Shown: positions 1-64,000 of the stretch, one piece after another
How positions within the stretch are numbered: position 1 is the stretch's first letter
Layout of the letters: each line of letters begins with the position of its first letter
Origin: Actinomycetota bacterium
Lineage (GTDB): Bacteria; Actinomycetota; CADDZG01; WHSQ01
Reading direction: 5' to 3'
NCBI GenBank assembly: GCA_030447315.1
Contig: JAUJPD010000005.1
Coordinates: 95,140-159,139, forward strand
Length of the DNA: 64,000 nucleotides
The notes under the pieces: model-generated
Database searches by the model: none
What the model saw: only the letters and a program-made list of their open reading frames with translations
Told to the model about the DNA's origin: nothing
Program-made: the position numbers and the translations under genes

Positions 1-1716
<1,716 letters not shown>

Positions 1717-1720
<4 letters not shown>

Positions 1721-2493
1721 GGACGCCGCTCATCGCGGGGAACTGGAAGATGAACAAGACGCACCTCGAGGCGATCCATTTCGTGGAGCAACTGGGCCAC
1801 GAGCTTGCGGATCACGACCCGAAGAAGGTGGAGGTCGTCCTCTGCCCCCCTGCGACCGCGCTCCGTTCTGTCCAGACCACGCTGGACGACCGCCACCAGA
1901 ACCTCGGGCTGGGGGCTCAGAACATGCACCACGAGAACGAGGGTGCCTTCACGGGAGAGATCTCTCCGCTCATGCTCAAGTCTCTGCGCGTCAAGTACGT
2001 GATCCTGGGGCATTCCGAACGGCGGCAGATGTTCGGTGACACCAACGAAAGCGTCAACGCCAAGGTGAGGGCCGCGTTCGCGCACGACCTGGTGCCGATC
2101 ATGTGTTGCGGAGAAACCGACCTCGAGCGCGAGAACAACCATACCGAGGCAAGGATCGAGGCACAGGTGCGCGAGGGCCTCGCCGGCCTGACCGAGGATC
2201 GAGCGCGGCGGTTGGTGGTCGCCTACGAGCCGGTGTGGGCGATCGGGACCGGCAAGACCGCGACCCCAGAAGATGCACAAACCACCATCTCGTTCATCCG
2301 GGGTCTGCTGACCGACCTGTTCGCGGACGAGGTTTCCTCGGCCATCCGGATCCTCTACGGAGGCAGCATGAAGTCCGGCAACGCGGCTTCGCTGCTACGC
2401 CAGAGCGACATCGACGGCGGACTGGTGGGGGGCGCGTCCGCTTCCCTCGATGCCTCCGAGTTCGCGGCCATGATCAAGGCCGTGACTGCCTGA
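1717..2493 (+). CDS. tpiA: triosephosphate isomerase
   Basis: ATGA overlap with the pgk stop. PLIAGNWKMN, HSERR, YEPVWAIGTGKTA and GGASL motifs. Confidence 0.97.
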
Positions 2494-3786
2494 ATGGCCC
2501 TCAAGAAGATCGTTTACGTCATCCTGGACGGGCTCGGCGACGACCCCTTGGACGCCCTGGGAGGCGAGACGCCCCTGGAAGCCGCCGCCACTCCTAACCT
2601 CGACCGTTTGGCCCGCGACGGCCGCAACGGCTACGTCACCACGGTGGGAGAGGGCATCGCGCCCGAGTCCGACATCGCCGTCTTTTCCATCCTGGGTTAC
2701 GACCCCCACGAGCACCACACGGGACGCGGCCCTCTGGAATCGATAGGCGCGGGGATCGAGATGAGCGATGGCGACCTCGCTTACCGAGTGAACTTCGCGA
2801 CCGTCGAGGAAGAGGACGGGGGATGGAGGATCGTCGATCGGCGGGTGGGACGCGACCTGACCTCGGCGGAGGCGCACGAGCTCGCCGGGGAGGTGAACCA
2901 GAAGGTTTCCGTTCCCAACGCCCACTTCCAGTTCAAGGCAACGGTCGGACATCGCGGCATCCTCGTCCTTCATTCCGACGAGGGATCGTTGTCGGCCGAG
3001 GTCGCGAACTCGGACCCCGCTTATGGCCGCCAGGGAGCATTGGGGGTGGCGCTGGAGAGCTTCGACAACCGCGTCGTCCACGTCGAACCGATCGCCGGGA
3101 ACGAGGATGATCCCGCGGCGCGAAGAGCCGCCGGTCTCACGAACGCGTGGCTGCGTGGCGCCTTCGAGGTGCTCGATCGCTCTGAGGTGAACGCAAGGCG
3201 CAAGGGGGCCGGCAAGCTCGCAGGCAACTTCATCCTGACCCGCGACGGCGGCGATCACCTCCCGAAGCTCCAGTCGTTCCGGGACCGCTTCGGCCCCCAG
3301 ATGGGCTGCTTCGTGGAGATGCCGGTGGAGCTCGGCATCGCCCGATTGATGGGCATGGGCATCGTGGAGGCGCCCACGGGGATCCCCGCGCCGGAGCAAT
3401 ACGAGCAGTGGGCGGACCTCGCCCTCGAGGCCATCGAGGGCTACGACGGTCTCTACATCCACATCAAAGGACCCGATGTCCCCGCCCACGACGGAGATCA
3501 CGATGCCAAGATCGCCAGCATCGAAGCGATCGACTCGATCTTCTTCGCGCGCTTGCTCGACGCCCTCGACCTGCGAGCTTCGATCGTGGCCGTCACCGCC
3601 GACCACTCCACGAGCTGTGCCCGCAAGGCCCATACCGACGGCCCCGTTCCGCTGCTGGTCTCGGGCGGAGGAGTGAGCCCCGACGCCGTCGACAGCTACG
3701 GGGAGACCGCTTCTCGCCGGGGTGCGATCGGCCATCTTCTCGGCCCCCAGATCATGCCCAACCTGGTGGAGCTCGCGCGTTCGTGA
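2494..3786 (+). CDS. apgM: cofactor-independent phosphoglycerate mutase, archaeal ApgM type (metalloenzyme superfamily)
   Basis: The ATG follows the tpiA stop with no spacer. ILDGLGDDP, APESD (Ser nucleophile region), HIKGPDVPAHDGD and TADHSTS..HTDGPVPLLV match the ApgM layout as I recall it. Confidence 0.85.
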   Translation: MALKKIVYVILDGLGDDPLDALGGETPLEAAATPNLDRLARDGRNGYVTTVGEGIAPESDIAVFSILGYDPHEHHTGRGPLESIGAGIEMSDGDLAYRVNFATVEEEDGGWRIVDRRVGRDLTSAEAHELAGEVNQKVSVPNAHFQFKATVGHRGILVLHSDEGSLSAEVANSDPAYGRQGALGVALESFDNRVVHVEPIAGNEDDPAARRAAGLTNAWLRGAFEVLDRSEVNARRKGAGKLAGNFILTRDGGDHLPKLQSFRDRFGPQMGCFVEMPVELGIARLMGMGIVEAPTGIPAPEQYEQWADLALEAIEGYDGLYIHIKGPDVPAHDGDHDAKIASIEAIDSIFFARLLDALDLRASIVAVTADHSTSCARKAHTDGPVPLLVSGGGVSPDAVDSYGETASRRGAIGHLLGPQIMPNLVELARS

Positions 3787-3873
3787 GGCCGCGGGGCGCG
3801 GGAAGGCGCTGGTAGCGCCTCAGGCCCGGTACGCTGGAGCCTGAGCCAACCGGAACCGGACAGGAGCTTTGGA

Positions 3874-4104
3874 GTGCTGACCAACATCTTGATCGTCATC
3901 CACCTCGCCGCTTGTGGCGCGTTGATCATGCTGATCCTGTTGCACGCGGGGCGCGGTGGCGGGGTCTCGGAGATGTTCGGCGGGGGTATGCAGACCCAGG
4001 CCATGGGTTCGACCGTCATGGAGAAGAACCTGGACCGCATCACGGTGATCACGGCCATCGTGTTCGCGGGCACCACGATCCTCCTGGCGTCGAGACTCTC
4101 TTAG
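3874..4104 (+). CDS. secG: preprotein translocase subunit SecG
   Basis: 76 aa with two TM segments and a Gly-rich loop (LLHAGRGGGVSEMFGGG). Lies in the conserved tpiA-secG neighbourhood. Confidence 0.88.
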   Translation: MLTNILIVIHLAACGALIMLILLHAGRGGGVSEMFGGGMQTQAMGSTVMEKNLDRITVITAIVFAGTTILLASRLS

Positions 4105-4115
4105 ACCACCCCTCC

Positions 4116-5792
4116 ATGCTGTCGCCAGGCGCGCGCGCCCTCTGTCCTCTTCTTCTGTGTATCGCCCTCGTCGCGGCGGGGTGCAGCGGGAGCGCGAGCA
4201 CGCCCAGAGCCCAGGAGACCACCACTCAGGGGGGCCAGGTCGGAGCGGAAGACGATGTCACACCCCCGGATCCCGAGGCCACCTCCGCGGTCTTCGATCC
4301 CTCGGACGAGGTCTTGAACGTCGCCATCTCCGATCCATCTACCTTGGACCCGCTGCGGATCCAGGACCCCGGGTCCGTTCTGGTCGCTCGCCAGCTCTAC
4401 GAGGGTCTCACCCGATGGGATCCGATCGTGGAGAAGGTGCGCCCGGCCGCAGCGGAGTCATGGCGTATCTCGAACGGGGGCCGGGTCTTCACCTTCAAGC
4501 TCCGCGACGGCATGACCTTCCACGACGGCTCGCCGGTCACCTCCCAGGATTTCCGCTTCGCGTTCGACCGCATCGCACTGAAAGAGAACTCCTCCGAGCT
4601 CGCTTACATCCTGGATCGGGTGGCGGGCTTCACCGAGGTCAACCAGCTCGGTAAGTCGCGGCACCTGGCCGGCATAGCCACGCCCACCGACCAGATCTTG
4701 ACGATCACCCTGAGTGAGCCCTTCTACGACCTTCCCGCGGTCTTGACGCATCCGGCCCTGGTTCCGCTTGCGGAGAGGCGGGTCAACAAGATCGATGAGT
4801 TCCTCGCGGCCCCGGTCGGCAACGGGCCCTTCAAGATGGCCGAGGTGTGGGCGCCGGGCCAGCCGGTGATCCTGGAGGCCTTCCCCGGCTTCATCGAGAC
4901 GCCCGACCTGGACGGGATCCGGTTCCTTCCTTACCCCGACGCCGCCGCGTCTTGGTTGCAGTTCCGGGACGGCGATCTCGACGTGGCCGAGGTGCCCGCA
5001 GGGCAGATCCAGGACGCGGAAAAGACCTATGGAGCCCAGGGGTTCAGGCCGTTCCTCGCCTCCTATTACTACGGCTTCAACCTGCGCTCGGAGGCATTGA
5101 AGAGCATCGCTTTGCGCAAGGCGGTCAATCGCGCGATCGACCGCGATGAGATAGCCGATTCGATCTACAAAGGCACGATGACGCCGGCTCGAGGCATCGT
5201 TCCCGCGGGTATGCCGGGGTTCCAGGAGAACATCTGCGTGGTTCTGTGCAAGCACTCGCCGCAGGTTGCCTCCGACCTCGTGGACGGCTTGAAGAAGAAG
5301 GAGCGCTCGGTGACCCTCGAGTTCACCAAGGGCGAGCCCCACGATGACGTCGCCCGTCTCATCAAGAGCGACCTCGAGCAGGTGGGCCTGAACGTCACCG
5401 TCCGCTCCTTCGGCTTCGATCGCTACCTGCGCCGGCTGCGGGACCAAGATCAGGGTCTCTACCGTCTCGGCTGGATCGGGGAGTACCCGGTTCCCGACGT
5501 GTTCCTCTCGCCCTTGTTCGAAAGCGACTCGCCCGACAATCACACCGGCTTCAGATCCCGCAAGGTGGATGCTCTCCTCGCCCGCGCTCACGCCGAGCCA
5601 TCCCACGGACGCCGCGACCAGATCTACATCGAGGCCGAGAAAGCGATCCTCCGACAGGTCCCCATCGCTCCGATCGGCTCCTTCGTCACCCACTGGGCGA
5701 CGCAGCCGAACGTCCAGGATCTGAACTTCGACGTCATGGGTGGCTTCGACGCGACCGACGTGTTCCTCGAGGACGAAGACACCGAGGTGTGA
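4116..5792 (+). CDS. ABC transporter substrate-binding lipoprotein, family 5 (peptide/nickel type)
   Basis: The internal ATG at 4116 gives a signal peptide plus lipobox (LVAAGC). Family-5 SBP-like length and sequence (WRISNGGRVFTFKLRDGMTFHDGSPVTSQDF). The ORF-track start at 3912 overlaps secG out of frame and was rejected. Confidence 0.82.
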   Translation: MLSPGARALCPLLLCIALVAAGCSGSASTPRAQETTTQGGQVGAEDDVTPPDPEATSAVFDPSDEVLNVAISDPSTLDPLRIQDPGSVLVARQLYEGLTRWDPIVEKVRPAAAESWRISNGGRVFTFKLRDGMTFHDGSPVTSQDFRFAFDRIALKENSSELAYILDRVAGFTEVNQLGKSRHLAGIATPTDQILTITLSEPFYDLPAVLTHPALVPLAERRVNKIDEFLAAPVGNGPFKMAEVWAPGQPVILEAFPGFIETPDLDGIRFLPYPDAAASWLQFRDGDLDVAEVPAGQIQDAEKTYGAQGFRPFLASYYYGFNLRSEALKSIALRKAVNRAIDRDEIADSIYKGTMTPARGIVPAGMPGFQENICVVLCKHSPQVASDLVDGLKKKERSVTLEFTKGEPHDDVARLIKSDLEQVGLNVTVRSFGFDRYLRRLRDQDQGLYRLGWIGEYPVPDVFLSPLFESDSPDNHTGFRSRKVDALLARAHAEPSHGRRDQIYIEAEKAILRQVPIAPIGSFVTHWATQPNVQDLNFDVMGGFDATDVFLEDEDTEV

Positions 5793-7144
5793 CGGCCCGC
5801 ACCATCGCCGTAGTCGGGGCCCTCGCGCTGGCGCTCGGGGCCTGTCAGCCCGACGATCCTGGGCCGGCGGCTTCCCCAGAGGCTTCGCCGGCGGCTTCCC
5901 CGGAATCTCCTTCGGCCTCTCCCGTGCGAGGTGGGTCGGTCACCTTCGGCGTGTACGGTGAGCCCGCGACGCTTGACCCCCACTCGCCGCTCGCCTCCGA
6001 CCTCACCTACGCGCTCGCAACGCCGCTCTATCGAAGCCTCTATCGCCTGGAGCCCGGCGGGGACCCGGTCCCCGATCTCGTGGCCTCGCTCGAGCCGTCC
6101 GGAGACACAGCCACCATCCGTCTTGTCAATGCTCGGTGGAGCGACGGGAGCCAAGTGACCGCAAGAGACGTCGTAGCCACGATCGGGCGCGCGCGGCAAC
6201 CATCGGGGCTGGCCGAGATCGACTCCGTCCGCCCTACCGGACGACGAAGCCTCGTGGTGACGGGGGCGGTCGAGGACTGGCCCCAGACCCTTGCCCGCGC
6301 TTCCTACATCCTTCCTTCGAACCGCCGGCGGGTGTTCTCGGGACCCTTCGTCCTGCGCTCCCGTGTGCCCGGCCTTCAGGTGACGTTGGAAGCCAATCCC
6401 ACCGCGGAGCCGCGGCCTCTGCTCGACCGGATCACCGTGCAGTTCACCGAGGGCCTGGACATCCTGGTCGCGCTGCTGGAGCGAGGCGACCTGGACGCGG
6501 CGTGGGTCCCGTCCTCGCTCAATCTCGTCCAACGACTGGACGAGCTTGGCCTCGCCCACATAGAGACATTGGGCTGGGAGAGAGTCATCCTCGATCTCGA
6601 AGGCAGTGACCTGAGCTTGGCTCGGAAGAAGGCGCTCGCCGGTGCCGTCAAACGACGGGCCATCGAGACAGGTTTCGTCAGAGAGGCCGGCCGGATCAGT
6701 GACACCCTCGTTCCGGAACCAGGGCCGGGAGGCTCCACGGGAGCTTTCGACGAAGCTTTTCGGTCGAAGGGAAGGGGAGAGGGAACGACCATCCAACTCG
6801 GAGCCCCGTCGGGTGACGAGTTGCTCGAGTTGATACAACGCCTGGTTCAGGTTCAGCTCGATAAGGCTGGTTTCGACGTCGAGTTGATCAACGTCGAGTA
6901 CCGGCGCTATTACGGCGCATGGTCGCTCGAAGATCCCATAGACGTGGCGATCAGGAGAGCTGCGGGAGCGCCGGGGCTGGCAGCGATGGCGTCCGCGCGT
7001 TCGTTGCGACGGTTGCCGCTGTTTCACGTCGCGACCTTGGTCGCGACGCAAGATGGTCTAGAGGGAGTGGAGGTTTCGCCCACGATCGAGGGCCCCTTGT
7101 GGAACGCGCAGGAGTGGTACCTGGTGGACGGAGGAGGAACCTAG
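5789..7144 (+). CDS. second, diverged SBP-like lipoprotein
   Basis: GTGA overlap with the previous gene. Signal peptide plus lipobox (ALGAC). Weak family-5 SBP resemblance ([21 protein letters not shown]). No permease or ATPase genes nearby. Confidence 0.6.
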
Positions 7145-7163
7145 GCTCTCGATATAATCGTCC

Positions 7164-7192
7164 GGGCCCCCCGAAGCGGTGGGGGCCTTTCT
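7164..7192 (+). terminator. rho-independent terminator after the SBP pair
   Basis: GGCCCCC (7165-7171) pairs with GGGGGCC (7181-7187) around a 9-nt loop, followed by TTTCT. Confidence 0.6.
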
Positions 7193-7195
7193 CAC

Positions 7196-7279
7196 GTCGG
7201 AGTGGCGGAATTGGCAGACGCGCTAGCTTGAGGGGCTAGTGGCCGCAAGGCTGTGGGGGTTCAAGTCCCCCCTCCGACA
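7196..7279 (+). tRNA. tRNA-Leu (anticodon GAG)
   Basis: Hand fold: acceptor GTCGGAG/CTCCGAC, anticodon stem CTAGC/GCTAG with loop TTGAGGG, long variable arm, T-arm GGGGG-TTCAAGT-CCCCC, discriminator A. CCA is not encoded. Confidence 0.9.
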
Positions 7280-7376
7280 CTGAAAAAGAGTAGCTGAAAC
7301 CGCAGGTAGAACGGCACGGACGTCCGTTCGTGAACGCTTCCAAACCCGACGTATACGTCGTATTTGGAGCCGACTT

Positions 7377-8019
7377 CTAACATTCTTCTAACGTCCGGCT
7401 CCGAAGACCAGCGAAGCCACCTCGACGTCGCCTCTTAGCCTGCAAGCCTTGGATCGAGTGTGTGTACAAATCCAACGTGATGCTGACGCTGCTGTGGCCC
7501 AGGATCTCGCTCACGACCTGGCACACGCCGGAGGCGGGGTGGCAGCCAGGGATACCAGTCCTCGAGGGCCAGTGGCGAAGGTGTGGCGCCGTGAATCCTG
7601 GAACCATGTCTCCTGGGAACCCTTGCTTGCCGTGACAGCCGCTGCAGAACGTCGTCGGGTGGATCAGCGACCCATCGATGGCCAACAGAACGGACCCCCG
7701 TCCGAGGCCGGACCCATCAGGAGCTTGTCTTCGGCCTGGGCCACCTTGTGAGCCTTGAGCGCCGCCACGGTTTCGGGTGCCAACGGAATAGAGCGCTTAC
7801 TGCGCGGTGTCTTCGGCTCGACCATAGTCGGAGTCACGCAGCGCTTTCGAGAACCAGTTCGTGTTCGACGGATCGACACGTCCACGGTGCTAGATCGAGA
7901 GACACATCGACCCAACGAAGCCCGAGAACCTCACCACGGCGCATTCCGGTCGTCGCGGCTAGTAGCCACTGGGGCGTAGCGAGACGGTCACCGGAAGCGA
8001 CCTCCAGGAAGCGCCGCAT
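7377..8019 (-). pseudogene. tyrosine recombinase/phage integrase, frameshifted and N-terminally truncated
   Basis: Three overlapping minus-strand ORFs in different frames carry consecutive integrase motifs: TGMRRGEVLGLRWVDV (catalytic Arg box), EPKTPRSKRSIPLAPETVAALKAHK, and LGHSSVSITLDLYTH (C-terminal Tyr box). Confidence 0.8.
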
Positions 8020-8260
8020 CTCATTCGCTGTTCATCTGGCAGCGGCAGCAGGCCTGACTGATGACGCCACAACGACCCTTACGCTGAGCGAGGAGCAGCG
8101 GTCAAAGGACGCAAGTCCTTCGGATCGAAGCGGCGGAGTGGCTAACGCCTACTCCCGGACGCCCTTGACGGGAGAAGCATCGGGCGCAGCGAGTGCCCAG
8201 TATCTCTGGGACAGCTGGGGAGCTGGGTGGAGCCGGTAGGTGAACTCGTGTCGAGGACGC

Positions 8261-8464
8261 ATGACCTTTCGTAGACCGTGGCCTGTGATGTGGCTGCCGA
8301 CGCGGACTGTGCGCTGGAGCTTGTGCAGCAAGTAGAGAGCCACGTCAGTACAAACATCCCAGCAAGAGGGGCCGGGTAACGGTGCTGGCAAGCCGGGCCA
8401 TGATGTGCCGCAAGGAACTCTCACAAGTATCCTGAGACAAGCGCAGCTGAAGGAGAAGCAATGA
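8261..8464 (+). pseudogene. hicA: HicA-family toxin, broken by at least two frame changes as sequenced
   Basis: 204-nt span from an ATG to an ATGA overlap with hicB. Motifs are split over frames: ..VESH, RQYKHPSKRGRVTV, AGKPGHDVPQGTLTSILRQAQL. Confidence 0.5.
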
Positions 8465-8669
8465 GCCAGTACCTCGTGGTGGTTGAGAAGGCTGGCGATA
8501 ATTTCGCCGCCTATTCACCCGACCTACCCGAATGCGCCGTGACCGCTGACACCAAGAGGAAGCGCTCAATCTGATGCGCCGAGCCATCGATCTTCACATT
8601 CGCGGCCTGCGCGAGGACGGGCTTCCTGTTCCGGAACCCTCGACATCAGCCGAGTGTCTCGCCGTATAG
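8461..8669 (+). pseudogene. hicB: HicB-family antitoxin with one frame change near 8555-8560
   Basis: MSQYLVVVEKAGDNFAAYSPDLPECAVTADTK continues in the next frame as EEALNLMRRAIDLHIRGLREDGLPVPEPSTSAE. Confidence 0.72.
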
Positions 8670-8680
8670 GGCCCAACCCA

Positions 8681-9268
8681 ATGGTTACTCTAGACGCGCC
8701 TAACTTGACGATCGTCATTGCGGCAGAACCCGATGAGGTGTTCCCGCATTTCTGCCGTCCGGAATTGATCCAGCGATGGAGTCTCGGAATCAAGTCCGTC
8801 CAGGTGATCCAGGGTGATGCGTGCGCTCCCGGGAGCGTTCTCGTGTCGAAAATGAGCTGGAGCTCAGGTGTACGGAAGGCCCACACAAGGGTGATCGAAA
8901 GTAATCCCCCTTGGAAGTTCGTGACTGAAGAGCAGATCGGTGGGGTCACCGCGATTCAGACGTCTGTTCTAGAGAAGGTCGCGGAGGGAACCAAGGTGGT
9001 CTGCACATTGCAAGTTGCGAAACGCGGTGGCATCTATGGATTCATGTTGCGATTGCAGCCCGATGTATTCACCAAACAACTTGGCGTCCTGCTACCTCGA
9101 TTGAAGAAGGCGGTCGAGGAGCCCGACAAGAGCCGGTCAACTCGTGGGTTTCGAGGCCATCTTTGGGAGAGCTTGAAGGCCTCTCCTCGCCTCTCCCTCA
9201 AAGGTTTCCTCGCGTGCTTTGTTGGGAGCTACCTCATCGTGGCCGTCATAAAGGTCCTCGTCTCTTAA
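8681..9268 (+). CDS. SRPBCC-superfamily protein with a C-terminal TM helix
   Basis: The internal ATG at 8681 follows hicB. START/polyketide-cyclase-like N-terminus (LTIVIAAEPDEVFPHFCRPELIQRWS). Hydrophobic tail FLACFVGSYLIVAVIKVLV. Confidence 0.55.
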   Translation: MVTLDAPNLTIVIAAEPDEVFPHFCRPELIQRWSLGIKSVQVIQGDACAPGSVLVSKMSWSSGVRKAHTRVIESNPPWKFVTEEQIGGVTAIQTSVLEKVAEGTKVVCTLQVAKRGGIYGFMLRLQPDVFTKQLGVLLPRLKKAVEEPDKSRSTRGFRGHLWESLKASPRLSLKGFLACFVGSYLIVAVIKVLVS

Positions 9269-9602
9269 AAAGGGACCACCGGGAACTGTGTGTCGCCTCA
9301 GGTGTTGGCTGAGTATTGAGGAATGGTCGAAGACTCCTCTTAGTGCGCAGCGGCGAAAGAACTTTCCGGCCATGCACTGACAAGGGCCGCATTGGGAAGC
9401 GACTCGCTTCGCGAACCTTAGGCGCAGATCTTGGGGCCGTATCCGGCTCAACGCGTTGCGGGAGAGTCGTCCAGGACCGCGAGACCGAGCGCGGCAACAA
9501 GATCGTCGTGATTTCCCGCTCGCATCGCGCCGGTGACTACGTTCACGTCGCGCGCCGACAGTAGTGTCCGCGAATGGCTGATCCCGCTGTGGCGAAAGAG
9601 GC

Positions 9603-9914
9603 ATGACCGCTACCGGTACCTCAACCCACTCTCGTTCGCTCGCCAAACAGCTGCTAGGCGCGATCTGGTTGGTTGCCACTTTCTTTGGGGGGTGCGCCCT
9701 CTTTCTGTGGGCCTGGCTGTGGAATCTGCCGTTGACTGGAGAAATACACCCGAACCTTCCCCCCTACACGGTGCTGGCGGGTGCTATAGCCGCCTCTGGT
9801 CCGGGGACGCTCTGGTTCTTTACTCGGAAGTCTTTGTGGCTCTTGGCGGCAGGCGTCTTTCTAGCGACGGGTGTGGCCCTCGCCATCATCATGGCTGTTG
9901 CGAGTTTGGACTGA
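9603..9914 (+). CDS. hypothetical small membrane protein (3 predicted TM segments)
   Basis: 103-aa ORF with three hydrophobic stretches. No family recognised. Confidence 0.35.
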   Translation: MTATGTSTHSRSLAKQLLGAIWLVATFFGGCALFLWAWLWNLPLTGEIHPNLPPYTVLAGAIAASGPGTLWFFTRKSLWLLAAGVFLATGVALAIIMAVASLD

Positions 9915-9985
9915 GGTGGGCCCAGCGGGCAGCTAGTCCTGCTCCATTTTGCCGTCCCTCAGTGCGAGGGTGGCGCGCAACGCGG

Positions 9986-10018
9986 GTGTGCTGAAGGTTC
10001 GACTCGCCCCTCCGACAC
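9986..10018 (+). repeat. att-like direct repeat R1 (resembles the tRNA-Leu 3' end)
   Basis: GTGTGCTGAAGGTTCGACTCGCCCCTCCGACAC. Its last 23 nt match tRNA positions 7258-7280 at 20/23. It is 30/33 identical to R2 at 34951-34983. Confidence 0.65.
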
Positions 10019-10338
10019 CCAGGACTTACCAGTACGTGGGGGTCCTTCGCTCGCCTGAGTCCCCTTCGAGTACAAGCGACTGGACGGCGGAGGGCTCGGT
10101 TACTGGTGGCCGCTGGTTCGAGTTGCAGGCGGCGACACTGGTGGATGCCCTTCCCGATGGGCGTCCTAGAAGCGGAAGGAGGGCGGGGACCGCGCGCCCA
10201 CTGAGTCTGGCTTAGGTTAGCTGGACGACTTTCGTGACGTCGACCAGGACCGGGGTTCCGACGAGGTCGTGTCTATCTCCAAGACTCGCCTTTCTGTTTG
10301 CATCCCCCAGGCTCAGCCCCTAAGATGCCGCCCGTCAG

Positions 10339-10479
10339 AGCGATGGTGCGAGGAAGCCGGTTAGATGCCGGCGCGGTCGCTTTCACTGTAGCCGGAGGGT
10401 CTCTCCACAATGCCACTGCCGCAGGGCGGGAAGGCGGAGTAGGACGATGCTCCGGGAGCCAGGACATTCGGCCATCGCT
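10339..10479 (+). promoter_or_regulatory. cobalamin (B12) riboswitch aptamer
   Basis: P1 pairing AGCGATGG (10339-10346) with CCATCGCT (10472-10479). Conserved core GGTGCGAGGAAGCCGGTTAGATGCCGGCGCGGTC, GCCACTG..GGGAAGGCGG, and a B12-box-like GAGCCAGGACATTCGGCC. AGGAGG plus ATG at 10518 follow. Confidence 0.8.
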
Positions 10480-10517
10480 ATACCGCCGAACGGGACGCGC
10501 AATCCCCAGGAGGTTTC

Positions 10518-10717
10518 ATGTCGAACGTTGCTGTTGCGCCAGTTCTCTCCGAAGCTGGCTACCCGCCCGCGATCTCCCTTCGCATCTTTGGCCTTGGACC
10601 GTCTTCGTAGCAGCGATCCTGCTCTTCGCTCTACATGATGGGCTCGTACCAGGGTTCAGCGACGCTGCACGAGTTTCTCCACGACGGTCGGCATCTGCTC
10701 GGCTTCCCTGTCACTGA
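10518..10717 (+). pseudogene. cbtB: cobalt transporter subunit CbtB, about three frame changes as sequenced
   Basis: N-terminus MSNVAVAPV.., TM segment WTVFVAAILLFAL (other frame), then YMMGSYQGSATLHEFLHDGRHLLGFP. The terminal PCH-stop appears only after a 1-nt shift at a CCC run. Confidence 0.7.
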
Positions 10718-10727
10718 CGGCCCAAAG

Positions 10728-11488
10728 ATGTTGAGGGGCTTGCTCGTCTGCGGGCTCGTCGCAGTGCGCCGGCCTGCTTGCAACTGGATTCGCTCGGATC
10801 GTGGGAGAACCCTCCGTCGACGCGGCGATCGCCTTCGAGGAAAGTCAGGTGGATCCGGCCGCCGCCGGCAGCATCCACGCATCAACATGCGGGGCCCTTT
10901 GGTCTCGCGGAAGACCCAGAGCACCGCGGGCTGCTCGGTGCCGCTCTCATCTACGGCCTCTCGTTAGGCGGGCTCTTCGCGTGCTCTTGCATTCGTCTAC
11001 GGGCGTGTGGGCAAGCTCAGTCCAGCCGCTACGGCACTTTGGCTGGCAGGCGCATCGTTCGTCGTCCTCTTCTCGTGCCGTTTCTAAAGTTCCCTGCGAA
11101 CCCACCGGCGGTGGGGAACCCGGACACGATCACCAAGCGAACGGTTCTGTACTTCACGATGATGGGCATCTCGATCCTCGGCGCAGTGCTTGCGGTGCGC
11201 GCTCGCAAGCTGCTTGCACACCATGGACCGTCACCGGCCCTGGCCGTAGGCCTCGCGCCCTACGGGGTGGTCGTTCTCGTGGCAGGGCTGGCCCTGCCCG
11301 GCATCCAGGAGGTGCCGAGGGACTTCCCGGCCGTGACCCTATGGGAGTTTCGGCAGGCGACTGTTGGCACTCAGCTCGTCCTCTGGACGGTGCTCGGCTC
11401 GGTCTTCGCGCTCGGATCAAGACGGGTGATGACTCCGCTTGAAGTGCCGAGCCAGGAGCTGGCGTCCCCACTTCGACCAGGAGACTGA
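10728..11488 (+). pseudogene. cbtA: cobalt transporter subunit CbtA, at least four frame changes as sequenced
   Basis: CbtA-like blocks lie in different frames: MLRGLLVCGLVA, GEPSVDAAIAFEE, LAFVYGRVGKLSPAATALWLAGASFVVL, LVPFLKFPANPPAVGNPDTITKRTVLYF, FPAVTLWEFRQATVGTQLVLW. Confidence 0.72.
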
Positions 11489-11558
11489 CATTGCCCGCCC
11501 ACCCGGGATCCGCCGCCCCGGCCCTCCTCCGATCGGTGGCCGCCCCGGGCGCGCAGCA

Positions 11559-12638
11559 GTGACGCTCACTGCCCCGGCGTGCTCGACATGCATGAGGCCG
11601 AGGATGGCTGGCTTGCGCGCATCCGCCTGCCGGGCGGAATGGTCTCGGCTGAGCAGCTCGCCGCGATCGCAGAGCTCGCCGGGAGGAAGTGGCATCGTTG
11701 AGCTCACCGCCAGGGCGAACCTGCAGGTGCGCGGGCTTCCGCCGGAGAGTGGTGCCGCACGCTTTGAGGCGCTCGAGGCGGTCGGACTGCTTCCTTCGAT
11801 GACACATGAGCGCATCCGCAATGTGCTCGCAAGTCCCCTGGCTGGACGCCATCCTCGCTCGCTCTGCACGACCGATCAGCTCGTGCACGAGCTCGATCGC
11901 GGGCTCTGCGCGGACTCTCAGCTCGCGCACCTCCCACAGCGCTTCCTCTTCGCCCTTGACGACGGCGGGGGCGCGCTCGCGCCGACCGCCGACGTTGCAC
12001 TTGCGGCGGCGGCGAAGACGGGTTCCGCCTGCTCCTGGGAGGCCTTCCTACGGATGCCGTTGTGCCCGGACGGCAGGCTGCAGAGCTTGCACTCTTGGCG
12101 GCGCGGGCTTTCCTTGCTGTCAATCACGCTGGCGGTTGGCGCGCCGCGGAGCTGCCTGATGGAGCGCGGTCGATTGCAGCGCGGCTCGGAGCCAGACTCG
12201 CCCTCACCGATGAGATGCCGGCGTCAACCGCTGTTCCGCCAGGAAGATGCGAGCAGCGCGACGGGCGCTTTGCGCTGACGGCTCTTCCGCCACTCAGGTC
12301 GTCTCGACCCCGAGGTTGTCAGCGTGATCGCGGCGCTCGCTCGAGCGTGCGCCGGCTCTATCCGCATCGCCGCGGACGAAGAGCCTCAGCTTCGTGGACC
12401 TCGAGCCCGCGGCCGTGGACCCCTGGCCAGGGCGCTGCAGGATCTCGGGCTCGTCACCGAGCCGGGTTCCGGCTGGGAAGGGCTGAGTGCCTGCGCCGGT
12501 CTCCGTGCCTGCGCCAAGGCTCGAATCGACGTGCAGGCGGCGGCTAACGTTCGCGCAGCTGTGCGCGGGGCCGGCGCTCATCGGGAGCACTGGTCCGCTT
12601 GTGAGCGCCGCTGTGGCGAGCCACGCGGTGTCGCTTGA
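11559..12638 (+). pseudogene. cobG: precorrin-3B synthase CobG (O2-dependent), at least five frame changes as sequenced
   Basis: Blocks in alternating frames: CPGVLDMHEAEDGWLARIRLPGGMVSAEQLAAIAELAG; GSGIVELTARANLQVRGLP..RNVLASPLAG..LPQRFLFALDDGGG; AAELALLAARAFL..WRAAEL; LSFVDLEPAAVD; LGLVTEPGSGWEGLSACAGLRACAKARIDV..HWSACERRCGEP. Confidence 0.75.
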
Positions 12639-12731
12639 GCGTGGCCGCCTCTGGCGATGCGGTGGTCGTCGGCCAGCAGATCGTGCTTGACGCGAAGCAC
12701 GCACTCGGCTTGTTCGCGACGGACGGGGAGC

Positions 12732-13358
12732 ATGAGCGCGTACCTTCGCGACGGGGCCGAGATCTATCGGCGCTCGTTCGCGACGATCCGTGCGGAAGCT
12801 GATCTCGATGGCTTCGATCCGTTGCTCGCTCGAGCGGCGGTTCGCATGATCCATGCCTGCGGCATGGTCGACCTGACCCGCGACATCGCGACTTCGCAAG
12901 GCTTTGCAGCCACGGCGGCGGCTGCGCTTGAGGCGGGCGCTCCGGTCCTCTGCGATACGGACATGGTCGCCGCTGGCGTCACGCGCTCGCGCCTCCCTGC
13001 AACGAACCAAGTGATCTGCACACTGTCCGACCCTCGCGTGTCAGCGCTCGCGCGCGAACTGGGCACGACGCGCTCGGCCGCTGCGCTTGAGCTCTGGCGC
13101 GAACAGCTCGATGGCGCCCTCGTCGTGATCGGGAATGCGCCGACGGCCCTCTTCCGTCTACTTGAGCTGATCGAGGAAGGCGCGGATCGACCGGCGGCTG
13201 TCATCGGCGTGCCTGTCGGATTCGTTGGTGCCCTCGAGTCCAAGCTAGCGCTGGCCGACCACCCCGCTGGCTTGGAGTACCTCGTCGTCCACGGCCGCCG
13301 CGGCGGGAGCCCGATCGCCGCGGCGGCCGTCAATGCACTTGCGTGCCCAGCAGAGTGA
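12732..13358 (+). CDS. cobH: precorrin-8X methylmutase
   Basis: The internal ATG at 12732 gives [46 protein letters not shown], typical of CobH/CbiC. Confidence 0.9.
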
Positions 13359-14893
13359 ACAGGAACGGACGCCAACCCGGGAAGCTCTTCGGCGTCGGCG
13401 TAGGCCCCGGCGATCCCGAGCTGCTGACGCTCAAGGCGCGCCGCGTCGTGGAGGCGGCACACGTCGTCGCCTACCCTTGCGCCCGTCACCGCCGAAGCGT
13501 TGCGCGCAGGATCGCTGCGCCCTACCTGCGCGAGGAGCAGCTCGAGATCGCGCTGAGCTTCCCTGTCACGACCGAGCAGACAGACCACCCGGAAGGCTAC
13601 GAGGGAGCACTGCGCGACTTCTACGACGAGAGCGCAGCGGAGCTCGCGGAACATCTCGAACAGGGCCGAGACGTCGCGGTGCTCTGCGAGGGCGACCCTT
13701 TCTTCTACGGGAGCTACATGTACTTGCACGAGCGGCTCGCCCACCACTACGAGGTCGAGGTCGTCCCCGGCGTCACCTCGTTCAGTGCCGCCGCTGCCGC
13801 GGCGGGAACGCCGCTCGTGAAGCGCGACGACGTCTTTACCGTTTTGCCTGGCACGCTCGGACCGGACGCCGTGACGGAGTGGCTGCGGTCAGCGGATGCA
13901 GCAGTCGTGCTCAAGCTCGGGCGCGCCTTCTCGGGAGTCTGCAGCGCCGCAGAGCAGGCGGGTGTGGCCGAGCGGGCCATCTACGTGGAGCGGGCCAGCT
14001 CGCCGGAGCAGCGGATCTCGGCTTTGCGAGAGGTGGAAGGTGACGTTCCCTACATGTCGCTCGTGCTCGTGCCGACCCTGAACGGCGCGCAGGCCAACGG
14101 CGACTCGGCCCAAGGCTGCCTCACCGTTGTCGGACTCGGCCCCGCAGGACGGGAATGGCTGACACCCGAGGCGCAGGCTGTGCTCGCGGAGGCGGATGAG
14201 CTCGTTGGCTACGGCCCCTACCTTGCCCGCGTGCCTGAGCGAAAGGGCCAAAGACGGCAGGCAAGCGACAACCGCAACGAGACCGAGCGGGCTCGTGTCG
14301 CGCTGGACTTGGCCACCAGGGGCAAGCGCGTGGCGGTGGTCTCCTCAGGCGATCCGGGCATCTTCGCCATGGCGGCCGCGGTGCTCGAGGTAGTGGATGA
14401 GGCGGGCGGCACGTACAGCCAGACTGCCGTTCGGGTTGTGCCGGGCCTCTCCGCGATGCAGGCAGCGGCCGCACGCGTAGGCGCCCCCCTGGGGCATGAC
14501 TTCTGCGTCCTCTCGCTCTCCGATCAACTCAAGCCGTGGGAGATCATCGAGCGCCGGCTCGAGGCGGCCGGGGCGGCCGATCTCGTGCTCGCGCTCTACA
14601 ACCCTGCATCGCGCACGAGGCGGGAGCAACTGGAGCGGGCGCGCAGTGTGCTGCTTCGCCACAGAAGCGAAGGGACTCCAGTAGTCGTCGCGCGGGACGT
14701 TGGCGGCCCCGAAGAGGACGTCGTGGTCTCGACGCTCGCCGGCTTCGACGCAGAGAGCGTGGACATGCGAACGCTGCTCGTGATCGGTTCCTCGACGACG
14801 CGCGTGATCGAAGGCCCGGGAGGGACGCGGCAGGTCTACACACCGCGCCGGTACCCGGCCGGTCTACGCGCCTCGCGCCGTTACCCGGCCTGA
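13343..14893 (+). CDS. cobIJ: fused precorrin-2 C20-methyltransferase / precorrin-3B C17-methyltransferase (CobI-CobJ)
   Basis: Two tetrapyrrole-methylase domains: [18 protein letters not shown].. and [28 protein letters not shown]. An alternative GTG at 13355 overlaps the cobH stop (GTGA). Confidence 0.88.
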
Positions 14894-14897
14894 ACCG

Positions 14898-15665
14898 ATG
14901 AGACGTGTGCTGCTCATCGGCATCGGCGCCGGCGATCCCGAGCATCTGACCGTGCAAGCGATCAAGGCGCTCAACGCGGTCGACGTCTTCTTCGTCGTCG
15001 ACAAGGGAGAGACCAAGCAGGACCTCATCCGCCTGCGGAAGGAGATCTGCGATCGCTACGTCGAGGGCCGCTCCTACCGCATGGTGGAGGTACGCGACCC
15101 GGAACGTAGCCGCTCTGCGGCCGCCTACCGCTCCGCTGTTGAGGACTGGCGACGACGCAGGGCAGACGTCTACGAGACGCTCATCCAGGAAGAGCTCGAC
15201 GAGCACGGCTGCGGCGTGCTTCTCGTCTGGGGCGACCCTTCGCTTTACGACAGCACGCTCGCGATCGTCGACGAGATCCTAGCTAGGGGAAACGTCGAGT
15301 TCGAGGTCGAGGTTGTTCCCGGGATCAGCAGCATCCAGGCGCTTGCCGCCAAGCACAGGATCACGCTCACCCAGGTCGGCCGGCCCATGCAGATCACGAC
15401 CGGCCGCCTTCTGGCGACGGGCTTCCCTGCGGAAGCCGACGACGTCGTCGTCATGCTCGACGCGGAGTGCTCGTTCAAGCAACTCGTCGGCGACGAGCGC
15501 GAGATCGACATCTACTGGGGGGCGTACGTCGGCACCGAGGACGAGCTGCTCGTCGCGGGTGAACTGAGTGCGGTCACTGACCACATCGAGCGGATTCGGT
15601 CCGCGGCAAGAGCCAGCAAGGGCTGGATCATGGACTCCTACTTGTTGCGGAGACGCACCCTTTGA
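14898..15665 (+). CDS. cobF: precorrin-6A synthase (deacetylating)
   Basis: MRRVLLIGIGAGDPEHLTVQAIKALNAVDVFFVVDKG..VWGDPSLYDS matches CobF as I recall it from Pseudomonas denitrificans. CobF is a marker of the aerobic route. Confidence 0.82.
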   Translation: MRRVLLIGIGAGDPEHLTVQAIKALNAVDVFFVVDKGETKQDLIRLRKEICDRYVEGRSYRMVEVRDPERSRSAAAYRSAVEDWRRRRADVYETLIQEELDEHGCGVLLVWGDPSLYDSTLAIVDEILARGNVEFEVEVVPGISSIQALAAKHRITLTQVGRPMQITTGRLLATGFPAEADDVVVMLDAECSFKQLVGDEREIDIYWGAYVGTEDELLVAGELSAVTDHIERIRSAARASKGWIMDSYLLRRRTL

Positions 15666-16417
15666 ACGGGCGCGTGCTGCTGCTGGGAGGCACCGTCGAG
15701 GCGCGAGAGCTCGCGGCGCTGATGCACGAAGCCGGTATGCCCTTCGTCTCGTCGCTCGCCGGACGGGTTGCGCGGCCGCGACTGCCCGTCGGCGAGGTTC
15801 GGATCGGCGGCTTCGGCGGCCCGCCTGCCCTAGCCGCGTGGCTATCGGAGCATGGGATCGCGGCGGTCGTCGACGCGACCCATCCGTTCGCCGAGCGGAT
15901 CTCCGCCTCGGCGCTGCAGGCGTGCGGGGCCGCCGAGGTGCCGCTGGTGAGACTCGAGCGGCCCGGCTGGACCGAGCGGCCAGGTGACCGGTGGCACTGG
16001 GTCGGCGACCTGGACGAGGCCGCCGAGCTCGTCCCGCAGCTGGGGCACCGGGTGCTACTCACGACCGGGCGCCAGGGCCTCGCCGCGTTCGCCGGGGTAG
16101 ACCGCTGGTTTCTCATTCGCTGTGTCGACCCGCCGAGGCCGCCGCTTCCCGCGCGCCACAAGCTCCTCCTCGACCGAGGCCCATACAGCTTGGCCGGAGA
16201 GCTCGCTCTGTTCGACGAACACCGGATCGACGTGCTCGTCACGAAGGACAGTGGCGGCTCTCACACCCAGGCAAAGCTCGACGCAGCCCGCGAGCGCGGT
16301 ATGCAGGCGATCGTGGTGCGCAGGCCGCCGCGCCTGGACAACGAGACCGTGAACACGCCCGCGGAGGCGCTCGGGTGGATCGCATCGCACCGTTCTGTGG
16401 GAGCGGGCATCGCATGA
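15662..16417 (+). CDS. cobK: precorrin-6A reductase
   Basis: VLLLGGTVEARELA..VVDATHPFAERIS..VLVTKDSGG; overlaps the cobF stop. Confidence 0.85.
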   Translation: MNGRVLLLGGTVEARELAALMHEAGMPFVSSLAGRVARPRLPVGEVRIGGFGGPPALAAWLSEHGIAAVVDATHPFAERISASALQACGAAEVPLVRLERPGWTERPGDRWHWVGDLDEAAELVPQLGHRVLLTTGRQGLAAFAGVDRWFLIRCVDPPRPPLPARHKLLLDRGPYSLAGELALFDEHRIDVLVTKDSGGSHTQAKLDAARERGMQAIVVRRPPRLDNETVNTPAEALGWIASHRSVGAGIA

Positions 16418-17007
16418 GGCGGCTTCTCCTGTTACGGCACGCGAGCACAGCTGCGACGCGCTCGTTCGCCTTTCCCGCCGACGAGTCGCTGGACGAGCGG
16501 GGACGGGCTGCGGCCACGGAACTTCTGGGTCTGTTGCCGGCGAACGGGGAGGTCGTTTCCAGTCCTGCTGCCCGTTGTCTCCAGACCGCGGGGGCCGCCG
16601 GGATCACTCCCGCGCTCGAGCCGGCGCTCCGCGAGTGCGACTTCGGTTCCTGGACGGGTCGGACGCTCGCAGAGCTAAACGCCGCCGAGCCAGATGCCGT
16701 TGCTGCGTGGATGAGCGAGCCAACCGCCCGCGCGCACGGCGGCGAGACGCAGGCAGAGTTTGTCGAACGCGTCGCGCACTGGCTCGATGTTCAGGCGACG
16801 CTCGAAGGCAGGATGCTCGCGATCACGCACGGGGGCGTGGTCAAGGCGGCGCTCGTTCATGCGCTGGGTGCCCCCCTCGAGGCCTTCTGGCGGATCGACG
16901 TAGCGCCGCTCGCACTCACCGAGCTCCATGCCCATGACGGGCGCTGGACGGTGACACGCGTGAACGCGAGCGCGCTCGTGCGCGAGTCGGAGGTGGTGTC
17001 CACATGA
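16414..17007 (+). CDS. cobC: histidine-phosphatase family protein, probable alpha-ribazole phosphatase
   Basis: ATGA overlap with cobK. LLLLRHAST..LDERGRAAA..ITHGGVVKAAL is a phosphoglycerate-mutase-like histidine phosphatase fold. The role is inferred from its position in the cob operon. Confidence 0.68.
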   Translation: MRRLLLLRHASTAATRSFAFPADESLDERGRAAATELLGLLPANGEVVSSPAARCLQTAGAAGITPALEPALRECDFGSWTGRTLAELNAAEPDAVAAWMSEPTARAHGGETQAEFVERVAHWLDVQATLEGRMLAITHGGVVKAALVHALGAPLEAFWRIDVAPLALTELHAHDGRWTVTRVNASALVRESEVVST

Positions 17008-18524
17008 AGGGCGCCCTGCTCGTCTGCGGAACGCACTCGGACGCCGGCAAGTCCGTCGTCACCGCTGGCATCTGCCGATGGCTGCGCCGCTCGGGTGTAA
17101 GCGTCGCGCCCTTCAAGGCTCAGAACATGGCGCTCAACTCCGTCGTCACCCTGGACGGCAGCGAGATCGGCCGCGCGCAGGCGATGCAGGCTGCGGCGTG
17201 CGGCCTGGAGCCGGAAGCCGCGATGAACCCGGTGCTGATCAAGCCGTCGGGCGAGCGTCACAGCCAGGTGGTCGTGATGGGACGCCCATATGCAGAGGCG
17301 GACGCTCGTTCCTACCAGGAGCTTAAGAACTACCTGCGTCCCATCGTCGCTGCAGCGCTCACCGATCTGCGGGACCGATTCGACGTCGTCGTCTGCGAGG
17401 GGGCCGGCAGCCCCGCGGAGACGAACTTACGTGGAGCGGACATCGTCAACATGGGCCTTGCGCGCGAGGCGGGCCTGCCTGTGCTGATCGTCGGCGACAT
17501 CGACCGCGGCGGCGTTCTGGCTTCGCTGTACGGGACGCTCGCCTTGCTCGACGCGGCCGATCAGGCGCATGTGGCCGGTTTCGTGATCAACAAATTCCGT
17601 GGGGACGCCACCATCCTTGCCCCCGCGCTGGTCCAGCTCGAGCAGCTGACCGGGCGTAGCACGCTCGGCGTGCTCCCCTGGATCGAGGACCTCTGGATGG
17701 ACGTCGAGGATTCGCTGGCGCTAGAGGCCCGACCCGAGCAACAGAGCGAAGGCGACACGCTCGATGTCGCCGTCGTCCGCCTGCGCTGGATGAGCAACTT
17801 CACCGACTTCGACGCGCTCGCGTTGGAGCCCGGGGTGCGCGTGCGCTTCAGCCGCTCGGCGGCCGACGTCGAGCGAGCCGACCTCGTCGTCGTGCCGGGG
17901 ACGAAGGCGACCGTGGACGACCTGGCCGGCCTACGTAGTGAAGGTCTCGATCGAGCGATCGCAGCGCGAGCTGCGAAGGGGGGACCGATCCTCGGCATCT
18001 GCGGCGGCTACCAGATGCTCGGGCAACGGATCGTCGACGACGTGGAGTCACGTTCGGGCGAGGTCGAGGGACTCGGTCTGCTGCCGATATCAACGGTCTT
18101 TGCCTCCGACAAGCTCCTGCGCCGGCGAGCAGGCAGCTGCGCCTGGCTCGGAACCCCCGCAACGGGTTATGAGATTCGCCACGGCCGGATCGAGCGTCAG
18201 GGGGGCGAACCCGTGCTTCTTGCCGCCGATGGCGAGCCCGACGGCTGTCGCTCGGGATCGGTCGTCGGGATCTCCTGGCACGGAGCGCTGGAGCAAGATG
18301 AGCTACGGCGAGCGCTTCTGAGCTGGGTTGCCGCAGAGCGCGGACGCCGTTTCGTTCCCGGTCTGAGCTCGTTCGTGGCTGCACGCGAAGAGCGCTTGGA
18401 CGCGCTCGGCGATCTCGTCGCTGCGCATCTCGACACCGCACGTGTTGCGGAGCTGATCGAGGTCGGGATTCCCGAAGCTCTTCCCACCCTGCGAACGGAG
18501 GTGGGCGCTTGCTTCGTTTCGTAA
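17004..18524 (+). CDS. cobQ: cobyric acid synthase
   Basis: LLVCGTHSDAGKSVVTAGICRWL..APFKAQNMALNS; C-terminal GATase domain (ILGICGGYQMLG). Confidence 0.92.
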   Translation: MKGALLVCGTHSDAGKSVVTAGICRWLRRSGVSVAPFKAQNMALNSVVTLDGSEIGRAQAMQAAACGLEPEAAMNPVLIKPSGERHSQVVVMGRPYAEADARSYQELKNYLRPIVAAALTDLRDRFDVVVCEGAGSPAETNLRGADIVNMGLAREAGLPVLIVGDIDRGGVLASLYGTLALLDAADQAHVAGFVINKFRGDATILAPALVQLEQLTGRSTLGVLPWIEDLWMDVEDSLALEARPEQQSEGDTLDVAVVRLRWMSNFTDFDALALEPGVRVRFSRSAADVERADLVVVPGTKATVDDLAGLRSEGLDRAIAARAAKGGPILGICGGYQMLGQRIVDDVESRSGEVEGLGLLPISTVFASDKLLRRRAGSCAWLGTPATGYEIRHGRIERQGGEPVLLAADGEPDGCRSGSVVGISWHGALEQDELRRALLSWVAAERGRRFVPGLSSFVAAREERLDALGDLVAAHLDTARVAELIEVGIPEALPTLRTEVGACFVS

Positions 18525-21500
18525 CGACCGCGGACACCGAGATCCTGGCGACTGCGGCTGCGGTAGCGCTGCTGCCCGCCGGTTTTCCGGAGGTGCGGTG
18601 CGCTAACCCGAACAGCGCCTCGGACCACGACGTCTTCGTCGAGGATCTGCTCGCCGGCGCGCGCGTCGTCCTCTGCCGCGTCCTCGGCGGGCGTCGCGGC
18701 TGGCCCGATGGCTTCGACCTGCTGCGCAGCCGCTGCCGCGAGCGCGACATCGTGCTGATCGGGCTGGGTGGTGAGGCCGAGCCGGACGCGGAGATGACCA
18801 AGCTCTCGTTGGCCCCGGCAGGCGCGGTTGCGCAGGCGGGCGAGTACCTGCGCCACGGAGACGTCGACAACGTCGAGCAGCTGCTGCGTTTCCTCGCCGA
18901 CACCTTCCTGCTCGAGGGCTACGGCTTCGAGGCTCCGCACGAGGTCCCCGACCTGGGCATCTACCTACCTGGTACAGGCGATGTCCCACTCGAACGCGCG
19001 CTGGAGCGCCACGACGCCGGCCGCCCGACGATCGGCATCTGCTTCTACCGCTCGCACCGGTTGACGGGCAACACGCTGTTCGTGGACGCGCTCTGCACTG
19101 CCGTCGAGCAGGCCGGCGCGAACGCCCTCGCGGTCTGGAGCTACTCCCTGCGCCGGGACTCGAACGGGGACGTGGCCCCGTTCGCGCTGCTCCGGGGCCA
19201 CGTCGACGCGCTTGTGACGACGATGCTGGCAACGGGAGGATCGAGCGCGCGCGACGCGGCAGCCAAGGCGGGCGATGGCGTCGGCGCGGACTGGCAGGAC
19301 TGGGATGCTTCCGCTCTCGCCGCCCTCGACGTACCCGTGATCCAGGCCGTCTGCGCAACCGGGCCGCGGGCCGCCTGGGCGAGCTCGGACACGGGCCTCT
19401 CGCCGCTCGACGTGGCGACACAGGTGGCGATCCCAGAGTTCGACGGTCGCGTCCTCGCGGGCGTGATCTCGTTCAAGGAGCACGATGACGGGAGCTCGCC
19501 GGTCGGAGCCCCGCTCGCGCGCTACGTCCCGGACCCCGAGCGCTGTGCGCGCGTCGCACGTTTCGCCGTCCGAAGTGCGCAGCTGCGTTACACGGCCGCT
19601 AACGAACGCCGACTCGCCGTTTTGCTGACCAGCTTTCCGACCAAGCACGCACGGGTCGGAATGGCGGTAGGGCTGGACACGCCGGCGAGCGCCCTGCGTC
19701 TGCTGGAAGCTCTTCGACAGGATGGGATGCGAGTCGACACCCCGTTCGAGCACGGCGACGAGCTGATGCAGGCGCTGATCGGAACGGGTGGGCACGACCC
19801 GGAGTTCCTCACCGACGAGCAGCTCGCTTCGGCACCGCTGCGATTCCCGGTGGCCAACTATCTGCGCCGGTACGAGAAGTTGCCTGCGGAGCTGCGGGAG
19901 GCGATCGAGGAGCGCTGGGGACCGCCGCCGGGAGATCGCTACCTCGACGGAGACGACTTCGTCGTGGCGGGCCTCGGGCTCGGGAACGTGGTGATAGCGA
20001 TCCAGCCGCCGCGTGGGTACGGCGACGACCCGGTCGGGATCTACCACGACCCAAACCTGCCGCCGACCCACCACTACCTCGCTTGCTACTGGTGGCTAGA
20101 CGAGGTCTGGGGCGCGGACGCGATCGTGCACCTCGGCAAGCACGGCACGCTCGAGTGGCTGCCTGGAAAAATGCTTGCGCTCTCGGCGAGCTGCGCTCCG
20201 GACGCTGCGCTCGGCGACATCCCGCTCTTCTACCCGTTCGTCGTCAACGACCCCGGGGAGGGCGTCCAGGCCAAGCGCCGCGCCCACGCCGTCGTAGTGG
20301 ATCACCTCGTCCCGCCGATGATGCGGGCGGAGACCTACGACGAGCTGGCCGAGCTCGAGTCACTGCTCGACGAGTACGCACGCCTCGAGGCGCTCGACCC
20401 GCCCAAGCTGCCGGCGCTCGCGGCCCGCATCTGGTCGGCGATCGAGCGGGCGAACCTGCAGGCGGATCTGGACATCCAGGAGCGCCCGGAGGACGTCGGC
20501 GCGCTCGTCGCCCACATCGACGGCTATCTCTGCGAGATCAAGGACATCCAGGTGAAGGACGGCCTGCACGTGCTCGGCCAGGCACCCGAGCGAGAGCAGC
20601 TACGCGGTCTCGTCGCCGCCATCCTGCGCCTCGGCTCGGGTGACGTGCCGGGCCTGCGCCGGGCGACCGGTGCTGCGTTCGGGCTGGACGAGCCGGCGCT
20701 CCTGGCGACGCCGGGCGCGCCTTCACCGAGCCGTCCCGAAGAGTTGCTCGATCGTTTCCGCGGTCCGGCGGCGAGTGCGGGCGATCTAATCGACCGGCTC
20801 GAGGCGGCGCAGAGCGCGCTGCTCGAGGAGCTGGAGCGACGGGACTGGCGGGCCGATGCGGCAGGTGCCACCTGCCAGCGGATCCTCGGGCGTCGCGACC
20901 CCGGCGTCGAGAGCGCGCTCCGCTTCGCCGCGGACGAGGTTGTTCCGCGGATCCGCGGCTGCGGGGCAGAGCTCACGAACGTGCTCGCGGCGCTGAACGG
21001 CCGTCATGTGCCTGCAGGCCCTTCCGGCAGCCCGACTCGCGGTCGGCTGGACGTGCTCCCGACAGGCCGCAACTTCTACTCCGTCGACCCGCGCGCCCTT
21101 CCTTCGGAGCTCGCGTGGGAGGTGGGTTGCCGGCTTGCCGAGACCTTGCTCGAGCGCCATCGGGCCCAGACGGGTGAGTTGCCGCGCATGGTAGGTCTCG
21201 TCGCCTGGGGAACGGCCGCGATGCGCACCCACGGCGACGACGTGGCCGAGATCCTCGCCCTTCTCGGCGTGCGTCCCACCTGGAACCGCGAGTCGCGGCG
21301 GGTGACAGGGATCGAGATCGTCCCGTTGGGCGAGCTCGGGCGGCCCCGGATCGACGTCACCGTGCGCATCTCGGGCTTCTTCCGCGACGCCTTCCCGCAC
21401 CTGGTTCGACTGATCGACGATGCGGTGGCGGCTGTCGCCGCGCTGGACGAGCCTGCCGAAAAGAACTTCGTCGCCGCACATGCGCGCGAGGACGCCGAGC

Positions 21501-22273
21501 GACTCGCCATAGAGCTCGACGCCGCCCCTGCCTGGAGACGCGCCACGACGCGCGTCTTCGGCTCGAAGCCAGAGTCCTACGGCGCGGGGCTGCTGCAGCT
21601 TGTCGACGCCCGCGACTGGCGTGACCAGGGCGACATCGCGGCGGTCTACGAGGCGTGGGGCGGCTACGCCTATGGGCGGGGGCTCGACGGTGCCTCGGCC
21701 AGCGAGGCGATGCGCGACTGCTACGGGCGCATCGAGGTGGCCGTCAAGAACGTCGACTCACGCGAGCACGACATCCTCGACTCCGACGACTACTACCAGT
21801 ACCACGGCGGCATGGTCGCGACGGTCAAGGCGCTGACCGGGCGCGAGCCGGCCGCCTATCTCGGCGACAGCTCGGACCCCTCACGTGTAGTTGCCCGCAC
21901 ACTGGCAGAGGAGACACGTCGGGTGTTCCGAGCACGGGTCGCGAATCCACGCTGGATCGCCTCGATGGTGCGTCATGGCTATAAGGGCGCTGCGGAGCTC
22001 TCGGCGACGGTCGACTACCTCTTCGGCTACGACGCGACGACTGGTGTCGCCGAGGACTGGATGTACGAGCAGGTCGCGTCGCGCTACCTGCTCGATCCCG
22101 ATCTCGCGGAGTTCATGTCGCGCTCGAATCCGTGGGCGGCACGGGCGATCGCCGAGCGATTGCTCGAGGCGGCAGAGCGCGGCATGTGGGCCGCACCGGC
22201 CGAATCGGCCCTGGCCCTGATCCGCGAGCGCTACCTGGAGCTCGAGGGCGAGCTCGAGGCGGCAGGCACGTGA
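18509..22273 (+). CDS. cobN: cobaltochelatase large subunit CobN
   Basis: Uninterrupted 1254-aa ORF with CobN/ChlH-like blocks (HLGKHGTLEWLPGK, NDPGEGVQAKRR, LPTGRNFYSVDP). Confidence 0.95.
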   Translation: MLRFVTTADTEILATAAAVALLPAGFPEVRCANPNSASDHDVFVEDLLAGARVVLCRVLGGRRGWPDGFDLLRSRCRERDIVLIGLGGEAEPDAEMTKLSLAPAGAVAQAGEYLRHGDVDNVEQLLRFLADTFLLEGYGFEAPHEVPDLGIYLPGTGDVPLERALERHDAGRPTIGICFYRSHRLTGNTLFVDALCTAVEQAGANALAVWSYSLRRDSNGDVAPFALLRGHVDALVTTMLATGGSSARDAAAKAGDGVGADWQDWDASALAALDVPVIQAVCATGPRAAWASSDTGLSPLDVATQVAIPEFDGRVLAGVISFKEHDDGSSPVGAPLARYVPDPERCARVARFAVRSAQLRYTAANERRLAVLLTSFPTKHARVGMAVGLDTPASALRLLEALRQDGMRVDTPFEHGDELMQALIGTGGHDPEFLTDEQLASAPLRFPVANYLRRYEKLPAELREAIEERWGPPPGDRYLDGDDFVVAGLGLGNVVIAIQPPRGYGDDPVGIYHDPNLPPTHHYLACYWWLDEVWGADAIVHLGKHGTLEWLPGKMLALSASCAPDAALGDIPLFYPFVVNDPGEGVQAKRRAHAVVVDHLVPPMMRAETYDELAELESLLDEYARLEALDPPKLPALAARIWSAIERANLQADLDIQERPEDVGALVAHIDGYLCEIKDIQVKDGLHVLGQAPEREQLRGLVAAILRLGSGDVPGLRRATGAAFGLDEPALLATPGAPSPSRPEELLDRFRGPAASAGDLIDRLEAAQSALLEELERRDWRADAAGATCQRILGRRDPGVESALRFAADEVVPRIRGCGAELTNVLAALNGRHVPAGPSGSPTRGRLDVLPTGRNFYSVDPRALPSELAWEVGCRLAETLLERHRAQTGELPRMVGLVAWGTAAMRTHGDDVAEILALLGVRPTWNRESRRVTGIEIVPLGELGRPRIDVTVRISGFFRDAFPHLVRLIDDAVAAVAALDEPAEKNFVAAHAREDAERLAIELDAAPAWRRATTRVFGSKPESYGAGLLQLVDARDWRDQGDIAAVYEAWGGYAYGRGLDGASASEAMRDCYGRIEVAVKNVDSREHDILDSDDYYQYHGGMVATVKALTGREPAAYLGDSSDPSRVVARTLAEETRRVFRARVANPRWIASMVRHGYKGAAELSATVDYLFGYDATTGVAEDWMYEQVASRYLLDPDLAEFMSRSNPWAARAIAERLLEAAERGMWAAPAESALALIRERYLELEGELEAAGT

Positions 22274-23013
22274 GCGGGCGTGTACACCTCGTCGGAGCCG
22301 GCCCGGGCGCTGCCGACTTGCTGACGCTGCGAGCCGCGGGTTTGCTCGCGGCCGCGGACGTGGTCCTACACGATCGGCTCGTCGGGCCCGATGTCCTTGC
22401 CTTCTGCCGGGCGGATGCGGAGCTGGTCGACGTATCCAAGCGCCCCGGAGCGGAGTCGGCAGCGCAGGAGGAGATCAACCGCGTGCTCATCGAGCGTGCG
22501 CGGGCCGGGCTGGACGTTGTTCGCCTCAAGGGCGGCGACCCGTTCATCTTTGGACGCGGTGGCGAGGAGGCCCGGGCGCTGCAGGCAGCCGGCATACCGT
22601 TCGACGTCGTCCCCGGCCTCAGCTCAGCGCTAGCCGCTCCCGCAGCCGCCGGCGTCTCGCTTACCCACCGTGAGCTGGCGCGCTCGGTCACGATCATCAC
22701 CGGCCACTTGCAGGCGCTCGAGGAGCACGGCTGGGACGCTCTCGCGGCGACGGACACACTCGTCGTTCTGATGGGCGCGGCGACCGTCGGCGAGATGGCG
22801 CAGCGGCTGATGGCCGGCGGCCGGGCCGCCGATACCCCCGCGGTGGTTGTCCAGGAGGCGACCCTGCCGGGCCAGCAGGAAGTGGCCGCGCCGCTGGGGG
22901 AACTCGCGGATGCGGTCGCCGAGGCAGGTCTGCGCGCACCGCTCGTCGTCGTCGTCGGAGCGGTCGCGGCGATCGACCTGTACCGGCCGCTCGCGCTGGA
23001 GACGCGCCGGTGA
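22270..23013 (+). CDS. cobA: uroporphyrinogen-III C-methyltransferase (SUMT)
   Basis: GTGA overlap with cobN. VHLVGAGPGAADLLTLRA..VVRLKGGDPFIFGRGGEE..VVPGLSS. Confidence 0.9.
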   Translation: MSGRVHLVGAGPGAADLLTLRAAGLLAAADVVLHDRLVGPDVLAFCRADAELVDVSKRPGAESAAQEEINRVLIERARAGLDVVRLKGGDPFIFGRGGEEARALQAAGIPFDVVPGLSSALAAPAAAGVSLTHRELARSVTIITGHLQALEEHGWDALAATDTLVVLMGAATVGEMAQRLMAGGRAADTPAVVVQEATLPGQQEVAAPLGELADAVAEAGLRAPLVVVVGAVAAIDLYRPLALETRR

Positions 23014-24911
23014 ACGCCTATCCGCTAAGCGCCGTCGTCGGCCAGTCCGAGCTCGTCGAGGCGTTACTGGTCAATGCGGTCGCGCCGGAGGTCGGCGGTG
23101 TGCTGGTTCGCGGCGAGCGGGGAACGGCGAAGTCGACGGCGGTTCGCGGGTTGGCGCCGCTCTTACCGCCGGTGCTCGCGGCCGCCGATCAACCCTTTGC
23201 GTTCGCGCCCGGTGAGCGCGCTCCGGGTGGAGTCGTCGCGGATGACGCCGAGACGGCGTTGCGACCGGCTGCGCTCGTAGAGCTCCCGCTCGGGGCCACG
23301 CTCGACCGGCTCGTCGGCTCACTCGACTTCGGGCGGGCGCTCGGCGGCGAGCATCGCTTCGAGCCGGGCCTGCTTGCCCGAGCGCATCGCGGGATCCTGT
23401 ACGTGGACGAGGTGAACCTGCTCCCCGACCACCTCGTCGACGCGCTCCTCGACGCGGCCGCTTCGGGGGTCGTTCGTGTCGAGCGCGAGGCGGTCTCCCA
23501 GACCCACGCCGCGCGCTTCCTGCTCGTAGGCACGATGAACGTCGAGGAAGGCGAACTGCGCCCCCAATTGCTCGATCGCTTCGGTCTCGGCGTGGAGGTC
23601 GCGGCCTCGAGCGATCCCAACGAGCGGGCCGAGATCGTGCGCCGTCGCCTGGCCTTCGAAGCTGATCCCAGAGGCTTCATGTCCGAGTGGAGCGCCAAGG
23701 AACAAGAGCTTGCTCGGCGCATCGCCACTGCGCGCGAGCACCTCCCTAGTGTTGACCTGCCCGGTCGCGAGTTGCTGCGGATCACCACCGCCTGTGCCCG
23801 GCTGGGGATCGACGGCGTGCGCGGGGACATCGTTACGGCGCTCGCAGCGCGAGCCTTGGCAGCGTTCGCGGAGGAAGATGCAGTGAGAGAGGAGCACGTT
23901 CGGCGTGCAGCGAAGCTCGCTCTTGCGCACCGCCGCCGGCGCGATCCATTCGGCAACCATGTGGCGGACGCCCAGTCACTCGAGCAGGCGCTCGACGGCC
24001 ACGATCCCGACGACGAGCCTCCATCAGGCCCGAACGGCGATGGCAGAGGGCGAGGATCCGTCCCCTCTTCCGGATCGAGCTCGGAAAGCGAGCCTGCGAG
24101 CGCGGCCACCCCTTCGGGCTTCGAGCCGCAGCCCGATCCGCGACTGCCTGCACGGGAGCGGCAGGACGTTCCGCTCCAAGCGACGCTGCCCTCCAAAGCG
24201 CTCAGCCTGGCAGGGGCAGGACGAGGCCCGACCGGAAGGCGAGCGCGTGCGGCGGGCAGGCAGGCGGGTTCGATCGACAGTCGTCCGGCTCAGGCCTGGA
24301 GCGACGACGTCGCCGTCGTTGCCACACTGCGACACCGCCTGGTGCACGGCGAAGCCGGCGTTCGCGAGCACGTGCGCTCGGGCCGTGAAGGCGTGTTTAT
24401 CTGCCTCGTCGTGGACGCAAGTGGCTCGATGGGGGCGCGGAAGCGGCTTGCGCGGATCAAAGGTGCGCTGCTGGAGCTCTTGCGCGAAGCGTATGCAAGC
24501 CGGGATCGCGTTGCGATCGTGACCTTCCGCGACGGTGGCGCACAACTCTCGGTGCGACCGGGTGCCCCTCTCGGGCGCGCCGCGGAGGCGATCGAGACGC
24601 TGAGCGCCGGCGGGCGAACCCCGCTTGCTGCGGGCCTCGTGGCGGCCGAGCACGTGATTCGCCTCGAGCGTGTACGCCAGCCGGAGCGACGCAGCATCGC
24701 CGTCGTCCTCGCCGACGGCCGAGTCGCCGATGAGCGGGGCGAGATCCGCGAGGCGGCCCGGCGACTCGGCCGCGCGGCAGCCGCGGTGCACGTCATCGAC
24801 GCCGAGGAGGGCCCCGTTCGCCTCGGCCTCGCGGCCTCGCTCGCGGCCGCCTCGCAAGGTCAGGTGCACAGGCTCGTCACGCCCCCCTCGACCCCAAGGA
24901 GAATCGCATGA
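23010..24911 (+). CDS. ChlI/ChlD-like AAA+ plus vWA fusion, probable cobaltochelatase small subunits
   Basis: AAA+ Walker A GERGTAKST; YVDEVNLL; Pro/acidic linker; vWA MIDAS VVDASGSMG. Sits directly after cobN-cobA. Confidence 0.85.
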   Translation: MNAYPLSAVVGQSELVEALLVNAVAPEVGGVLVRGERGTAKSTAVRGLAPLLPPVLAAADQPFAFAPGERAPGGVVADDAETALRPAALVELPLGATLDRLVGSLDFGRALGGEHRFEPGLLARAHRGILYVDEVNLLPDHLVDALLDAAASGVVRVEREAVSQTHAARFLLVGTMNVEEGELRPQLLDRFGLGVEVAASSDPNERAEIVRRRLAFEADPRGFMSEWSAKEQELARRIATAREHLPSVDLPGRELLRITTACARLGIDGVRGDIVTALAARALAAFAEEDAVREEHVRRAAKLALAHRRRRDPFGNHVADAQSLEQALDGHDPDDEPPSGPNGDGRGRGSVPSSGSSSESEPASAATPSGFEPQPDPRLPARERQDVPLQATLPSKALSLAGAGRGPTGRRARAAGRQAGSIDSRPAQAWSDDVAVVATLRHRLVHGEAGVREHVRSGREGVFICLVVDASGSMGARKRLARIKGALLELLREAYASRDRVAIVTFRDGGAQLSVRPGAPLGRAAEAIETLSAGGRTPLAAGLVAAEHVIRLERVRQPERRSIAVVLADGRVADERGEIREAARRLGRAAAAVHVIDAEEGPVRLGLAASLAAASQGQVHRLVTPPSTPRRIA

Positions 24912-25540
24912 CCGAACCGTCCGTGCAGGAGCCGCTCATCCGCCATGGCAACGAAGATGTTGACGTTCCCCACCGGCCGGGAGACGTCGGCAGCGCAGAG
25001 CCAAAGCGGCGCAAGCCTCGGGACCGTCAGCTCGTGATCGTCATCACGGGGCACGGGAAGGGCAAGAGCACCTCGGGCTTCGGGATGCTGATGCGCTCGT
25101 GGGCGCGTGGATACCGCTGCGGAGTGTTCCAGTTCGTCAAGTCGGGCAAGTGGAAGGTGGGCGAGTCCAAGGCGGCGATGGCCCTCGGCGGGATCGACTG
25201 GGAGAAGATGGGCGACGGCTGGTCCTGGCTCTCGCGCGACCTCGAGCAGTCGGAAGACCTCGCCCGCGAAGGGTGGGCGGAGGTGAAGCGGGCGATCGCC
25301 GACGAGCGCTACGAGTTCCTGCTGCTGGACGAGATCACGTACCCCATCAACTGGGGCTGGATCGAACTCGATGACGTGCTTGCGACTCTGCACGATCGGC
25401 CCGGCTTCCAGCACGTCGTGATCACGGGTCGCGACGCTCCCGCCGAGTTGGTCGACGCGGCTGACCTCGTTTCCGAGGTCGTCAACGTCAAGCACCCCAT
25501 GGACGTCGGCATCAGGGCCCAGGAAGGGATCGAATGGTAG
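24908..25540 (+). CDS. cobO: cob(I)yrinic acid a,c-diamide adenosyltransferase
   Basis: ITGHGKGKSTSGFGMLMRSWARGYRCGVFQFVKSGKWKVGE..LLLDEITY, CobO/BtuR type. Confidence 0.9.
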   Translation: MTEPSVQEPLIRHGNEDVDVPHRPGDVGSAEPKRRKPRDRQLVIVITGHGKGKSTSGFGMLMRSWARGYRCGVFQFVKSGKWKVGESKAAMALGGIDWEKMGDGWSWLSRDLEQSEDLAREGWAEVKRAIADERYEFLLLDEITYPINWGWIELDDVLATLHDRPGFQHVVITGRDAPAELVDAADLVSEVVNVKHPMDVGIRAQEGIEW

Positions 25541-26494
25541 CCGTCACGGTGATCCTGGACGGGGCGAGCGAGCCGCTCGGCCCGGCTCCGACCAGCCTCG
25601 AGCGGGCACGCATGCCGGTGCTCGACTCGCTCGCACGGGGGGGTGTGCTGAGCCGCGTCCGCACGGTTCCACTCGGTCTCTCGGCGGGCTCCGAACACGC
25701 CATTCCGACGCTGCTCGGCTGGCCCCCCGCCGCGTCTGTCGACCGCGGCGTGGTGGAGGCGGCGGCACAGGAGCTTTCGCTCGCCGAGGAGGAGTGGGCC
25801 TGGCGTGTCGACGTGCTCGAGCGCGGCAAGCGCGCGGACGAGCCCACGGTCGGGCGGGTCGCTGCCGAGCTGGCCGCTCTCCTCCCCGGACATGCGCTCC
25901 GGCGCCTTGCCGGGCACCGTCTGCTCCTGACCGGCCCGAGGCCGCTCCCGCTGCGGGCGCGCGACGATCTCCGGGTCTGGCCGGAAGGAGCTCTGCCCCC
26001 CCGGGTCCTCGGCGCAGAGACGGTCGTCGTCACGGCACGCGGAGCGGCTGCCGGGATCGCCCGGCTGATGGGCGCCACGGTCGTCGTCCCCGCGGGGGCT
26101 ACCGGCTCGACGGACACGGATCTGCGGTCCAAGGCCGAAGCCGCTCGCCGGGCGCTCGCCGAGGGCGCGGAGAAGGTCGTCGTCCACGTCGGCGCTCCCG
26201 ACGAAGCTGCACCTCACAGAGATGCCCTCGGGCAGCTGCGGGCCCTGGAGGACCTGGACTGTCAGCTGCTTGCGCCCGTTGCCGAGGGCGTCCGAGCCGG
26301 CCGCGGCTGGCTCACGGGCTGCCGCGACCATGGTTGCGACCCACAAACGGGGCTGCACGACGACCTGCCGGTGCCCTGTCTCGTCTGGCGGGCGGAAGGC
26401 GCGCCAACCTGCGGCCTCCAGACGCCTCACCGAGCGCGCGGTCGCGGAGCTCGAGGTCGTCGATCTGGCGCGAGCGCAGGAGAGCGTCGCGTGA
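25534..26494 (+). pseudogene. ApgM-like metalloenzyme-superfamily protein embedded in the cob operon (short paralog of apgM), one frame change near 26400
   Basis: VTVILDGASEP, SAGSEHA, VHVGAPDEAAPHRD and CRDHGCDPQTGLHDDLPVPCLVW align block for block with apgM at 2494. The C-terminus RRLTERAVAELEVVDLARAQESVA lies in the next frame and ends in a GTGA overlap with cobB. Overlaps cobO by 7 nt. Confidence 0.65.
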
Positions 26495-27849
26495 CCGCCC
26501 GCATCGTGGTTGCGGGCACGAGCTCGGGCGCTGGGAAGACGTCTGTCGCCTGCGGCCTGATGGGCGCTCTACGTGAGCGCGGCCTCTGCGTCCAGGGCTT
26601 CAAGGTCGGCCCGGACTACATCGACCCGAGCTACCACACGGTGGCATGCGGGCGACCCGGCCGGAACCTCGATGCCTTCATCGATGGACCCGAGTTGATC
26701 GCGCCGCTCTTCTGCCACGGCTCGGCTGGGGCCGACATCGCGGTGATCGAGGGCGTGATGGGGCTCTTCGACGGCGTCTCTGGCCGGGGCGAGCTCGCCT
26801 CAACGGCACACGTCGCGAAGCTGCTCGATGCTCCCGTACTGCTCGTCGTCGACGCGTCCGCGATGGGACGCTCCGCCGCTGCGATCGTCCACGGCTACCG
26901 CAGCTTCGACCCCGACCTCGAGCTTGCCGGCGTTGTCCTGAACAGGCTCGGCTCCGACCATCACGAGCAACTTCTGCGCGAGGCGATCGAGCCTCTTGGG
27001 GTGCCCGTCTTCGGCGCGCTCCGTCGCGACGGGAGCGTCGTCACACCGGAGCGTCACCTCGGTCTCATCCCCGTCGACGAGCGCGAGCCACAGGCTCGAG
27101 CAACGCTCGAAAGGCTCGCTCGGCTCGTCGCGAGCAGCGTCGATCTCGACGCTGTGGTCGCGCTCGCACAAGGCGCGCGGCCCGTCGACGGTCCGAGTTG
27201 GAGTCCGAAGCCCGAGGAGCCACGGCGCGAGACCCGCGTCGCGCTTGCGGCGGGCCCAGCTTTTTCCTTTCATTACCGCGAGAACCTCGAGCTATTGGCC
27301 GCCGCGGGCGCCGAGCTCCTTCCGTTCGACCCCCTGGCCGACGAGCAGTTGCCCGACGGCGCCGACGCTCTCCTGCTCGCGGGAGGCTTCCCCGAGGTGT
27401 TCGGGCCCGAGCTGGCGGCAAACTCCTTGCTTCGGAGCGAGGTCGCGGCCTTCGCTCGCTCCGGCCGGCCGATCGTGGCCGAGTGCGGCGGGCTGCTGTA
27501 CCTCGCGAGCGAGCTCGACGGACACGAGATGTGTGGCGTCGTTCCTGCGCGAGCGCGCATGACCAAGAGGCTCACACTCGGCTATCGGGAAGCCACGGCG
27601 CTCACCGGCACACCCTGCGTCGAGGCAGGCGAGCAGCTGCGCGGCCACGAGTTCCACTACTCCGAGCTCGAACGTGAGGGCGGCACATGTGCCTGGGCCC
27701 TAAGCGTGCGCGGCGTCAAGCAGGAGGAAGGCTTCGGATCGGCCTCGGTGCACGCGAGCTACCTGCACCTGCACTGGGCGAGCTCGCCGCAGATCGCATG
27801 CAGGCTGCTGGCAACGGCCGAGCGCGCACGGGCGGTGACGGTCGCGTGA
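26491..27849 (+). CDS. cobB: cobyrinic acid a,c-diamide synthase
   Basis: VTARIVVAGTSSGAGKTSVACGLMGAL..GFKVGPDYIDPSYH; C-terminal GATase (AECGGLLYL, HEFHYS). Confidence 0.9.
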   Translation: MTARIVVAGTSSGAGKTSVACGLMGALRERGLCVQGFKVGPDYIDPSYHTVACGRPGRNLDAFIDGPELIAPLFCHGSAGADIAVIEGVMGLFDGVSGRGELASTAHVAKLLDAPVLLVVDASAMGRSAAAIVHGYRSFDPDLELAGVVLNRLGSDHHEQLLREAIEPLGVPVFGALRRDGSVVTPERHLGLIPVDEREPQARATLERLARLVASSVDLDAVVALAQGARPVDGPSWSPKPEEPRRETRVALAAGPAFSFHYRENLELLAAAGAELLPFDPLADEQLPDGADALLLAGGFPEVFGPELAANSLLRSEVAAFARSGRPIVAECGGLLYLASELDGHEMCGVVPARARMTKRLTLGYREATALTGTPCVEAGEQLRGHEFHYSELEREGGTCAWALSVRGVKQEEGFGSASVHASYLHLHWASSPQIACRLLATAERARAVTVA

Positions 27850-29057
27850 GCGCGCCACTGACCGTCGTCGGAATCGGAACCGAGGGCTGGGACAGTCTCA
27901 GTCCCGCGGCGCAGGCAGCCATTCGCGAAGCGACCCTGATCATCGGGTCGGAGCGCCAGTTGGCACTGCTGCCGGAGACGGCCGCGGTGCGACGACCGTG
28001 GCCTTCGCCGATCGACGCCCTGGTAGAGGAGCTCGTCTCCGGCGCTGCCGGGCCCGCCTGCATCCTGGCGAGCGGCGACCCCATGCTGCACGGGATCGGC
28101 GCGACGCTCGCTCGCAGAGTGGCCCGAGAGCGGCTGACTGTGCACCCTCACCTCTCTGCCTTCTCGCTCGCTTGTGCGCGACTGGGCTGGGCTGCTGCGG
28201 ACACTGAGCTCGTGAGCGCGGTCTCGAAGCCGGCTCATGTCGTCGCCCGCTTGCTCCAGCCGGGCCGAACGATGGTGGTTTACGTCACGGGTCCGGCCGG
28301 GGCGAGCGAGGTGGCCGAGATCCTGCACAGCCGCGGCTTCGGTCCCAGTCGCTTCGTCGTCCTCGAGCAGCTCGGCGGCCCGGAGGAGCAGGTGATCGAG
28401 AGCACCGCCGAGGAGTGGGGCACACGATCGGCGCATCCGCTCCACGCAGTCGCTATCGAATGTCGCGCCGCAAGCGGGGCGGCTCTGCTTCCTTGCAGCC
28501 CCGGCTTACCCGACAGTGCCTACGAAACCGACGGCCAACTGACGAAGCAGGAGGTGCGAGCGATCACGATCGCGGCGCTGGCGCCGCTTCCGCGCCAGCT
28601 CCTCTGGGACGTTGGGGCAGGCAGCGGATCGATCGCGATCGAATGGCTTCGCGCCGAGGCAACAGCGCGTGCGGTGGCCGTCGAGGCGCAGCCCGAACGG
28701 GCGGCACGCGTGGCCAGGAACGCCTCGACGCTCGGGGTGCCGCAGCTCGAGGTGCGCTGCGGCGAGGCGCCGGAAGCGCTCGAAGGGCTGGAGCGGCCGG
28801 ATGCCGTCTTCATCGGCGGCGGGCTGGGAGCGGGCGACCTGGTCGCTCACTGCTGGCAGGAGCTCAAGCCGGGAGGCCGCCTTGTGGCCAACGCGGTGAC
28901 GCTCGAGGGGGAGCAGGAGATCGAGGCCGCCCGCGCGACCTATGGCGGCCGGCTCGTTCGCATCGACATCAGCCGCGCAGCGCCTCTTGGCCGATACCAA
29001 GCCTGGCGCACGCAGCTCCCTGTCGTCCAGTGGGCGGCCTCGAAAGAGCCGTCGTGA
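27846..29057 (+). CDS. cobL: precorrin-6Y C5,15-methyltransferase (decarboxylating)
   Basis: GTGA overlap with cobB. LTVVGIGTEGW..ILASGDPMLHGIG, then a SAM-MTase half (LWDVGAGSGSIAIEW). Confidence 0.88.
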   Translation: MSAPLTVVGIGTEGWDSLSPAAQAAIREATLIIGSERQLALLPETAAVRRPWPSPIDALVEELVSGAAGPACILASGDPMLHGIGATLARRVARERLTVHPHLSAFSLACARLGWAAADTELVSAVSKPAHVVARLLQPGRTMVVYVTGPAGASEVAEILHSRGFGPSRFVVLEQLGGPEEQVIESTAEEWGTRSAHPLHAVAIECRAASGAALLPCSPGLPDSAYETDGQLTKQEVRAITIAALAPLPRQLLWDVGAGSGSIAIEWLRAEATARAVAVEAQPERAARVARNASTLGVPQLEVRCGEAPEALEGLERPDAVFIGGGLGAGDLVAHCWQELKPGGRLVANAVTLEGEQEIEAARATYGGRLVRIDISRAAPLGRYQAWRTQLPVVQWAASKEPS

Positions 29058-29800
29058 CCGTCCACTTCATCGGCTCGGGGCCCGGCGCGCCGGACCTGCT
29101 CACGCTCCGGGCACAGCGGCTGATCGCCGAGAGCCCCGTCTGCGTCTATGCAGGCGCGCTCGTTCCCCCCGAGGTGCTCGCCCACGCCCCCGCCGACGCG
29201 CGGCTGATCGACACGCAGCAGCTGAACCTCGACGAGATCGTCGCCGAGCTTCGCGCTGCCTACGAGCGCGGCGAGGACGTGGCCCGGCTTCAGTCCGGAG
29301 ACATCTCGATCTACAGCGCCGCCGCCGAGCAGATGCGCCGCCTGGACGAGCTCGGCATACCTTGGGATGTCACGCCCGGTGTACCGGCCTTCGCCGCCGC
29401 CGCGGCTTCGTTGCGCCAAGAGCTGACCCTGCCCGGCATCGCGCAGACCGTGATCCTGACCCGTCACAGCGCGCGCTCGACCGTGCTGCCGCCGGGGGAG
29501 GAACTCGCGTCGCTCGCGGCCCATCGAACGACGCTCGTCTTGCATCTGGCAGTGCAGGCGATCGACGAGATCGTCGCTGTGCTCGAGCCGGCCTACGGCT
29601 CCGACTGCCCGGCCGCCGTTGTCGCCCGGGCAAGCTGGCCCGACGAGCTCATCATCCGCGGGACGCTCGCGACGATCGCCGCGTCCACGCGCGAGGCCGA
29701 GATCCGCCGCACCGCGTTGATCCTGGTGGGGAAGGCACTCGCAGCACCGGAGTTCTGCGACAGCCACCTCTACTCCAAGGAGCGCGTCCGAACCCCATGA
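29054..29800 (+). CDS. cobM: precorrin-4 C11-methyltransferase
   Basis: GTGA overlap with cobL. VHFIGSGPGAPDLLTLRA..RLQSGDISIYSA..TPGVPAFAAAAA. Confidence 0.9.
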   Translation: MTVHFIGSGPGAPDLLTLRAQRLIAESPVCVYAGALVPPEVLAHAPADARLIDTQQLNLDEIVAELRAAYERGEDVARLQSGDISIYSAAAEQMRRLDELGIPWDVTPGVPAFAAAAASLRQELTLPGIAQTVILTRHSARSTVLPPGEELASLAAHRTTLVLHLAVQAIDEIVAVLEPAYGSDCPAAVVARASWPDELIIRGTLATIAASTREAEIRRTALILVGKALAAPEFCDSHLYSKERVRTP

Positions 29801-31653
29801 CGAGCACGGAGCAGTTCGAGCGACCTGCGCTGCCGCCTGGCTTCGACGACTCGCGCGCACGCGAGCGCAGCCTCGATCTCGCCGGCTGGCGCTTCGACGA
29901 GGCGGAGCGCCTCGGCGTCTGGCGGGCGATCGCCGAGCGGCGGGACATCCGCCGCTTCCGCACCGACCCGCTGCCAGACCAGCTCCTGCGACGGTTGCTC
30001 GAGGCGGCACATCAGGCCCCCTCGGTCGGACTCATGCAGCCCTGGCGCTTCGTCGTCGTTCGCAGCGAGGAGACGAAGGCTGAGATGCAGGGCATCGCAG
30101 CGCGGGAGCGGCTCGTGCAGGCAGACCACTTCGCCGAACGCGCCCGCCACTACCTCGACTTGAAGATCGAGGGCATCCGCGAGGCGCCACTCAGCCTCTG
30201 TGTCTGCTGCGACCGCGGCTCGGACGAGGACGAAGTGCTGGGTCGCCATACGATCAAGGACACCGATCTCTACAGCACCTGCCTCGCGATCCAGAACTTC
30301 TGGTTGGCGGCGCGGGCCGAGGGGGTCGGCGTCGGTTGGGTCTCCTTCTACAAGCCCCAAGAAGTGCGCGCCTTGCTCGGCCTGCCCGACCGTGTCGTGC
30401 CGGTCGCCTGGCTCTGCGTCGGCTATCCCGACGAGCGGCCGAGTCGGCCTGGCCTCGAGGCGGCCGGCTGGGCCCGGCGCCAACCACTGGAGGAAGTCGT
30501 TTTCTCGGAGCGCTGGGGCGAGCCGCTCTCCTCCGAACCTCCAGCTAGCCAGATGGCGTCGAAGATCGTCCGACCGGTCGAGCTCCCCGCTTGGTGGAAG
30601 CAGCTCGCGCAAGCGGTGCGGCCAGGTGAGGGAGCAGCCGCGGTTCGTATCCGGGACGCCTCCGACGAGCTCGTCAAGCCACCGGGCAGTCTGGGGGGGC
30701 TCGAGTCGCTCGTCGAGCGCTGGGCCATGGTCACCGGAGAAGCGCCGCCCCGTACGCCCCGAGCCGGGATCGCCGTGTTCGCGGGCGACCACGGCGTCTG
30801 CGAACGGGGGGTGAGCCTTTATCCCCAGAGCGTCAGCGCCCAGGTTGCTGCCGCTTCCGCGCGCTGCGAGACGGCGATCGGAGTCCTTGCCGACGCGCTC
30901 GACGCGGAACTCGTGGTCGTCGACGTCGGCCTGAAAGGCCCCCGGAACCCGACGCTGCTCGACCACCGCTGCGCCGAGGGAAGCGCAGACATCACGGCCG
31001 GCCCCGCGCTTACGGAAGAGCAGCTCCGCGCGGCGATCGAGGCGGGTCACTCGGTCGCCTCGGAACTCGCCACCCGCTGCGACGTTCTCGTCGTGGGTGA
31101 GATCGGAATCGGGAACACCACCGTCGCAAGCGCCCTCCTTGCCTCGCTCACCGGCCTCTCCGCGGAAAGCGTCTGCGGCCGAGGCACCGGCCTCGACGCT
31201 CAAGGCCTAGCGCGAAAGTGCGCCACTATCGCGGCAGCCCTCGAGGCGAACAGGCCCCGGCGAGGCGACTCACTCGACTGCTTGCGGCGCGTCGGCGGTC
31301 TCGAGTTCGCGGCCCTCGTGGGAGCGCTCATCGGGGCGGCGGCTGCCAGCCGGCCGGTGGTGCTCGACGGCTTCGGAACCGGGGTAGCGGGTCTGGTCGC
31401 AGTTCGCCTGCAGCCTGCCCTTCGCGACTACCTGATCGCCGGCCACCGCTCGTCTGAGCCCGGCCATGGGTTCGTCCTCCGCGAGCTAGGCCTCGAGCCG
31501 CTGCTCGATCTGCGCCTCCGCCTCGGTGAGGCGAGCGGCGCTGCACTTGCGATTCCGCTCGTCGGCCTCGCGGCGCGGCTCCATTCGGACATGCGTCGCT
31601 TCGACGAGGCAGGCGTCGACCGCGCCCGCTCCGGCGGAACTGCGAGCGGCTGA
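29797..31653 (+). CDS. fused 5,6-dimethylbenzimidazole synthase (BluB) / nicotinate-nucleotide-DMB phosphoribosyltransferase (CobT)
   Basis: ATGA overlap with cobM. The N-terminal nitroreductase-like half (RRDIRRFRTDPLP..APSVGLMQPWRFVVV) looks like BluB. The C-terminal half (KPPGSLGGLE..FAGDHGV..GEIGIGNTT..LGEASGAALA) looks like CobT. Confidence 0.85.
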   Translation: MTSTEQFERPALPPGFDDSRARERSLDLAGWRFDEAERLGVWRAIAERRDIRRFRTDPLPDQLLRRLLEAAHQAPSVGLMQPWRFVVVRSEETKAEMQGIAARERLVQADHFAERARHYLDLKIEGIREAPLSLCVCCDRGSDEDEVLGRHTIKDTDLYSTCLAIQNFWLAARAEGVGVGWVSFYKPQEVRALLGLPDRVVPVAWLCVGYPDERPSRPGLEAAGWARRQPLEEVVFSERWGEPLSSEPPASQMASKIVRPVELPAWWKQLAQAVRPGEGAAAVRIRDASDELVKPPGSLGGLESLVERWAMVTGEAPPRTPRAGIAVFAGDHGVCERGVSLYPQSVSAQVAAASARCETAIGVLADALDAELVVVDVGLKGPRNPTLLDHRCAEGSADITAGPALTEEQLRAAIEAGHSVASELATRCDVLVVGEIGIGNTTVASALLASLTGLSAESVCGRGTGLDAQGLARKCATIAAALEANRPRRGDSLDCLRRVGGLEFAALVGALIGAAAASRPVVLDGFGTGVAGLVAVRLQPALRDYLIAGHRSSEPGHGFVLRELGLEPLLDLRLRLGEASGAALAIPLVGLAARLHSDMRRFDEAGVDRARSGGTASG

Positions 31654-32588
31654 TGCGCGGCGGTGTTGCGGGCGCGATCGCGGCCGGCTGGATTAGCGAC
31701 AGGGCGCTCGGCGATCCTGCTCGGCTGCATCCGGTTGCCGGATTTGGTCAGGCCGCCGCCGCGCTCGAGCGACGCACATGGCGACCGACCAGGGCGGCGG
31801 GGGTTGCCCACGTCGCAGCGCTCGTGGGCGCTGTTGGAATCATGACGACCGTCGCAGACCGGCTGCTCGCAAGGTGGCCGTTTCGTCGCACCGTATTTCG
31901 TGCGGGGCTGGTCTGGGCGACGCTGGGGGGACACTCGCTTGAGCGCGCGGCTCTTGCGCTGGCACGCGAGCTCGAGGCCGGCAGGCTCGATGGGGCGCGA
32001 GCGCTTGCGCCGACCCTCGTCGGTCGCGACCCGTCGATCCTTGACGCGCCGGAGCTCAGCCGGGCCGCCGTCGAGTCTGTGGCCGAGAACACGAGCGACG
32101 CAGTCCTTGCGCCGCTCCTGTGGACTGTGCTGCTCGGCCTGCCTGGAGCGACGGTGTACCGAGCGATCAACACGCTCGACGCCATGTTGGGCCACCGTGA
32201 CGAGCGCTACCGGAACTTCGGCTGGGCCGCGGCCCGGCTCGATGATCTGGTCAACTGGCCTGCCGCCCGAGCGAGTGCTCTGCTCGCCGTTGCTTGGGCG
32301 CCCGCACTCGGCGGCAGTCGCCAGGCCGCGTGGCGGTCGGCCTGGCGGGACGGGGCAGCCCACCCGAGCCCGAATGCAGGCCGCGTCGAGGGAGCCTTCG
32401 CGGGCGCGCTGGGGGTCCGGCTCGGCGGCCTCAACCGCTATTCCTCAGGACCCGAATGGCGACCGCTGCTGGGAGTCGGAGCGACCCCCGACGTGAGCGA
32501 TATCGCTCGAGCCGTCGATCTCGCTCGACTAGTCAGCGCCTCCGCAGGCATCGGCTGCGTGCTCCTCGCCTGGGGGCTGCGCAGGTGA
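31653..32588 (+). CDS. cbiB: adenosylcobinamide-phosphate synthase
   Basis: HPVAGFGQAAAALE..NTSDAVLAPLLW..SPNAGRVEGAFAGALGVRLGG, CbiB/CobD type membrane protein. Confidence 0.9.
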   Translation: MRGGVAGAIAAGWISDRALGDPARLHPVAGFGQAAAALERRTWRPTRAAGVAHVAALVGAVGIMTTVADRLLARWPFRRTVFRAGLVWATLGGHSLERAALALARELEAGRLDGARALAPTLVGRDPSILDAPELSRAAVESVAENTSDAVLAPLLWTVLLGLPGATVYRAINTLDAMLGHRDERYRNFGWAAARLDDLVNWPAARASALLAVAWAPALGGSRQAAWRSAWRDGAAHPSPNAGRVEGAFAGALGVRLGGLNRYSSGPEWRPLLGVGATPDVSDIARAVDLARLVSASAGIGCVLLAWGLRR

Positions 32589-33589
32589 GCTTGCGCACCC
32601 ATGGCGACACGATGGCGTGCCCGGGCACGCTCGACTTCGCCGTCAATGTCTGGCCGGAGCGTCCACCGATGCTCGAAGCCGCGTTCGTGCAGGCGCTCTC
32701 GCAGAGTCGGGCATACCCAAACGAGTCCCCGGCGCGGGAATCGATCGCAGCCGCACACGGCCGGAGTGTCGATGAGGTGCTGCTGCTAAACGGCGCCTGC
32801 GAGGCGTTTTGGTTGCTCGCCCACGCCTTTCGCCCGAAGCTCGCCGCCTGCATCCACCCGAGCTTCACCGAGCCCGAGGCCGCGTTGCGCGCGGCTGGCG
32901 CCGAGGTCGTCCAGGTCCCCAGAGATCCGGAGCGTTGGAGCTTCGACCCGAGGCATGTTTCCGAGGACGCGGAGATGGTCGTGCTCGGCAACCCCAACAA
33001 TCCGACTGGGAGCCTCGATCGACCGGACCACATCGCATCACTTGCGCGGCAGCGGCGGTTGCTCGTCGTCGACGAGTCCTTTATGGACTTCGTGGTGGAT
33101 GAGGGCGGGACGCTTGCCCGGCGCAGTGAGCTGCCAGGCCTCGTCGTCGTGCGGAGTCTGACGAAGCTCTGGTCGCTCCCCGGCATCCGCGCTGGGTACC
33201 TGCTCGCCCCGCCGGAGGTTGTCGAGGTTTTAGCGGGAAGCCGACAACCCTGGAGCGTGAACGCGCTCGCCTGCGCGGCGCTCGCGGCGTGCGCCGACGA
33301 TGCAGTGACGCCGCGCCGCGTCTCCTTGCAGGTCGCGGAGGCGCGGGCGGAGCTGCTCGAAGGTTTGCGGTGCCTGCCCCAGATACGCGTTTGGCCTTCC
33401 GAAGCCAATTTCATTCTGCTGCAAGCCAGAGATGGTCGGATCCTGTGCGAAGACCTTCGCCGGCTCGGGGTAGCCGTTCGTCCGGCGGCTTCGTTCCCGG
33501 GCCTGGACCACGATTATCTCCGCGTCGCCGTGCGTCCCCGCGAGGACAACCTCGTCCTACTCGAAGCGTTGAGCGCGCTCTGCTCCTGA
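32585..33589 (+). CDS. cobD: threonine-phosphate decarboxylase (class I/II aminotransferase fold)
   Basis: GTGA overlap with cbiB. DFAVNVWPERPP..YPNESP..VVLGNPNNPTG..VVDESFMDF..VRSLTKLWSLPGIRAGY. Confidence 0.8.
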   Translation: MSLRTHGDTMACPGTLDFAVNVWPERPPMLEAAFVQALSQSRAYPNESPARESIAAAHGRSVDEVLLLNGACEAFWLLAHAFRPKLAACIHPSFTEPEAALRAAGAEVVQVPRDPERWSFDPRHVSEDAEMVVLGNPNNPTGSLDRPDHIASLARQRRLLVVDESFMDFVVDEGGTLARRSELPGLVVVRSLTKLWSLPGIRAGYLLAPPEVVEVLAGSRQPWSVNALACAALAACADDAVTPRRVSLQVAEARAELLEGLRCLPQIRVWPSEANFILLQARDGRILCEDLRRLGVAVRPAASFPGLDHDYLRVAVRPREDNLVLLEALSALCS

Positions 33590-34128
33590 TGGCGCTCGTT
33601 CTCCTCCTCGGCGGCGCCCGCAGCGGAAAGTCCGAGCTAGCGGTGCGTCTTGCCAAAGGCCAGAGCGCGCCGGTGGTCTTCGTAGCGACCGCAGAAGCCC
33701 GTGACGACGACATGGCCGAGCGCATCGAGCGCCACCGCGCAGAGCGCCCTGCTGCGTGGCAGACATGCGAGGAGCAGCTTCACCTGATGCAGACGCTTGA
33801 AGGCATCCCCGCAGAGAGCTGCGTCATCCTCGACTGTTTAACGCTTTGGGCTGCGAACGCACTCGAGCGTGTGGGCGCTGACGACGCTGAAGAGCAAGCA
33901 CGGAACGCTGCTCGTGCCGCGGCGCGGCGAAGCGGCCTGACGGTCGTCGTCTCGAACGAGGTCGGGCTCGGCATCGTGCCCGCCAACGGTCTGGCCCGCG
34001 CCTACCGCGACCTCCTTGGCCGCGTGAACACGATCTGGGCCGAAGCAGCCGAGCGGGTCTTTCTCCTCGTTGCCGGGCGAGCGCTTGAGCTCAAGCCCTC
34101 TGCGTCTCTGCTGGAGGAGCAGCCGTAA
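33589..34128 (+). CDS. cobU: adenosylcobinamide kinase / adenosylcobinamide-phosphate guanylyltransferase
   Basis: LLLGGARSGKSELA..FVATAEARDDDMAERIERHRAERP..VVSNEVGLGIVP. Confidence 0.9.
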   Translation: MALVLLLGGARSGKSELAVRLAKGQSAPVVFVATAEARDDDMAERIERHRAERPAAWQTCEEQLHLMQTLEGIPAESCVILDCLTLWAANALERVGADDAEEQARNAARAAARRSGLTVVVSNEVGLGIVPANGLARAYRDLLGRVNTIWAEAAERVFLLVAGRALELKPSASLLEEQP

Positions 34129-34151
34129 ACGGCGCCGCCGAGCTCCGTGCG

Positions 34152-34882
34152 GTGCCGGCCGCACTGGCCTTCCTGACCCGTATCCCTGTCGGGCGCTGGT
34201 TCGACTTCGACGGTGAGGACGTCGCCCGTGCCGGGCTCGTGTTCCCTCTGGTCGGTGCCGCGATCGGAGCGATGATCGGCGCGACAGCGGTCCTTCTCGA
34301 CCGGACGCTCCCGCCATTCCTCGCGGTCGCTTTAGCGCTTGCACTGCAGGTCTCGCTGACCGGAGCGCTGCATGTCGGCGCGCTTGCCGACACCGCCGAC
34401 GCAATGGGCGGGCGTTCGCGCAAGCACGCACTAGAGATCATGCGCGACCCGCGATCGGATCCTACGGCGCGGTCGCGCTCGCACTCAGCCTGCTCATCAA
34501 GACGACTGCTCTAGTCGCGCTGCTCGAACACGACCACGTCATAGCAGTAATGGTGGCTTCTGGAGCGCTCTCCCGTGCCACGCCCGTTGTGTTGGCCGCG
34601 TGGCTTCCCTATGCGTGTCGGTTCAGGCACGGAAGCTCGCTCACCCGCGGAGGGCATGGCCGCGCAGCACTGGCTGCGGGACTGGCTGTCGCCATAGCGT
34701 TTCTCGTAAGCGCAGCGGATGCGGCGATTCTTGCGGCGTGTGCGGGGAGCTGTTTAGTGCTGCTCGGCTTAGGCTTCCGCCGTTGGCTCGGCGGAGTAAC
34801 CGGCGACACGCTGGGAGCAGCGATAGAGGTAGTCGAGCTCGCTGTGCTTGTTGGCGCGGTAGCTCTGTTCGATGCCGGATAG
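34152..34882 (+). pseudogene. cobS: adenosylcobinamide-GDP ribazoletransferase (cobalamin synthase), one frame change near 34450-34455
   Basis: LAFLTRIPV..TGALHVGALADTADAMGG..ALEIMRDPR continues after a 1-nt shift as IGSYGAVALALSLLIKT..MVASGALSRA..WLGGVTGDTLGA. Confidence 0.85.
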
Positions 34883-34950
34883 GTGTCGTCACTCGGAACT
34901 TCGGCGAGTAAACCCGTGACTATGTGGTGGGGAGTCATTCTCTCTACTCC

Positions 34951-34983
34951 GTGTGCTGAAGGTCGCACTCGCCCCTCCGACAC
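34951..34983 (+). repeat. att-like direct repeat R2
   Basis: GTGTGCTGAAGGTCGCACTCGCCCCTCCGACAC. 30/33 identical to R1, in the same orientation as the tRNA-Leu 3' end. Confidence 0.65.
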
Positions 34984-35130
34984 GTCCGTAAGTACACGCG
35001 GGGTCAGCTCCACCACGACCTCCGCGTGGACAGGGTCGTAGCTCAGACGCAGTCCCATCTGGAGCTCCGATTTGAGTCCCGCATCGGCTTCCCGAGTGCC
35101 AATGGCTATCTCGCCCAGCTGAGCGACGAG
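34951..35130 (-). pseudogene. possible C-terminal remnant of a recombinase (large serine recombinase-like tail)
   Basis: The minus-strand reading ..IRALVAQLGEIAIGTREADAGLKSELQMGLRLSYDPVHAEVVVELTPRVLTDVSEGRVRPSAH resembles, from memory only, the tail of actinobacterial recombinase-family proteins. A degenerate counterpart (..PPRTGKSWVSEGRVEPSAH) spans R1. Confidence 0.3.
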
Positions 35131-35530
35131 GGCCCGAATCTGGACTTCTGACGGCGTCTGTGGTTGGAGCTCGAGGAGTCCCGCTCGGCGAGACCCTTGG
35201 CTGTTGTGACTTCGAATCCATCCCGCAAGTGTGTGCGTCCGGCCAAAGTTCCTTCTGCACCTCGGCTGAGTAGGCACTGACTCGAGCATCCAGGCAAGAC
35301 TGCTTGAGTCGGGCGACCATAAACGTCGATCTCGGGCACCACTCCGGGATCAGTATCAAGAAGTCTCGGGGACGTTGGGTGACAGGAATCCACTCCCTCG
35401 GATGCGGAGGCCACGATCTTGACGTCTGTGAATCCGGCCCGTCTCAGCTGCATCAGAAACAGCATTTGATGGTCTTTGTCGTCCTCAATGACGAGTGCCG
35501 GGATGTTCTCCAGACTCTGCCGACTCTCTT
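35100..35530 (-). pseudogene. response-regulator receiver domain remnant (start lost, at least two frame changes)
   Basis: NIPALVIEDDKDHQMLFLMQLRRAGFTDVKIVASASEG, then ILIPEW..FMVARLKQ.. and ..LQPQTPSEVQIRALV in other frames. There is a TAA immediately upstream and no start codon before the DD pair. Confidence 0.5.
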
Positions 35531-36094
35531 CCCCAACAGCTTAGCCACCGCGTTTCGTTCCACTCTCTGCCGACAACTCGTTCCCGGCCCCTGCGGCAGA
35601 ACTTCGTATCTGGCCGCACCCCAGCATTGCTCATGGTTCACGACCGCGTGATGCCATCATCGATCAGCCGGTCCTGACTCAGCGGGGCGATTGGCACCCT
35701 TCGCTTGTCTGCGGACTGGTCATACGACCGCTCAAGAACCACGCAAAACGGGCACAGGCGCCAAGGGTTCCTCGGCGGGCGCTGCGTCCTAACCATCCTG
35801 ATTACCTATGGCATGACACGGTTTCGCCCTCCAAGCTTGCACTACGGATCAACGAGAGGGCAAGGCGTGGCCAACTATCTGAACTCGCTGGAGCACCAGA
35901 AGCTGAAGTCATGCTTCAAGGCACTCTCGTACCTCATGGTGTTCGCGTTCCGCGACAGTCGCTTTCTCGTGGTTCCATAACGAGCGCCTGGAGGCGAAGG
36001 GGCACCTAGAGGACAGGTTCTCCCGCGCGGACGTAGGTGCGGAGTTCATAGGCTCCTATCTCCACGATGTCGCCGCTCGCCAGCGGCGTACGCG

Positions 36095-38343
36095 GTGAGC
36101 GCCGGGTTCTCGTCGAGCACCTCGAACAAGACCATCAAGCGCTTCGTGGCCTCGTTTGATTTCAGCGCCGCAGTCCTCCTCGACCACAACGGTCACATCG
36201 TTGCGCTCTCTCTAAGGGAGCAGCGAAGCCTGGTGATGAAGCAGCCTCCCGATACCCTCATCTTGCCGCTGCCGTTCACGAGCGAAGGATCGCTATATCG
36301 CCGGTTGTCCAGTCATTGGCGCAGGAGCAACCGATCGTCGCGATAGCCGTTCCGTTTACCAACCATGGTCAGCGCCTCACCATCGCGGGGGTATGTACGT
36401 CCAGAGGACCCCGCTCAAGCAGTACCTCGCTGGAGTCGCATCACTCAGCGGCGCGCAGTCCCGCATAGTGGATTCGAACGGGAACTATGTTTCTGAAACA
36501 GAAGTCGCAAGTGACGTCTTCGCTCCTGAAGACGGCTTCGCTGCGCGGCGCGACATCCCCGGCGCCCCGTGGGTCCTGGAGGCGGCTGTGCCTTCGCGCC
36601 CTTTACGGCGGCGTCCCCGGGACGGACTTGTTCCCCTACTTCGCCAGCTTCTCTGTAGGTCTGACAGGTGCGCTGGTGCTGTTCCTGGTACGCCGGGTCC
36701 GCAAGGGAACACGAGAGTTGGTCGCCGCTCTCGCGGTCCAGGATCGGGAACTTCGTCGAACGGTCCAGCTTGTCGCCGCGAAAGAGAAGGCTGAGGCGGA
36801 GCTGCGCGATGCACTTGAGCAGACGAGGACGCTCCTCGACCAGCTACCCGTGGGGGTGAGCTTCCGGCTTGCAAACGATACATATGCCGAGGTGAATGAC
36901 GCGGCGGCCGACCTGCTTGAGGTGCCCGTAGCAGAGATGACCTGCTGGACAGCTGCCGATTTCGTCCGGGTCTTGAATCCGCGGCAGGCACATGACGGGG
37001 TGCGCGTCGATCCGAGCGAGCTCCCTTCGTCTAAAGCGATGACGGAAGGTGCAGTTAGCAGCGGGGTCGAGATGCTGATCGATACCCCGTCTGGGAGTAC
37101 GAAACACATCTCGGTCGATGCCGCGCCGATCAGGAGTCGGGACGGCGAGATAAGAGGCGGCGTGGCCATCTTTACTGACGTGACGCGGGAGCGCGCTCTC
37201 GAGGATGAGGTCCGGCAGGCACAGAAGCTAGAGGCGGTGGGGCGTCTCGCGGGAGGCGTAGCTCATGATTTCAACAACCTGTTGGCGGTCATCCTCAACT
37301 ACGCGCAGTTCGTCGTCGACGACGCCGAGGATGGTGCGCTGCAACTTGAGGACGTAAGGCAGATCCAAAGCGCAGCGACGAAGGCCGCTGAAGTGGTCAA
37401 GCAACTCCTCGCCTTCTCCCGCAAGGACGCTGTCACTCTCAAGGCAGTCGATCTGAATGTAGAGGTGTCAGAAACGATGACATTGCTCGAACGTGTGCTA
37501 GGCGAGCACATCGAGCTTCAGTTCGTCGCTGGAGCGGCCCTGCCAAAGGTGACCGCGGACGTGACGCAGCTTCAGCAGGTCCTGTTGAATCTGGCCGTCA
37601 ATGCCCGCAACGCGATGCCTAAGGGCGGTTGTCTGAAGATCTCAACGACGCTGGACGCACGAGAGGGACGGCCGTTTATCCGGTTGCTGATGCAAGACAG
37701 CGGTTGTGGCATAGCACCCGAGGTACTCCCGAACATCTTTGAGCCCTTCTTCACGACTAAAGGGGTCGGTGAAGGCACGGGGCTCGGGCTGGCAAGCGTC
37801 TACGGCATCATGCAGCGTCTGGGTGGCGACGTAGCCGTCGAGTCGGTCGTGGGCAGAGGGACTACGTTCTCGTTGTCGTTCCCCGCCGCAGTGGAGGAAA
37901 GCGACTGTCGCGCGGTCGATCCAGGTGACGGAGAAGTTGCGGGCGGTCGCCAGCGCGTGGTGGTCGTCGAAGACGAGGACGGCGTCCGCAACGTGGCCGA
38001 GCGTCTGCTGAGACGAGCGGGTTTCCACGTGAGTTCTTTTGCCAGTCCGCGCCACGCGCTCGACTACATAACCTCGAAGGCGAGCTCCTTCGACCTGCTG
38101 CTGAGCGACATGGTCATGCCGGAGATGGGAGGGGTTGAGCTTGCCAGGCAGGTGGTGGAACTGGTCGATGTACCTGTGCTTTTCATGACGGGATATTCCG
38201 ACGACATCCTCAGCGGATACGACAACCTCAACTTCCAGGCGACCGTCCTGCAGAAGCCGTTCACGCGTGATTCGATGCTGCACAGTGTCGCGGAAGCCCT
38301 GTCGGCAACGACCCTCGGTCTATCGTCGGCACTATCGGAGTGA
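36095..38343 (+). pseudogene. hybrid sensor histidine kinase (Cache-like sensor, TM, PAS, HisKA, HATPase, receiver); sensor region has at least three frame changes
   Basis: The 36487-38343 frame is intact: H-box AHDFNNLLAVI, NARNAM, DSGCGI, GTGLGLA, and receiver VVVVEDEDG..LLLSDMVMPEMGG..KPF. Upstream sensor blocks (FDFSAAVLLDHNGHIVAL; GDEAASRYPHLAAAV..ISPVVQSLAQEQPIVAIAVPF; RIVDSNGNYVSE) sit in three other frames. No N-terminal TM was found. Confidence 0.8.
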
Positions 38344-38516
38344 CAGCGGGCTCGAGGAGAGCGCGTAGCCGCTGGCGCTAGATCGCCGGGGTGGTTCGGT
38401 TGTGGCGCCACCACTGCGAGGTCCGGCGTCTCGTTGCGCGCAAGTCGCGGATTCGTCACGTTTAACGCCGGCCCCGGCGGCGGCCGCCGGTAAACCCCTC
38501 CCCACCCGGCACGCAA

Positions 38517-38540
38517 GGAGCCCGGCTTCGGCCGGGCTCC
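38517..38540. terminator. bidirectional hairpin between the convergent kinase and carbonic anhydrase genes
   Basis: Perfect 10-bp stem GGAGCCCGGC / GCCGGGCTCC with a TTCG tetraloop. There is no strong U-tract. Confidence 0.5.
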
Positions 38541-38567
38541 GGCGCGTGAACAGACGGGTCATGGGAT

Positions 38568-39056
38568 CTAGGCCCCGGCCTCTCTGACGAGTCCGGTGAC
38601 TACGTCGTACACGAACCCCTTGACCGTTGCGAACCGGAGATAAGGGCTTTGATCGATGGCCGCGACCGAATCTCGAAGGCCCTGGTCGAGGTCTTCCATC
38701 GCTCCCAGGTCGAACGGAGGAAGGACCCCAGCTTGGCAGTGGCCTGTGTCTTCAGCTCTTCTTCGGTGAAGGGCGCATCTTGCAGTCGGTGTGGTGGATG
38801 ACGACAGCGTGTTCGGCCCCAAGATGCTGGAGATGAGCAACGACCTGATCGCGTCATCCGTTACGGCGCCACCTGCATTCCGCAGCACATGTGCCTCGCC
38901 CGGTTCGAGGCCCAGAACCTTGTGAACGTCGATCCGAGCATCCATGCACGTGAGGACTGCCAGCTTTTTCACCGGGGCCGCCGCCAGATCGGAACCGGAG
39001 AACGTCTCCGCATATCGACGGTTGTTTGCCACAAGCTCGTCGAAAGGATCCATCAC
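38568..39056 (-). pseudogene. beta-class carbonic anhydrase, three frame changes around 38700-38860
   Basis: LAVLTCMDARID..HVLRNAGGAVTDDAIRSLLIS in the main frame; LGAEHAVVIHHTDCKM and FTEEELKTQ in the other two frames; the main frame resumes with MEDLDQGLRDSV..VKGFVYDVVTG. Confidence 0.75.
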
Positions 39057-39153
39057 GACCTCACGCGACGACCTGCGCGGGTCGGCATCTGGTCCTTGTC
39101 AGGATGCCTCAGCACCTGAACCACCCCCAGTTACCTCGAGCTGTATCAGCACT

Positions 39154-39270
39154 GCGGGCTCCCATCGACGTAAGCCACCAGGTATTCGTAACGGTATCGG
39201 CTCTGCTAGGAACTTGTCCTACTTCGGCTTCCTGGGCCCGAACGGGCCGGCAAGACATCATGAAGAGTGA
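39154..39270 (+). repeat. degenerate duplicate of the ABC-transporter leader and 5' coding end (copy A; copy B at 40959-41250)
   Basis: GCGGGCTCCCATCGACGTAAGCCACCAGGTATTCGTAACGGTATCGGC matches 40961-41005. The adjacent ..TTCGGCTTCCTGGGCCCGAACGGGCCGGCAAGACATCATGAAG (FGFLGPNG) matches the Walker-A region at about 41185-41250. About 160 nt is missing in between. Confidence 0.65.
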
Positions 39271-39286
39271 TCAGAGGTTCGGGCGC

Positions 39287-39565
39287 CTAGCCAGTTCCCG
39301 CCCCATGCTGGGCGGGGGCCCCTTCGTCGGGCATGGCAGCCGGCGGGGCGGCCCAAGCTGATCTCGGTTGGGCGCGGTGCCAGGCCCACGTGAGCAAAAG
39401 CACCACGATCGTCGAAAGGACCGCTCCCACGATGGCGCCCATCACTGGATAGACCGCGCTCTCTAGCTCAGGACTTTGGACGGTGCGATCCAACCACCAC
39501 AGCCCGGCTCGGTATCCGAGCAGGGCCCCAACAGCCGGTGTCAGGAGCACAAGGACCATCTTCAT
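39287..39565 (-). CDS. hypothetical small membrane protein
   Basis: The internal Met gives MKMVLVLLTPAVGALLGY.. with two hydrophobic helices. No family recognised. Start uncertain. Confidence 0.3.
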   Translation of the reverse strand: MKMVLVLLTPAVGALLGYRAGLWWLDRTVQSPELESAVYPVMGAIVGAVLSTIVVLLLTWAWHRAQPRSAWAAPPAAMPDEGAPAQHGAGTG

Positions 39566-39758
39566 CTGGTACAGGCTAGCTTCACTCTTCGGCCACGCGG
39601 TTGAGCTGGGGGCCGGACCACGAAGAAGTAAACACCTCCGAGACGATTCCTGCGATTGGTACTTATCGTCGCGCGGAGTAGGCGAAACGTTTGCTCCGGC
39701 CGCAGTACTCGCATGCTCAGACATCCAGTAGACCTGACGCTGGACGGATAATCAGGCG

Positions 39759-40493
39759 ATGTTCACGGTCGAGGAGCGGGATCGGGTCCGCGAATACGTG
39801 CTGGAGCTCGCCGCCCGCGACCCACGTGTCGTCGCGGGGGCCGAGGTCGGCTCCCTCGCTCATGGCGAAGGTGACCGCTGGTCCGATCTCGACCTGACCT
39901 TCGGCGTGACCGAGGGCGTCGCGGCGACGGACATCCTCGACGACTGGACCAACGACCTCGTATCGCGATTCGATGCGGTTCATCTATTCGACCTCGTCGC
40001 CGATCCCGCCGTTTATCGGGTGTTCTTGCTGGCGGGTCACCTCCAGGTCGATGTCTCGGTGGCACCCGCGTCCAAGTTCCGAGCGACCAGCCCCCGCTTC
40101 AAGCTCTTGTTTGGGGAAACGAACGAACCCGAGTACGTCCAGCCCCCGTCCCGCGAGTACACGTTGGGCTGGGCGGTGCTCTGGGCTCGCCACGCCCGGA
40201 TATGCATCGAGCGGGAGCACCGGTGGCAGGCCGAGTACTGCATCTCTCATCTTCGTTACCAGGGGATGGAGCTCGCCTGCCTGCGTCATGATCTTCCGGC
40301 GTATTACAGCAAGGGAACCGATCGACTGCCCGCCGAGGATGCTGACGCTTTCGAAGGAGCGATCGTGCGATCACTGGATCCCGATGAGCTCCTGCGTGCG
40401 CTCAGCGCCGGGATCAGAGGATTGCTACGGGAGTGCGACCTCGCTTGCGACGACGAACGGATACGACAGCGGCTCCGCGAGATGGTGGGCTGA
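39759..40493 (+). CDS. nucleotidyltransferase-domain protein (ANT(6)/aminoglycoside adenylyltransferase-like fold)
   Basis: N-terminal pattern VVAGAEVGSLAHGEGDRWSDLDLTFGV (GS..D.D NTase motif) and a helical C-terminal half. The resemblance to the PF04439 type is from memory. Confidence 0.55.
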   Translation: MFTVEERDRVREYVLELAARDPRVVAGAEVGSLAHGEGDRWSDLDLTFGVTEGVAATDILDDWTNDLVSRFDAVHLFDLVADPAVYRVFLLAGHLQVDVSVAPASKFRATSPRFKLLFGETNEPEYVQPPSREYTLGWAVLWARHARICIEREHRWQAEYCISHLRYQGMELACLRHDLPAYYSKGTDRLPAEDADAFEGAIVRSLDPDELLRALSAGIRGLLRECDLACDDERIRQRLREMVG

Positions 40494-40556
40494 GGGGTTG
40501 TTCCCACACTCAACGCAAGCTGGTCGGAAGACCAGTTAGCGAGGGAAAGACCGCTT

Positions 40557-40958
40557 CTAACTCCGCTCGAGGATGGATCTCAACGTCTGAAGGTCGTCTC
40601 GGACTAGACGCGCGTCCTCGGCGAACCGCTCGTCCGAAGTGTCCGGTGACCTGAAGAGGGTGAACGTCACCTCTGCCCCCTCGCCGTTCGGGAGCACGCG
40701 CATCGGATTGAAGATCTGCTGCCCGCCTTTCAGCGTTACATAATGGTCTGCCACGCCTAGATCGTTGTGATCCACGAACGCGATCCTCACAGGGCCATCC
40801 GAGGTCGTGACGACCCAACCTTCTTCGTCTTTCGTGACTGACAACGCAAAGCCCCGCGCCCACTGCGGAAGATTGGCCGGGTTGACGATGAAGTCGTACA
40901 CATCCTGAGGCAGTCGTCGGATGGCGACGCTGAGGACTCTTGCCTCCATAAGAACCAC
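40557..40958 (-). CDS. SRPBCC-superfamily protein
   Basis: 133 aa. VAIRRLPQDVYDFIVNPANLPQWA.. is a typical START/AHSA1-like N-terminus. Confidence 0.55.
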   Translation of the reverse strand: MVLMEARVLSVAIRRLPQDVYDFIVNPANLPQWARGFALSVTKDEEGWVVTTSDGPVRIAFVDHNDLGVADHYVTLKGGQQIFNPMRVLPNGEGAEVTFTLFRSPDTSDERFAEDARLVRDDLQTLRSILERS

Positions 40959-41077
40959 CGCGGGCCTCCATCGACGTAAGCCACCAGGTATCGGTAACGG
41001 TACCGGCCCCCCTCCGAACTTGACCTTCCACTTGGCCCCCGCGATCTCTTTCGATACGGCTGATTAGGGTGCCGTAG

Positions 41078-42025
41078 ATGGATGCTCCTCCCGTTCCCGA
41101 CTCTGTGGCCCTGATCGAAGCGCGCGGCCTCACCAAGACCTTCGGGAACCACGTCGCGGTCGATGGGATCAGCTTCGAGGTGCGACGAGGCGAAGCCTTC
41201 GGCTTTCTGGGACCGAACGGCGCCGGCAAGACATCCACCATGAAGATGATCGGTTGTACCTCACCGCCCGGTGGGGGAGCGCTGCGGGTGATCGGGATGG
41301 ACCCGATCGCGCAGGCATCCGAGATCAAGAGGCGGATCGGTGTGGTTCCGCAGACCGACAACCTCGACATCGAGCTGACGGTCCGAGAGAACCTCGAGAT
41401 GTACGGACGCTACTTCGACGTTCCTCGCGAGGTGGCGGCCGCGCGTATCGACGAGCTCATCGAGTTCGTTCAGCTGAGCGAGAAGATGACGAGCAGGGTC
41501 GAGCCACTATCCGGCGGGATGAAGCGGCGGCTGACCATCGCGCGAGCCCTGGTCAACCAGCCCGATCTGCTCTTGCTTGACGAGCCGACCACGGGACTCG
41601 ACCCTCAAGCGCGCCACCTGGTCTGGGACCGTCTCTATCGGCTGAAACAACGAGGCGTAACTCTCGTCATCACCACCCATTACATGGACGAGGCCGAACA
41701 ACTGTGTGATCGCCTCGTCGTGATGGACAAAGCGAAGATCGTTGCAGAGGGATCTCCTCGTGAGCTGATCACCCGTCACAGCACGCGGGAGGTGGTGGAG
41801 CTGCGTCTGGCGGACGACGCTCGCGACCAGCTGTCCGCCTCGATAGACGGCCTGGTGGACCGGGTCGAGTGGCTGCCGGACAGGGTGTTGCTCTATACCG
41901 AGACGGGGGACGGGATCCTCACCGAGATACACGACAGGGGGGTCCGCACCGACAGCGCCTTGGTGCGGAGAGGGACGCTCGAAGATGTCTTCCTGACGAT
42001 CACCGGACGGTCGTTGATCGAGTGA
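41078..42025 (+). CDS. ABC transporter ATP-binding protein (DrrA/NodI-like, ABC-2 exporter)
   Basis: Walker A GPNGAGKTS, signature LSGGMKRRL, Walker B LLLLDEPTTGLD. Confidence 0.92.
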   Translation: MDAPPVPDSVALIEARGLTKTFGNHVAVDGISFEVRRGEAFGFLGPNGAGKTSTMKMIGCTSPPGGGALRVIGMDPIAQASEIKRRIGVVPQTDNLDIELTVRENLEMYGRYFDVPREVAAARIDELIEFVQLSEKMTSRVEPLSGGMKRRLTIARALVNQPDLLLLDEPTTGLDPQARHLVWDRLYRLKQRGVTLVITTHYMDEAEQLCDRLVVMDKAKIVAEGSPRELITRHSTREVVELRLADDARDQLSASIDGLVDRVEWLPDRVLLYTETGDGILTEIHDRGVRTDSALVRRGTLEDVFLTITGRSLIE

Positions 42026-42780
42026 GCGCCGGCAAGATTGTCAGACGCAACTCGCTGGTCTATTGGCGGGCCTGGAGGACCTCATTCTTCCTGTCCGTCT
42101 TGGGCCCGGTGATGTTCCTCTCGGCGATGGGGCTTGGGCTGGGGTCACTGATCGAAGAGGAACAGGCCTTTGGCGGGGTGTCATATCTCTCGTTCTTCGC
42201 GACGGGGATGCTGGCGGCCAGCACTTTCCAGTCGGGTGCTTTCAGCGCGACCTACCCGATCATGAACAAGATGATGTGGCAGAGGAACTACGACGCCATG
42301 CTGGCTTCACCCGTCGGTGTCCGCGACATCTTCCTGGGCGAGCTGGGCTGGATCGGGGTCACGCTGCTGCAGCTGGCGGTCCCATTCTTCGGGGTCATGG
42401 CCGTCTTCGGGGTAGTCGATTCCCCGATGGCGCTGCTGGCCATCCCGGCTGCGGTCCTGGCGGGGCTCAGTTGCGCCTCGGCGGTGTTCGCGTACACGGC
42501 CACGTTGCAGACCGACGAGGCCTACACCTGGCTGTTCAGGTTCATCATCACGCCCTTGTTCCTGTTGTCGGGAACGTTCTTCCCGATCAATCAGCTCCCG
42601 GAGTGGGGCCAGGTCGCGGCCCACCTGACACCGCTGTTCCACGGGGTCGAGCTGGTCAGACAGGTGACCGTCTATAACGTGGACGTCTCCGCACTGTGGC
42701 ACGTGAGCTATCTGCTGGCGATGCTGGCCATAGGCACGATGGTGGGGATCCGGAATCTCGACCGGAGGCTGCGGCCCTGA
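42022..42780 (+). CDS. ABC-2 type transporter permease
   Basis: GTGA overlap with the ATPase. Six hydrophobic segments; NodJ/DrrB-like. Confidence 0.82.
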   Translation: MSAGKIVRRNSLVYWRAWRTSFFLSVLGPVMFLSAMGLGLGSLIEEEQAFGGVSYLSFFATGMLAASTFQSGAFSATYPIMNKMMWQRNYDAMLASPVGVRDIFLGELGWIGVTLLQLAVPFFGVMAVFGVVDSPMALLAIPAAVLAGLSCASAVFAYTATLQTDEAYTWLFRFIITPLFLLSGTFFPINQLPEWGQVAAHLTPLFHGVELVRQVTVYNVDVSALWHVSYLLAMLAIGTMVGIRNLDRRLRP

Positions 42781-43583
42781 TGGGGCTCCAGGCCGGTCTG
42801 CAGGTATACCCGCGGCCGTCATTGCGGCGTTCCACCAAGCTGGTTCGCCGCAACATGCTTGCCTACAAGCACTACTGGATCGCGTTCGTCAGTGGTTTCT
42901 TCGAGCCGGTCTTCTACCTCGCCGCAGTGGGATTCGGAGTCGGGCGATTCGTGGAGACCGTGCCGTACGAGGGGGCCGAGATCCCGTACGCGGTATTCCT
43001 GGCCCCCGGGATGCTCGCGGCATCCAGTCTCAACGGGGCGCTGTTCGATGGATTCTTCAGCCCCTTTTTCAAACTGAACTGGATGAAGACCTACGAGGGC
43101 ATCATGACGACACCGATGAACATCCCCGACATCGCGGTCGGCGAGATGCTATGGGCGGTCATCCGGGGAACGATCTACGGCAGCGGGTTCTTGATCGTGA
43201 TGCTGGTTCTCGGCCTGATCCGGTCTCCATGGGGGTTGCTCGCTCTTCCCGCGGTGGTGCTGTCGGGCGCCGCCTTGGCCGCCGGTGCCATGATCCTGAC
43301 CGGACTCACCCGACAGATCTCGTCGATAGAGAAGGTGATGACGTTGGCGGTGTTCCCGCTGTTTCTGTTCTCGGGGACCTTTTTCCCGGTGTCGCTCTAT
43401 CCTGGCTATCTGCAACCTGTGGTGCAAGCGACGCCTCTGTACCACTCGGCCTCGTTGCTCAGAGCGCTGACCACCGGGCAGGTCCATCCGGACATCCTGT
43501 GGCACGTCGGATACCTGATCGCTATGTTCCTGGTCGCTACGGGTATCGCGATGCGTCTGATGCGGAGGCGGTTGGTCTCCTAG
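42780..43583 (+). CDS. ABC-2 type transporter permease (second subunit)
   Basis: Stop/start overlap with the first permease. Paralogous membrane protein (DrrC-like arrangement). Confidence 0.82.
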   Translation: MGLQAGLQVYPRPSLRRSTKLVRRNMLAYKHYWIAFVSGFFEPVFYLAAVGFGVGRFVETVPYEGAEIPYAVFLAPGMLAASSLNGALFDGFFSPFFKLNWMKTYEGIMTTPMNIPDIAVGEMLWAVIRGTIYGSGFLIVMLVLGLIRSPWGLLALPAVVLSGAALAAGAMILTGLTRQISSIEKVMTLAVFPLFLFSGTFFPVSLYPGYLQPVVQATPLYHSASLLRALTTGQVHPDILWHVGYLIAMFLVATGIAMRLMRRRLVS

Positions 43584-44569
43584 AGGAACGCTTGTACGGG
43601 GGTGGCCGGCGAGTGGCCGTGCACCGAGATGTCTCGTCTGCGGTCGACGGCGATGCTGGACCCCCGGCGACTCTTCGCCACATGCTTCATCTCCGCGGCT
43701 ACTTCAGAAGCTTCCCAATGGCTCTGCAACGGACGCACGCTATTGGAAGCCACACCTATGGAGACGCTGGCCATCGGGAAGCGCTGCAATTGACCTCTGC
43801 GGTCGGCGACCTCGATATAACCCCGATCCGCGTCCTCGGGCTCGTAAAGGTTCGGAGCCAAGTCCTCCCAGTTTCGGACGATCTCTTCGGCTACGGTCAC
43901 CGCGCCGTCGCCATCCACTATCGCGACGAGGTCGTCGCCGCCGATGTGACCCACGAACCCGCTTGTCGGTGAGTGCGCGGTGACTGCGTCACGAACGCAG
44001 CGACCCAGCAACTTGATCGCTTCGTCTCCACGAAGGAAGCCGTAATGGTCGTTGAAGGCCTTGAACTCATCCAGGTCGATATGGAGCAGCGCGAAGTGGC
44101 TCTTGCCTTGGATCCGGTCCACCAGCTCCTCTTGGATCGCGACGTTGCCCGGGAGCCGGGTTAGGGGATTCGCACCGCCCATGCTGCGGCTGCGCCTCAG
44201 CGACAGCTCGATCCGGATGATCAGGTCTTGCGGGTCGAAAGGCTTGAATAGGTAATCGTCTATGCAGTCGAGGATCTCGGGCAGGCGGCCCCGGGCGGAG
44301 GAGTCCCCGGTCAGGGCGATCACGGGGATGTGCTTGAGGGAAACATCCCGCGCTAGCTGCTTGCAGACCTGGAAGCCGTCCATGCGGGGCAGGACTATGT
44401 CCAGGAGGATCAAGGCGGGCTTGTGGCTGGTGGCCAGCGCGACGCCCTGGTCGCCGCTGGAGGCGGTCACCGTCTCGTACCCGGAGCCGTCAAGGATGGT
44501 GCTCACCAGCCGGCTGATCTCGGCATCGTCTTCGACGATCAAGATCAGTTCGTGCCGTGCTTGTCTCAT
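43580..44569 (-). CDS. response regulator with a GGDEF-type output domain (variant motif GGDDL)
   Basis: Receiver ILIVEDDAE..ILLDIVLPRMDG..KPF. The output domain has LPGN..IDLDEFKAFNDHYGFLRGDEAIK..GHIGGDDLVAIV. Confidence 0.85.
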   Translation of the reverse strand: MRQARHELILIVEDDAEISRLVSTILDGSGYETVTASSGDQGVALATSHKPALILLDIVLPRMDGFQVCKQLARDVSLKHIPVIALTGDSSARGRLPEILDCIDDYLFKPFDPQDLIIRIELSLRRSRSMGGANPLTRLPGNVAIQEELVDRIQGKSHFALLHIDLDEFKAFNDHYGFLRGDEAIKLLGRCVRDAVTAHSPTSGFVGHIGGDDLVAIVDGDGAVTVAEEIVRNWEDLAPNLYEPEDADRGYIEVADRRGQLQRFPMASVSIGVASNSVRPLQSHWEASEVAAEMKHVAKSRRGSSIAVDRRRDISVHGHSPATPVQAFL

Positions 44570-44709
44570 GCCTGCCTCTCAGTGGGATCGGATCGGGAGA
44601 AATACGACACGGGCCCGAGGGTTTCCTGCCAAATGTTGGGATTCGCGCTCATTGTCCCCTCTGACTATCGCGCGCTGCGGGCCACCCACGCTGGATTAGC
44701 ATCGGCGTC

Positions 44710-45120
44710 ATGGCCGAGCTTCCCCTCACCGAGCCGGCCGAAACCCGCATCGAGGAGCCGCCGGGCTCTCTCGGCGAGCTGCGATCTGCGTCCTCACCTG
44801 ACGGTGTGGCGGCGGTTGCCGCCCGCTATCCCTCTTGCCTCGCGGCGTGGGCGGCGCTGGGTGAGGCCGAGTTGGCCGCCGACAGCGCCGTGGCCGCCTA
44901 CGCCTACTTCCGCGTCGGCTATCACCGGGGACTCGATCGGATCCGCCGAGCAGGCTGGCGCGGAAGTGGCCGCGTCCCGTGGTCGCATGAGCCCAACCAG
45001 GGCTTCCTTCGCTGCCTGAGAGGTCTCGGCCTGGCTGCGGCGCGGATCGACGAGGTCGACGAGGCTCAGAGATGCGCCGACTTCCTGCGTCAGCTGGCCC
45101 CCGAAGCCCCTGAAGACTGA
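44710..45120 (+). CDS. DUF3151-family protein
   Basis: YAYFRVGYHRGLDRIRRAGWRGSGRVPWSHEPNQGFLRCL matches my recollection of the DUF3151 core. Confidence 0.65.
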   Translation: MAELPLTEPAETRIEEPPGSLGELRSASSPDGVAAVAARYPSCLAAWAALGEAELAADSAVAAYAYFRVGYHRGLDRIRRAGWRGSGRVPWSHEPNQGFLRCLRGLGLAAARIDEVDEAQRCADFLRQLAPEAPED

Positions 45121-45133
45121 GCTACCTCACTTT

Positions 45134-45781
45134 CTATCTACGCCGAGCCTGATCCAGGAAGTCCCCGAGGGCGGCCGCCAGGGCTTCGTACTTCCCCCAA
45201 AAGAAATGGTTGGCCCCTTTCATCTCTTGGTAGCTAGCCCCCGTCTCCTGCGCCCAGCTTCGACACGCCGCCGGTGACACGTGGCGGTCGTTGGCGCCGC
45301 AAACGACGAGGGTAGGGCCCGGGAAGGTGAACGAATCCGGGGCCGGGGCTCCCGCGGTGATATCCGGTTTCGGGACGATGGCGGGAGCGATCGCGGTGCA
45401 GGCGACTAGCTCCGGGCGAAGGCTTGCCGCCCGGAGCGAAACCGCTCCTCCGAACGACCAGCCTGCGATGGCCAGCGGAAGCTCGGGATAGACCCCGCTC
45501 GCGTGGGCGAGTGCCCCATCGGCATCCGCGACCTCTGCCACTCCCGTGCCGGACTCGCCGTCGGACGACCCGATGCCGCGGAAGTTGAACCTCAGCACCC
45601 CCCACTGCTGTTGAACCAGATGATCCCGCAGCGCCACTAGCAACGGGGCCTTCATCGTGCCCCCCATCTTCGGGTGCGGATGGCAAAGAACGATAGAAGC
45701 GACCGGGTTGTCGGGGTGATCGAAGACCGCCTCCAACGAGAGACCGTCGCTCGAAGAGGCCCGTATCAGCTCAGATCTCAT
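45134..45781 (-). CDS. alpha/beta-fold hydrolase
   Basis: VLCHPHPKMGGTM..FNFRGIGSSDG..AGWSFGG (nucleophile elbow). Confidence 0.7.
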   Translation of the reverse strand: MRSELIRASSSDGLSLEAVFDHPDNPVASIVLCHPHPKMGGTMKAPLLVALRDHLVQQQWGVLRFNFRGIGSSDGESGTGVAEVADADGALAHASGVYPELPLAIAGWSFGGAVSLRAASLRPELVACTAIAPAIVPKPDITAGAPAPDSFTFPGPTLVVCGANDRHVSPAACRSWAQETGASYQEMKGANHFFWGKYEALAAALGDFLDQARRR

Positions 45782-46200
45782 CCGCCTGCCGCTTGCCGCA
45801 GGGCCTCTCGGATCGCCTCTCCCGTTTCCCGCGCATGGACCTCATCCCGGTAACCGCGCCGGGGCCAGAAGAATCCCTTGAGCCCGTCTTTGGGTTCGCG
45901 TGGCACGACGTGGACGTGCAGGTGGGGCACGCTTTGGCTGACCTTGTTGTTGATGGCGATGAAGGAGCCTCGAGCAGCGAGGGCCTGAGGAACCGCTCGA
46001 GACAGCGTCTGCACCCGCTGGAAGAGAGGCCCCACCATCTGGTGGGGGAGCTCCGGCAGGGTCTCGAAGTGGGTCCGAGGAATCAACAGGCAGTGTCCGG
46101 GGAATAGAGGACGGATATCGAGGAAGCCCAGGAAATCGTCGTCTTCGAGCACGACCTCGGCCCCCTTTTCTCCGGCCGCGATCTCACAGAAGACACACAT
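45778..46200 (-). CDS. HIT-family hydrolase
   Basis: MCVFCEIAAGE.. and the histidine triad VPHLHVHVVPR. Overlaps the hydrolase start by 4 nt. Confidence 0.85.
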   Translation of the reverse strand: MCVFCEIAAGEKGAEVVLEDDDFLGFLDIRPLFPGHCLLIPRTHFETLPELPHQMVGPLFQRVQTLSRAVPQALAARGSFIAINNKVSQSVPHLHVHVVPREPKDGLKGFFWPRRGYRDEVHARETGEAIREALRQAAGG

Positions 46201-46216
46201 GGATCGGAGACTACGC

Positions 46217-46927
46217 ATGATCGAAGTTGACCCGGCAACGGTGGTGGTCTTTGCCGATATCGGCTGTCCGTGGGCTCATCTGGCGGTGTACCGGCTCCAC
46301 GAAACGAGGGCGCGGCTCGGCCTCCAGGACCGGGTCCGCTTCGATATCAGAGCGTTCCCGCTCGAGTTCTTCAACACCCAACCGACGCCGAAGCTGGTCC
46401 TGGAAGCAGAGACCGTGGCGGTCGGCACGTTGGCCCCCCGCGCCGGATGGCAGCTATGGCAGGAGCCCGATCATCGATATCCCGTCACGACTCTGCCTGC
46501 GCTCGAGGCGGTGGAGGCGGCCAAGGAGCAAGGCTTGCGCGCAAGCGAGCAACTCGATCGCGCGCTCCGCACCGCGTTCTTCGGAGCCAGTCGCACGATC
46601 TCGATGCGCCACGTGATCGAGGAGGTCGCGCTGGGCTGCAGCGAGCTCGATACCCCGAAGCTGATGGAGGCCCTGGACGACGGGCGGGCTCGCCGGGCCG
46701 TGATGGACCAGGCTCAGGTCGCCCAGGGCGATCTCGTACAGGGCAGTCCGCACCTCTTTCTGCCGGACGGAACGAACGTGCACAATCCCGGGATCGAGAT
46801 GCACTGGGAAGGTGAACACGGGAAGGGCTTCCCCCTGATCGAGAGCGATGATCCGGCGATCTACGAGCAACTGCTGCAGCGCGCAGCAGGTGACGAAGGA
46901 GGTACGGGTGGACGAGGCAACGGTTAG
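46217..46927 (+). CDS. DsbA-family thioredoxin-fold protein (single-Cys CPWA motif)
   Basis: VVVFADIGCPWAHLAVYRL..; DsbA/FrnE-like length and helical insert. The start is chosen at MIEVDP. Confidence 0.65.
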   Translation: MIEVDPATVVVFADIGCPWAHLAVYRLHETRARLGLQDRVRFDIRAFPLEFFNTQPTPKLVLEAETVAVGTLAPRAGWQLWQEPDHRYPVTTLPALEAVEAAKEQGLRASEQLDRALRTAFFGASRTISMRHVIEEVALGCSELDTPKLMEALDDGRARRAVMDQAQVAQGDLVQGSPHLFLPDGTNVHNPGIEMHWEGEHGKGFPLIESDDPAIYEQLLQRAAGDEGGTGGRGNG

Positions 46928-47201
46928 AGAGCTGGCCGAGGCTCACGGCAACGCGACGGTGGCGGGGGACCTGAAGAAGGCGGGCAGTGTCCTCGACAAG
47001 GCGGCTTACGGCGCTGCGGGCGAGGTGATGAAACAGATGCCGGGCGGCTTGACCGGGTGCGAGATCGTAGACACCCGCAGCGAGGCGGACGCTGTGGTGG
47101 TCACCATCCTCTATCGCGGCGCGGATGCCAGCGCGTCTATCGAGTCCCGCTGGGCGGAGCGGGACGGCAGCCCGAAGATCGTGGACCTGAAGGCCCTCTA
47201 G
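46908..47201 (+). CDS. hypothetical protein
   Basis: GGAGG followed by GTG 46908. 97 aa, no family recognised. Confidence 0.35.
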   Translation: MDEATVRELAEAHGNATVAGDLKKAGSVLDKAAYGAAGEVMKQMPGGLTGCEIVDTRSEADAVVVTILYRGADASASIESRWAERDGSPKIVDLKAL

Positions 47202-47214
47202 GTAGGCTACGGAC

Positions 47215-47601
47215 GTGCAAGCCGATGTCAATGGCCTTCAGCGCAAGATCCTGACCGCGGGGGTTCGCCCCCTGAAGGCGGTTGATGGATCGGACGGCAT
47301 CTCGGTGCGCGACGGTTACACGCTCCCGTTCGTGGTCACTCGAGAGTGGTCGGCTCCGGCCGGCTATTACACCGAGCAGTGGTTCCTGGTGAAGCCCGAT
47401 ACCGGCGAGGTGTTCGTCGAGGGTGTCCCGCAAGAGGCTTTGATCTGGGGGCTCCAGTCCCGCACCGAGCTTCGCGACGAGGTGACGGAGCCGCTGCCGG
47501 TACCGCCCGGGACCTACCAGCTGGTGTTCGCTCTCAACCGCTTGAAGGGTGGAGAGCTCGAGGTCGAGGTGGCCGAGGCCCCTGCGGAGGAGGCCGCCTA
47601 G
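47215..47601 (+). CDS. hypothetical protein
   Basis: 128-aa ORF with coding-like composition. No family recognised. Confidence 0.35.
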   Translation: MQADVNGLQRKILTAGVRPLKAVDGSDGISVRDGYTLPFVVTREWSAPAGYYTEQWFLVKPDTGEVFVEGVPQEALIWGLQSRTELRDEVTEPLPVPPGTYQLVFALNRLKGGELEVEVAEAPAEEAA

Positions 47602-47762
47602 CAGGGTTGACCTGCCGCCTCCCAGGTAGCAGACTGTTTCCGCCGGTTACTGAGCCCGCCTGAGCTTCCCCTCAAGGCGGCCGCAGCAGCCGGCTTTTCC
47701 GTGTGGGGGCTCCGGTGCGCGAGAAGTTGGAATAAAGCGCCGCGGCTCCTATCCTTGGCCCC

Positions 47763-48890
47763 ATGCGAAAGGGCGCCTTGCTGTTGCTGATAGCTGCCAT
47801 GCTCGCGCCCGCCTGTTCGCTGCAGACGCCCCTCGAGACCCAAGCGGGGCAAGCCGAGCCGGCCGAGCCTCAGCGTTCGCCTCTCGAGCAGGATGAGGCG
47901 CCCCCTCCGCATTCGGAGTTGTCCGAGATCGTCGAACAAGCCCTTCCTTCGGTCGTCAACGTCAAGGTGGAGTCGGTGAACCTGTCACAGAGCGGTCCTC
48001 CGATCGAAGGGAGGGGAGAGGGCTCGGGGGTGGTGATAGACGAGAAGGGCATCATCCTCACGAACTATCACGTGATCGAGGGGGCCGTGGAGGTTCGCGT
48101 CGTGTTCACCGACGATCACGAGGCGCTGGAGGGTCGCGTGATCGGTGGAGATATCGACCGCGACCTCGCGGTGATCGAGGTCGAGGCAGACGATCTCGAT
48201 GCGATCCCCATCGGGAGCTCCGATCAGCTGAAGCTGGGCGACGGTGTCATCGCGATGGGATTCCCACTGGGGCTCGGCGGGCCCACCGTCACCAGCGGCA
48301 TCCTCTCGGGGAGCAATCGCAAGATCCAGGCCCGCGCCTCCACGGAGATCGAGGAACTTGTTCGGATTGCTTCAGACGGACGCGGCCATCAATCCGGGCA
48401 ACTCGGGGGGGCGCTCGTCGACCTGAACGGCCGGTTGGTCGGGATCAATACCGCGGTCGCGGGCTCCGCCGAGAACATCGGTTTCGCCATAGCGATCGAC
48501 AAGGCTCTGCCGATCATCAACGAGATCCTGACGGACCCACCCGAGGAGCAGGCGTGGCTGGGGGTTCAGCTGGGTGACATTACGACCCCGGCGCTGGCCG
48601 AGGAGCTGGGCCTGCCTGCGGACGCGCAGGGTGCGGTGGTGTTCGGGATCATTCCGGGAAGCCCCGCCGAGGAGTCCGATCTCGAGGAGGGCGAGGTCAT
48701 CACCTCCCTGAACGGCGAGGAGGTGGCCTCCAGCGAAGAGTTGATCGCGGCCCTGCGCAAGCTGGACCCCGGCACCGAGGTCGAGCTACGTGTGTTGTCG
48801 GCGGGCGGCGAGCGCACCGTCCGCACCGAGGTGGTACAGCGACCTGCAACGTTCGATGCCAGATCGCCCGATCCCGACGAGGACGAGTAA
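47763..48890 (+). pseudogene. HtrA/DegP-family serine protease with PDZ domain; a compensating pair of frame changes spans the catalytic-Ser motif
   Basis: Signal/lipobox-like LAPAC; His box TNYHVIEGA; Asp box DRDLAVIEV; PDZ domain WLGVQLGD... The expected LLQTDAAINPGNSGG is encoded only in the +1 frame between about 48352 and the 7-G run at 48405-48411. Confidence 0.82.
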
Positions 48891-48927
48891 GGGCGGAGCC
48901 GGAAAGCTCCGGCGTAGTCTCGCGGAG

Positions 48928-49131
48928 ATGAGGGTCAGGCTGCGCAACCCCGATCGGACGGTGGAGGTTTCCGGGCCGCGCGATGTGTCGATGCTGCTCC
49001 AGGAGCTACAGATCGTTCCCGAGGCGGTGCTCGTGATCAGGAACGCCACCCTCTTGACCCGCGACGAGACCTTGAATGAGGACGACGAGGTCGAGGTGCG
49101 ACCGGTCCTGTCGGGCGGCTCGGGCCCATGA
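48928..49131 (+). CDS. ThiS/MoaD/TtuB-like small sulfur-carrier (ubiquitin-fold) protein
   Basis: 67 aa, GGAG before the ATG, beta-grasp-like length. The C-terminus is ..EVEVRPVLSGGSGP with an internal GG. ATGA overlap with the PP-loop ATPase gene. Confidence 0.55.
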   Translation: MRVRLRNPDRTVEVSGPRDVSMLLQELQIVPEAVLVIRNATLLTRDETLNEDDEVEVRPVLSGGSGP

Positions 49132-50117
49132 AGTGCAAGGTGTGCCGCCAGCATGCGGTGATAGACGTAAGGCGTCACAACGCCGGTTTCTGTCGCACTC
49201 ATTTCCTGGATCACATCTCGAACCAAGTGGTCCGGACGATCAAAGAGTTCAAGATGTTCGGCCCCGACGATCGCCTGTTGGTCGCGGTGTCCGGAGGCAA
49301 GGACTCACTGGCGCTGTGGGATGTCCTCGTGGACCTCGGCTACGACGTCACCGGCTTCTACCTCGACCTGGGTATAGGGGGTTACTCGACCCGCAGCAAG
49401 GATGCCTGCATCCGCTACGCGGACGGCAAGGGGGCGAAGCTGATCGTGCGCAACCTGCGCGACGAACATGGCTACACGGTTCCCGAGCTGTCGAAGCTGG
49501 CTCGTCGGGCCCCGTGCTCGGGCTGCGGGCTGAACAAGCGTTACGAGTTCAATCGGGCCGCTCTCGAAGAGGGTTTCGACATCCTGATCACGGGCCACAA
49601 CCTGGACGACGAGGTCGCCACTCTGTTCGGCAACGTGCTCCACTGGAACACCGACATGTTGGGGCGCCAGGCCCCCGTCCTCCAAGAGCGCATCCTCACC
49701 GCGGGCCACGGCGCGCAGAAGGTGATGGTGAAGAAGGTGAAGCCTCTGGTGAAGATCGCGGAGCGAGAGACCGCCGCTTACGCGCTCTTGAAGGGGATCG
49801 ACTACGTGGTTGAGGAATGCCCGATGGTCGAGGGCAACACCCAGCACAAGTACAAAGAAGCGCTTACGTTGCTCGAGGAGGCCTCGCCCGGCACCAAGAG
49901 CCAGATGTACTTCGGCTTCTTGAAGAAAGCCGCACCGCGTTTCGCCGCGGCGCCGGAGGACGACGTCGAGCTGACGGCGTGCGCCGGCTGTGGCGCGGTC
50001 ACGATCGAGGTGGAGACGGGCGAGCCGATGTGCTCCTTCTGCAAGATGAAGGCGCTAGCTCATCGCAGGCGCGCCGACAGCCTCCCGGCTCCATCTATCC
50101 GCAAACCTCGGACCTGA
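49128..50117 (+). CDS. ttuA: TtuA/Ncs6-type tRNA 2-thiolation PP-loop ATPase with Zn fingers
   Basis: N-terminal CKVC..C..H, PP-loop VAVSGGKDS, Fe-S cysteines PCSGCG and ECP, C-terminal CAGCG..CSFC. Confidence 0.82.
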   Translation: MKCKVCRQHAVIDVRRHNAGFCRTHFLDHISNQVVRTIKEFKMFGPDDRLLVAVSGGKDSLALWDVLVDLGYDVTGFYLDLGIGGYSTRSKDACIRYADGKGAKLIVRNLRDEHGYTVPELSKLARRAPCSGCGLNKRYEFNRAALEEGFDILITGHNLDDEVATLFGNVLHWNTDMLGRQAPVLQERILTAGHGAQKVMVKKVKPLVKIAERETAAYALLKGIDYVVEECPMVEGNTQHKYKEALTLLEEASPGTKSQMYFGFLKKAAPRFAAAPEDDVELTACAGCGAVTIEVETGEPMCSFCKMKALAHRRRADSLPAPSIRKPRT

Positions 50118-50119
50118 GA

Positions 50120-50911
50120 GTGGGGCAACGGCTTCTAGAGGCGGGCGAGCGGGTGTTGCTGATCGATCCGAAGGAGCGCAGGTATCTGATCTCCCTGGGG
50201 ACGGGCAAACAGTTCCACTCCCACCTGGGGATCGTCGAGCACGATCAGCTGATCGGGGCCCCCGAGGGTTCCAGGGTCCGAACGACCGGTGGTTCGCAAC
50301 TGCTCGTTCTCCGCCCGACCCTGGCCGAATACACGCTCAAGATGAAGCGCGGGGCACAGGTCATCTATCCGAAAGACGTGGGCTTGATCTTGGTCTACGC
50401 CGACATCTTCGAGGGAGCTACCGTGGTCGAAGCCGGCAGCGGCTCTGGCTCGCTGACCCTTGCTCTGGCCCGAGCGGTCGGCGAGCACGGTCGAGTCATC
50501 TCTTACGAGCTTCGCGAGGATCATCACGAGCGAGCGGTGGAAAACGTGAACGCTTGGTACGAAGGCCGCGGTAGGAAACCCACCAACGTCGAGCTGCGTC
50601 TCGGGGACGTGTTCGACGGCATCCCCGAAGAGGTGGTGGACCGGATCGTCTTGGACATGCCGGAGCCGTGGAGAGCGGTCGGCCCGTCGACGGAACCGCT
50701 CGCCGGCGGCGGCATCCTGTGTTGTTATCTGCCGACGGTGCCGCAGGTTGTTCACACGGTGGAGGCGCTACGACGCGACGGTTTCGGGTTCATCGACACC
50801 CTCGAAGGTCTGGTTCGAACCTGGAACATCGACGGGCAATCCGTCCGTCCTGACCACCGGATGGTGGCTCACACCGGGTTCATCATCACGGCAAGAAAGC
50901 TCGCGGATTAG
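50120..50911 (+). CDS. trmI: tRNA (adenine58-N1)-methyltransferase
   Basis: N-terminal beta domain (VLLIDPKERRYL), SAM motif VVEAGSGSGSLTLALA, DMPEPW. The start is chosen at the GTG just after the ttuA stop. Confidence 0.85.
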   Translation: MGQRLLEAGERVLLIDPKERRYLISLGTGKQFHSHLGIVEHDQLIGAPEGSRVRTTGGSQLLVLRPTLAEYTLKMKRGAQVIYPKDVGLILVYADIFEGATVVEAGSGSGSLTLALARAVGEHGRVISYELREDHHERAVENVNAWYEGRGRKPTNVELRLGDVFDGIPEEVVDRIVLDMPEPWRAVGPSTEPLAGGGILCCYLPTVPQVVHTVEALRRDGFGFIDTLEGLVRTWNIDGQSVRPDHRMVAHTGFIITARKLAD

Positions 50912-50943
50912 CCCTTCTGCGGAGTAGGCTCTGGCGCTAGGAG

Positions 50944-52709
50944 GTGGTCGTGGTCCACGATAACGAGCTCGAACGCCGGATCTCCGAATACGACCGCGAG
51001 GTTCAGGAGCTCCAAGGGCAGGTAAAGCTGCTGGAGGACGAGCTCGCTCTGACGCGCCGGAAGCTCGAGGCCGCGCCCCGACAGATCCACTTGCTGGAGA
51101 AGCGCCTGGCAGAGACCAGCGCCGAGCTGACCAAGACCCGCGACAACAACTCCAAGCTGGCGGACACCCTGCGCGAGGCCCGGGACCAGCTCGTTGCCCT
51201 GAAGGAAGAGGTCGACAAGCTGTCGCAGCCACCTTCTGGTTACGGCATCTTCCTGGAGACCTATGACGACTCCACCGCCGACGTCTTCGCCAATGGGCGC
51301 AAGCTACGCGTCAATGTCGCGCCGGAGGTGGACCTGGAGAAGGTCTCGCGCGGCCAAGAGGTCATCCTCAACGAGGCCCTGAACGTGATCGACGTCTGTG
51401 ACTTCGAGATCCAGGGCGAGGTGGTCATCCTCAAAGAGGTGCTGGAGGGGGGCAACCGCGCGCTGGTGCTGGGACGTACGGACGAGGAGCGCGTCGTCGA
51501 GCTGGCGAGCCCGTTGCTCGAGGAGAAACTGCGGGCGGGAGACACTCTGCTGCTCGAGCCCAAGTCCGGCCACGTGCTCGAGAAGCTCCCCAAGCCCGAG
51601 GTCGAGGAGCTGATCCTCGAAGAGGTGCCGGATATCTCTTACGACGACATCGGTGGACTAGACGAGCAGATCGACGAGATCAGGGACGCGGTCGAGCTTC
51701 CCTTCCTCCACAAAGACCTGTTCGCCGAGCACGAGCTCGAGCCGCCGAAGGGGATCTTGTTGTATGGGCCGCCTGGGTGTGGCAAGACGCTCGTGGCCAA
51801 AGCGGTTGCCAATTCGCTGGCGAAACAGATCGCGGCCAAGCTCGGCCACAAGACCCATCGCTCCTACTTCCTGAACATCAAAGGTCCCGAGTTGCTGAAC
51901 AAGTACGTGGGCGAGACCGAGCGCCAGATACGCATGATCTTCCAACGGGCCAAAGAGAAGTCAGAGGAGGGCGTGCCGATCATCGTCTTCTTCGACGAGA
52001 TGGATTCTCTGTTCCGGACCCGCGGCTCGGGCATCTCCAGCGACATGGAAGCAACGATCGTCCCGCAGCTGCTTGCAGAGATCGACGGCGTAGAGACCCT
52101 GAAGAACGTGATCGTGATCGGGGCCTCCAACCGCGAGGACCTGATCGATCCCGCGATCCTTCGCCCGGGCGTCTCGACGTGAAGATCAAGATCGAGCGAC
52201 CGGACGAGAGATCGGCGCGGCAGATCTTCTCGAAGTACCTGAACACCCGTCTTCCGCTGGCCGAGGAGGAGGTGACCCGAGCAGGGTCGCCGGAGGCCGC
52301 GGTCGAGTCCATCATCACCTCCACGGTCGAAAAGATGTACTCGACCGACGATGACAACCGTTTCCTCGAGGTCACGTACGCGAACGGCGAGAAAGAGGAG
52401 CTCTATTTCAAGGACTTCTCTTCGGGCGCCATGATCGAGAACATCGTTCGGCGCGCGAAGAAGACGGCTATCAAGCGCGCCATCGCGGGAGAGCCCAAGG
52501 GCATCTCGGAGCAGGATCTGATCGCGGCGATCCATCAGGAGTACAAGGAGAACCAGGACCTCCCCAACACGACCAACCCCGACGACTGGGCGAGGATCTC
52601 GGGCAAGAAAGGCGAGAGGATCGTCTACATCCGGACGCTGGTCGGCGAGAACAAAGAGGGGGACGGCGGACGTCAGGTCGAGCGGGTCCAGACCGGGCAG
52701 TACCTGTAG
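50944..52709 (+). pseudogene. mpa: proteasome-associated AAA+ ATPase Mpa/ARC, one frame change near 52166-52170
   Basis: AGGAGG then GTG. N-terminal coiled coil, OB domains, Walker [14 protein letters not shown] continues after a 1-nt shift as [14 protein letters not shown]-terminal ..TGQYL. Confidence 0.92.
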
Positions 52710-52727
52710 TCCACGTACCCTTCGAGG

Positions 52728-54209
52728 ATGGCGATACCCAAGATCTGCGGCATCGAGACCGAATATGGCATCTCGGTTCGAGGCAGCGTCGACTTCAATC
52801 CCATCCTCACCTCGTCTCTGCTGATCAATGCATACGCGAAGCCGGCCTTCAGGCGCGTGCGCTGGGACTATGAGGAGGAGAACCCGCTGCGCGACGCACG
52901 CGGGTTCGAAAGGTCACAGCCGGACGTAGTCGCCGAGGACGAGTCGGGCCTCGTGAACATCATCCTGCCGAATGGCTCGCGTTATTACGTCGACCATGCC
53001 CACCCGGAATACTCGAGCCCGGAGTGCTCCAACGCTCGCGACGCGGTCATCTGGGACAAGGCCGGAGAGCGGATCCTGGAGGAGTCGGTCGCGGCCGCTA
53101 TGCCTCTGCTGCGGGAAGGTGAGCGGGTCTTCATCTACAAGAACAACTCCGACGGAAAAGGTAACTCGTATGGAACGCACGAGAACTATCTCGTTAACCG
53201 ACAAACCCCGTTCCCGCAGCTCGTCAAGCACCTGACTCCTTTCTTCGTCACACGTCAGGTGTTCACGGGGGCCGGGAAAGTGGGGGCCGAGAACGGCGCC
53301 GAGGATGTGGACTACCAGATCTCGCAGCGCGCCGACTTCTTCGAGGTCGAGGTGGGTCTGGAGACGACCTTCAAGCGGCCGATCATCAACACGCGCGATG
53401 AGCCTCACGCCGACCCGGAGCAGTACCGGCGTCTCCACGTCATCGTGGGTGACGCGAATATGGCGGAGCTATCCACCTACCTCAAGATCGGAACCACGGC
53501 CCTCGTGCTGCGGATGATCGAAGACGACTTCATCTCCGAAGAGCTCTCCCTCGCGCAGCCGGTGCGCTCGATGAGAACCGTCTCTCATGATCCGGGCTGT
53601 CGCGCCACCCTCGAGCTCAGCGACGGGCGCGAGATGACCGCCATCGAGATGCAGTGGGAATACCTCAAGCTGGGCAAGAAGTACGCCCAAGACAACGAAA
53701 CCGACACCGGCACGAGCGAGGTCCTGGAGCGATGGGAGGCGGTCCTCGAAGCGTTGGAGGCGGACCCTATGTCGCTGGCGACTCAGCTCGACTGGGTGGC
53801 GAAGCTGAAGTTGCTAGAGGCCTATCGGGAGCGAGACGGGCTCGCGTGGGACCACTCGAAGCTCAAGCTGATAGACCTCCAGTACCACGATGTTCAGCGA
53901 GGCAAGGGCCTCTACTGGAAGCTGGCCGAAGCAGGCAAGATCGAACGCTTGGTACTCGAGGAAGAGATCGCCTTCGCGATCGATCATCCGCCCGAGGACA
54001 CGCGGGCTTACTTCCGAGGGGAATGCTTGCGCCGGTTCTCAGATTCGATAGTCGCGGCCTCATGGGATGCGCTGATCTTCGACTCGGGTGACGAGCCGCT
54101 GCGCAAAGTGCCGACCATGGAGCCTGCGCGCGGCACCAAGGCCCACGTTCAGGCGCTGCTGGATGCGAGTCCGGACGTGTCCTCGTTGCTCGCGAATCTG
54201 AGCTCCTAG
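52728..54209 (+). CDS. dop: Pup deamidase/depupylase Dop
   Basis: ICGIETEYGIS..RWDYEEENPLRDARGF..HENY. Position between mpa and pup. Confidence 0.9.
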   Translation: MAIPKICGIETEYGISVRGSVDFNPILTSSLLINAYAKPAFRRVRWDYEEENPLRDARGFERSQPDVVAEDESGLVNIILPNGSRYYVDHAHPEYSSPECSNARDAVIWDKAGERILEESVAAAMPLLREGERVFIYKNNSDGKGNSYGTHENYLVNRQTPFPQLVKHLTPFFVTRQVFTGAGKVGAENGAEDVDYQISQRADFFEVEVGLETTFKRPIINTRDEPHADPEQYRRLHVIVGDANMAELSTYLKIGTTALVLRMIEDDFISEELSLAQPVRSMRTVSHDPGCRATLELSDGREMTAIEMQWEYLKLGKKYAQDNETDTGTSEVLERWEAVLEALEADPMSLATQLDWVAKLKLLEAYRERDGLAWDHSKLKLIDLQYHDVQRGKGLYWKLAEAGKIERLVLEEEIAFAIDHPPEDTRAYFRGECLRRFSDSIVAASWDALIFDSGDEPLRKVPTMEPARGTKAHVQALLDASPDVSSLLANLSS

Positions 54210-54246
54210 TCAGCGGCCGCTCCTATACCGGTAGTAGGATCGGGCC

Positions 54247-54429
54247 ATGTCAGACCAGACGCGCAAGCCCCGGCCGAAGAAAGAAGAGGAAGCCTCTGAG
54301 GCGTCCGAGACCACCTCGACTGAGGAGAAGGACGAAGAGCTAGAAGACCTTCTCGACGAGATCGACGAGGTGCTGGAGGTCAACGCAGAGGACTTCGTAC
54401 GCGGCTTCGTACAGAAGGGCGGCGAATAG
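54247..54429 (+). CDS. pup: prokaryotic ubiquitin-like protein Pup (ends in GGE)
   Basis: 60 aa, acidic, ..LDEIDEVLEVNAEDFVRGFVQKGGE. Confidence 0.92.
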   Translation: MSDQTRKPRPKKEEEASEASETTSTEEKDEELEDLLDEIDEVLEVNAEDFVRGFVQKGGE

Positions 54430-54452
54430 GGCCGCGTCGCGCCTCAGTTATC

Positions 54453-55334
54453 TTGAGCGCCATGGATCCCATGGACACGTCGGGCGGCCGTCGCGCTGGT
54501 GACATCTTGCGGATGCCGGTGTACGGCCCCGGTTCGTCGTTCACCGATCTCCTGAAGACGGCGGCACCCGACCACCTTCCCGCCACGAAGCTCGATGGCC
54601 CCATCCACGCCCCCGAGGGCACGACCGTTCTCGCGGTCCGATTCTCCGACGGCGTCATCGTGGCGGGTGACCGCAGGGCGACCGAGGGCTTCCAGATCGC
54701 TCACCGCTCGATAGAGAAGGTATTCGCGGCCGATGACATGAGCGCGGTTGCGATCGCGGGTGCGGCCGGGCCGGCCGTCGAGATGGTCCGCTTGTTCCAG
54801 ACCGAGCTCGAGTACTACGAGAAGGTAGAGGGCGAGCGCCTCACTCTGGAGGGGAAGGCCAACAAGCTCTCACAGATGATCAGGGCGAATCTCCCGGCCG
54901 CGATGCAGGGCCTCGCCGTGGTTCCTCTCTTCGCGGGTTACGACGAGGGGCGGCGGCTTGGACGCATCTTCAAGTACGACATCACCGGCGGCCGCTACGA
55001 AGAGGACGACTATCACGCCACTGGCTCCGGCGGTAAAGACGCTCGGTCATCGCTCAAGAAGCGCTTCAAGGAAGGACTCACGCGCGCTGAATGCGTCAAG
55101 GTGGCGATCGAGGCTCTCTTCGACGCCGCCGACGAGGACGTGGGGACCGGCGGGCCCGACCTGATGCGCGGGATCTTCCCGACCATGGTCGCGATCAGTG
55201 GCGAGGGCTCCGTGGAGATCGCCGAAGACGAGATCAAAGACCTGTTCGAGGAGCTCATCGGCGAGCGCAGAGAGTCCATGTTGCTGCCCGACACCCACGC
55301 GGTGGACGTGCGGCGAGCGAAGCCGGAGAAGTAG
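54453..55334 (+). CDS. prcB: 20S proteasome beta subunit
   Basis: Propeptide followed by the Thr1 site APEG-TTVLAVRF..GDRRAT. Start uncertain (TTG 54453 or ATG 54462). Confidence 0.92.
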   Translation: MSAMDPMDTSGGRRAGDILRMPVYGPGSSFTDLLKTAAPDHLPATKLDGPIHAPEGTTVLAVRFSDGVIVAGDRRATEGFQIAHRSIEKVFAADDMSAVAIAGAAGPAVEMVRLFQTELEYYEKVEGERLTLEGKANKLSQMIRANLPAAMQGLAVVPLFAGYDEGRRLGRIFKYDITGGRYEEDDYHATGSGGKDARSSLKKRFKEGLTRAECVKVAIEALFDAADEDVGTGGPDLMRGIFPTMVAISGEGSVEIAEDEIKDLFEELIGERRESMLLPDTHAVDVRRAKPEK

Positions 55335-56018
55335 ATGGCCAACCCGTACTACGTCTCGCCCGAGCAGCTCATGAAAGACAAGGCCGATTACGCCCGCAAG
55401 GGCATCGCGAGGGGCCGCTCCGTGATCGTCCTGGAATACGCCGACGGCATCATCTTCATCGCAGAGAATCCGTCGGCCACCCTGCATAAGGTCTCTGAGA
55501 TCTACGACCGCATCGCGTTCGCGGGCGTCGGGAAGTTCAACGAGTTCGAACAGCTTCGCATCGGCGGTATCCGGTTGTCCGAGATGAAGGGTTACTCGTA
55601 CTCGCGTGAAGACGTCACGGCCAAGGCGCTGGCGAACGCCTACTCACAGAGCCTCGGGAACATCTTCACGGCCGAGATGAAGCCCTACGAGTGCGAGATC
55701 CTGGTCGCCGCCGTGGGGGAGACATCCGAGGCCAACGAGCTCTTCCACATCCTGTTCGACGGGTCCGTGAGCGACCGTCAAGGCTGGGTCGCTATGGGCG
55801 GACAGGCCGATGCCTTGGGCGCCTATCTGAAGGACAAGTACCCCAATAAGCTTCCGGCTCTCAAGGCGGCCGTACAGCTGGGCGACGATGCGCTCCGCAA
55901 CGTCGAAGCTCGTGACATGCCGGCCGAACACCTCGAGGTGGCGGTCCTGGATCGCAACCGCCCTCGTCGGAAGTTCCGTCGCTTGTCGAACCAGGAGCTC
56001 GTGACGATCCTGAAGTAG
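55335..56018 (+). CDS. prcA: 20S proteasome alpha subunit
   Basis: PYYVSPEQLMKDKADYARKGIARGRS..; follows prcB directly. Confidence 0.92.
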   Translation: MANPYYVSPEQLMKDKADYARKGIARGRSVIVLEYADGIIFIAENPSATLHKVSEIYDRIAFAGVGKFNEFEQLRIGGIRLSEMKGYSYSREDVTAKALANAYSQSLGNIFTAEMKPYECEILVAAVGETSEANELFHILFDGSVSDRQGWVAMGGQADALGAYLKDKYPNKLPALKAAVQLGDDALRNVEARDMPAEHLEVAVLDRNRPRRKFRRLSNQELVTILK

Positions 56019-56069
56019 CGCGGCTCCGAAATGCTCAGCGTGATCCCCCGTCGCGTGGACAATGGGCGG

Positions 56070-57425
56070 ATGGAACGACGGATCTTCGGGACCGAGAACG
56101 AGTACGGGGTCACCTGCACCTTCCGCGGCCAGCGACGCCTGTCTCCCGACGAGGTGGCCCGCTACCTCTTCCGCCGGGTCGTGTCCTGGGGTCGTTCCTC
56201 TAACGTCTTCCTCGAGAACGGTGCCCGCCTCTACCTGGATGTCGGCTCGCACCCGGAATACGCCACGCCCGAGTGCGACACGGTCTACGACCTGGTCGTG
56301 CACGACAAAGCCGGCGAGCGCATCCTCGAAGGTCTCTTGAAAGCGGCCGAGGCCAGGTTGCGAGAAGAGGGGATCTCGGGCGACATCTATCTGTTCAAGA
56401 ACAACACGGACTCGGCGGGGAACTCCTACGGCAGCCACGAGAACTACCTCGTGTCCCGCTATGGTGAGTTCGGCCGTCTGGCCGAGGTCATGATCCCGTT
56501 CTTCGTCACCCGCCAGATCTTCGCCGGCGCAGGCAAGGTCCTTCAGACCGCCCGTGGCGCCCTCTTCTGCATCTCGCAGCGGGCAGAGCACATCTGGGAA
56601 GGCGTGTCCTCGGCCACCACGCGATCTCGCCCCATCATCAACACGCGCGACGAACCGCACGCGGACGCAGAGAAGTACCGGCGTCTCCACGTCATCGTCG
56701 GTGACTCCAACATGAACGAGTGGGCGTCGTACCTGAAGGTGGGGAGCACGGCCCTCTTGCTCCGCATGTTGGAAGAGGGGGTCCAGATCCGGGACATGAC
56801 GTTAGAGAATCCGATCCGCGCGATCCGCGAGATCTCCCACGACACCACCTGTCGCAGGCGCGTGCGCCTCGCCAACGGACGCGAGGCCTCAGCGCTCGAC
56901 CTGCAGAAGGAGTATCTGGAGAAGGCGTTGCGGTGGGTCGAACAACGGGACGACCACGTCCTGAAGACCATCGCCGGCATGTGGGAGCACGCGCTCCACT
57001 GCCTGGAGCACGACCAGGATGGCCTCGAGCGTCAGGTGGACTGGATCGCGAAGCGCAAGCTGGTCGAGAGCTATCGCGCCCGGCAGAAGAACATGTCTCT
57101 GGCCCATCCGCGCGTCGCGTTGATGGACCTCGCATATCACGACGTCAACCGGAAACGCGGGCTCTACTACCTGCTCGAGCGCCGCGGGATGGCCGAGCGG
57201 ATCTGCGACGAGGCCGACATCGAGCTCGCGACGCAAGAGCCACCGCAGACGACACGAGCGAAGCTGCGCGGCGAGTTCATCCGGGCGGCCAAACGGAAAC
57301 GGAGAGACTTCACGGTCGACTGGGTTCATCTCAAACTGAACGATCAAGCTCAGCGGACGGTGCTTTGTAAAGACCCCTTCCGCTCCGTCGACGAACGGGT
57401 CTCGAAGCTGATCGCGTCTCTCTGA
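56070..57425 (+). CDS. pafA: Pup-protein ligase PafA
   Basis: [70 protein letters not shown] closely matches PafA as I recall it. Confidence 0.92.
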
Positions 57426-58505
57426 TGGCCGCCTTTCGACGGGGCGAGATCGTGTCGTTCCTGGAGAGAACCGACGTGTTGGTGCGCGCGCTGGTGCAGA
57501 CGGCCGACGGAGAGGTGGAAGCCGTCGGCTACCCGCACATGCTCGGCCCCCTGCGCGAGGGCAGCCGGGTCGTGATCAATACCACTGGCATCGCCCTCGG
57601 TCTCGGCACCGGAGGCGTCGCATTCATCCTGTGTGCTCTCGACGGGCCCGTGCCCCCGGACGATCTGACGGGTCACATCGTGAAGCTCCGCTACTCGCCG
57701 TGGCAGACCAACGTCATGGCGGCCGAGGCGCCGGAGAGCCCTCACCACGGGGTCCTGTTGGAGAGGACCTCGCTGAACGCCACTCCCGTGGTCACCTGCG
57801 GCCTTCACTCGCAGGCTCCGGCGGCCGCGGCCGGCATCAAAGCCGCCCACCCGGGTGCGAAGGTTGGCTACCTCATGACCGACGGGGGGGCCCTCCCTCT
57901 TGCCTTCAGCCGTTTGGTCCGTCAGATGACCGCCTCGGAGGTGGTGGACGTCACCTGCACGAGCGGTCACGCCTTCGGTGGCGACCTCGAAGCCGTCAAC
58001 GTCTTCAGCGCCTTGCTTGCCCTCAGCGCGGCAGCAGCGTGCGATGCGATCGTCGTCGCGCCCGGCCCCGGCGTCGTCGGGACCGCGACCCCGTTCGGTC
58101 ACTCCGGAATGGAGCAGGGCCAGGTGTCGGACGCGGCTGCCTCGCTGGGAGGTCGCCCCATCGCCTCGCTCAGGATCTCCTTCGATGACCGACGGGAGCG
58201 TCATCGAGGCATAAGCCATCACTCGGTGGCGGCACTGGGGACCGCAGCCCGAGAACGGGCCGTGGTAGCGGTTCCCAAGCTTGCGCCCGCTCACTCTCGC
58301 GAGGTGGCGCGGCAACTGGAGGGCTCTCCGATCTGCGCGCCATGAGGTCCTCGTTGCCGACGGCCGCCCCGGTCTGCGCCTCCTGCGGGAGAGGGATCTG
58401 GATCCAACCTCGATGGGACGCTCGATGACCGCAGCTCCCGAGCTGTGGCTGGCGGCAGCCGCCGCGGGCGCGCTGGCAGGAGAGGCGCTGGAAGACCACG
58501 GGTAG
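57425..58505 (+). pseudogene. DUF3866-family protein, one frame change near 58320-58340
   Basis: Stop/start overlap (TGATG) with pafA. HIVKLRYSPWQTNV.. core. The C-terminus HEVLVADG..DPTSMGRSMTAAPELWLAAAAAGALA lies in the next frame. Confidence 0.65.
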
Positions 58506-58514
58506 TCTCGAACG

Positions 58515-59462
58515 ATGCGGCGGATAGAGCGGCTCATCAACCTGATCGCGGCCCTCCTCGACGGGCGACGCCCTCTCACCGCCGCCGAGATCCGGGAGCG
58601 GATCGCCGGCTACGAGACCGACAACGTCGAGGCCCTTCCGGCGCTCGTTCGAACGAGATAAGGCCGAGCTGAGGGAGATGGGGATCCCCATCGAGACCGT
58701 CAAAGACGAAGAGGACAACGACGCCTACACGATCCCGCCCGACAAGTACTACATGCCCGATCTCGACCTGCAACCCGACGAGCTCGCCGCGCTCAAGCTG
58801 GCCGCCGGCGCGGTGCTGGGGGCCGGGGACCAGGCCGACGCCGGACTGCGCAAGCTATCCGTCGATGCCGCCGAGGGACAGATGTCTGCTCCGCAGGTGG
58901 TGTGGAGTGCCGACGTGGCCGCGGAGCAACCGCTGCTCGGCCCTCTGCTCGCGGGCCTGATGGAAAAGAACCTGTTGGCGTTCGGCTACGAGAGCGGAGA
59001 CGGCCAGAGAAGCAGCCGCCGTCTCGAGCCCTACAGCCTCGTGCACCGCCGGGGGAACTGGTACCTCCTCGGTCGCGATCTCGATGCGCCGCGGTTAGAT
59101 CTTTCAAGGTCTCCCGGATCATCGCGCCCATCACTCCCCAAGAGGGCCGGTACGAGGTGCCCGCGGACTTCGACCTCGAGGCCCACATCGGCGTCGAGCC
59201 CTGGGAGCTCGGCGACGGCGAGCACTCGACCGCTCGGATCCGTTTCGACCCTTCGGTGGCGTGGTGGCCCCAGCAGAACATGCCGGACCTCGTCGCAACC
59301 GAGCAGCCCGACGGCGCGGTCGAGATCCAGATGCCGGTGGCGAACCTCGATGCGCTGATCGCGTGGGCGATCGGCTTCGGCGATCGCGTCGAGGTGCTCG
59401 AGCCCGAGGCCGCTCGGCGCCGGATGGTCGAGCACCTGGCTCCCTTCCAGGGCTCGGTCTAG
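58515..59462 (+). pseudogene. pafB: WYL-domain transcriptional regulator PafB, two frame changes (about 58633 and about 59090)
   Basis: MRRIERLINLIAALL (HTH); FRRSFERDKAELREMGIPIETV in the next frame; GNWYLLGRDLD; then RSFKVSRI.. in a third frame. Confidence 0.8.
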
Positions 59463-60456
59463 TTGAGCGAGAACGCGGGACGTCTGGGTCGGCGTCTCAG
59501 CCGGATCCTGTTGCTTCTCCCGTATGCGATCCAGCACCCCGGGACGACCGTAGGCGAGCTGTCGCGCAAGTTCGACATCCCCAAGAACGAGCTGATCAAC
59601 GACCTGCATCTGGTCTTCCTCTGCGGGCTTCCCGGCTACGGCCCGGGCGACCTGATCGACGTGGACTTCCAGGAGGACCGGATCTTCATCCGCATGGCGG
59701 ATTACTTTGCGGCGCCGTTGCGCCTCACGCCCGCAGAAGGACTCGCCCTGTATGCAGGCGGAGAGGCGATCGCCGCGTTGCCGGACCTGGCGCAGGCCGA
59801 TTCTCTACGGCGTGCGCTGGGAAAGCTCGGGCGCGCTGGGGGCCGGGCCGAACGACGAAGACGGGGCCGCCATCGAGGTCAGGTTCGATCGCAGCCCCGG
59901 CGACCACCTCGGCGCGCTCCAGAGAGCTCTGACCGAGCACAAGCAGGTCCGGATCGAGTACCTGTCGAGCTCCAAGAACGAGCTGACCACTAGGAAGATC
60001 GACCCGAGGGGTCTGGTGGCAACGCTCGGTCGCTGGTACATCGTGGGGCTCGACCACAACAGCGACGAGGAGCGCATGTTCCGCGTCGATCGCATCAAGT
60101 CGGCGGTGGTCACCGAGGACGACGCGCCGGTTCCTCTCGGTTTCGATGCCGAGCGCTACAAGGGTGCCTTCGTTGGGCACGAGGGCCAGGCAACTGTGAC
60201 CATGGAGATCTCACCTGAGACCGCACGCTGGTTCGAGGACTACTACCCGGTCAAGACGGCGCGCGATCTTTCCGATGGCTGGCGCGAGGTCGAGCTCTAT
60301 TCCAGCAGCGACACCTGGGCCGCGACGCTGGTGCTGCGCCTGGGCGCCCAGGTGCGGGAGGTTTCACCTTCTTCTGTGATGGAGGCGCGCGGACGCTCGC
60401 TACGTCGTTGGGGCCCGTTACAGCTGAGGGGCGAGGGGGCCGCCTCTCCCGCTTAA
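59463..60456 (+). pseudogene. pafC: WYL-domain transcriptional regulator PafC, one frame change at the G-run 59838-59842
   Basis: LSRILLLLPYAIQHPGTTVGELSRKF.. (HTH); after the shift ..VRIEYLSSSKNELTTRKIDPRGLVATLGRWYIVGLDHNSDEERMFRVDRI (WYL). Confidence 0.8.
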
Positions 60457-60558
60457 CCTCAAGCCGGCGCTGCTGGCGCTGCCACCAAGCCAAGACAGCG
60501 CGGGATCGGCGCGCCGGGCTGCTCAAAGCCTCTGAACCCTGACGCAGAAGATGTCTCG

Positions 60559-62667
60559 TTAAGCCTCTGCCGCCGCTTGTTCGGAGCGGATGCGGACCAC
60601 GCCGGCCGTCACCGTCCCCCGGGGGAGAGAGAAGGAGAAGGTCGATCCTTTGCCCCACGTCGAGTCGACCCAGATGCGGCCGTTGTGCACCCGGACGAGC
60701 TGCGCGCACAGGTACAGGCCCACCCCGGTGCCTCCCTGCTCTCGTGTAGAGGATCCATCGACCTGGTGGAAGCGCTCGAAGATGTGGGGAATGTCGCTCG
60801 AGACCATGCCGACCCCCTTGTCGATGACGTCGATACGAAGATCGTTATCGTCCTCGGACGCTCTGACCACCACCGGTTCAGGTCCCGATGAGTACTTCAA
60901 GGCGTTCTCGACCAGATGGCGCAGGACCAGAGCGACCTTGGTCTCGTCGCAGGGCCACACCAGGGCGGGTATGTCGATGGTCACCTCCCGGCCCTCGTGC
61001 TCGCCGATGACATCGTGAGAGACCGCCTGGGCGAGCGCGGCTATGTCTACATGCTCGATCCGCAGTTGTGCTTCGCGCGATTCGATCTTCGAGACGTAGA
61101 GGAGGTCCTCGATGAGGCGTTCCAGCTGAGCAGCGCGCGAATCTATGGTCTTCAGAGCCTCGGCTGCATCCTCGGGCTTAAGCGTGTCGATCCTTCGCAA
61201 CAAGGTGCGCGCGAAGCCCTTGATGATCGTCAGGGGAGTGCGCAACTCGTGCCCGATCATGGCAACGAAGTCACGTTGCGTTTGAACAATCTCGCGCTCG
61301 GACGACACGTCATCCATGATCAAGACGCGCCCCATCGCAGCGTGAGGGACGTGAACGTCTGTCACGCGCACCTTGTGGATCCGGGGCGGGTTTCCCGCTA
61401 TGACCTCGCCCTGTAGCTTTCCCTGGTCGGTCAGCATGCGAACCACCTCGGGATGGGCGATGGTCTCCGACGCCGAGGCGCCCGCGGCGAACATGCCCGA
61501 GACGCCGAAGAGGGTCTCGAACGCCGGATTGAGCGCGACGATGTTGCCGCGCGCATCGACCAGCACGATGGGGTTGGGAACTCCCTGGATGATCGAGGCC
61601 AGCTCGGTCTCTTTGCGCTCGACCTCGCCGTGAAGCTCGGCGGCACCTATCGCTGTTCCCCCTTGTTGCGCGAACGCGCGGAACAGGTCTCTGCGCTCAT
61701 CGATGGTCCCAGGCTCCGCCTGGACGACTATCACGCCGGTGCTTCCACGTGCGGTCCGGAGTCCGGCGGCCACCATCTGACCCTGGTCCGGATGAACGAA
61801 TAAGGCAACGTCCGTGCGCTCGATCGCGTTCCGAACCTGCTCGAGTCCCAGGAGGACTCGGATCTTCTCCTTGGGGAAGCCGCGGAAGACGCCTCGGGTG
61901 ATGGCGCCTGTATCGCCGTCGAAGAGGCAGGCGAACCCCTCGTTAGAGCCGGCGAGGCGAGCCGCGCCGTCCAGAACGCTCTGCAGCAACATCTCGACAT
62001 CCAGGCTCCCGAGCAGGCCGCGGCTCGATTCGACCAGCGCCATCAGGTCCGAGGCCCGCTGCTCTGCTTGCTCGTGAAGCCGCGCCCGGTAGAGCAACGC
62101 CGCGGCCTGGTCGGCGAACATCTGGGCGACCCGCAGGTCTTCCTCTCCGAAGCTGGAAGGGGCGTCGGTGAGGGCGAGGCTCAAGACACCGATCCCGCGG
62201 CCTTGAACCCTCAACGGGACCACGATCGACGACGAGATCGAACGGTTCTTAGGGACGAAGTTGACGAAGGCGTCGCGGTCGACGGCGCCCAGCAGGAGGG
62301 GCTTGCCGGTCGCGAGGACGCGGCCCGCCACGCTTTCTCCGACGCGGATGGTGCCACCCAGCGCAACCTCCGAAGGAAGGCCATAAGACGCTGCCAGGGT
62401 GAGGGTCTGCCCGTCGTCTTCCAAGAGCATGATCGAGCCCTGCTCGGCCTGGAGCAGCTCGATGGCGGCCTCCACCATCCCCTGGACGGCTTCCGGCATC
62501 GGCGCGCCCGAAGCCGCGATCTCGGAGACCCTCAACGCCGCCTCCAAGGCGACCCGCGTCTTGTCGAAGGTCTCCGGGAGCTCCTTCGAGCCGCGCGCGA
62601 ACATAGGCATGCATCCAGTATCGGTGCAGCCGGAAGATGGATTGAGGAGGGGCAGCCCAAGCGGCAT
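60559..62667 (-). CDS. multi-GAF/PAS sensor histidine kinase
   Basis: H-box GHELRTPLTIIKG, ENALKYS, DKGVGM, GGTGVGLYL. The long N-terminal region looks GAF-like. The start is uncertain (several Met within the first 22 codons). Confidence 0.85.
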   Translation of the reverse strand: MPLGLPLLNPSSGCTDTGCMPMFARGSKELPETFDKTRVALEAALRVSEIAASGAPMPEAVQGMVEAAIELLQAEQGSIMLLEDDGQTLTLAASYGLPSEVALGGTIRVGESVAGRVLATGKPLLLGAVDRDAFVNFVPKNRSISSSIVVPLRVQGRGIGVLSLALTDAPSSFGEEDLRVAQMFADQAAALLYRARLHEQAEQRASDLMALVESSRGLLGSLDVEMLLQSVLDGAARLAGSNEGFACLFDGDTGAITRGVFRGFPKEKIRVLLGLEQVRNAIERTDVALFVHPDQGQMVAAGLRTARGSTGVIVVQAEPGTIDERRDLFRAFAQQGGTAIGAAELHGEVERKETELASIIQGVPNPIVLVDARGNIVALNPAFETLFGVSGMFAAGASASETIAHPEVVRMLTDQGKLQGEVIAGNPPRIHKVRVTDVHVPHAAMGRVLIMDDVSSEREIVQTQRDFVAMIGHELRTPLTIIKGFARTLLRRIDTLKPEDAAEALKTIDSRAAQLERLIEDLLYVSKIESREAQLRIEHVDIAALAQAVSHDVIGEHEGREVTIDIPALVWPCDETKVALVLRHLVENALKYSSGPEPVVVRASEDDNDLRIDVIDKGVGMVSSDIPHIFERFHQVDGSSTREQGGTGVGLYLCAQLVRVHNGRIWVDSTWGKGSTFSFSLPRGTVTAGVVRIRSEQAAAEA

Positions 62668-62717
62668 CCCCCGAGAAACCTTCTAAACCTTCTGCATCAC
62701 CCGCCGATAGATGAACC

Positions 62718-63047
62718 ATGACCACGATCAAGGCAACGTGCCCGGGCTGCGGAGAGGTCGACCTCAGCGCCGAAGACATACTCCTTCGGATCGGGGGCCT
62801 GGCCACCTCCAACAGCTACGGGTTCTCGTGTCCCGAGTGCGGCGACTTTGTCGAGAAGCCCGCAGACGACCGCATCGTGCGCCTGCTGCTGTCGGGCGGG
62901 GTGATGCCGATGTTGCTCAACATCCCGGCCGAGGCGCTCGAGCCCAAACAAGGCCCCCCGATCGACTACGACGACCTCCTTGCCTTCCACGAGGTGCTCA
63001 AAGGCGACGACTGGTTGGCCCAGCTGATCGGCCCCCCAGCGCAGTAA
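62718..63047 (+). CDS. hypothetical Zn-ribbon protein
   Basis: 109 aa with CPGC..(24 aa)..CPEC. No family recognised. Confidence 0.45.
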   Translation: MTTIKATCPGCGEVDLSAEDILLRIGGLATSNSYGFSCPECGDFVEKPADDRIVRLLLSGGVMPMLLNIPAEALEPKQGPPIDYDDLLAFHEVLKGDDWLAQLIGPPAQ

Positions 63048-63072
63048 GGCTGGGTACCAGGAAGCAACCAAC

Positions 63073-63100
63073 AGACGCCCTGCGGGGCGTCTTTGCTGTT
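63073..63100 (+). terminator. rho-independent terminator
   Basis: AGACGCCC-TGCG-GGGCGTCT hairpin followed by TTGCTGTT. Confidence 0.6.
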
Positions 63101-63121
63101 CGTCGCTTCTAGACTGCGCCG

Positions 63122-63448
63122 ATGCCATCCATCGGCCCCCTCGAGATCCTCGTCGTTTCCGTGATCGCGCTGATCGTCTTCGGCCCCCATCGCCTGCCCG
63201 AGATCGCCCGCACGGTGGGCAAGACCCTGGCCGAGCTGAAGCGGATGGCGACCGACGTCAGAGCTGATTTCGAAGAGGGCATGAAGGTCGAGGACGCCGA
63301 GGACGAGCCGGTGGAGGACGAGCCGGTCGAGGACGAGTCGGTCGAGGATGAGCCGGTCGAGGACGAGGTGGCTGGAGACGAGGTGGTCGAAGACGAGACC
63401 GAGGAGATCATCCCGGCTCCACCGGCGTCCAGGGCCACGGACGGCTGA
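63122..63448 (+). CDS. tatA: twin-arginine translocase subunit TatA/E with a long acidic repeat tail
   Basis: MPSIGPLEILVVSVIALIVFGPHRLPEIARTVGK (TM plus FG..LPE hinge), then a (V/P)EDE repeat tail. Confidence 0.9.
   Translation: MPSIGPLEILVVSVIALIVFGPHRLPEIARTVGKTLAELKRMATDVRADFEEGMKVEDAEDEPVEDEPVEDESVEDEPVEDEVAGDEVVEDETEEIIPAPPASRATDG
63299..63388 (+). repeat. 15-bp in-frame tandem repeat (about 6 units) inside tatA
   Basis: GAGGACGAGCCGGTG / GAGGACGAGCCGGTC / GAGGACGAGTCGGTC / GAGGATGAGCCGGTC / GAGGACGAGGTGGCT / GGAGACGAGGTGGTC, encoding EDEPV-type units. Confidence 0.85.
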
Positions 63449-64000
63449 TGAGCGAATCCAGCAACCTGAGGCGTCGTCGCCTCGGCTTCGTCAAGCGCAG
63501 GCGGTCCAGGGCCCAGACCCAGGCCATGACGATGGTCGAGCACCTGGTCGAGCTGCGCAAGAGGTTGGTCTTCTCGCTGGCGGCCTTCGTGGCGATCTCC
63601 GTCGCCGCCTTCTTCTTCTTCGAGCCCATCCTGGATTTCCTCTTGAGCCCTCTGTGCACGCTGCCCAAGAGCCTCCTGGGCCCCCAGGGCTGCGCCCTTA
63701 GCGGCTTCGGTCCGGCCGAGCCCTTCGTCGTCCGCCTGAAGGTCACCGCGATGGTCGGCGTGGTCTTTTCCGCTCCGGTATGGCTGTATCAGGTGTGGGC
63801 GTTCGTGACCCCCGGCCTCACCCCGGGAGAGAAGAAGTACGCGCTTCCTTTCATCGCGTCCTCGATCCTGCTCTTCGCTACCGGGGTGACCTTCGCCTAC
63901 CTGACCCTTGCGCCGGGCCTCAGGTTCCTGATCGGGCTCGGTGAGGGCCTCATCACGCCTTTCTTCAGGGCCGACGCCTATCTGAACTTCGTGGGGCTGA
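63448..64000 (+). CDS. tatC: twin-arginine translocase subunit TatC (3' end outside the window)
   Basis: TGATG overlap with tatA. My own translation gives ..MTMVEHLVELRKRLVFSLAAFV..PVWLYQVWAFVTPGLTPGEKKYALPF.., open to the window edge. It is absent from the ORF track because it has no stop in the window. Confidence 0.9.
   Translation, partial: MSESSNLRRRRLGFVKRRRSRAQTQAMTMVEHLVELRKRLVFSLAAFVAISVAAFFFFEPILDFLLSPLCTLPKSLLGPQGCALSGFGPAEPFVVRLKVTAMVGVVFSAPVWLYQVWAFVTPGLTPGEKKYALPFIASSILLFATGVTFAYLTLAPGLRFLIGLGEGLITPFFRADAYLNFVGL

Follow-up and report, generated by a model that had tools for sequence, protein, structure and literature searches.

How does a gene cluster for vitamin B12 biosynthesis come to lie behind a tRNA gene, between two sequences that resemble the 3' end of that very tRNA? 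The question is raised by a 64,000-nucleotide stretch of an Actinomycetota genome (contig JAUJPD010000005.1), the whole of which we call the window. A preliminary description, made from the letters alone, had proposed serial integrations at one tRNA-Leu, and the tandem array behind this tRNA is supported by the evidence discussed below. We consider it fairly probable that an integration hotspot extends from tRNA-Leu(GAG) to the RR-GGDEF/DUF3151 genes, and that it is occupied by integrated elements in a tandem array now in decay, together with a horizontally acquired cob module.

A variable region behind tRNA-Leu(GAG)

The anchor of the locus is an intact tRNA-Leu(GAG) on the plus strand (7196-7280), a single call by ARAGORN with Rfam support (RF00005, 53.1 bits). 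Its position is syntenic: in every relative for which the region was recovered tRNA-Leu directly follows SBP2, with the anticodon GAG in all of them except L015 (AAG). In 14 contigs of related MAGs and metagenomes, what comes after the tRNA, within 0.1 to more than 9 kb, is either RR-GGDEF/DUF3151 or other variable genes; in L036 and L002 the synteny tables place RR-GGDEF directly after it. The synteny comparison finds cob genes missing at this position in all 14 of these relatives' contigs. In the window 36 kb lie between the tRNA and these two genes: RR-GGDEF on the minus strand and DUF3151 on the plus strand occupy 43580-45120 (Pfam, synteny tables). They are the first genes at which synteny to relatives is restored, and the variable region therefore ends here on its right side. 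Measured against the closest relatives, the inserted DNA runs from 7281 to about 43.5 kb.

The rightmost part of this region, module 3 (36487-43583), encodes according to Pfam a hybrid histidine kinase, a carbonic anhydrase remnant, an unknown ORF, an SRPBCC ORF and an ABC-2 transporter. The closest relatives lack this module, yet its composition is native-like (tetranucleotide r of 0.91-0.93 to the core), and in L005 a homologue of its kinase lies just after that genome's own tRNA. To its left is decayed, gene-poor DNA of about 60% GC (35172-36486, minus strand), in which six-frame reading recovers a receiver-domain-like remnant (35172-35534). This DNA has no Pfam match and no homologue among the fetched loci, and probably represents what is left of the array's oldest element.

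Anatomy of the repeat copies

The last 23 nt of the tRNA gene, GGTTCAAGTCCCCCCTCCGACAC (7258-7280), form copy 1 and the attL of the outermost islet. As had been described, this 3' end recurs on the plus strand at two distal places, 9996-10018 (20/23) and 34961-34983 (18/23 to the tRNA by manual count), and the distal copies agree with one another at 30 of 33 positions (9986-10018 versus 34951-34983). A degenerate 23-mer with up to three mismatches allowed gives exactly three matches in the window, against 0.00 expected from 100 shuffles, and the final 12 nt, CCCCTCCGACAC, are identical across all three copies. The distal copies are not plain duplicates of the tRNA but three-part sites of about 50-70 nt, composed of a 13-nt non-tRNA left arm GTGTGCTGAAGGT that is common to both and missing from the tRNA, a tRNA-like core ending in CCCCTCCGACAC, and a recombinase 3' end on the minus strand. 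In c2 (9986-10056, plus strand, profile E 3e-15) the core ends at 10018, and about 40 nt of a recombinase 3' end persist after it as a vestige; in c3 (34951-35018, plus strand, profile E 1e-14) the same left arm and a core ending at 34983 run into a right arm that resembles L15a of L015. Both right arms encode a recombinase tail, and the minus-strand peptides first read there (VSEGRVEPSAH and VSEGRVRPSAH) are confirmed.

Could the 33-mer be a short dispersed repeat (REP or MITE), or else a structured element of RNA or DNA, whose likeness to the tRNA end is coincidental? Its intergenic placement just past gene ends, in the window and in L015, and its sharply defined edges in three organisms would suit such an element. 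Yet the window holds only two distal copies in 64 kb, and in about 0.5 Mb of relatives' loci the motif is found only downstream of the L015 tRNA-Leu, while 241 million metagenome records, scanned for the exact pattern, yielded one contig. There is no hairpin (z-scores -0.44 to 0.27) and no dyad symmetry, the core corresponds to the acceptor stem of tRNA-Leu in this clade, and a recombinase C-terminus runs colinear with the right arm. We therefore regard a chance likeness as very improbable.

Sites of the c2/c3 type occur in two further metagenomic genomes, L015 and L032, where they flank cargo without a recombinase gene (in L032 a c2-type site matches at 31/33, plus 14/19 downstream). In L015, a related MAG, the order is tRNA+P', P-O-P', P-O-B', with single cargo genes between the sites; B' denotes a sequence that in L002 and L004 comes right behind the tRNA, and in L013 behind the direct repeat. 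In the window, the att profile and flank comparisons detected no terminal attR and no B'-like flank. The tight att-cargo-att layout with unrelated cargo in L015 and L032 points to a recurrent, site-defined process. We infer that a large serine recombinase (LSR) once acted, or still acts, on sites of the c2/c3 type.

Recombinase traces

Which enzymes could have acted here? HMM/Pfam searches and tblastn found no intact recombinase of the tyrosine or serine class in the window, and there was no evidence of excision, of circular forms or of empty sites. The frameshifted tyrosine integrase that had been seen to abut the tRNA does match PF00589 (28.7 bits, cutoff 27.1); this pseudogene (7377-8019, minus strand) reads toward the tRNA in at least three frames, with ORF pieces at 7377-7685, 7664-7915 and 7834-8019. 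A related fragment adjoins tRNA-Leu in L013 (73% over 26 aa), whose own tyrosine-integrase islet spans 3.7 kb and has a direct repeat matching at 22/24. The remainder of the window's first islet had been described as hicAB and small ORFs. Both ORFs are present, one with an SRPBCC fold (8654-9268, plus strand; PF10604, E 7.5e-8) and one small membrane ORF from the ORF list (9603-9914, plus strand), whereas the hicA/hicB toxin-antitoxin pair (8240-8666, plus strand, six-frame reading) is a decayed remnant, with HicA_toxin (E 0.004) and HicB_lk_antitox (E 1e-5) both under the Pfam gathering scores.

The trace at c3 is a C-terminal remnant of an LSR, about 90 codons long (34942-35223, minus strand; tblastn match 35223-34948), which reads into c3 and in which no catalytic domains are left. 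The sequence IRALVAQLGEIAIGTREADAGLKSELQMGLRLSYDP before this copy, taken earlier for the tail of actinobacterial recombinases, is confirmed, and its reading as the C-terminal tail of an LSR family is supported through a link that is transitive. A phmmer search of 1.84 billion proteins matches the tail to P0109 (library-wide E 1.9e-6; pairwise 44% over 82 aa, E 2e-16), and P0109 in turn aligns to a 560-aa Streptomyces protein (37% over 165 aa, supported by a three-way alignment) with the domains Resolvase PF00239, Recombinase PF07508 and Zn_ribbon PF13408; compared directly, the tail and the Streptomyces protein show no significant match. With its last 37 nt the Streptomyces gene overlaps a convergent tRNA-Leu(GAG), the same geometry as in the window; no direct repeat of this Streptomyces element was found within 49 kb. 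With a chain of homologues that ends in such a protein with a long C-terminal region, the family resembles actinobacterial LSRs. It differs from other LSRs in its target, a tRNA gene whose 3' end it also overlaps, which to our knowledge is unusual among characterised LSRs, whose targets are mostly protein-coding genes. The family is only about 23% identical to any INPHARED phage integrase, and no PDB relative was found by sequence.

Of the recombinase remnants expected on the right of each copy, those found belong to two unrelated classes, and at copy 2 only about 15 decayed codons of the recombinase tail are left. Given two recombinase classes and a left arm missing from the tRNA, the three copies are not products of one system.

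The cobalamin cluster: a decaying chimera

The cluster is bounded by copies 2 and 3, as first described. Its cobalamin riboswitch (10327-10490, plus strand; RF00174, 68.7 bits) starts 309 nt after the end of c2 (10018), and the cobS frame stops at 34882, with 69 nt between it and copy 3. That the module is almost without element backbone on either side is not predicted by a simple story of a large, decayed element.

All of its genes lie on the plus strand. At the decayed left edge (10518-12632) cbtB is intact, while cbtA (a Pfam match) carries at least one frameshift and cobG at least three; tblastn with L034 proteins gives HSPs in alternating frames over this region, and 14 and 19 indels of non-3n length contrast with a single one in the cobN-cobD stretch of 13 kb. 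A first block (12657-18524; Pfam, tblastn) contains cobH, cobI/J, cobM, cobK, His_Phos and cobQ. The second (18509-34882; Pfam) begins with cobN, a methylase, a ChlI/D-type chelatase, cobO, a metalloenzyme-cobB fusion, cobL and a further methylase, and continues with bluB-cobT, cobD, an aminotransferase, cobU and cobS, the last split by one frameshift into halves at 34152-34514 and 34550-34882. A second riboswitch, present in L033 and L034, is missing from the window cluster. The claim of a complete B12 pathway as cargo does not stand; through cbtA, cobG and cobS the module is now decaying.

Is the cluster foreign to this genome? The contrast in GC that had been suspected from hand counts is real against the immediate flanks at 7-10 kb and 35-44 kb (68-74% versus 58-63%). 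Against the true core, which has 61-70% on either side and about 65-68% upstream of the tRNA, it is modest, and in GC3 the cob genes do not differ from this core. Tetranucleotide profiles, suggested as a check at the outset, do set the cluster apart (r to core 0.83-0.85; core versus core 0.96), and part of this signal may stem from the amino-acid make-up of cob enzymes. CobN is 93% identical in amino acids to P0110; five relatives reach at least 90% and more than 100 lie at 77-83%, labelled Thermoleophilaceae, Solirubrobacteraceae or Conexibacter.

An ancestral cluster, lost or moved in the sampled relatives and flanked by copies 2 and 3 as relics of transient elements on either side, would accord with the equal GC3. 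Loss is also conceivable, since core proteins of the host's nearest relatives are only 57-86% identical (SBP2 at most 63% to its best non-self relative, pgk 76-78%). We nevertheless find this improbable: 14 syntenic contigs are without cob here, its composition is unlike that of the core, and the cob clusters most similar to it are found in other contexts, with an identity far above that of any core-protein relative. Moreover, integration at a tRNA 3' end pushes older DNA rightward, so that whatever separates the tRNA from a P-O-P' junction must postdate the element to its right. We accordingly prefer horizontal acquisition.

By what route, then, could it have arrived? L033 and L034 carry the same cluster behind other left flanks than the window, with blastn homology starting at 10321, by the riboswitch, and no tRNA or att motif next to the cluster on the left side examined. 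The first block is about 92% identical in nucleotides to L045/L046 and about 80% to L034, whereas the second is about 92% identical to L034, up to 32.3 kb. The identity profile is reciprocal (about 92% versus 80-83%), with L045 closer on the left and L034 on the right: the cluster is a recombinant of two cob lineages.

These observations also fit a different route, in which the att junction array is real but cob was never integrase cargo, having entered between two pre-existing junctions or replaced the interior of an LSR element already in place. Foreign DNA would have been taken up and then joined in by illegitimate or homologous recombination. Homology begins 300 nt inside c2 with no left att site in other genomes, homologous exchange is demonstrable in the cluster, the module is without backbone genes, and L033 and L034 offer two further contexts with no tRNA nearby. 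Such a route would, however, need two independent end-joins within 309 nt and 69 nt of att junctions, with all else removed, and L015 and L032 repeat the tight layout with unrelated cargo. It seems to us rather unlikely, and site-specific recombination rather than another kind of insertion would more probably have placed cob at this locus.

A possible order of events

For the tandem array we propose the following history, oldest step first. An element with a tRNA-Leu-specific LSR would have integrated first, of which the recombinase tail (34942-35223) and junk DNA would be the survivors. A module of little beyond riboswitch-cbtBA-cob would then have been placed to its left, by integration or mobilisation in trans, creating c3 from the cob module's right arm, the tRNA-like core and the older element's left arm. 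At least one further LSR-type element would have made c2, and a tyrosine-integrase element with hicAB would have entered the regenerated tRNA. Deletions and frameshifts would finally have abolished every recombinase function. After acquisition, the right two thirds of the cob module would have been exchanged with another cob lineage by homologous recombination.

Relation to known islands

In the ICESt1/ICESt3 model of accretion of integrative elements, cis-mobilizable elements (CIMEs) are reportedly att-flanked segments without integrase or transfer genes, in tandem at one attB, and are said to arise by site-specific accretion followed by decay. The segments in the window share this layout. 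CIMEs are reportedly defined for tyrosine-integrase ICEs in Streptococcus, with mobilisation in cis shown experimentally, whereas here the enzyme class would be a serine recombinase and the array is known from sequence.

The locus appears to be a known kind of genomic island, with the Dehalococcoides ssrA islands as the closest analogue. These ssrA-GIs lie in tandem downstream of one small structured-RNA gene, and direct repeats of the 3' end of that gene bound each island. Just upstream of each repeat is a conserved 15-bp motif that does not align with the RNA gene, and a serine recombinase of about 540 aa is encoded on the reverse strand beside attL; islands without an integration module were read by the authors as cis-mobilizable elements joined by accretion, with metabolic cargo (McMurdie et al. 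2011, PMC3146451). The window shares the tandem segments with 3'-end repeats behind one RNA gene, the extra upstream motif (13 nt here), the minus-strand serine recombinase (a remnant here), and segments with metabolic cargo and no integration module. It differs in target (tRNA-Leu(GAG), not tmRNA) and host (Actinomycetota, not Chloroflexota); its recombinase is only a C-terminal tail from a gene overlapping the att core, the six-gene integration module is absent, a tyrosine-integrase islet occupies the same tRNA, and the cargo is a 25-kb cob cluster.

The Salmonella cob operon is another example of a horizontally mobile cobalamin cluster. Plasmid pSZ77 of Geobacter lovleyi likewise carries a multigene B12 biosynthesis cluster on a mobile platform (PMC3403914). 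The window resembles both in having a multigene B12 cluster on, or acquired through, such a platform, and differs in its aerobic cobN-type pathway, its chromosomal, tRNA-anchored array, and its chimeric and partly pseudogenised state. A 25-kb B12 cluster between two relics of recombination sites would be an unusual island cargo, and one that is already partly broken.

A conserved neighbourhood with a variable tRNA-Leu locus

Upstream of the island lies a core gene order of pgk, tpiA, a PF10143-type phosphoglycerate mutase gene, secG and two SBP_bac_5 genes. It ends in tRNA-Leu(GAG), which is intact at 7196-7280 and is the only tRNA gene in the window. Foreign DNA begins at 7281, immediately 3' of it, and the RR-GGDEF gene (43580-44569, minus strand) followed by DUF3151 lies 36.3 kb from the tRNA. 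For comparison, 14 related MAG or metagenome contigs, relatives at the family level only, were examined. The order pgk-tpi-gpmI-secG-SBP-SBP-tRNA-Leu is kept, with tRNA-Leu after the second SBP gene (SBP2), in all 14.

What comes after the tRNA varies. In the relatives' loci L036 and L002/L004 the next gene is RR-GGDEF and then DUF3151, with an insertion sequence intervening in L002, and in L018 DUF3151 begins 440 nt after the tRNA. Other contigs hold up to 6 kb of variable genes before the conserved ones, and L038/L039 have more than 9 kb of them, up to the end of the fetched DNA. This spacing, set against the 36.3 kb of the window, identifies the locus as a hotspot and 7281-43579 as extra DNA relative to the closest relatives. 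The variable genes of L038/L039 (DAO oxidase, Big_3_5, beta-propeller, Amphi-Trp) are different ones, so use of the hotspot goes beyond the elements described here; downstream of tRNA-Leu in these two loci, neither direct repeats nor an integrase is detectable.

The syntenic tRNA-Leu of the locus L015 (11329-11412) is called with anticodon AAG, not GAG. Within the window, a paralogous gene pair about 3.25 kb apart (52728-54209 and 56031-57425) accounts for the repeat families D1, D8 and D20 and is probably the Pup-ligase family pair dop/pafA, judging by its position after the proteasome ATPase in relatives.

Anatomy of the att-like sites

Two further copies of the last 23 nt of tRNA-Leu (7258-7280) lie on its strand, at 9996-10018 (20/23) and 34961-34983 (18/23), and these distal copies match each other at 30 of 33 positions (9986-10018 versus 34951-34983). 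The three same-strand copies of the preliminary description are thus borne out: a degenerate 23-mer with three mismatches allowed matches just these three places in the window, where 0.00 are expected by chance. A profile built from the five sites known in the window and other genomes, run against the window and about 0.5 Mb of relatives' loci, adds no copy and otherwise gives only weak matches to true tRNA-Leu ends. That copies of a dispersed repeat came to lie here is, with such a distribution and the resemblance to a tRNA end, extremely unlikely.

All three copies of the 23-mer end in the same 12 nt, CCCCTCCGACAC. Copies 2 and 3, the att-like junctions at 9986-10056 and 34951-35018, both start with GTGTGCTGAAGGT, which the tRNA does not have, and to their right follows related sequence whose minus-strand reading resembles a protein's C-terminus: copy 3 gives ELTPRVLTDVSEGRVRPSAH, copy 2 a frameshifted ..YW*VLGVSEGRVEPSAH. 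Copies 2 and 3 are more than plain duplicates of the tRNA end. The minus-strand peptides quoted in the preliminary description are present, and their VSEG.. is the acceptor and T-arm of the tRNA read in reverse complement. ARAGORN at a relaxed threshold detects no pseudo-tRNA around either copy. Fuzzy searches and an nhmmer profile reveal neither a fourth copy nor a terminal, rightmost repeat (attR) in the window, and the flank beyond the terminal repeat (B') known from L013, L015 and L002 is absent from it.

Several other kinds of site were considered and rejected. The att-like sites are no more dyad-symmetric than shuffled controls, which speaks against a symmetric attP, and folding z-scores of about 0 dispose of attC-like or terminator-like hairpins. 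An integron-type cassette array was dismissed on the same lack of dyad symmetry and hairpins, together with that of IntI in the window; the likeness to such arrays is limited to the layout, with cargo tightly bracketed by repeated sites.

A recombinase family that reads into the tRNA

About 90 codons of a recombinase tail are preserved on the minus strand at copy 3, and about 15 vestigial codons at copy 2. The tail has no match in Pfam, NCBIfam, a word-indexed protein search or, by tblastn, plasmids. A full phmmer search of 1.84 billion proteins connects the 91-residue tail to the database protein P0109 with 44-46% identity and a library-wide E-value of 1.9e-6. The other phmmer match, P0108, is a 4582-residue cadherin/Ig repeat protein and was treated as spurious. 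P0109 in turn is 37% identical (E 3e-16) to the C-terminal 165 residues of a 560-residue ORF of Streptomyces sp. BHT-5-2 (L031 2816-4498), which contains the Resolvase (PF00239), Recombinase (PF07508) and Zn_ribbon_recom (PF13408) domains of a large serine recombinase (LSR). The full-length Streptomyces LSR (L031 2816-4547, NZ_CP081497.1) terminates in ...ECPRGDLNPHAR, and its gene shares the last 37 nt with the 3' end of a tRNA-Leu(GAG) that lies convergent to it.

The tails of the window remnant, P0109 and the Streptomyces LSR are colinear in a three-way comparison, and a direct comparison of the window tail with the Streptomyces LSR gives no significant similarity. By this transitive link the window tail appears to be the end of an LSR family whose gene reads into tRNA-Leu(GAG). 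The preliminary description's assignment of the peptide at the 35-kb copy to a recombinase-family tail was therefore right, by way of the same transitive chain. What the window holds is an LSR remnant and not a member of the family: neither Pfam nor tblastn with the full Streptomyces LSR finds PF00239, PF07508 or PF13408 domains there, and the recombinase genes beside its att sites are pseudogenes only, with no functional gene found. The Streptomyces LSR has no direct repeat of the tRNA end within 49 kb. Sequence searches of the PDB and of IMG/VR return no relative of it, and identity of this family to phage integrases is only about 23%.

The same site in other genomes

In L015 tRNA-Leu carries the same type of right arm and is followed by a gene of 1044 residues, a full site, a gene of 539 residues and another copy. 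Flanking this last copy is a sequence found also in L013, behind the direct repeat, and in L002/L004, where it directly follows the tRNA and forms the inverted repeat of an IS481-like element. The arrangement follows the pattern of attL, a hybrid attP-like junction and attR expected from serial site-specific integration. In L013 the tRNA and a 22/24 direct repeat enclose an islet of 3.7 kb, which includes a fragment of the tyrosine integrase also seen in the window. An exact-pattern scan of JGI metagenome contigs returned one further contig, L032, in which a site of the copy 2 type (31/33, plus 14/19 downstream) lies 77 nt upstream of a gene of 826 residues. No recombinase gene is present in the L015 or L032 modules.

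The IS481-like (rve) element of L002 (11494-12770; L004 belongs to this contig too) lies directly 3' of tRNA-Leu and is accompanied by a 13-nt duplicate of the tRNA end. Sequence resembling the element's terminal repeat follows the last direct repeat in L013 (10405-10441) and L015 (16761-16797). This element may also prefer the tRNA-Leu end.

Contents of the three segments

Segment 1 (7281-9985), the islet to the right of the tRNA, contains only decayed or small genes. Its tyrosine integrase, on the minus strand and reading toward the tRNA, is a pseudogene spread over at least three frames; it scores 28.7 against PF00589, barely over the cutoff of 27.1, and lacks a continuous catalytic domain with R..HxxR..Y. 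Beside it are hicA/hicB remnants, an SRPBCC ORF and a small membrane ORF.

Segment 2 (10019-34950) comprises a cobalamin riboswitch (RF00174, 10327-10490) and the cob genes, in the order cbtB, cbtA, cobG, cobH, cobIJ, cobM, cobK, a His_Phos gene, cobQ, cobN, a methylase, a ChlI/D-type chelatase, cobO, a metalloenzyme gene, cobB, cobL, a second methylase, bluB-cobT, cobD, an aminotransferase, cobU and cobS.

After copy 3 follow the recombinase tail, a receiver-domain-like remnant and 1 kb of junk, and then module 3 (36487-43583), with a hybrid histidine kinase, a carbonic anhydrase remnant, two small ORFs and an ABC-2 transporter. A 71-nt intergenic direct repeat of 83% identity (39150-39220 and 40956-41026), with no Rfam match, stands upstream of two gene groups of this module. 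The carbonic anhydrase remnant (38568-39056, minus strand) shares about 69% nucleotide identity over 192 nt, in opposite orientation, with an intact carbonic anhydrase gene (L034 911-1402) directly upstream of the cob cluster L034 of another genome; the likeness may be accidental or may go back to a neighbourhood that the two once had in common.

A chimeric, decaying and probably foreign cob cluster

GC content amounts to 68-74% in cob. The core has about 65-68% on the upstream side of the tRNA and 61-70% beyond 43.6 kb, and the decayed flanks have 58-63%; cob lies 3-5 points above the core and the islet 4-8 points below it. Tetranucleotide profiles of the two core flanks correlate with r = 0.96; against the core, the 35-43.6 kb stretch reaches 0.91-0.93, cob 0.83-0.85 and the islet 0.70. 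The GC contrast that the preliminary description had estimated by hand is real, though modest against the core. That cob is nevertheless ancestral at this locus might be argued from its GC3, which is no different from that of the core; beside the tetranucleotide profile and the absence of cob after tRNA-Leu from every one of the 14 syntenic, family-level contigs, we regard this as very unlikely.

The relatives of CobN point the same way. Five on other contigs, of which one bears the label Thermoleophilaceae, reach 90% identity or more, and more than 100, labelled Thermoleophilaceae, Solirubrobacteraceae or Conexibacter, are 77-83% identical; they are far closer than any relative of SBP2, whose nearest non-self matches are 57-63% identical. 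Elsewhere cob has other left flanks, with PALP/methyltransferase/TetR genes in one of the clusters L033 and L034 and BioY/carbonic anhydrase in the other. Homology of L033/L034 to the window begins at 10321, the riboswitch, and no tRNA or att motif is found at their left end. The most economical reading is that the whole cob module was acquired at the tRNA-Leu locus.

Within the cluster, identity to two other groups of cob clusters is reciprocal. The stretch 12.8-18.5 kb is about 92% identical at the nucleotide level to L045/L046 and about 80% to L034, and 18.8-31.8 kb is about 83% identical to L045/L046 and about 92% to L034, with a breakpoint near the cobQ/cobN boundary at about 18.3-18.8 kb; between L033 and L034 identity is even, at about 90.6%. 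Two cob lineages have recombined in the window cluster, so that horizontal exchange of cob DNA can be seen directly. Between cobK and the His_Phos gene, L033 and L034 contain a further cobalamin riboswitch (L034 7633-7825) that is missing from the window (16370-16440, a gap of about 240 nt), where Rfam finds no remnant of it, and likewise from L045/L046. The downstream cob genes of the window are consequently left without a riboswitch of their own.

The preliminary description had spoken of a complete B12 pathway, which does not hold for the present sequence. Of an aerobic cobN-type cluster the riboswitch and most enzymes are present, though not an intact full set. Scored against the L034 proteins, cbtA has at least one frame change and cobG at least three (10765-12632 together), the metalloenzyme gene is fused to cobB by a +1 (1-nt) insertion at 26396, and cobS is split over two frames at 34514-34550. 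Sequencing error was rejected as the cause, because indels that are not multiples of three are concentrated in cbtA (14) and cobG (19), with a single one in the 13 kb from cobN to cobD; the broken genes are real pseudogenes and not assembly noise.

Proposed serial integration and its rivals

Taken together, we consider it fairly probable that elements of two kinds integrated serially at the tRNA 3' end, and the core of the preliminary description's interpretation holds with the corrections made here. In elements of the LSR type, attP would mimic the tRNA end and overlap the stop region of the recombinase gene, so that integration would regenerate the tRNA and leave hybrid P-O-P' junctions (left arm, tRNA-like core, right arm) between neighbours. 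The cob module would sit between two such junctions, the tyrosine-integrase element with hicAB would be the last arrival, and all elements would have decayed afterwards.

Three points sit awkwardly with this. The terminal attR is missing and no enzyme is left, and the cob module has almost no backbone, with 309 nt on its left and 69 nt on its right; the latter is the distance to copy 3 that the preliminary description had stated, the cobS frame ending at 34882. The lack of backbone genes would suit the main rival, that cob was dropped between already existing junctions by non-site-specific recombination. The tight bracketing of cob by two junctions, and the similarly tight layout of L015 and L032, weigh against it, and we think this rival rather unlikely.

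A more far-reaching idea is that the conserved 50-70-nt sites still function, as recombination sites of a cassette-like array that a clade of uncultured actinobacteria anchors at tRNA-Leu. Modules without a recombinase, as small as one gene (L015, L032) or as large as an entire 25-kb B12 pathway, would be stacked and shuffled in trans by an LSR encoded elsewhere. Counted in its favour are four modules in three genomes with almost no backbone between site and cargo, and a right arm of the copy 2 type whose end point is nearly the same in the window and in L032; we judge the idea improbable. If true, such an array would be a serine-recombinase counterpart of the integron or of CIME accretion.

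Known systems and implications

The closest analogue of the tRNA-Leu locus is the set of ssrA genomic islands of Dehalococcoides, which are tandem, bounded by repeats of the ssrA 3' end, preceded at each repeat by an extra 15-bp motif and equipped with a serine recombinase on the reverse strand beside attL (PMC3146451). Islands among them that lack a recombinase have been interpreted as cis-mobilizable elements joined by accretion (PMC3146451). The locus is an analogue of them and not a member: those islands integrate at ssrA with a DsiB/DsiA module, whereas the window has tRNA-Leu(GAG) as target and no such module, another host phylum, cob cargo and a recombinase family with about 23% identity to phage integrases and no PDB relative. 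B12 clusters on mobile platforms are already known, for example on pSZ77 of Geobacter lovleyi (PMC3403914).

The sequence comparisons point to a candidate LSR family that would target and overlap the 3' end of tRNA-Leu(GAG). If active, such LSRs and their short conserved att sites could be developed into new tools for site-specific integration in actinobacteria. The case carries a warning for inferring metabolism from MAGs, as the cluster would score as a B12 producer despite its broken cobG, cbtA and cobS. It shows a complete-looking B12 pathway parked in a tRNA hotspot, recombined with a second cob lineage and starting to decay, and thereby bears on the turnover of B12 prototrophy and auxotrophy in uncultured soil Actinomycetota.

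Follow-up and report, generated by a model that had tools for sequence, protein, structure and literature searches.

Gene X, which lies between cobO and cobB in the window (the whole 64,000-nt stretch analysed), is genuine and conserved in the cobalamin operon of the Thermoleophilia. Its product is a reduced-cap member of the ApgM/HomK branch of the alkaline-phosphatase superfamily, and it is the best candidate for the threonine-phosphate-forming enzyme that is missing from the cobalamin pathway. We put the probability that X is a phospho-Ser phosphotransferase making L-threonine-O-3-phosphate (Thr-P) at roughly 40%. The features on which the argument draws are collected in Table 1.

Table 1. 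Gene X, its key codons and related features, in window coordinates.
Feature	Position	Strand	Evidence
Gene X, first 287 codons (frame 1), short ApgM/HomK-like metalloenzyme core	25534..26396	+	Pfam PF01676 + PF10143
Asp9 codon, metal ligand (VILDG)	25558..25560	+	120/120 family clusters
Ser53 codon, predicted phospho-enzyme nucleophile (AGSEHA)	25690..25692	+	Aligns with ApgM catalytic Ser region
Codon 227, CCT (Pro); metal-ligand His of DxxxH in every homologue, CAT in L001	26212..26214	+	His 120/120
Codon 234, CAG (Gln); invariant Lys in the family and in a wider ApgM/HomK sample, AAG in L001	26233..26235	+	Lys 120/120
Single extra base with +1 frame change; as read, X runs in frame into CobB	26396..26397	+	Window/L001 alignment; three-frame translation
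X C-terminal tail, frame 2 (ARQPAASRRLTERAVAELEVVDLARAQESVA), stop TGA 26492-26494	26397..26494	+	Matches tails of P0001-P0004 and L001
cobO, corrinoid adenosyltransferase, directly upstream of X, 7-nt overlap	24908..25540	+	
cobB, hydrogenobyrinic/cobyrinic acid a,c-diamide synthase, directly downstream of X	26491..27849	+	NCBIfam PRK01077, 524 bits
Cobalamin riboswitch, head of same-strand cob array (about 10.3-35 kb)	10327..10490	+	Rfam RF00174, 68.7 bits
Histidine-phosphatase (CobC-type) gene	16414..17007	+	PF00300, 131 bits
CobD-type class I/II aminotransferase-fold protein, candidate L-threonine-O-3-phosphate decarboxylase	32600..33589	+	PF00155
Housekeeping full-length ApgM, adjoins TIM	2494-3786		

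The ATG of X at 25534 precedes the cobO stop codon (TAG, 25538-25540). As read, frame 1 had no stop and continued into CobB, giving a single ORF of 771 aa (25534-27849). Its X part shared 85-87% identity with P0001 and P0002, two homologues of 319 aa, and tblastn with the Gaiella occulta protein as query matched the window over 25534-26394. The Gaiella occulta protein, an intact member of the family, is WP_114797130.1 (RDI73591.1). The homologues of 319-320 aa (P0001-P0004 and P0007) matched frame 1 up to '...LVWRAE', and from there frame 2, 'ARQPAASRRLTERAVAELEVVDLARAQESVA*'.

The placement of the frame change was taken from L001, a Gaiellaceae locus 90% identical to the window. Nucleotide alignment of the two showed GGAAGG in the window and GGAGG in L001. 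The frame change marked by the first-pass annotation within 26390-26410 was thereby narrowed to one extra base at 26396/26397. With this base taken out, X had 319 codons, and its TGA overlapped the CobB GTG (26491) as GTGA. The overlaps first described, 7 nt with cobO and 4 nt with cobB, therefore both stand, the second once the base is removed. X and CobB lay in one frame in none of the 45 related loci checked, and a genuine X::CobB fusion as a feature of the family was rejected on this count.

The surroundings of X were constant. By script, CobO was directly upstream in 43 of 44 loci with enough flank to be scored; the one miss (L024) was a missed alignment piece, so that the count was effectively 44/44. 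CobB was directly downstream in all 42 loci that could be scored in the same way, leaving no real exception on either side. The overlaps with these two neighbours were mostly 4 nt, and X overlapped the stop codon of cobO at practically all loci, down to relatives with 44-46% identity. The CobO-X-CobB order was also kept in P0147 and P0168, diverged relatives with a Thr nucleophile. All X loci examined were cob operons, with no linkage to hom or thrC. The overlaps and this invariable linkage bear out the earlier description of X as a translationally coupled member of the operon. A scan for promoters and terminators over 22-30 kb gave nothing above shuffled controls, which fits one long operon.

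The cluster in the window comprised CbtA, CobG, H, IJ, M, K, L, B, N, ChlID, O, Q, CbiB, CobD, U, S, T, BluB and a histidine phosphatase. The last had been picked out as a CobC candidate, and its PF00300 match agreed with this; CobC-type phosphatases were also present in the clusters of L001, L002, L003 and Gaiella occulta. No GHMP kinase was found among the cob genes of the window, and the only cobalamin steps missing were the two whose absence had been noted, L-threonine kinase and CobR. A CobD-type homologue, usually fused to CobU, was found at most 4.2 kb downstream of X in 21 of the 23 loci with room for it. A second short lineage, 28% identical to X, was located at the end of a CbiB-CobD-CobQ operon. 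This module makes AdoCbi-P, and only the threonine kinase is missing from it.

Database searches with X returned 595 homologues (best E value 3e-152), with a median length of 318 aa. The family is conserved, at about 318 aa, in the Thermoleophilia (Gaiella, Solirubrobacterales and Thermoleophilaceae), and a scan with the family alignment found Thermoleophilia members in many environmental metagenomes. Public records label these proteins 'hypothetical protein', 'Metalloenzyme-type protein' or, incorrectly, phosphoglycerate mutase. Longer members were searched for informative domain fusions, and showed only low-complexity insertions and chimeric read-through ORFs.

X scored 52.0 bits against PF01676, the 'Metalloenzyme' core of the alkaline-phosphatase superfamily, above the curated threshold of 24.3. 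Against PF10143 it scored 28.7 bits, over profile positions 1-63 of 170 only. TIGR00306 (ApgM) gave 132 bits (E value 2e-38) in two separate stretches, and TIGR02535 (HomK) gave 101.7 bits; the respective cutoffs of 320 and 446 were not reached. A Pfam search of X gave no match to the GHMP family and hence no homology to PduX, the fold being that of alkaline phosphatase instead. The AlphaFold2 model of X (pLDDT 94.7, pTM 0.92) recovered the ApgM fold. Its top PDB match in Foldseek was 2ZKT, the ApgM of P. horikoshii (E value 1.5e-21, TM 0.79-0.82), and a profile search of PDB sequences also returned 2ZKT (E value 2e-30).

These results agree with the resemblance to ApgM that had been read from the blocks VILDG, GSEHA, HVGAPDEAA-H and DH...H..PVP. 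The blocks are metal and nucleophile motifs, and the profile scores were far above chance. The product of X is 319 aa long and the housekeeping ApgM 430 aa. The difference of about 110 aa and the loss of much of the middle domain were thus as first described. By alignment, the substrate-binding cap domain of X was about 100 aa short, with the DRRAGR and DPH segments deleted. The data support X as a paralogue that has the ApgM fold and is separate from the housekeeping ApgM.

Residue conservation was counted over 120 clusters of the X family. All of them had the seven catalytic residues of iPGM/ApgM (D9, D223, H227, K234, D265, H266 and H275), and position 53 was Ser in 119 and Thr in one. The family retains the two-metal centre, made up of D9, D265 and H266 and of D223, H227 and H275. 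The cap residues R71, R91, D93, H128 and R129 were retained and invariant.

The position that is Lys in PGM and Glu in HomK was Gly in 106 of the clusters, Ala in 12, and Glu and Ser in one each; this column, three residues before the DxxxH Asp, was placed from an alignment and from residue numbers rather than from the sequence of BT2402. In HomK-type proteins that have the Asp at 302, the column corresponds to residue 299. The ApgM of the window, P0233 and 2ZKT all had Lys there. HomK/PRK04200-type proteins read HVEAPDE where X reads HVGAPDE, leaving X with no equivalent of the Glu at E299. The metal ligands given in the preprint (D274/H278/H325 and D346/H347) were rejected as a starting point for locating E299, their numbers being mutually inconsistent. 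D346/H347 as printed for HomK agree with the numbering of 2ZKT. The NCBIfam models were unusable for separating HomK from PRK04200 'PGM', as full-length relatives exceeded both cutoffs.

The metal and nucleophile residues pointed out at first reading are thus those conserved across the family, but the copy in the window departs from it at H227 and K234. The change of the metal-ligand His to Pro in 'APDEAAPHRD', and that of the invariant Lys to Gln seven residues on, had been missed. With two invariant residues absent and the frame changed, the window copy may be inactive or mis-sequenced; taken as read, it should have no catalytic activity. The tail of X is dispensable, since it is missing from some members of the family (e.g. 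P0106), and the 1-nt insertion would exchange this tail for an in-frame CobB.

One explanation takes H227P, K234Q and the frameshift as genuine, so that X in the window would be a pseudogene or a true X::CobB fusion in a decaying cob cluster. Two residues invariant in 120/120 clusters are altered in a gene that is also frameshifted, and CbtA, CobG and CobS in the window need frame changes too. On the other hand, the large cob genes CobN, CobQ, CobB, CobL and ChlID are intact, and the fusion is absent from the related loci. The frame segments of CbtA and CobG each keep high similarity to G. occulta, as indel errors predict. L001, a near-identical MAG on a hybrid long-read 'opera' contig, shows a separate CobS frameshift of its own. 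The dN/dS of X between the window and L001 was 0.28, not about 1, as under purifying selection; long-standing pseudogenisation was rejected by this value. We consider genuine decay or fusion rather unlikely. Because other cob genes of the window are frameshifted as well, the lesions in X most likely reflect errors of sequence or assembly, or else very recent decay.

The preferred reading of X as a Thr-P-forming enzyme draws on the fold, the conserved catalytic residues, the gene context and the pathway gap described above. It has a precedent in HomK (BT2402), a homologue of X that complements E. coli thrB (10.1101/2024.10.14.618325). The ApgM/HomK fold is therefore able to phosphorylate a hydroxy-amino acid. 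X would work through a phospho-Ser53 intermediate and would move the phosphoryl group from some donor, not necessarily ATP, onto L-threonine. The Thr-P would then feed the CobD decarboxylase of the same operon, its presumed consumer. X would in this way take the place of the GHMP kinase PduX and of BluE without being orthologous to them.

The first-pass annotation had named no cobalamin role for this fold. Such a role had in fact been put forward, as a proposal only. The GapMind 2026 preprint speculates that cobD-adjacent ApgM/HomK homologues make Thr-P (10.1101/2024.10.14.618325), and the same was proposed in 2015 for Dehre_1608, named 'CbiU' (PMC4285132).

Several features speak against Thr-P formation by X. 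The putative amino-group-binding Glu of HomK is Gly or Ala in X, and both cap motifs conserved in HomK/ApgM (DYSAGH/DRRAGR and PPHD/DPH) are deleted. With the specificity Glu replaced and the cap motifs deleted, substrate binding in X is not transferable from HomK. A site left open in this way could be better suited to hydrolysis or to a larger substrate. X adjoins CobO rather than CobD, a location that does not point specifically to the aminopropanol branch. The copy in the window itself lacks two invariant residues.

The location next to CobO suggested a different substrate. X might be a hydrolase or transferase handling inorganic triphosphate, a by-product and feedback inhibitor of the coupled CobO adenosyltransferase. 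We know of no B12-tied triphosphatase of the alkaline-phosphatase fold. Triphosphate is a product of CobA/CobO-type enzymes and inhibits them (PMC10449867). The persistent overlap with the cobO stop codon is consistent with such a role, and the reduced cap would leave an open, phosphatase-type two-metal site. However, the second short lineage follows CbiB-CobD-CobQ with no adenosyltransferase seen nearby, and general pyrophosphatases are already able to hydrolyse triphosphate (PMC10449867). A triphosphate-handling role is quite improbable in our estimate.

The alkaline-phosphatase-type core and truncated cap, which suggest hydrolysis or a large substrate, and the confinement of the gene to cob operons would also suit a nucleotide-loop phosphatase. 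X would then be an analogue of CobC, acting on AdoCbl-5'-phosphate or alpha-ribazole-5'-phosphate, with a site open to the bulky corrinoid. This step, however, is covered by the CobC-type His-phosphatase already present in the clusters of the window, L001, L002 and Gaiella occulta, and the invariant cap residues R71, R91, D93, H128 and R129 point to a specific small ligand. We judged the phosphatase role very improbable.

Thr-P formation and the coupling to CobO could also be combined. X would use the inorganic triphosphate from CobO as the donor, first onto Ser53 and then to L-threonine. This would explain the locking of the gene to cobO. If it were true, one small ATP-independent enzyme would both free adenosylation from inhibition by its product and supply the aminopropanol-phosphate branch. 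We regard triphosphate as the donor as a long shot.

That X is a second cofactor-independent phosphoglycerate mutase, as many members are named in the automatic annotation of JGI (2,3-bisphosphoglycerate-independent) and as the best structural match to ApgM might suggest, can practically be dismissed: the TIGR00306 score is far under its cutoff, about 100 aa of the cap are gone, the PGM Lys is replaced by Gly, X occurs only in cob operons, and a full-length ApgM adjoins TIM in the same window. With its shortened cap and with Gly at the Lys/Glu position, X is neither a plain PGM nor HomK.

Many predicted B12 producers show a gap at the Thr-P step. To our knowledge, no other step in cobalamin biosynthesis is as poorly covered, since only a few lineages are known to have PduX or BluE. 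Part of this background is supported by PMC4285132 and 10.1101/2024.10.14.618325. Literature searches combining Thermoleophilia with cobalamin biosynthesis found nothing relevant. Validation of an ATP-independent phospho-Ser route to Thr-P would close this hole in the pathway, correct a systematic mis-annotation as phosphoglycerate mutase, and provide a further compact enzyme for the engineering of B12 production. With its reduced cap domain, X is also of interest as a minimal version of the ApgM/HomK scaffold.

Among known systems, CobC, the alpha-ribazole-phosphate/AdoCbl-5'-P phosphatase of the histidine-phosphatase family, is like X a phosphoryl-transfer enzyme of cob clusters, but its fold is unrelated and its gene already accompanies X. 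ApgM (2ZKT, TIGR00306 and the copy in the window) shares with X the fold, the two-metal centre, the Ser nucleophile, the invariant Lys (equivalent to K234) and the DxxxH and DH...H motifs. X differs from it by the loss of about 100 aa, including the DRRAGR and DPH cap segments, and by Gly for Lys at the third position ahead of the DxxxH Asp. A further difference is the family-specific DHGCDP (Cys268-Asp269) of X where ApgM has DHSTP, and its context is the cob operon rather than glycolysis.

HomK, or ThrB2 (BT2402, TIGR02535), belongs to the same branch of the superfamily. It acts on a hydroxy-amino acid via phospho-Ser (10.1101/2024.10.14.618325), and serves as the mechanistic model for the threonine phosphorylation proposed for X. 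X scored 102 bits against the HomK cutoff of 446, lacks the specificity Glu, DYSAGH and PPHD, and has cob neighbours, not hom or thrC.

PduX is an ATP-dependent GHMP kinase of a fold unrelated to X. Like the proposed X, the L-threonine kinases PduX of Salmonella and BluE of Rhodobacter supply Thr-P to CobD (PMC6249242). X would use a covalent phospho-Ser intermediate. The likeness is one of analogy, not homology.

A parallel in idea is 'CbiU' of Dehalobacter restrictus, together with FWH37_03765 and G4O51_00460 of the Bathyarchaeia. These are ApgM/HomK-like proteins within cobalamin clusters of hosts without pduX, for which the Thr-P role is a proposal (PMC4285132; 10.1101/2024.10.14.618325). 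The likeness of X to Dehre_1608 was drawn from the common idea and the common cob context, not from sequence orthology. These proteins are longer than X; by their published descriptions, they are similar to TIGR02535/TIGR00306, and the Glu is retained in both archaeal ones. Compared with these descriptions, X is set apart by its reduced-cap Thermoleophilia lineage, its Gly and its fixed location between CobO and CobB.

As read, the frame of X, the short ApgM-like gene between cobO and cobB, contained no stop codon and entered CobB to give a 771-aa ORF (25534–27849). The nearest homologues, P0001–P0004 (72–87% identity) and P0007 of Gaiella occulta, were 319–320 aa long. They matched frame 1 of the window up to '...LVWRAE' and thereafter frame 2, 'ARQPAASRRLTERAVAELEVVDLARAQESVA' followed by a stop. 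Alignment of the nucleotide sequence with that of L001, a Gaiellaceae MAG (hybrid long-read 'opera' contig; 90% identical across window 16397–34925), traced the frame change to a single surplus base at 26396/26397 (GGAAGG vs GGAGG). Its removal restored a gene of 319 codons, the TGA of which (26492–26494) overlaps the CobB GTG (26491). The coordinates, the overlaps with cobO and cobB and the frame change suspected in the first-pass annotation were therefore correct.

Codon 227, counted from the ATG, was CCT (Pro) in the window; it was CAT in L001, and the metal-ligand His was found in 120/120 clusters and in every related locus with a readable motif. Codon 234 was CAG (Gln); it was AAG in L001, and Lys throughout the ApgM/HomK sample. 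The C-terminal tail lost through the frameshift is naturally missing in some members (P0106). A similar X–CobB frame fusion was absent from all other loci compared. As read, and judged from these codons, the window copy should be inactive, with its frame joined to CobB.

The dN/dS of X between the window and L001 was 0.28, and that of its immediate neighbours, CobN to CobM, was 0.11–0.18. The large cob genes of the window were intact. CobS required one frame change in the window (about 34403–34450; frameshift near 34450) and was frameshifted at another place in L001 (about 18869). Thus, single-base indel errors appear to be present in both assemblies. The lesions in X most likely stem from sequence or assembly error; recent inactivation is a less probable but serious alternative.

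Directly after the riboswitch (10728–12632), CbtA and CobG each required at least three frame changes; compared with the G. occulta proteins, each was split into three or more segments in different frames, with high similarity within each segment. This suggests an indel-error-rich stretch or decaying genes. Two database homologues, P0188 (1244 aa) and P0240 (1065 aa), were chimeric read-through ORFs over frameshifted high-GC cob contigs, with ChlID, CobO, X and CobB fragments in mixed frames. By these examples, public gene calls around X are often corrupted.

X matched Pfam Metalloenzyme (PF01676) with 52 bits; of the ApgM cap domain (PF10143), only the first third was matched. The NCBIfam models apgM (132 bits) and TIGR02535 ('proposed homoserine kinase'; 102 bits) scored far under their cutoffs. 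The intact homologue P0002 was modelled with AlphaFold2 from a 40-sequence alignment, with high confidence (pLDDT 94.7, pTM 0.92). The top PDB match of the model was 2ZKT, the Pyrococcus horikoshii ApgM (E 1.5e-21, TM 0.79–0.82), which was likewise matched in a sequence-profile search of the family; further matches were other ApgMs, iPGMs, phosphopentomutases and alkaline phosphatases.

Over 120 family clusters at 90% identity, D9, D223, H227, K234, D265, H266 and H275 were invariant, and S53 was present in 119. All but K234 make up the seven iPGM/ApgM metal and nucleophile residues. The metal and Ser sites proposed at first pass were borne out by this conservation. Such conservation indicated that the family is probably a live phosphoryl-transfer enzyme. 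From the established iPGM/ApgM mechanism, X should work via a phospho-Ser intermediate.

Besides G. occulta and a Solirubrobacterales MAG, the gene-order comparison covered two very long contigs and 46 more loci, all from metagenomes. By script, CobO was upstream of X in 43 of the 44 loci with room (the single miss, L024, was a missed alignment piece), and CobB downstream in 42/42. The cob linkage first noticed in the window is thus shared by the homologues. The stop of X usually lies in a 4-nt overlap with the CobB start. In most loci (e.g. L004–L006 and most metagenome loci), the gene after CobB was a CobU::CobD fusion of cobinamide kinase/guanylyltransferase and a CobD-type aminotransferase-fold protein. 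The window and L001 encode them separately, in other parts of the cluster; in G. occulta, the 4.2 kb downstream of X showed no CobD-type gene.

The CobO–X–CobB order was also maintained around P0147 and P0168 (44–46% identical to X; 78% GC contigs); in both, the cap is longer and Thr occupies the nucleophile site. A second short ApgM-like lineage, from metagenome contigs of 55–57% GC, shows 28% identity to X; it shares DHGCDPxTGxH with X and likewise carries Thr in place of the nucleophilic Ser. Its gene closes a CbiB-CobD-CobQ operon, and the operon as a whole corresponds exactly to the AdoCbi-P module without the kinase.

Features of the window and of related metagenomic loci (L numbers)
Feature	Position	Remarks
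Window ApgM	2494–3786	Full-length; directly follows triose-phosphate isomerase (1672–3786 together); above apgM cutoff
tRNA gene	7196–7279	About 3 kb upstream of riboswitch
Weak coding signal	7.2–10.3 kb	Third-codon-position G+C about 0.62–0.66
Cobalamin riboswitch	10327–10490	Heads same-strand cob array
Array, first part		CbtB, CbtA, CobG, CobH, CobIJ, a methylase, CobK
Array, second part	16414–17007 (His-phosphatase)	His-phosphatase, CobQ, CobN, a methylase, ChlID
Array, third part		CobO, X, CobB, CobL, CobM
X start	ATG 25534, + strand	7-nt overlap with stop codon of CobO (24908–25540)
Array, last part		BluB-CobT fusion, CbiB, CobD-type aminotransferase-fold protein, CobU, CobS
BluB and CobT domains	29800–31653	One uninterrupted frame
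X relatives, 78% GC contigs	L055 280–1350; L056 1156–2214	352–356 aa; Thr nucleophile instead of Ser, GPHQ cap motif kept, still between CobO and CobB
Second short lineage	L047 53–1030; L048 4865–5842; L053 1262–2185	307–325 aa

The matches to BluB (nitroreductase-fold DMB synthase) and CobT (DBI_PRT) also share one frame in L001, apparently as a fusion protein.

Phosphoryl-type steps are few in the cobalamin pathway, and the chemistry of the fold restricts X to such transfer. CobU kinase/guanylyltransferase and a CobC-type phosphatase were both found in X-bearing cob clusters, and the histidine phosphatase named in the first-pass annotation was present. The window cob cluster yielded no GHMP kinase, in agreement with the L-threonine kinase reported missing; the CobR step, also reported missing, likewise had no gene. 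CobR aside, the only dedicated step without a gene here is the one that supplies CobD with L-threonine-O-3-phosphate.

The initial view that the fold had no known assigned cobalamin role needs qualification, since a threonine-kinase role has been guessed independently for 'CbiU', an ApgM/HomK-like cob-cluster gene of Dehalobacter (PMC4285132), and for two Bathyarchaeia ApgM/HomK-like genes beside cobD (GapMind 2026 preprint, bioRxiv 10.1101/2024.10.14.618325). In the latter report, HomK (BT2402), with its ApgM-like fold, phosphorylates homoserine in vivo and complements E. coli thrB. The pathway gap, the HomK precedent, these two guesses and the CbiB-CobD-CobQ operon suggested, with a probability of roughly 0.4, that X may be an L-threonine-phosphate-forming phosphotransferase with a phospho-Ser intermediate and some donor. 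Ser53 would carry the phosphoryl group, and L-threonine would be converted to L-threonine-O-3-phosphate for CobD. Against this, the HomK Glu appears absent from X, and the heavily reduced cap would not permit substrate binding in the HomK manner.

Inorganic triphosphate is both a product and an inhibitor of CobO-type adenosyltransferases (PMC10449867), and X is coupled to cobO everywhere, which would fit handling of triphosphate by X, although we consider this unlikely. A CobC-like phosphatase acting on a bulky substrate is a rather poor candidate because a His-phosphatase resides in the same cluster. As for the donor in threonine phosphorylation, CobO-released triphosphate would be a long shot.

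Family members are recorded as 'hypothetical protein', 'Metalloenzyme-type protein' (WP_114797130.1) or, automatically, 'phosphoglycerate mutase', and so are unnamed or mis-named. For longer homologues, the idea that an ApgM/HomK-type enzyme acts as a threonine kinase in B12 synthesis is already in print as speculation, and so is not new. The novel findings are a Thermoleophilia lineage with a reduced cap, its universal CobO–X–CobB placement and its signature (DHGCDP, with Gly at the PGM Lys/HomK Glu position). As a candidate to fill a long-standing pathway gap, X lends itself to direct testing.

X-family proteins have a median length of 318 aa and the ApgM of the window has 430 aa, in line with the shortened paralog originally described. 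In the alignment with full-length relatives, X lacks the cap segments bearing DRRAGR/DYSAGH and DPH/PPHD and most of the helical region after them, and retains R71, R91, D93, H128 and R129. At one position, E299, HomK is reported to have Glu where phosphoglycerate mutases have Lys (bioRxiv 10.1101/2024.10.14.618325). The metal ligands of BT2402 printed in Appendix 3 of that preprint (D274/H278/H325; D346/H347) are mutually inconsistent; D346/H347 is the numbering counted for the 2ZKT chain in the profile alignment, and E299 fits a protein with the DxxxH Asp at residue 302. The equivalent column, located empirically three positions before this Asp, reads HVEAPDE in HomK/PRK04200-type proteins and HIKGPDV, HVKAPDV or HFKPTDA in ApgMs. 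The window ApgM has the PGM-type Lys (HIKGPD); its top NCBIfam match was the PhpG phosphonoformyl-transferase model (411 bits, under the 545 cutoff). Of the 120 X-family clusters, 106 have Gly in this column and 12 have Ala. With its reduced cap and Gly at the PGM Lys column, X is extremely unlikely to be a plain PGM. X also has an invariant, family-specific Cys-Asp in DHGCDP, whereas ApgM and HomK have DHSTP or DHPTP. By these sequence criteria, the cap loss, the Gly/Ala and DHGCDP mark X as a distinct reduced-cap lineage, neither PGM nor HomK.
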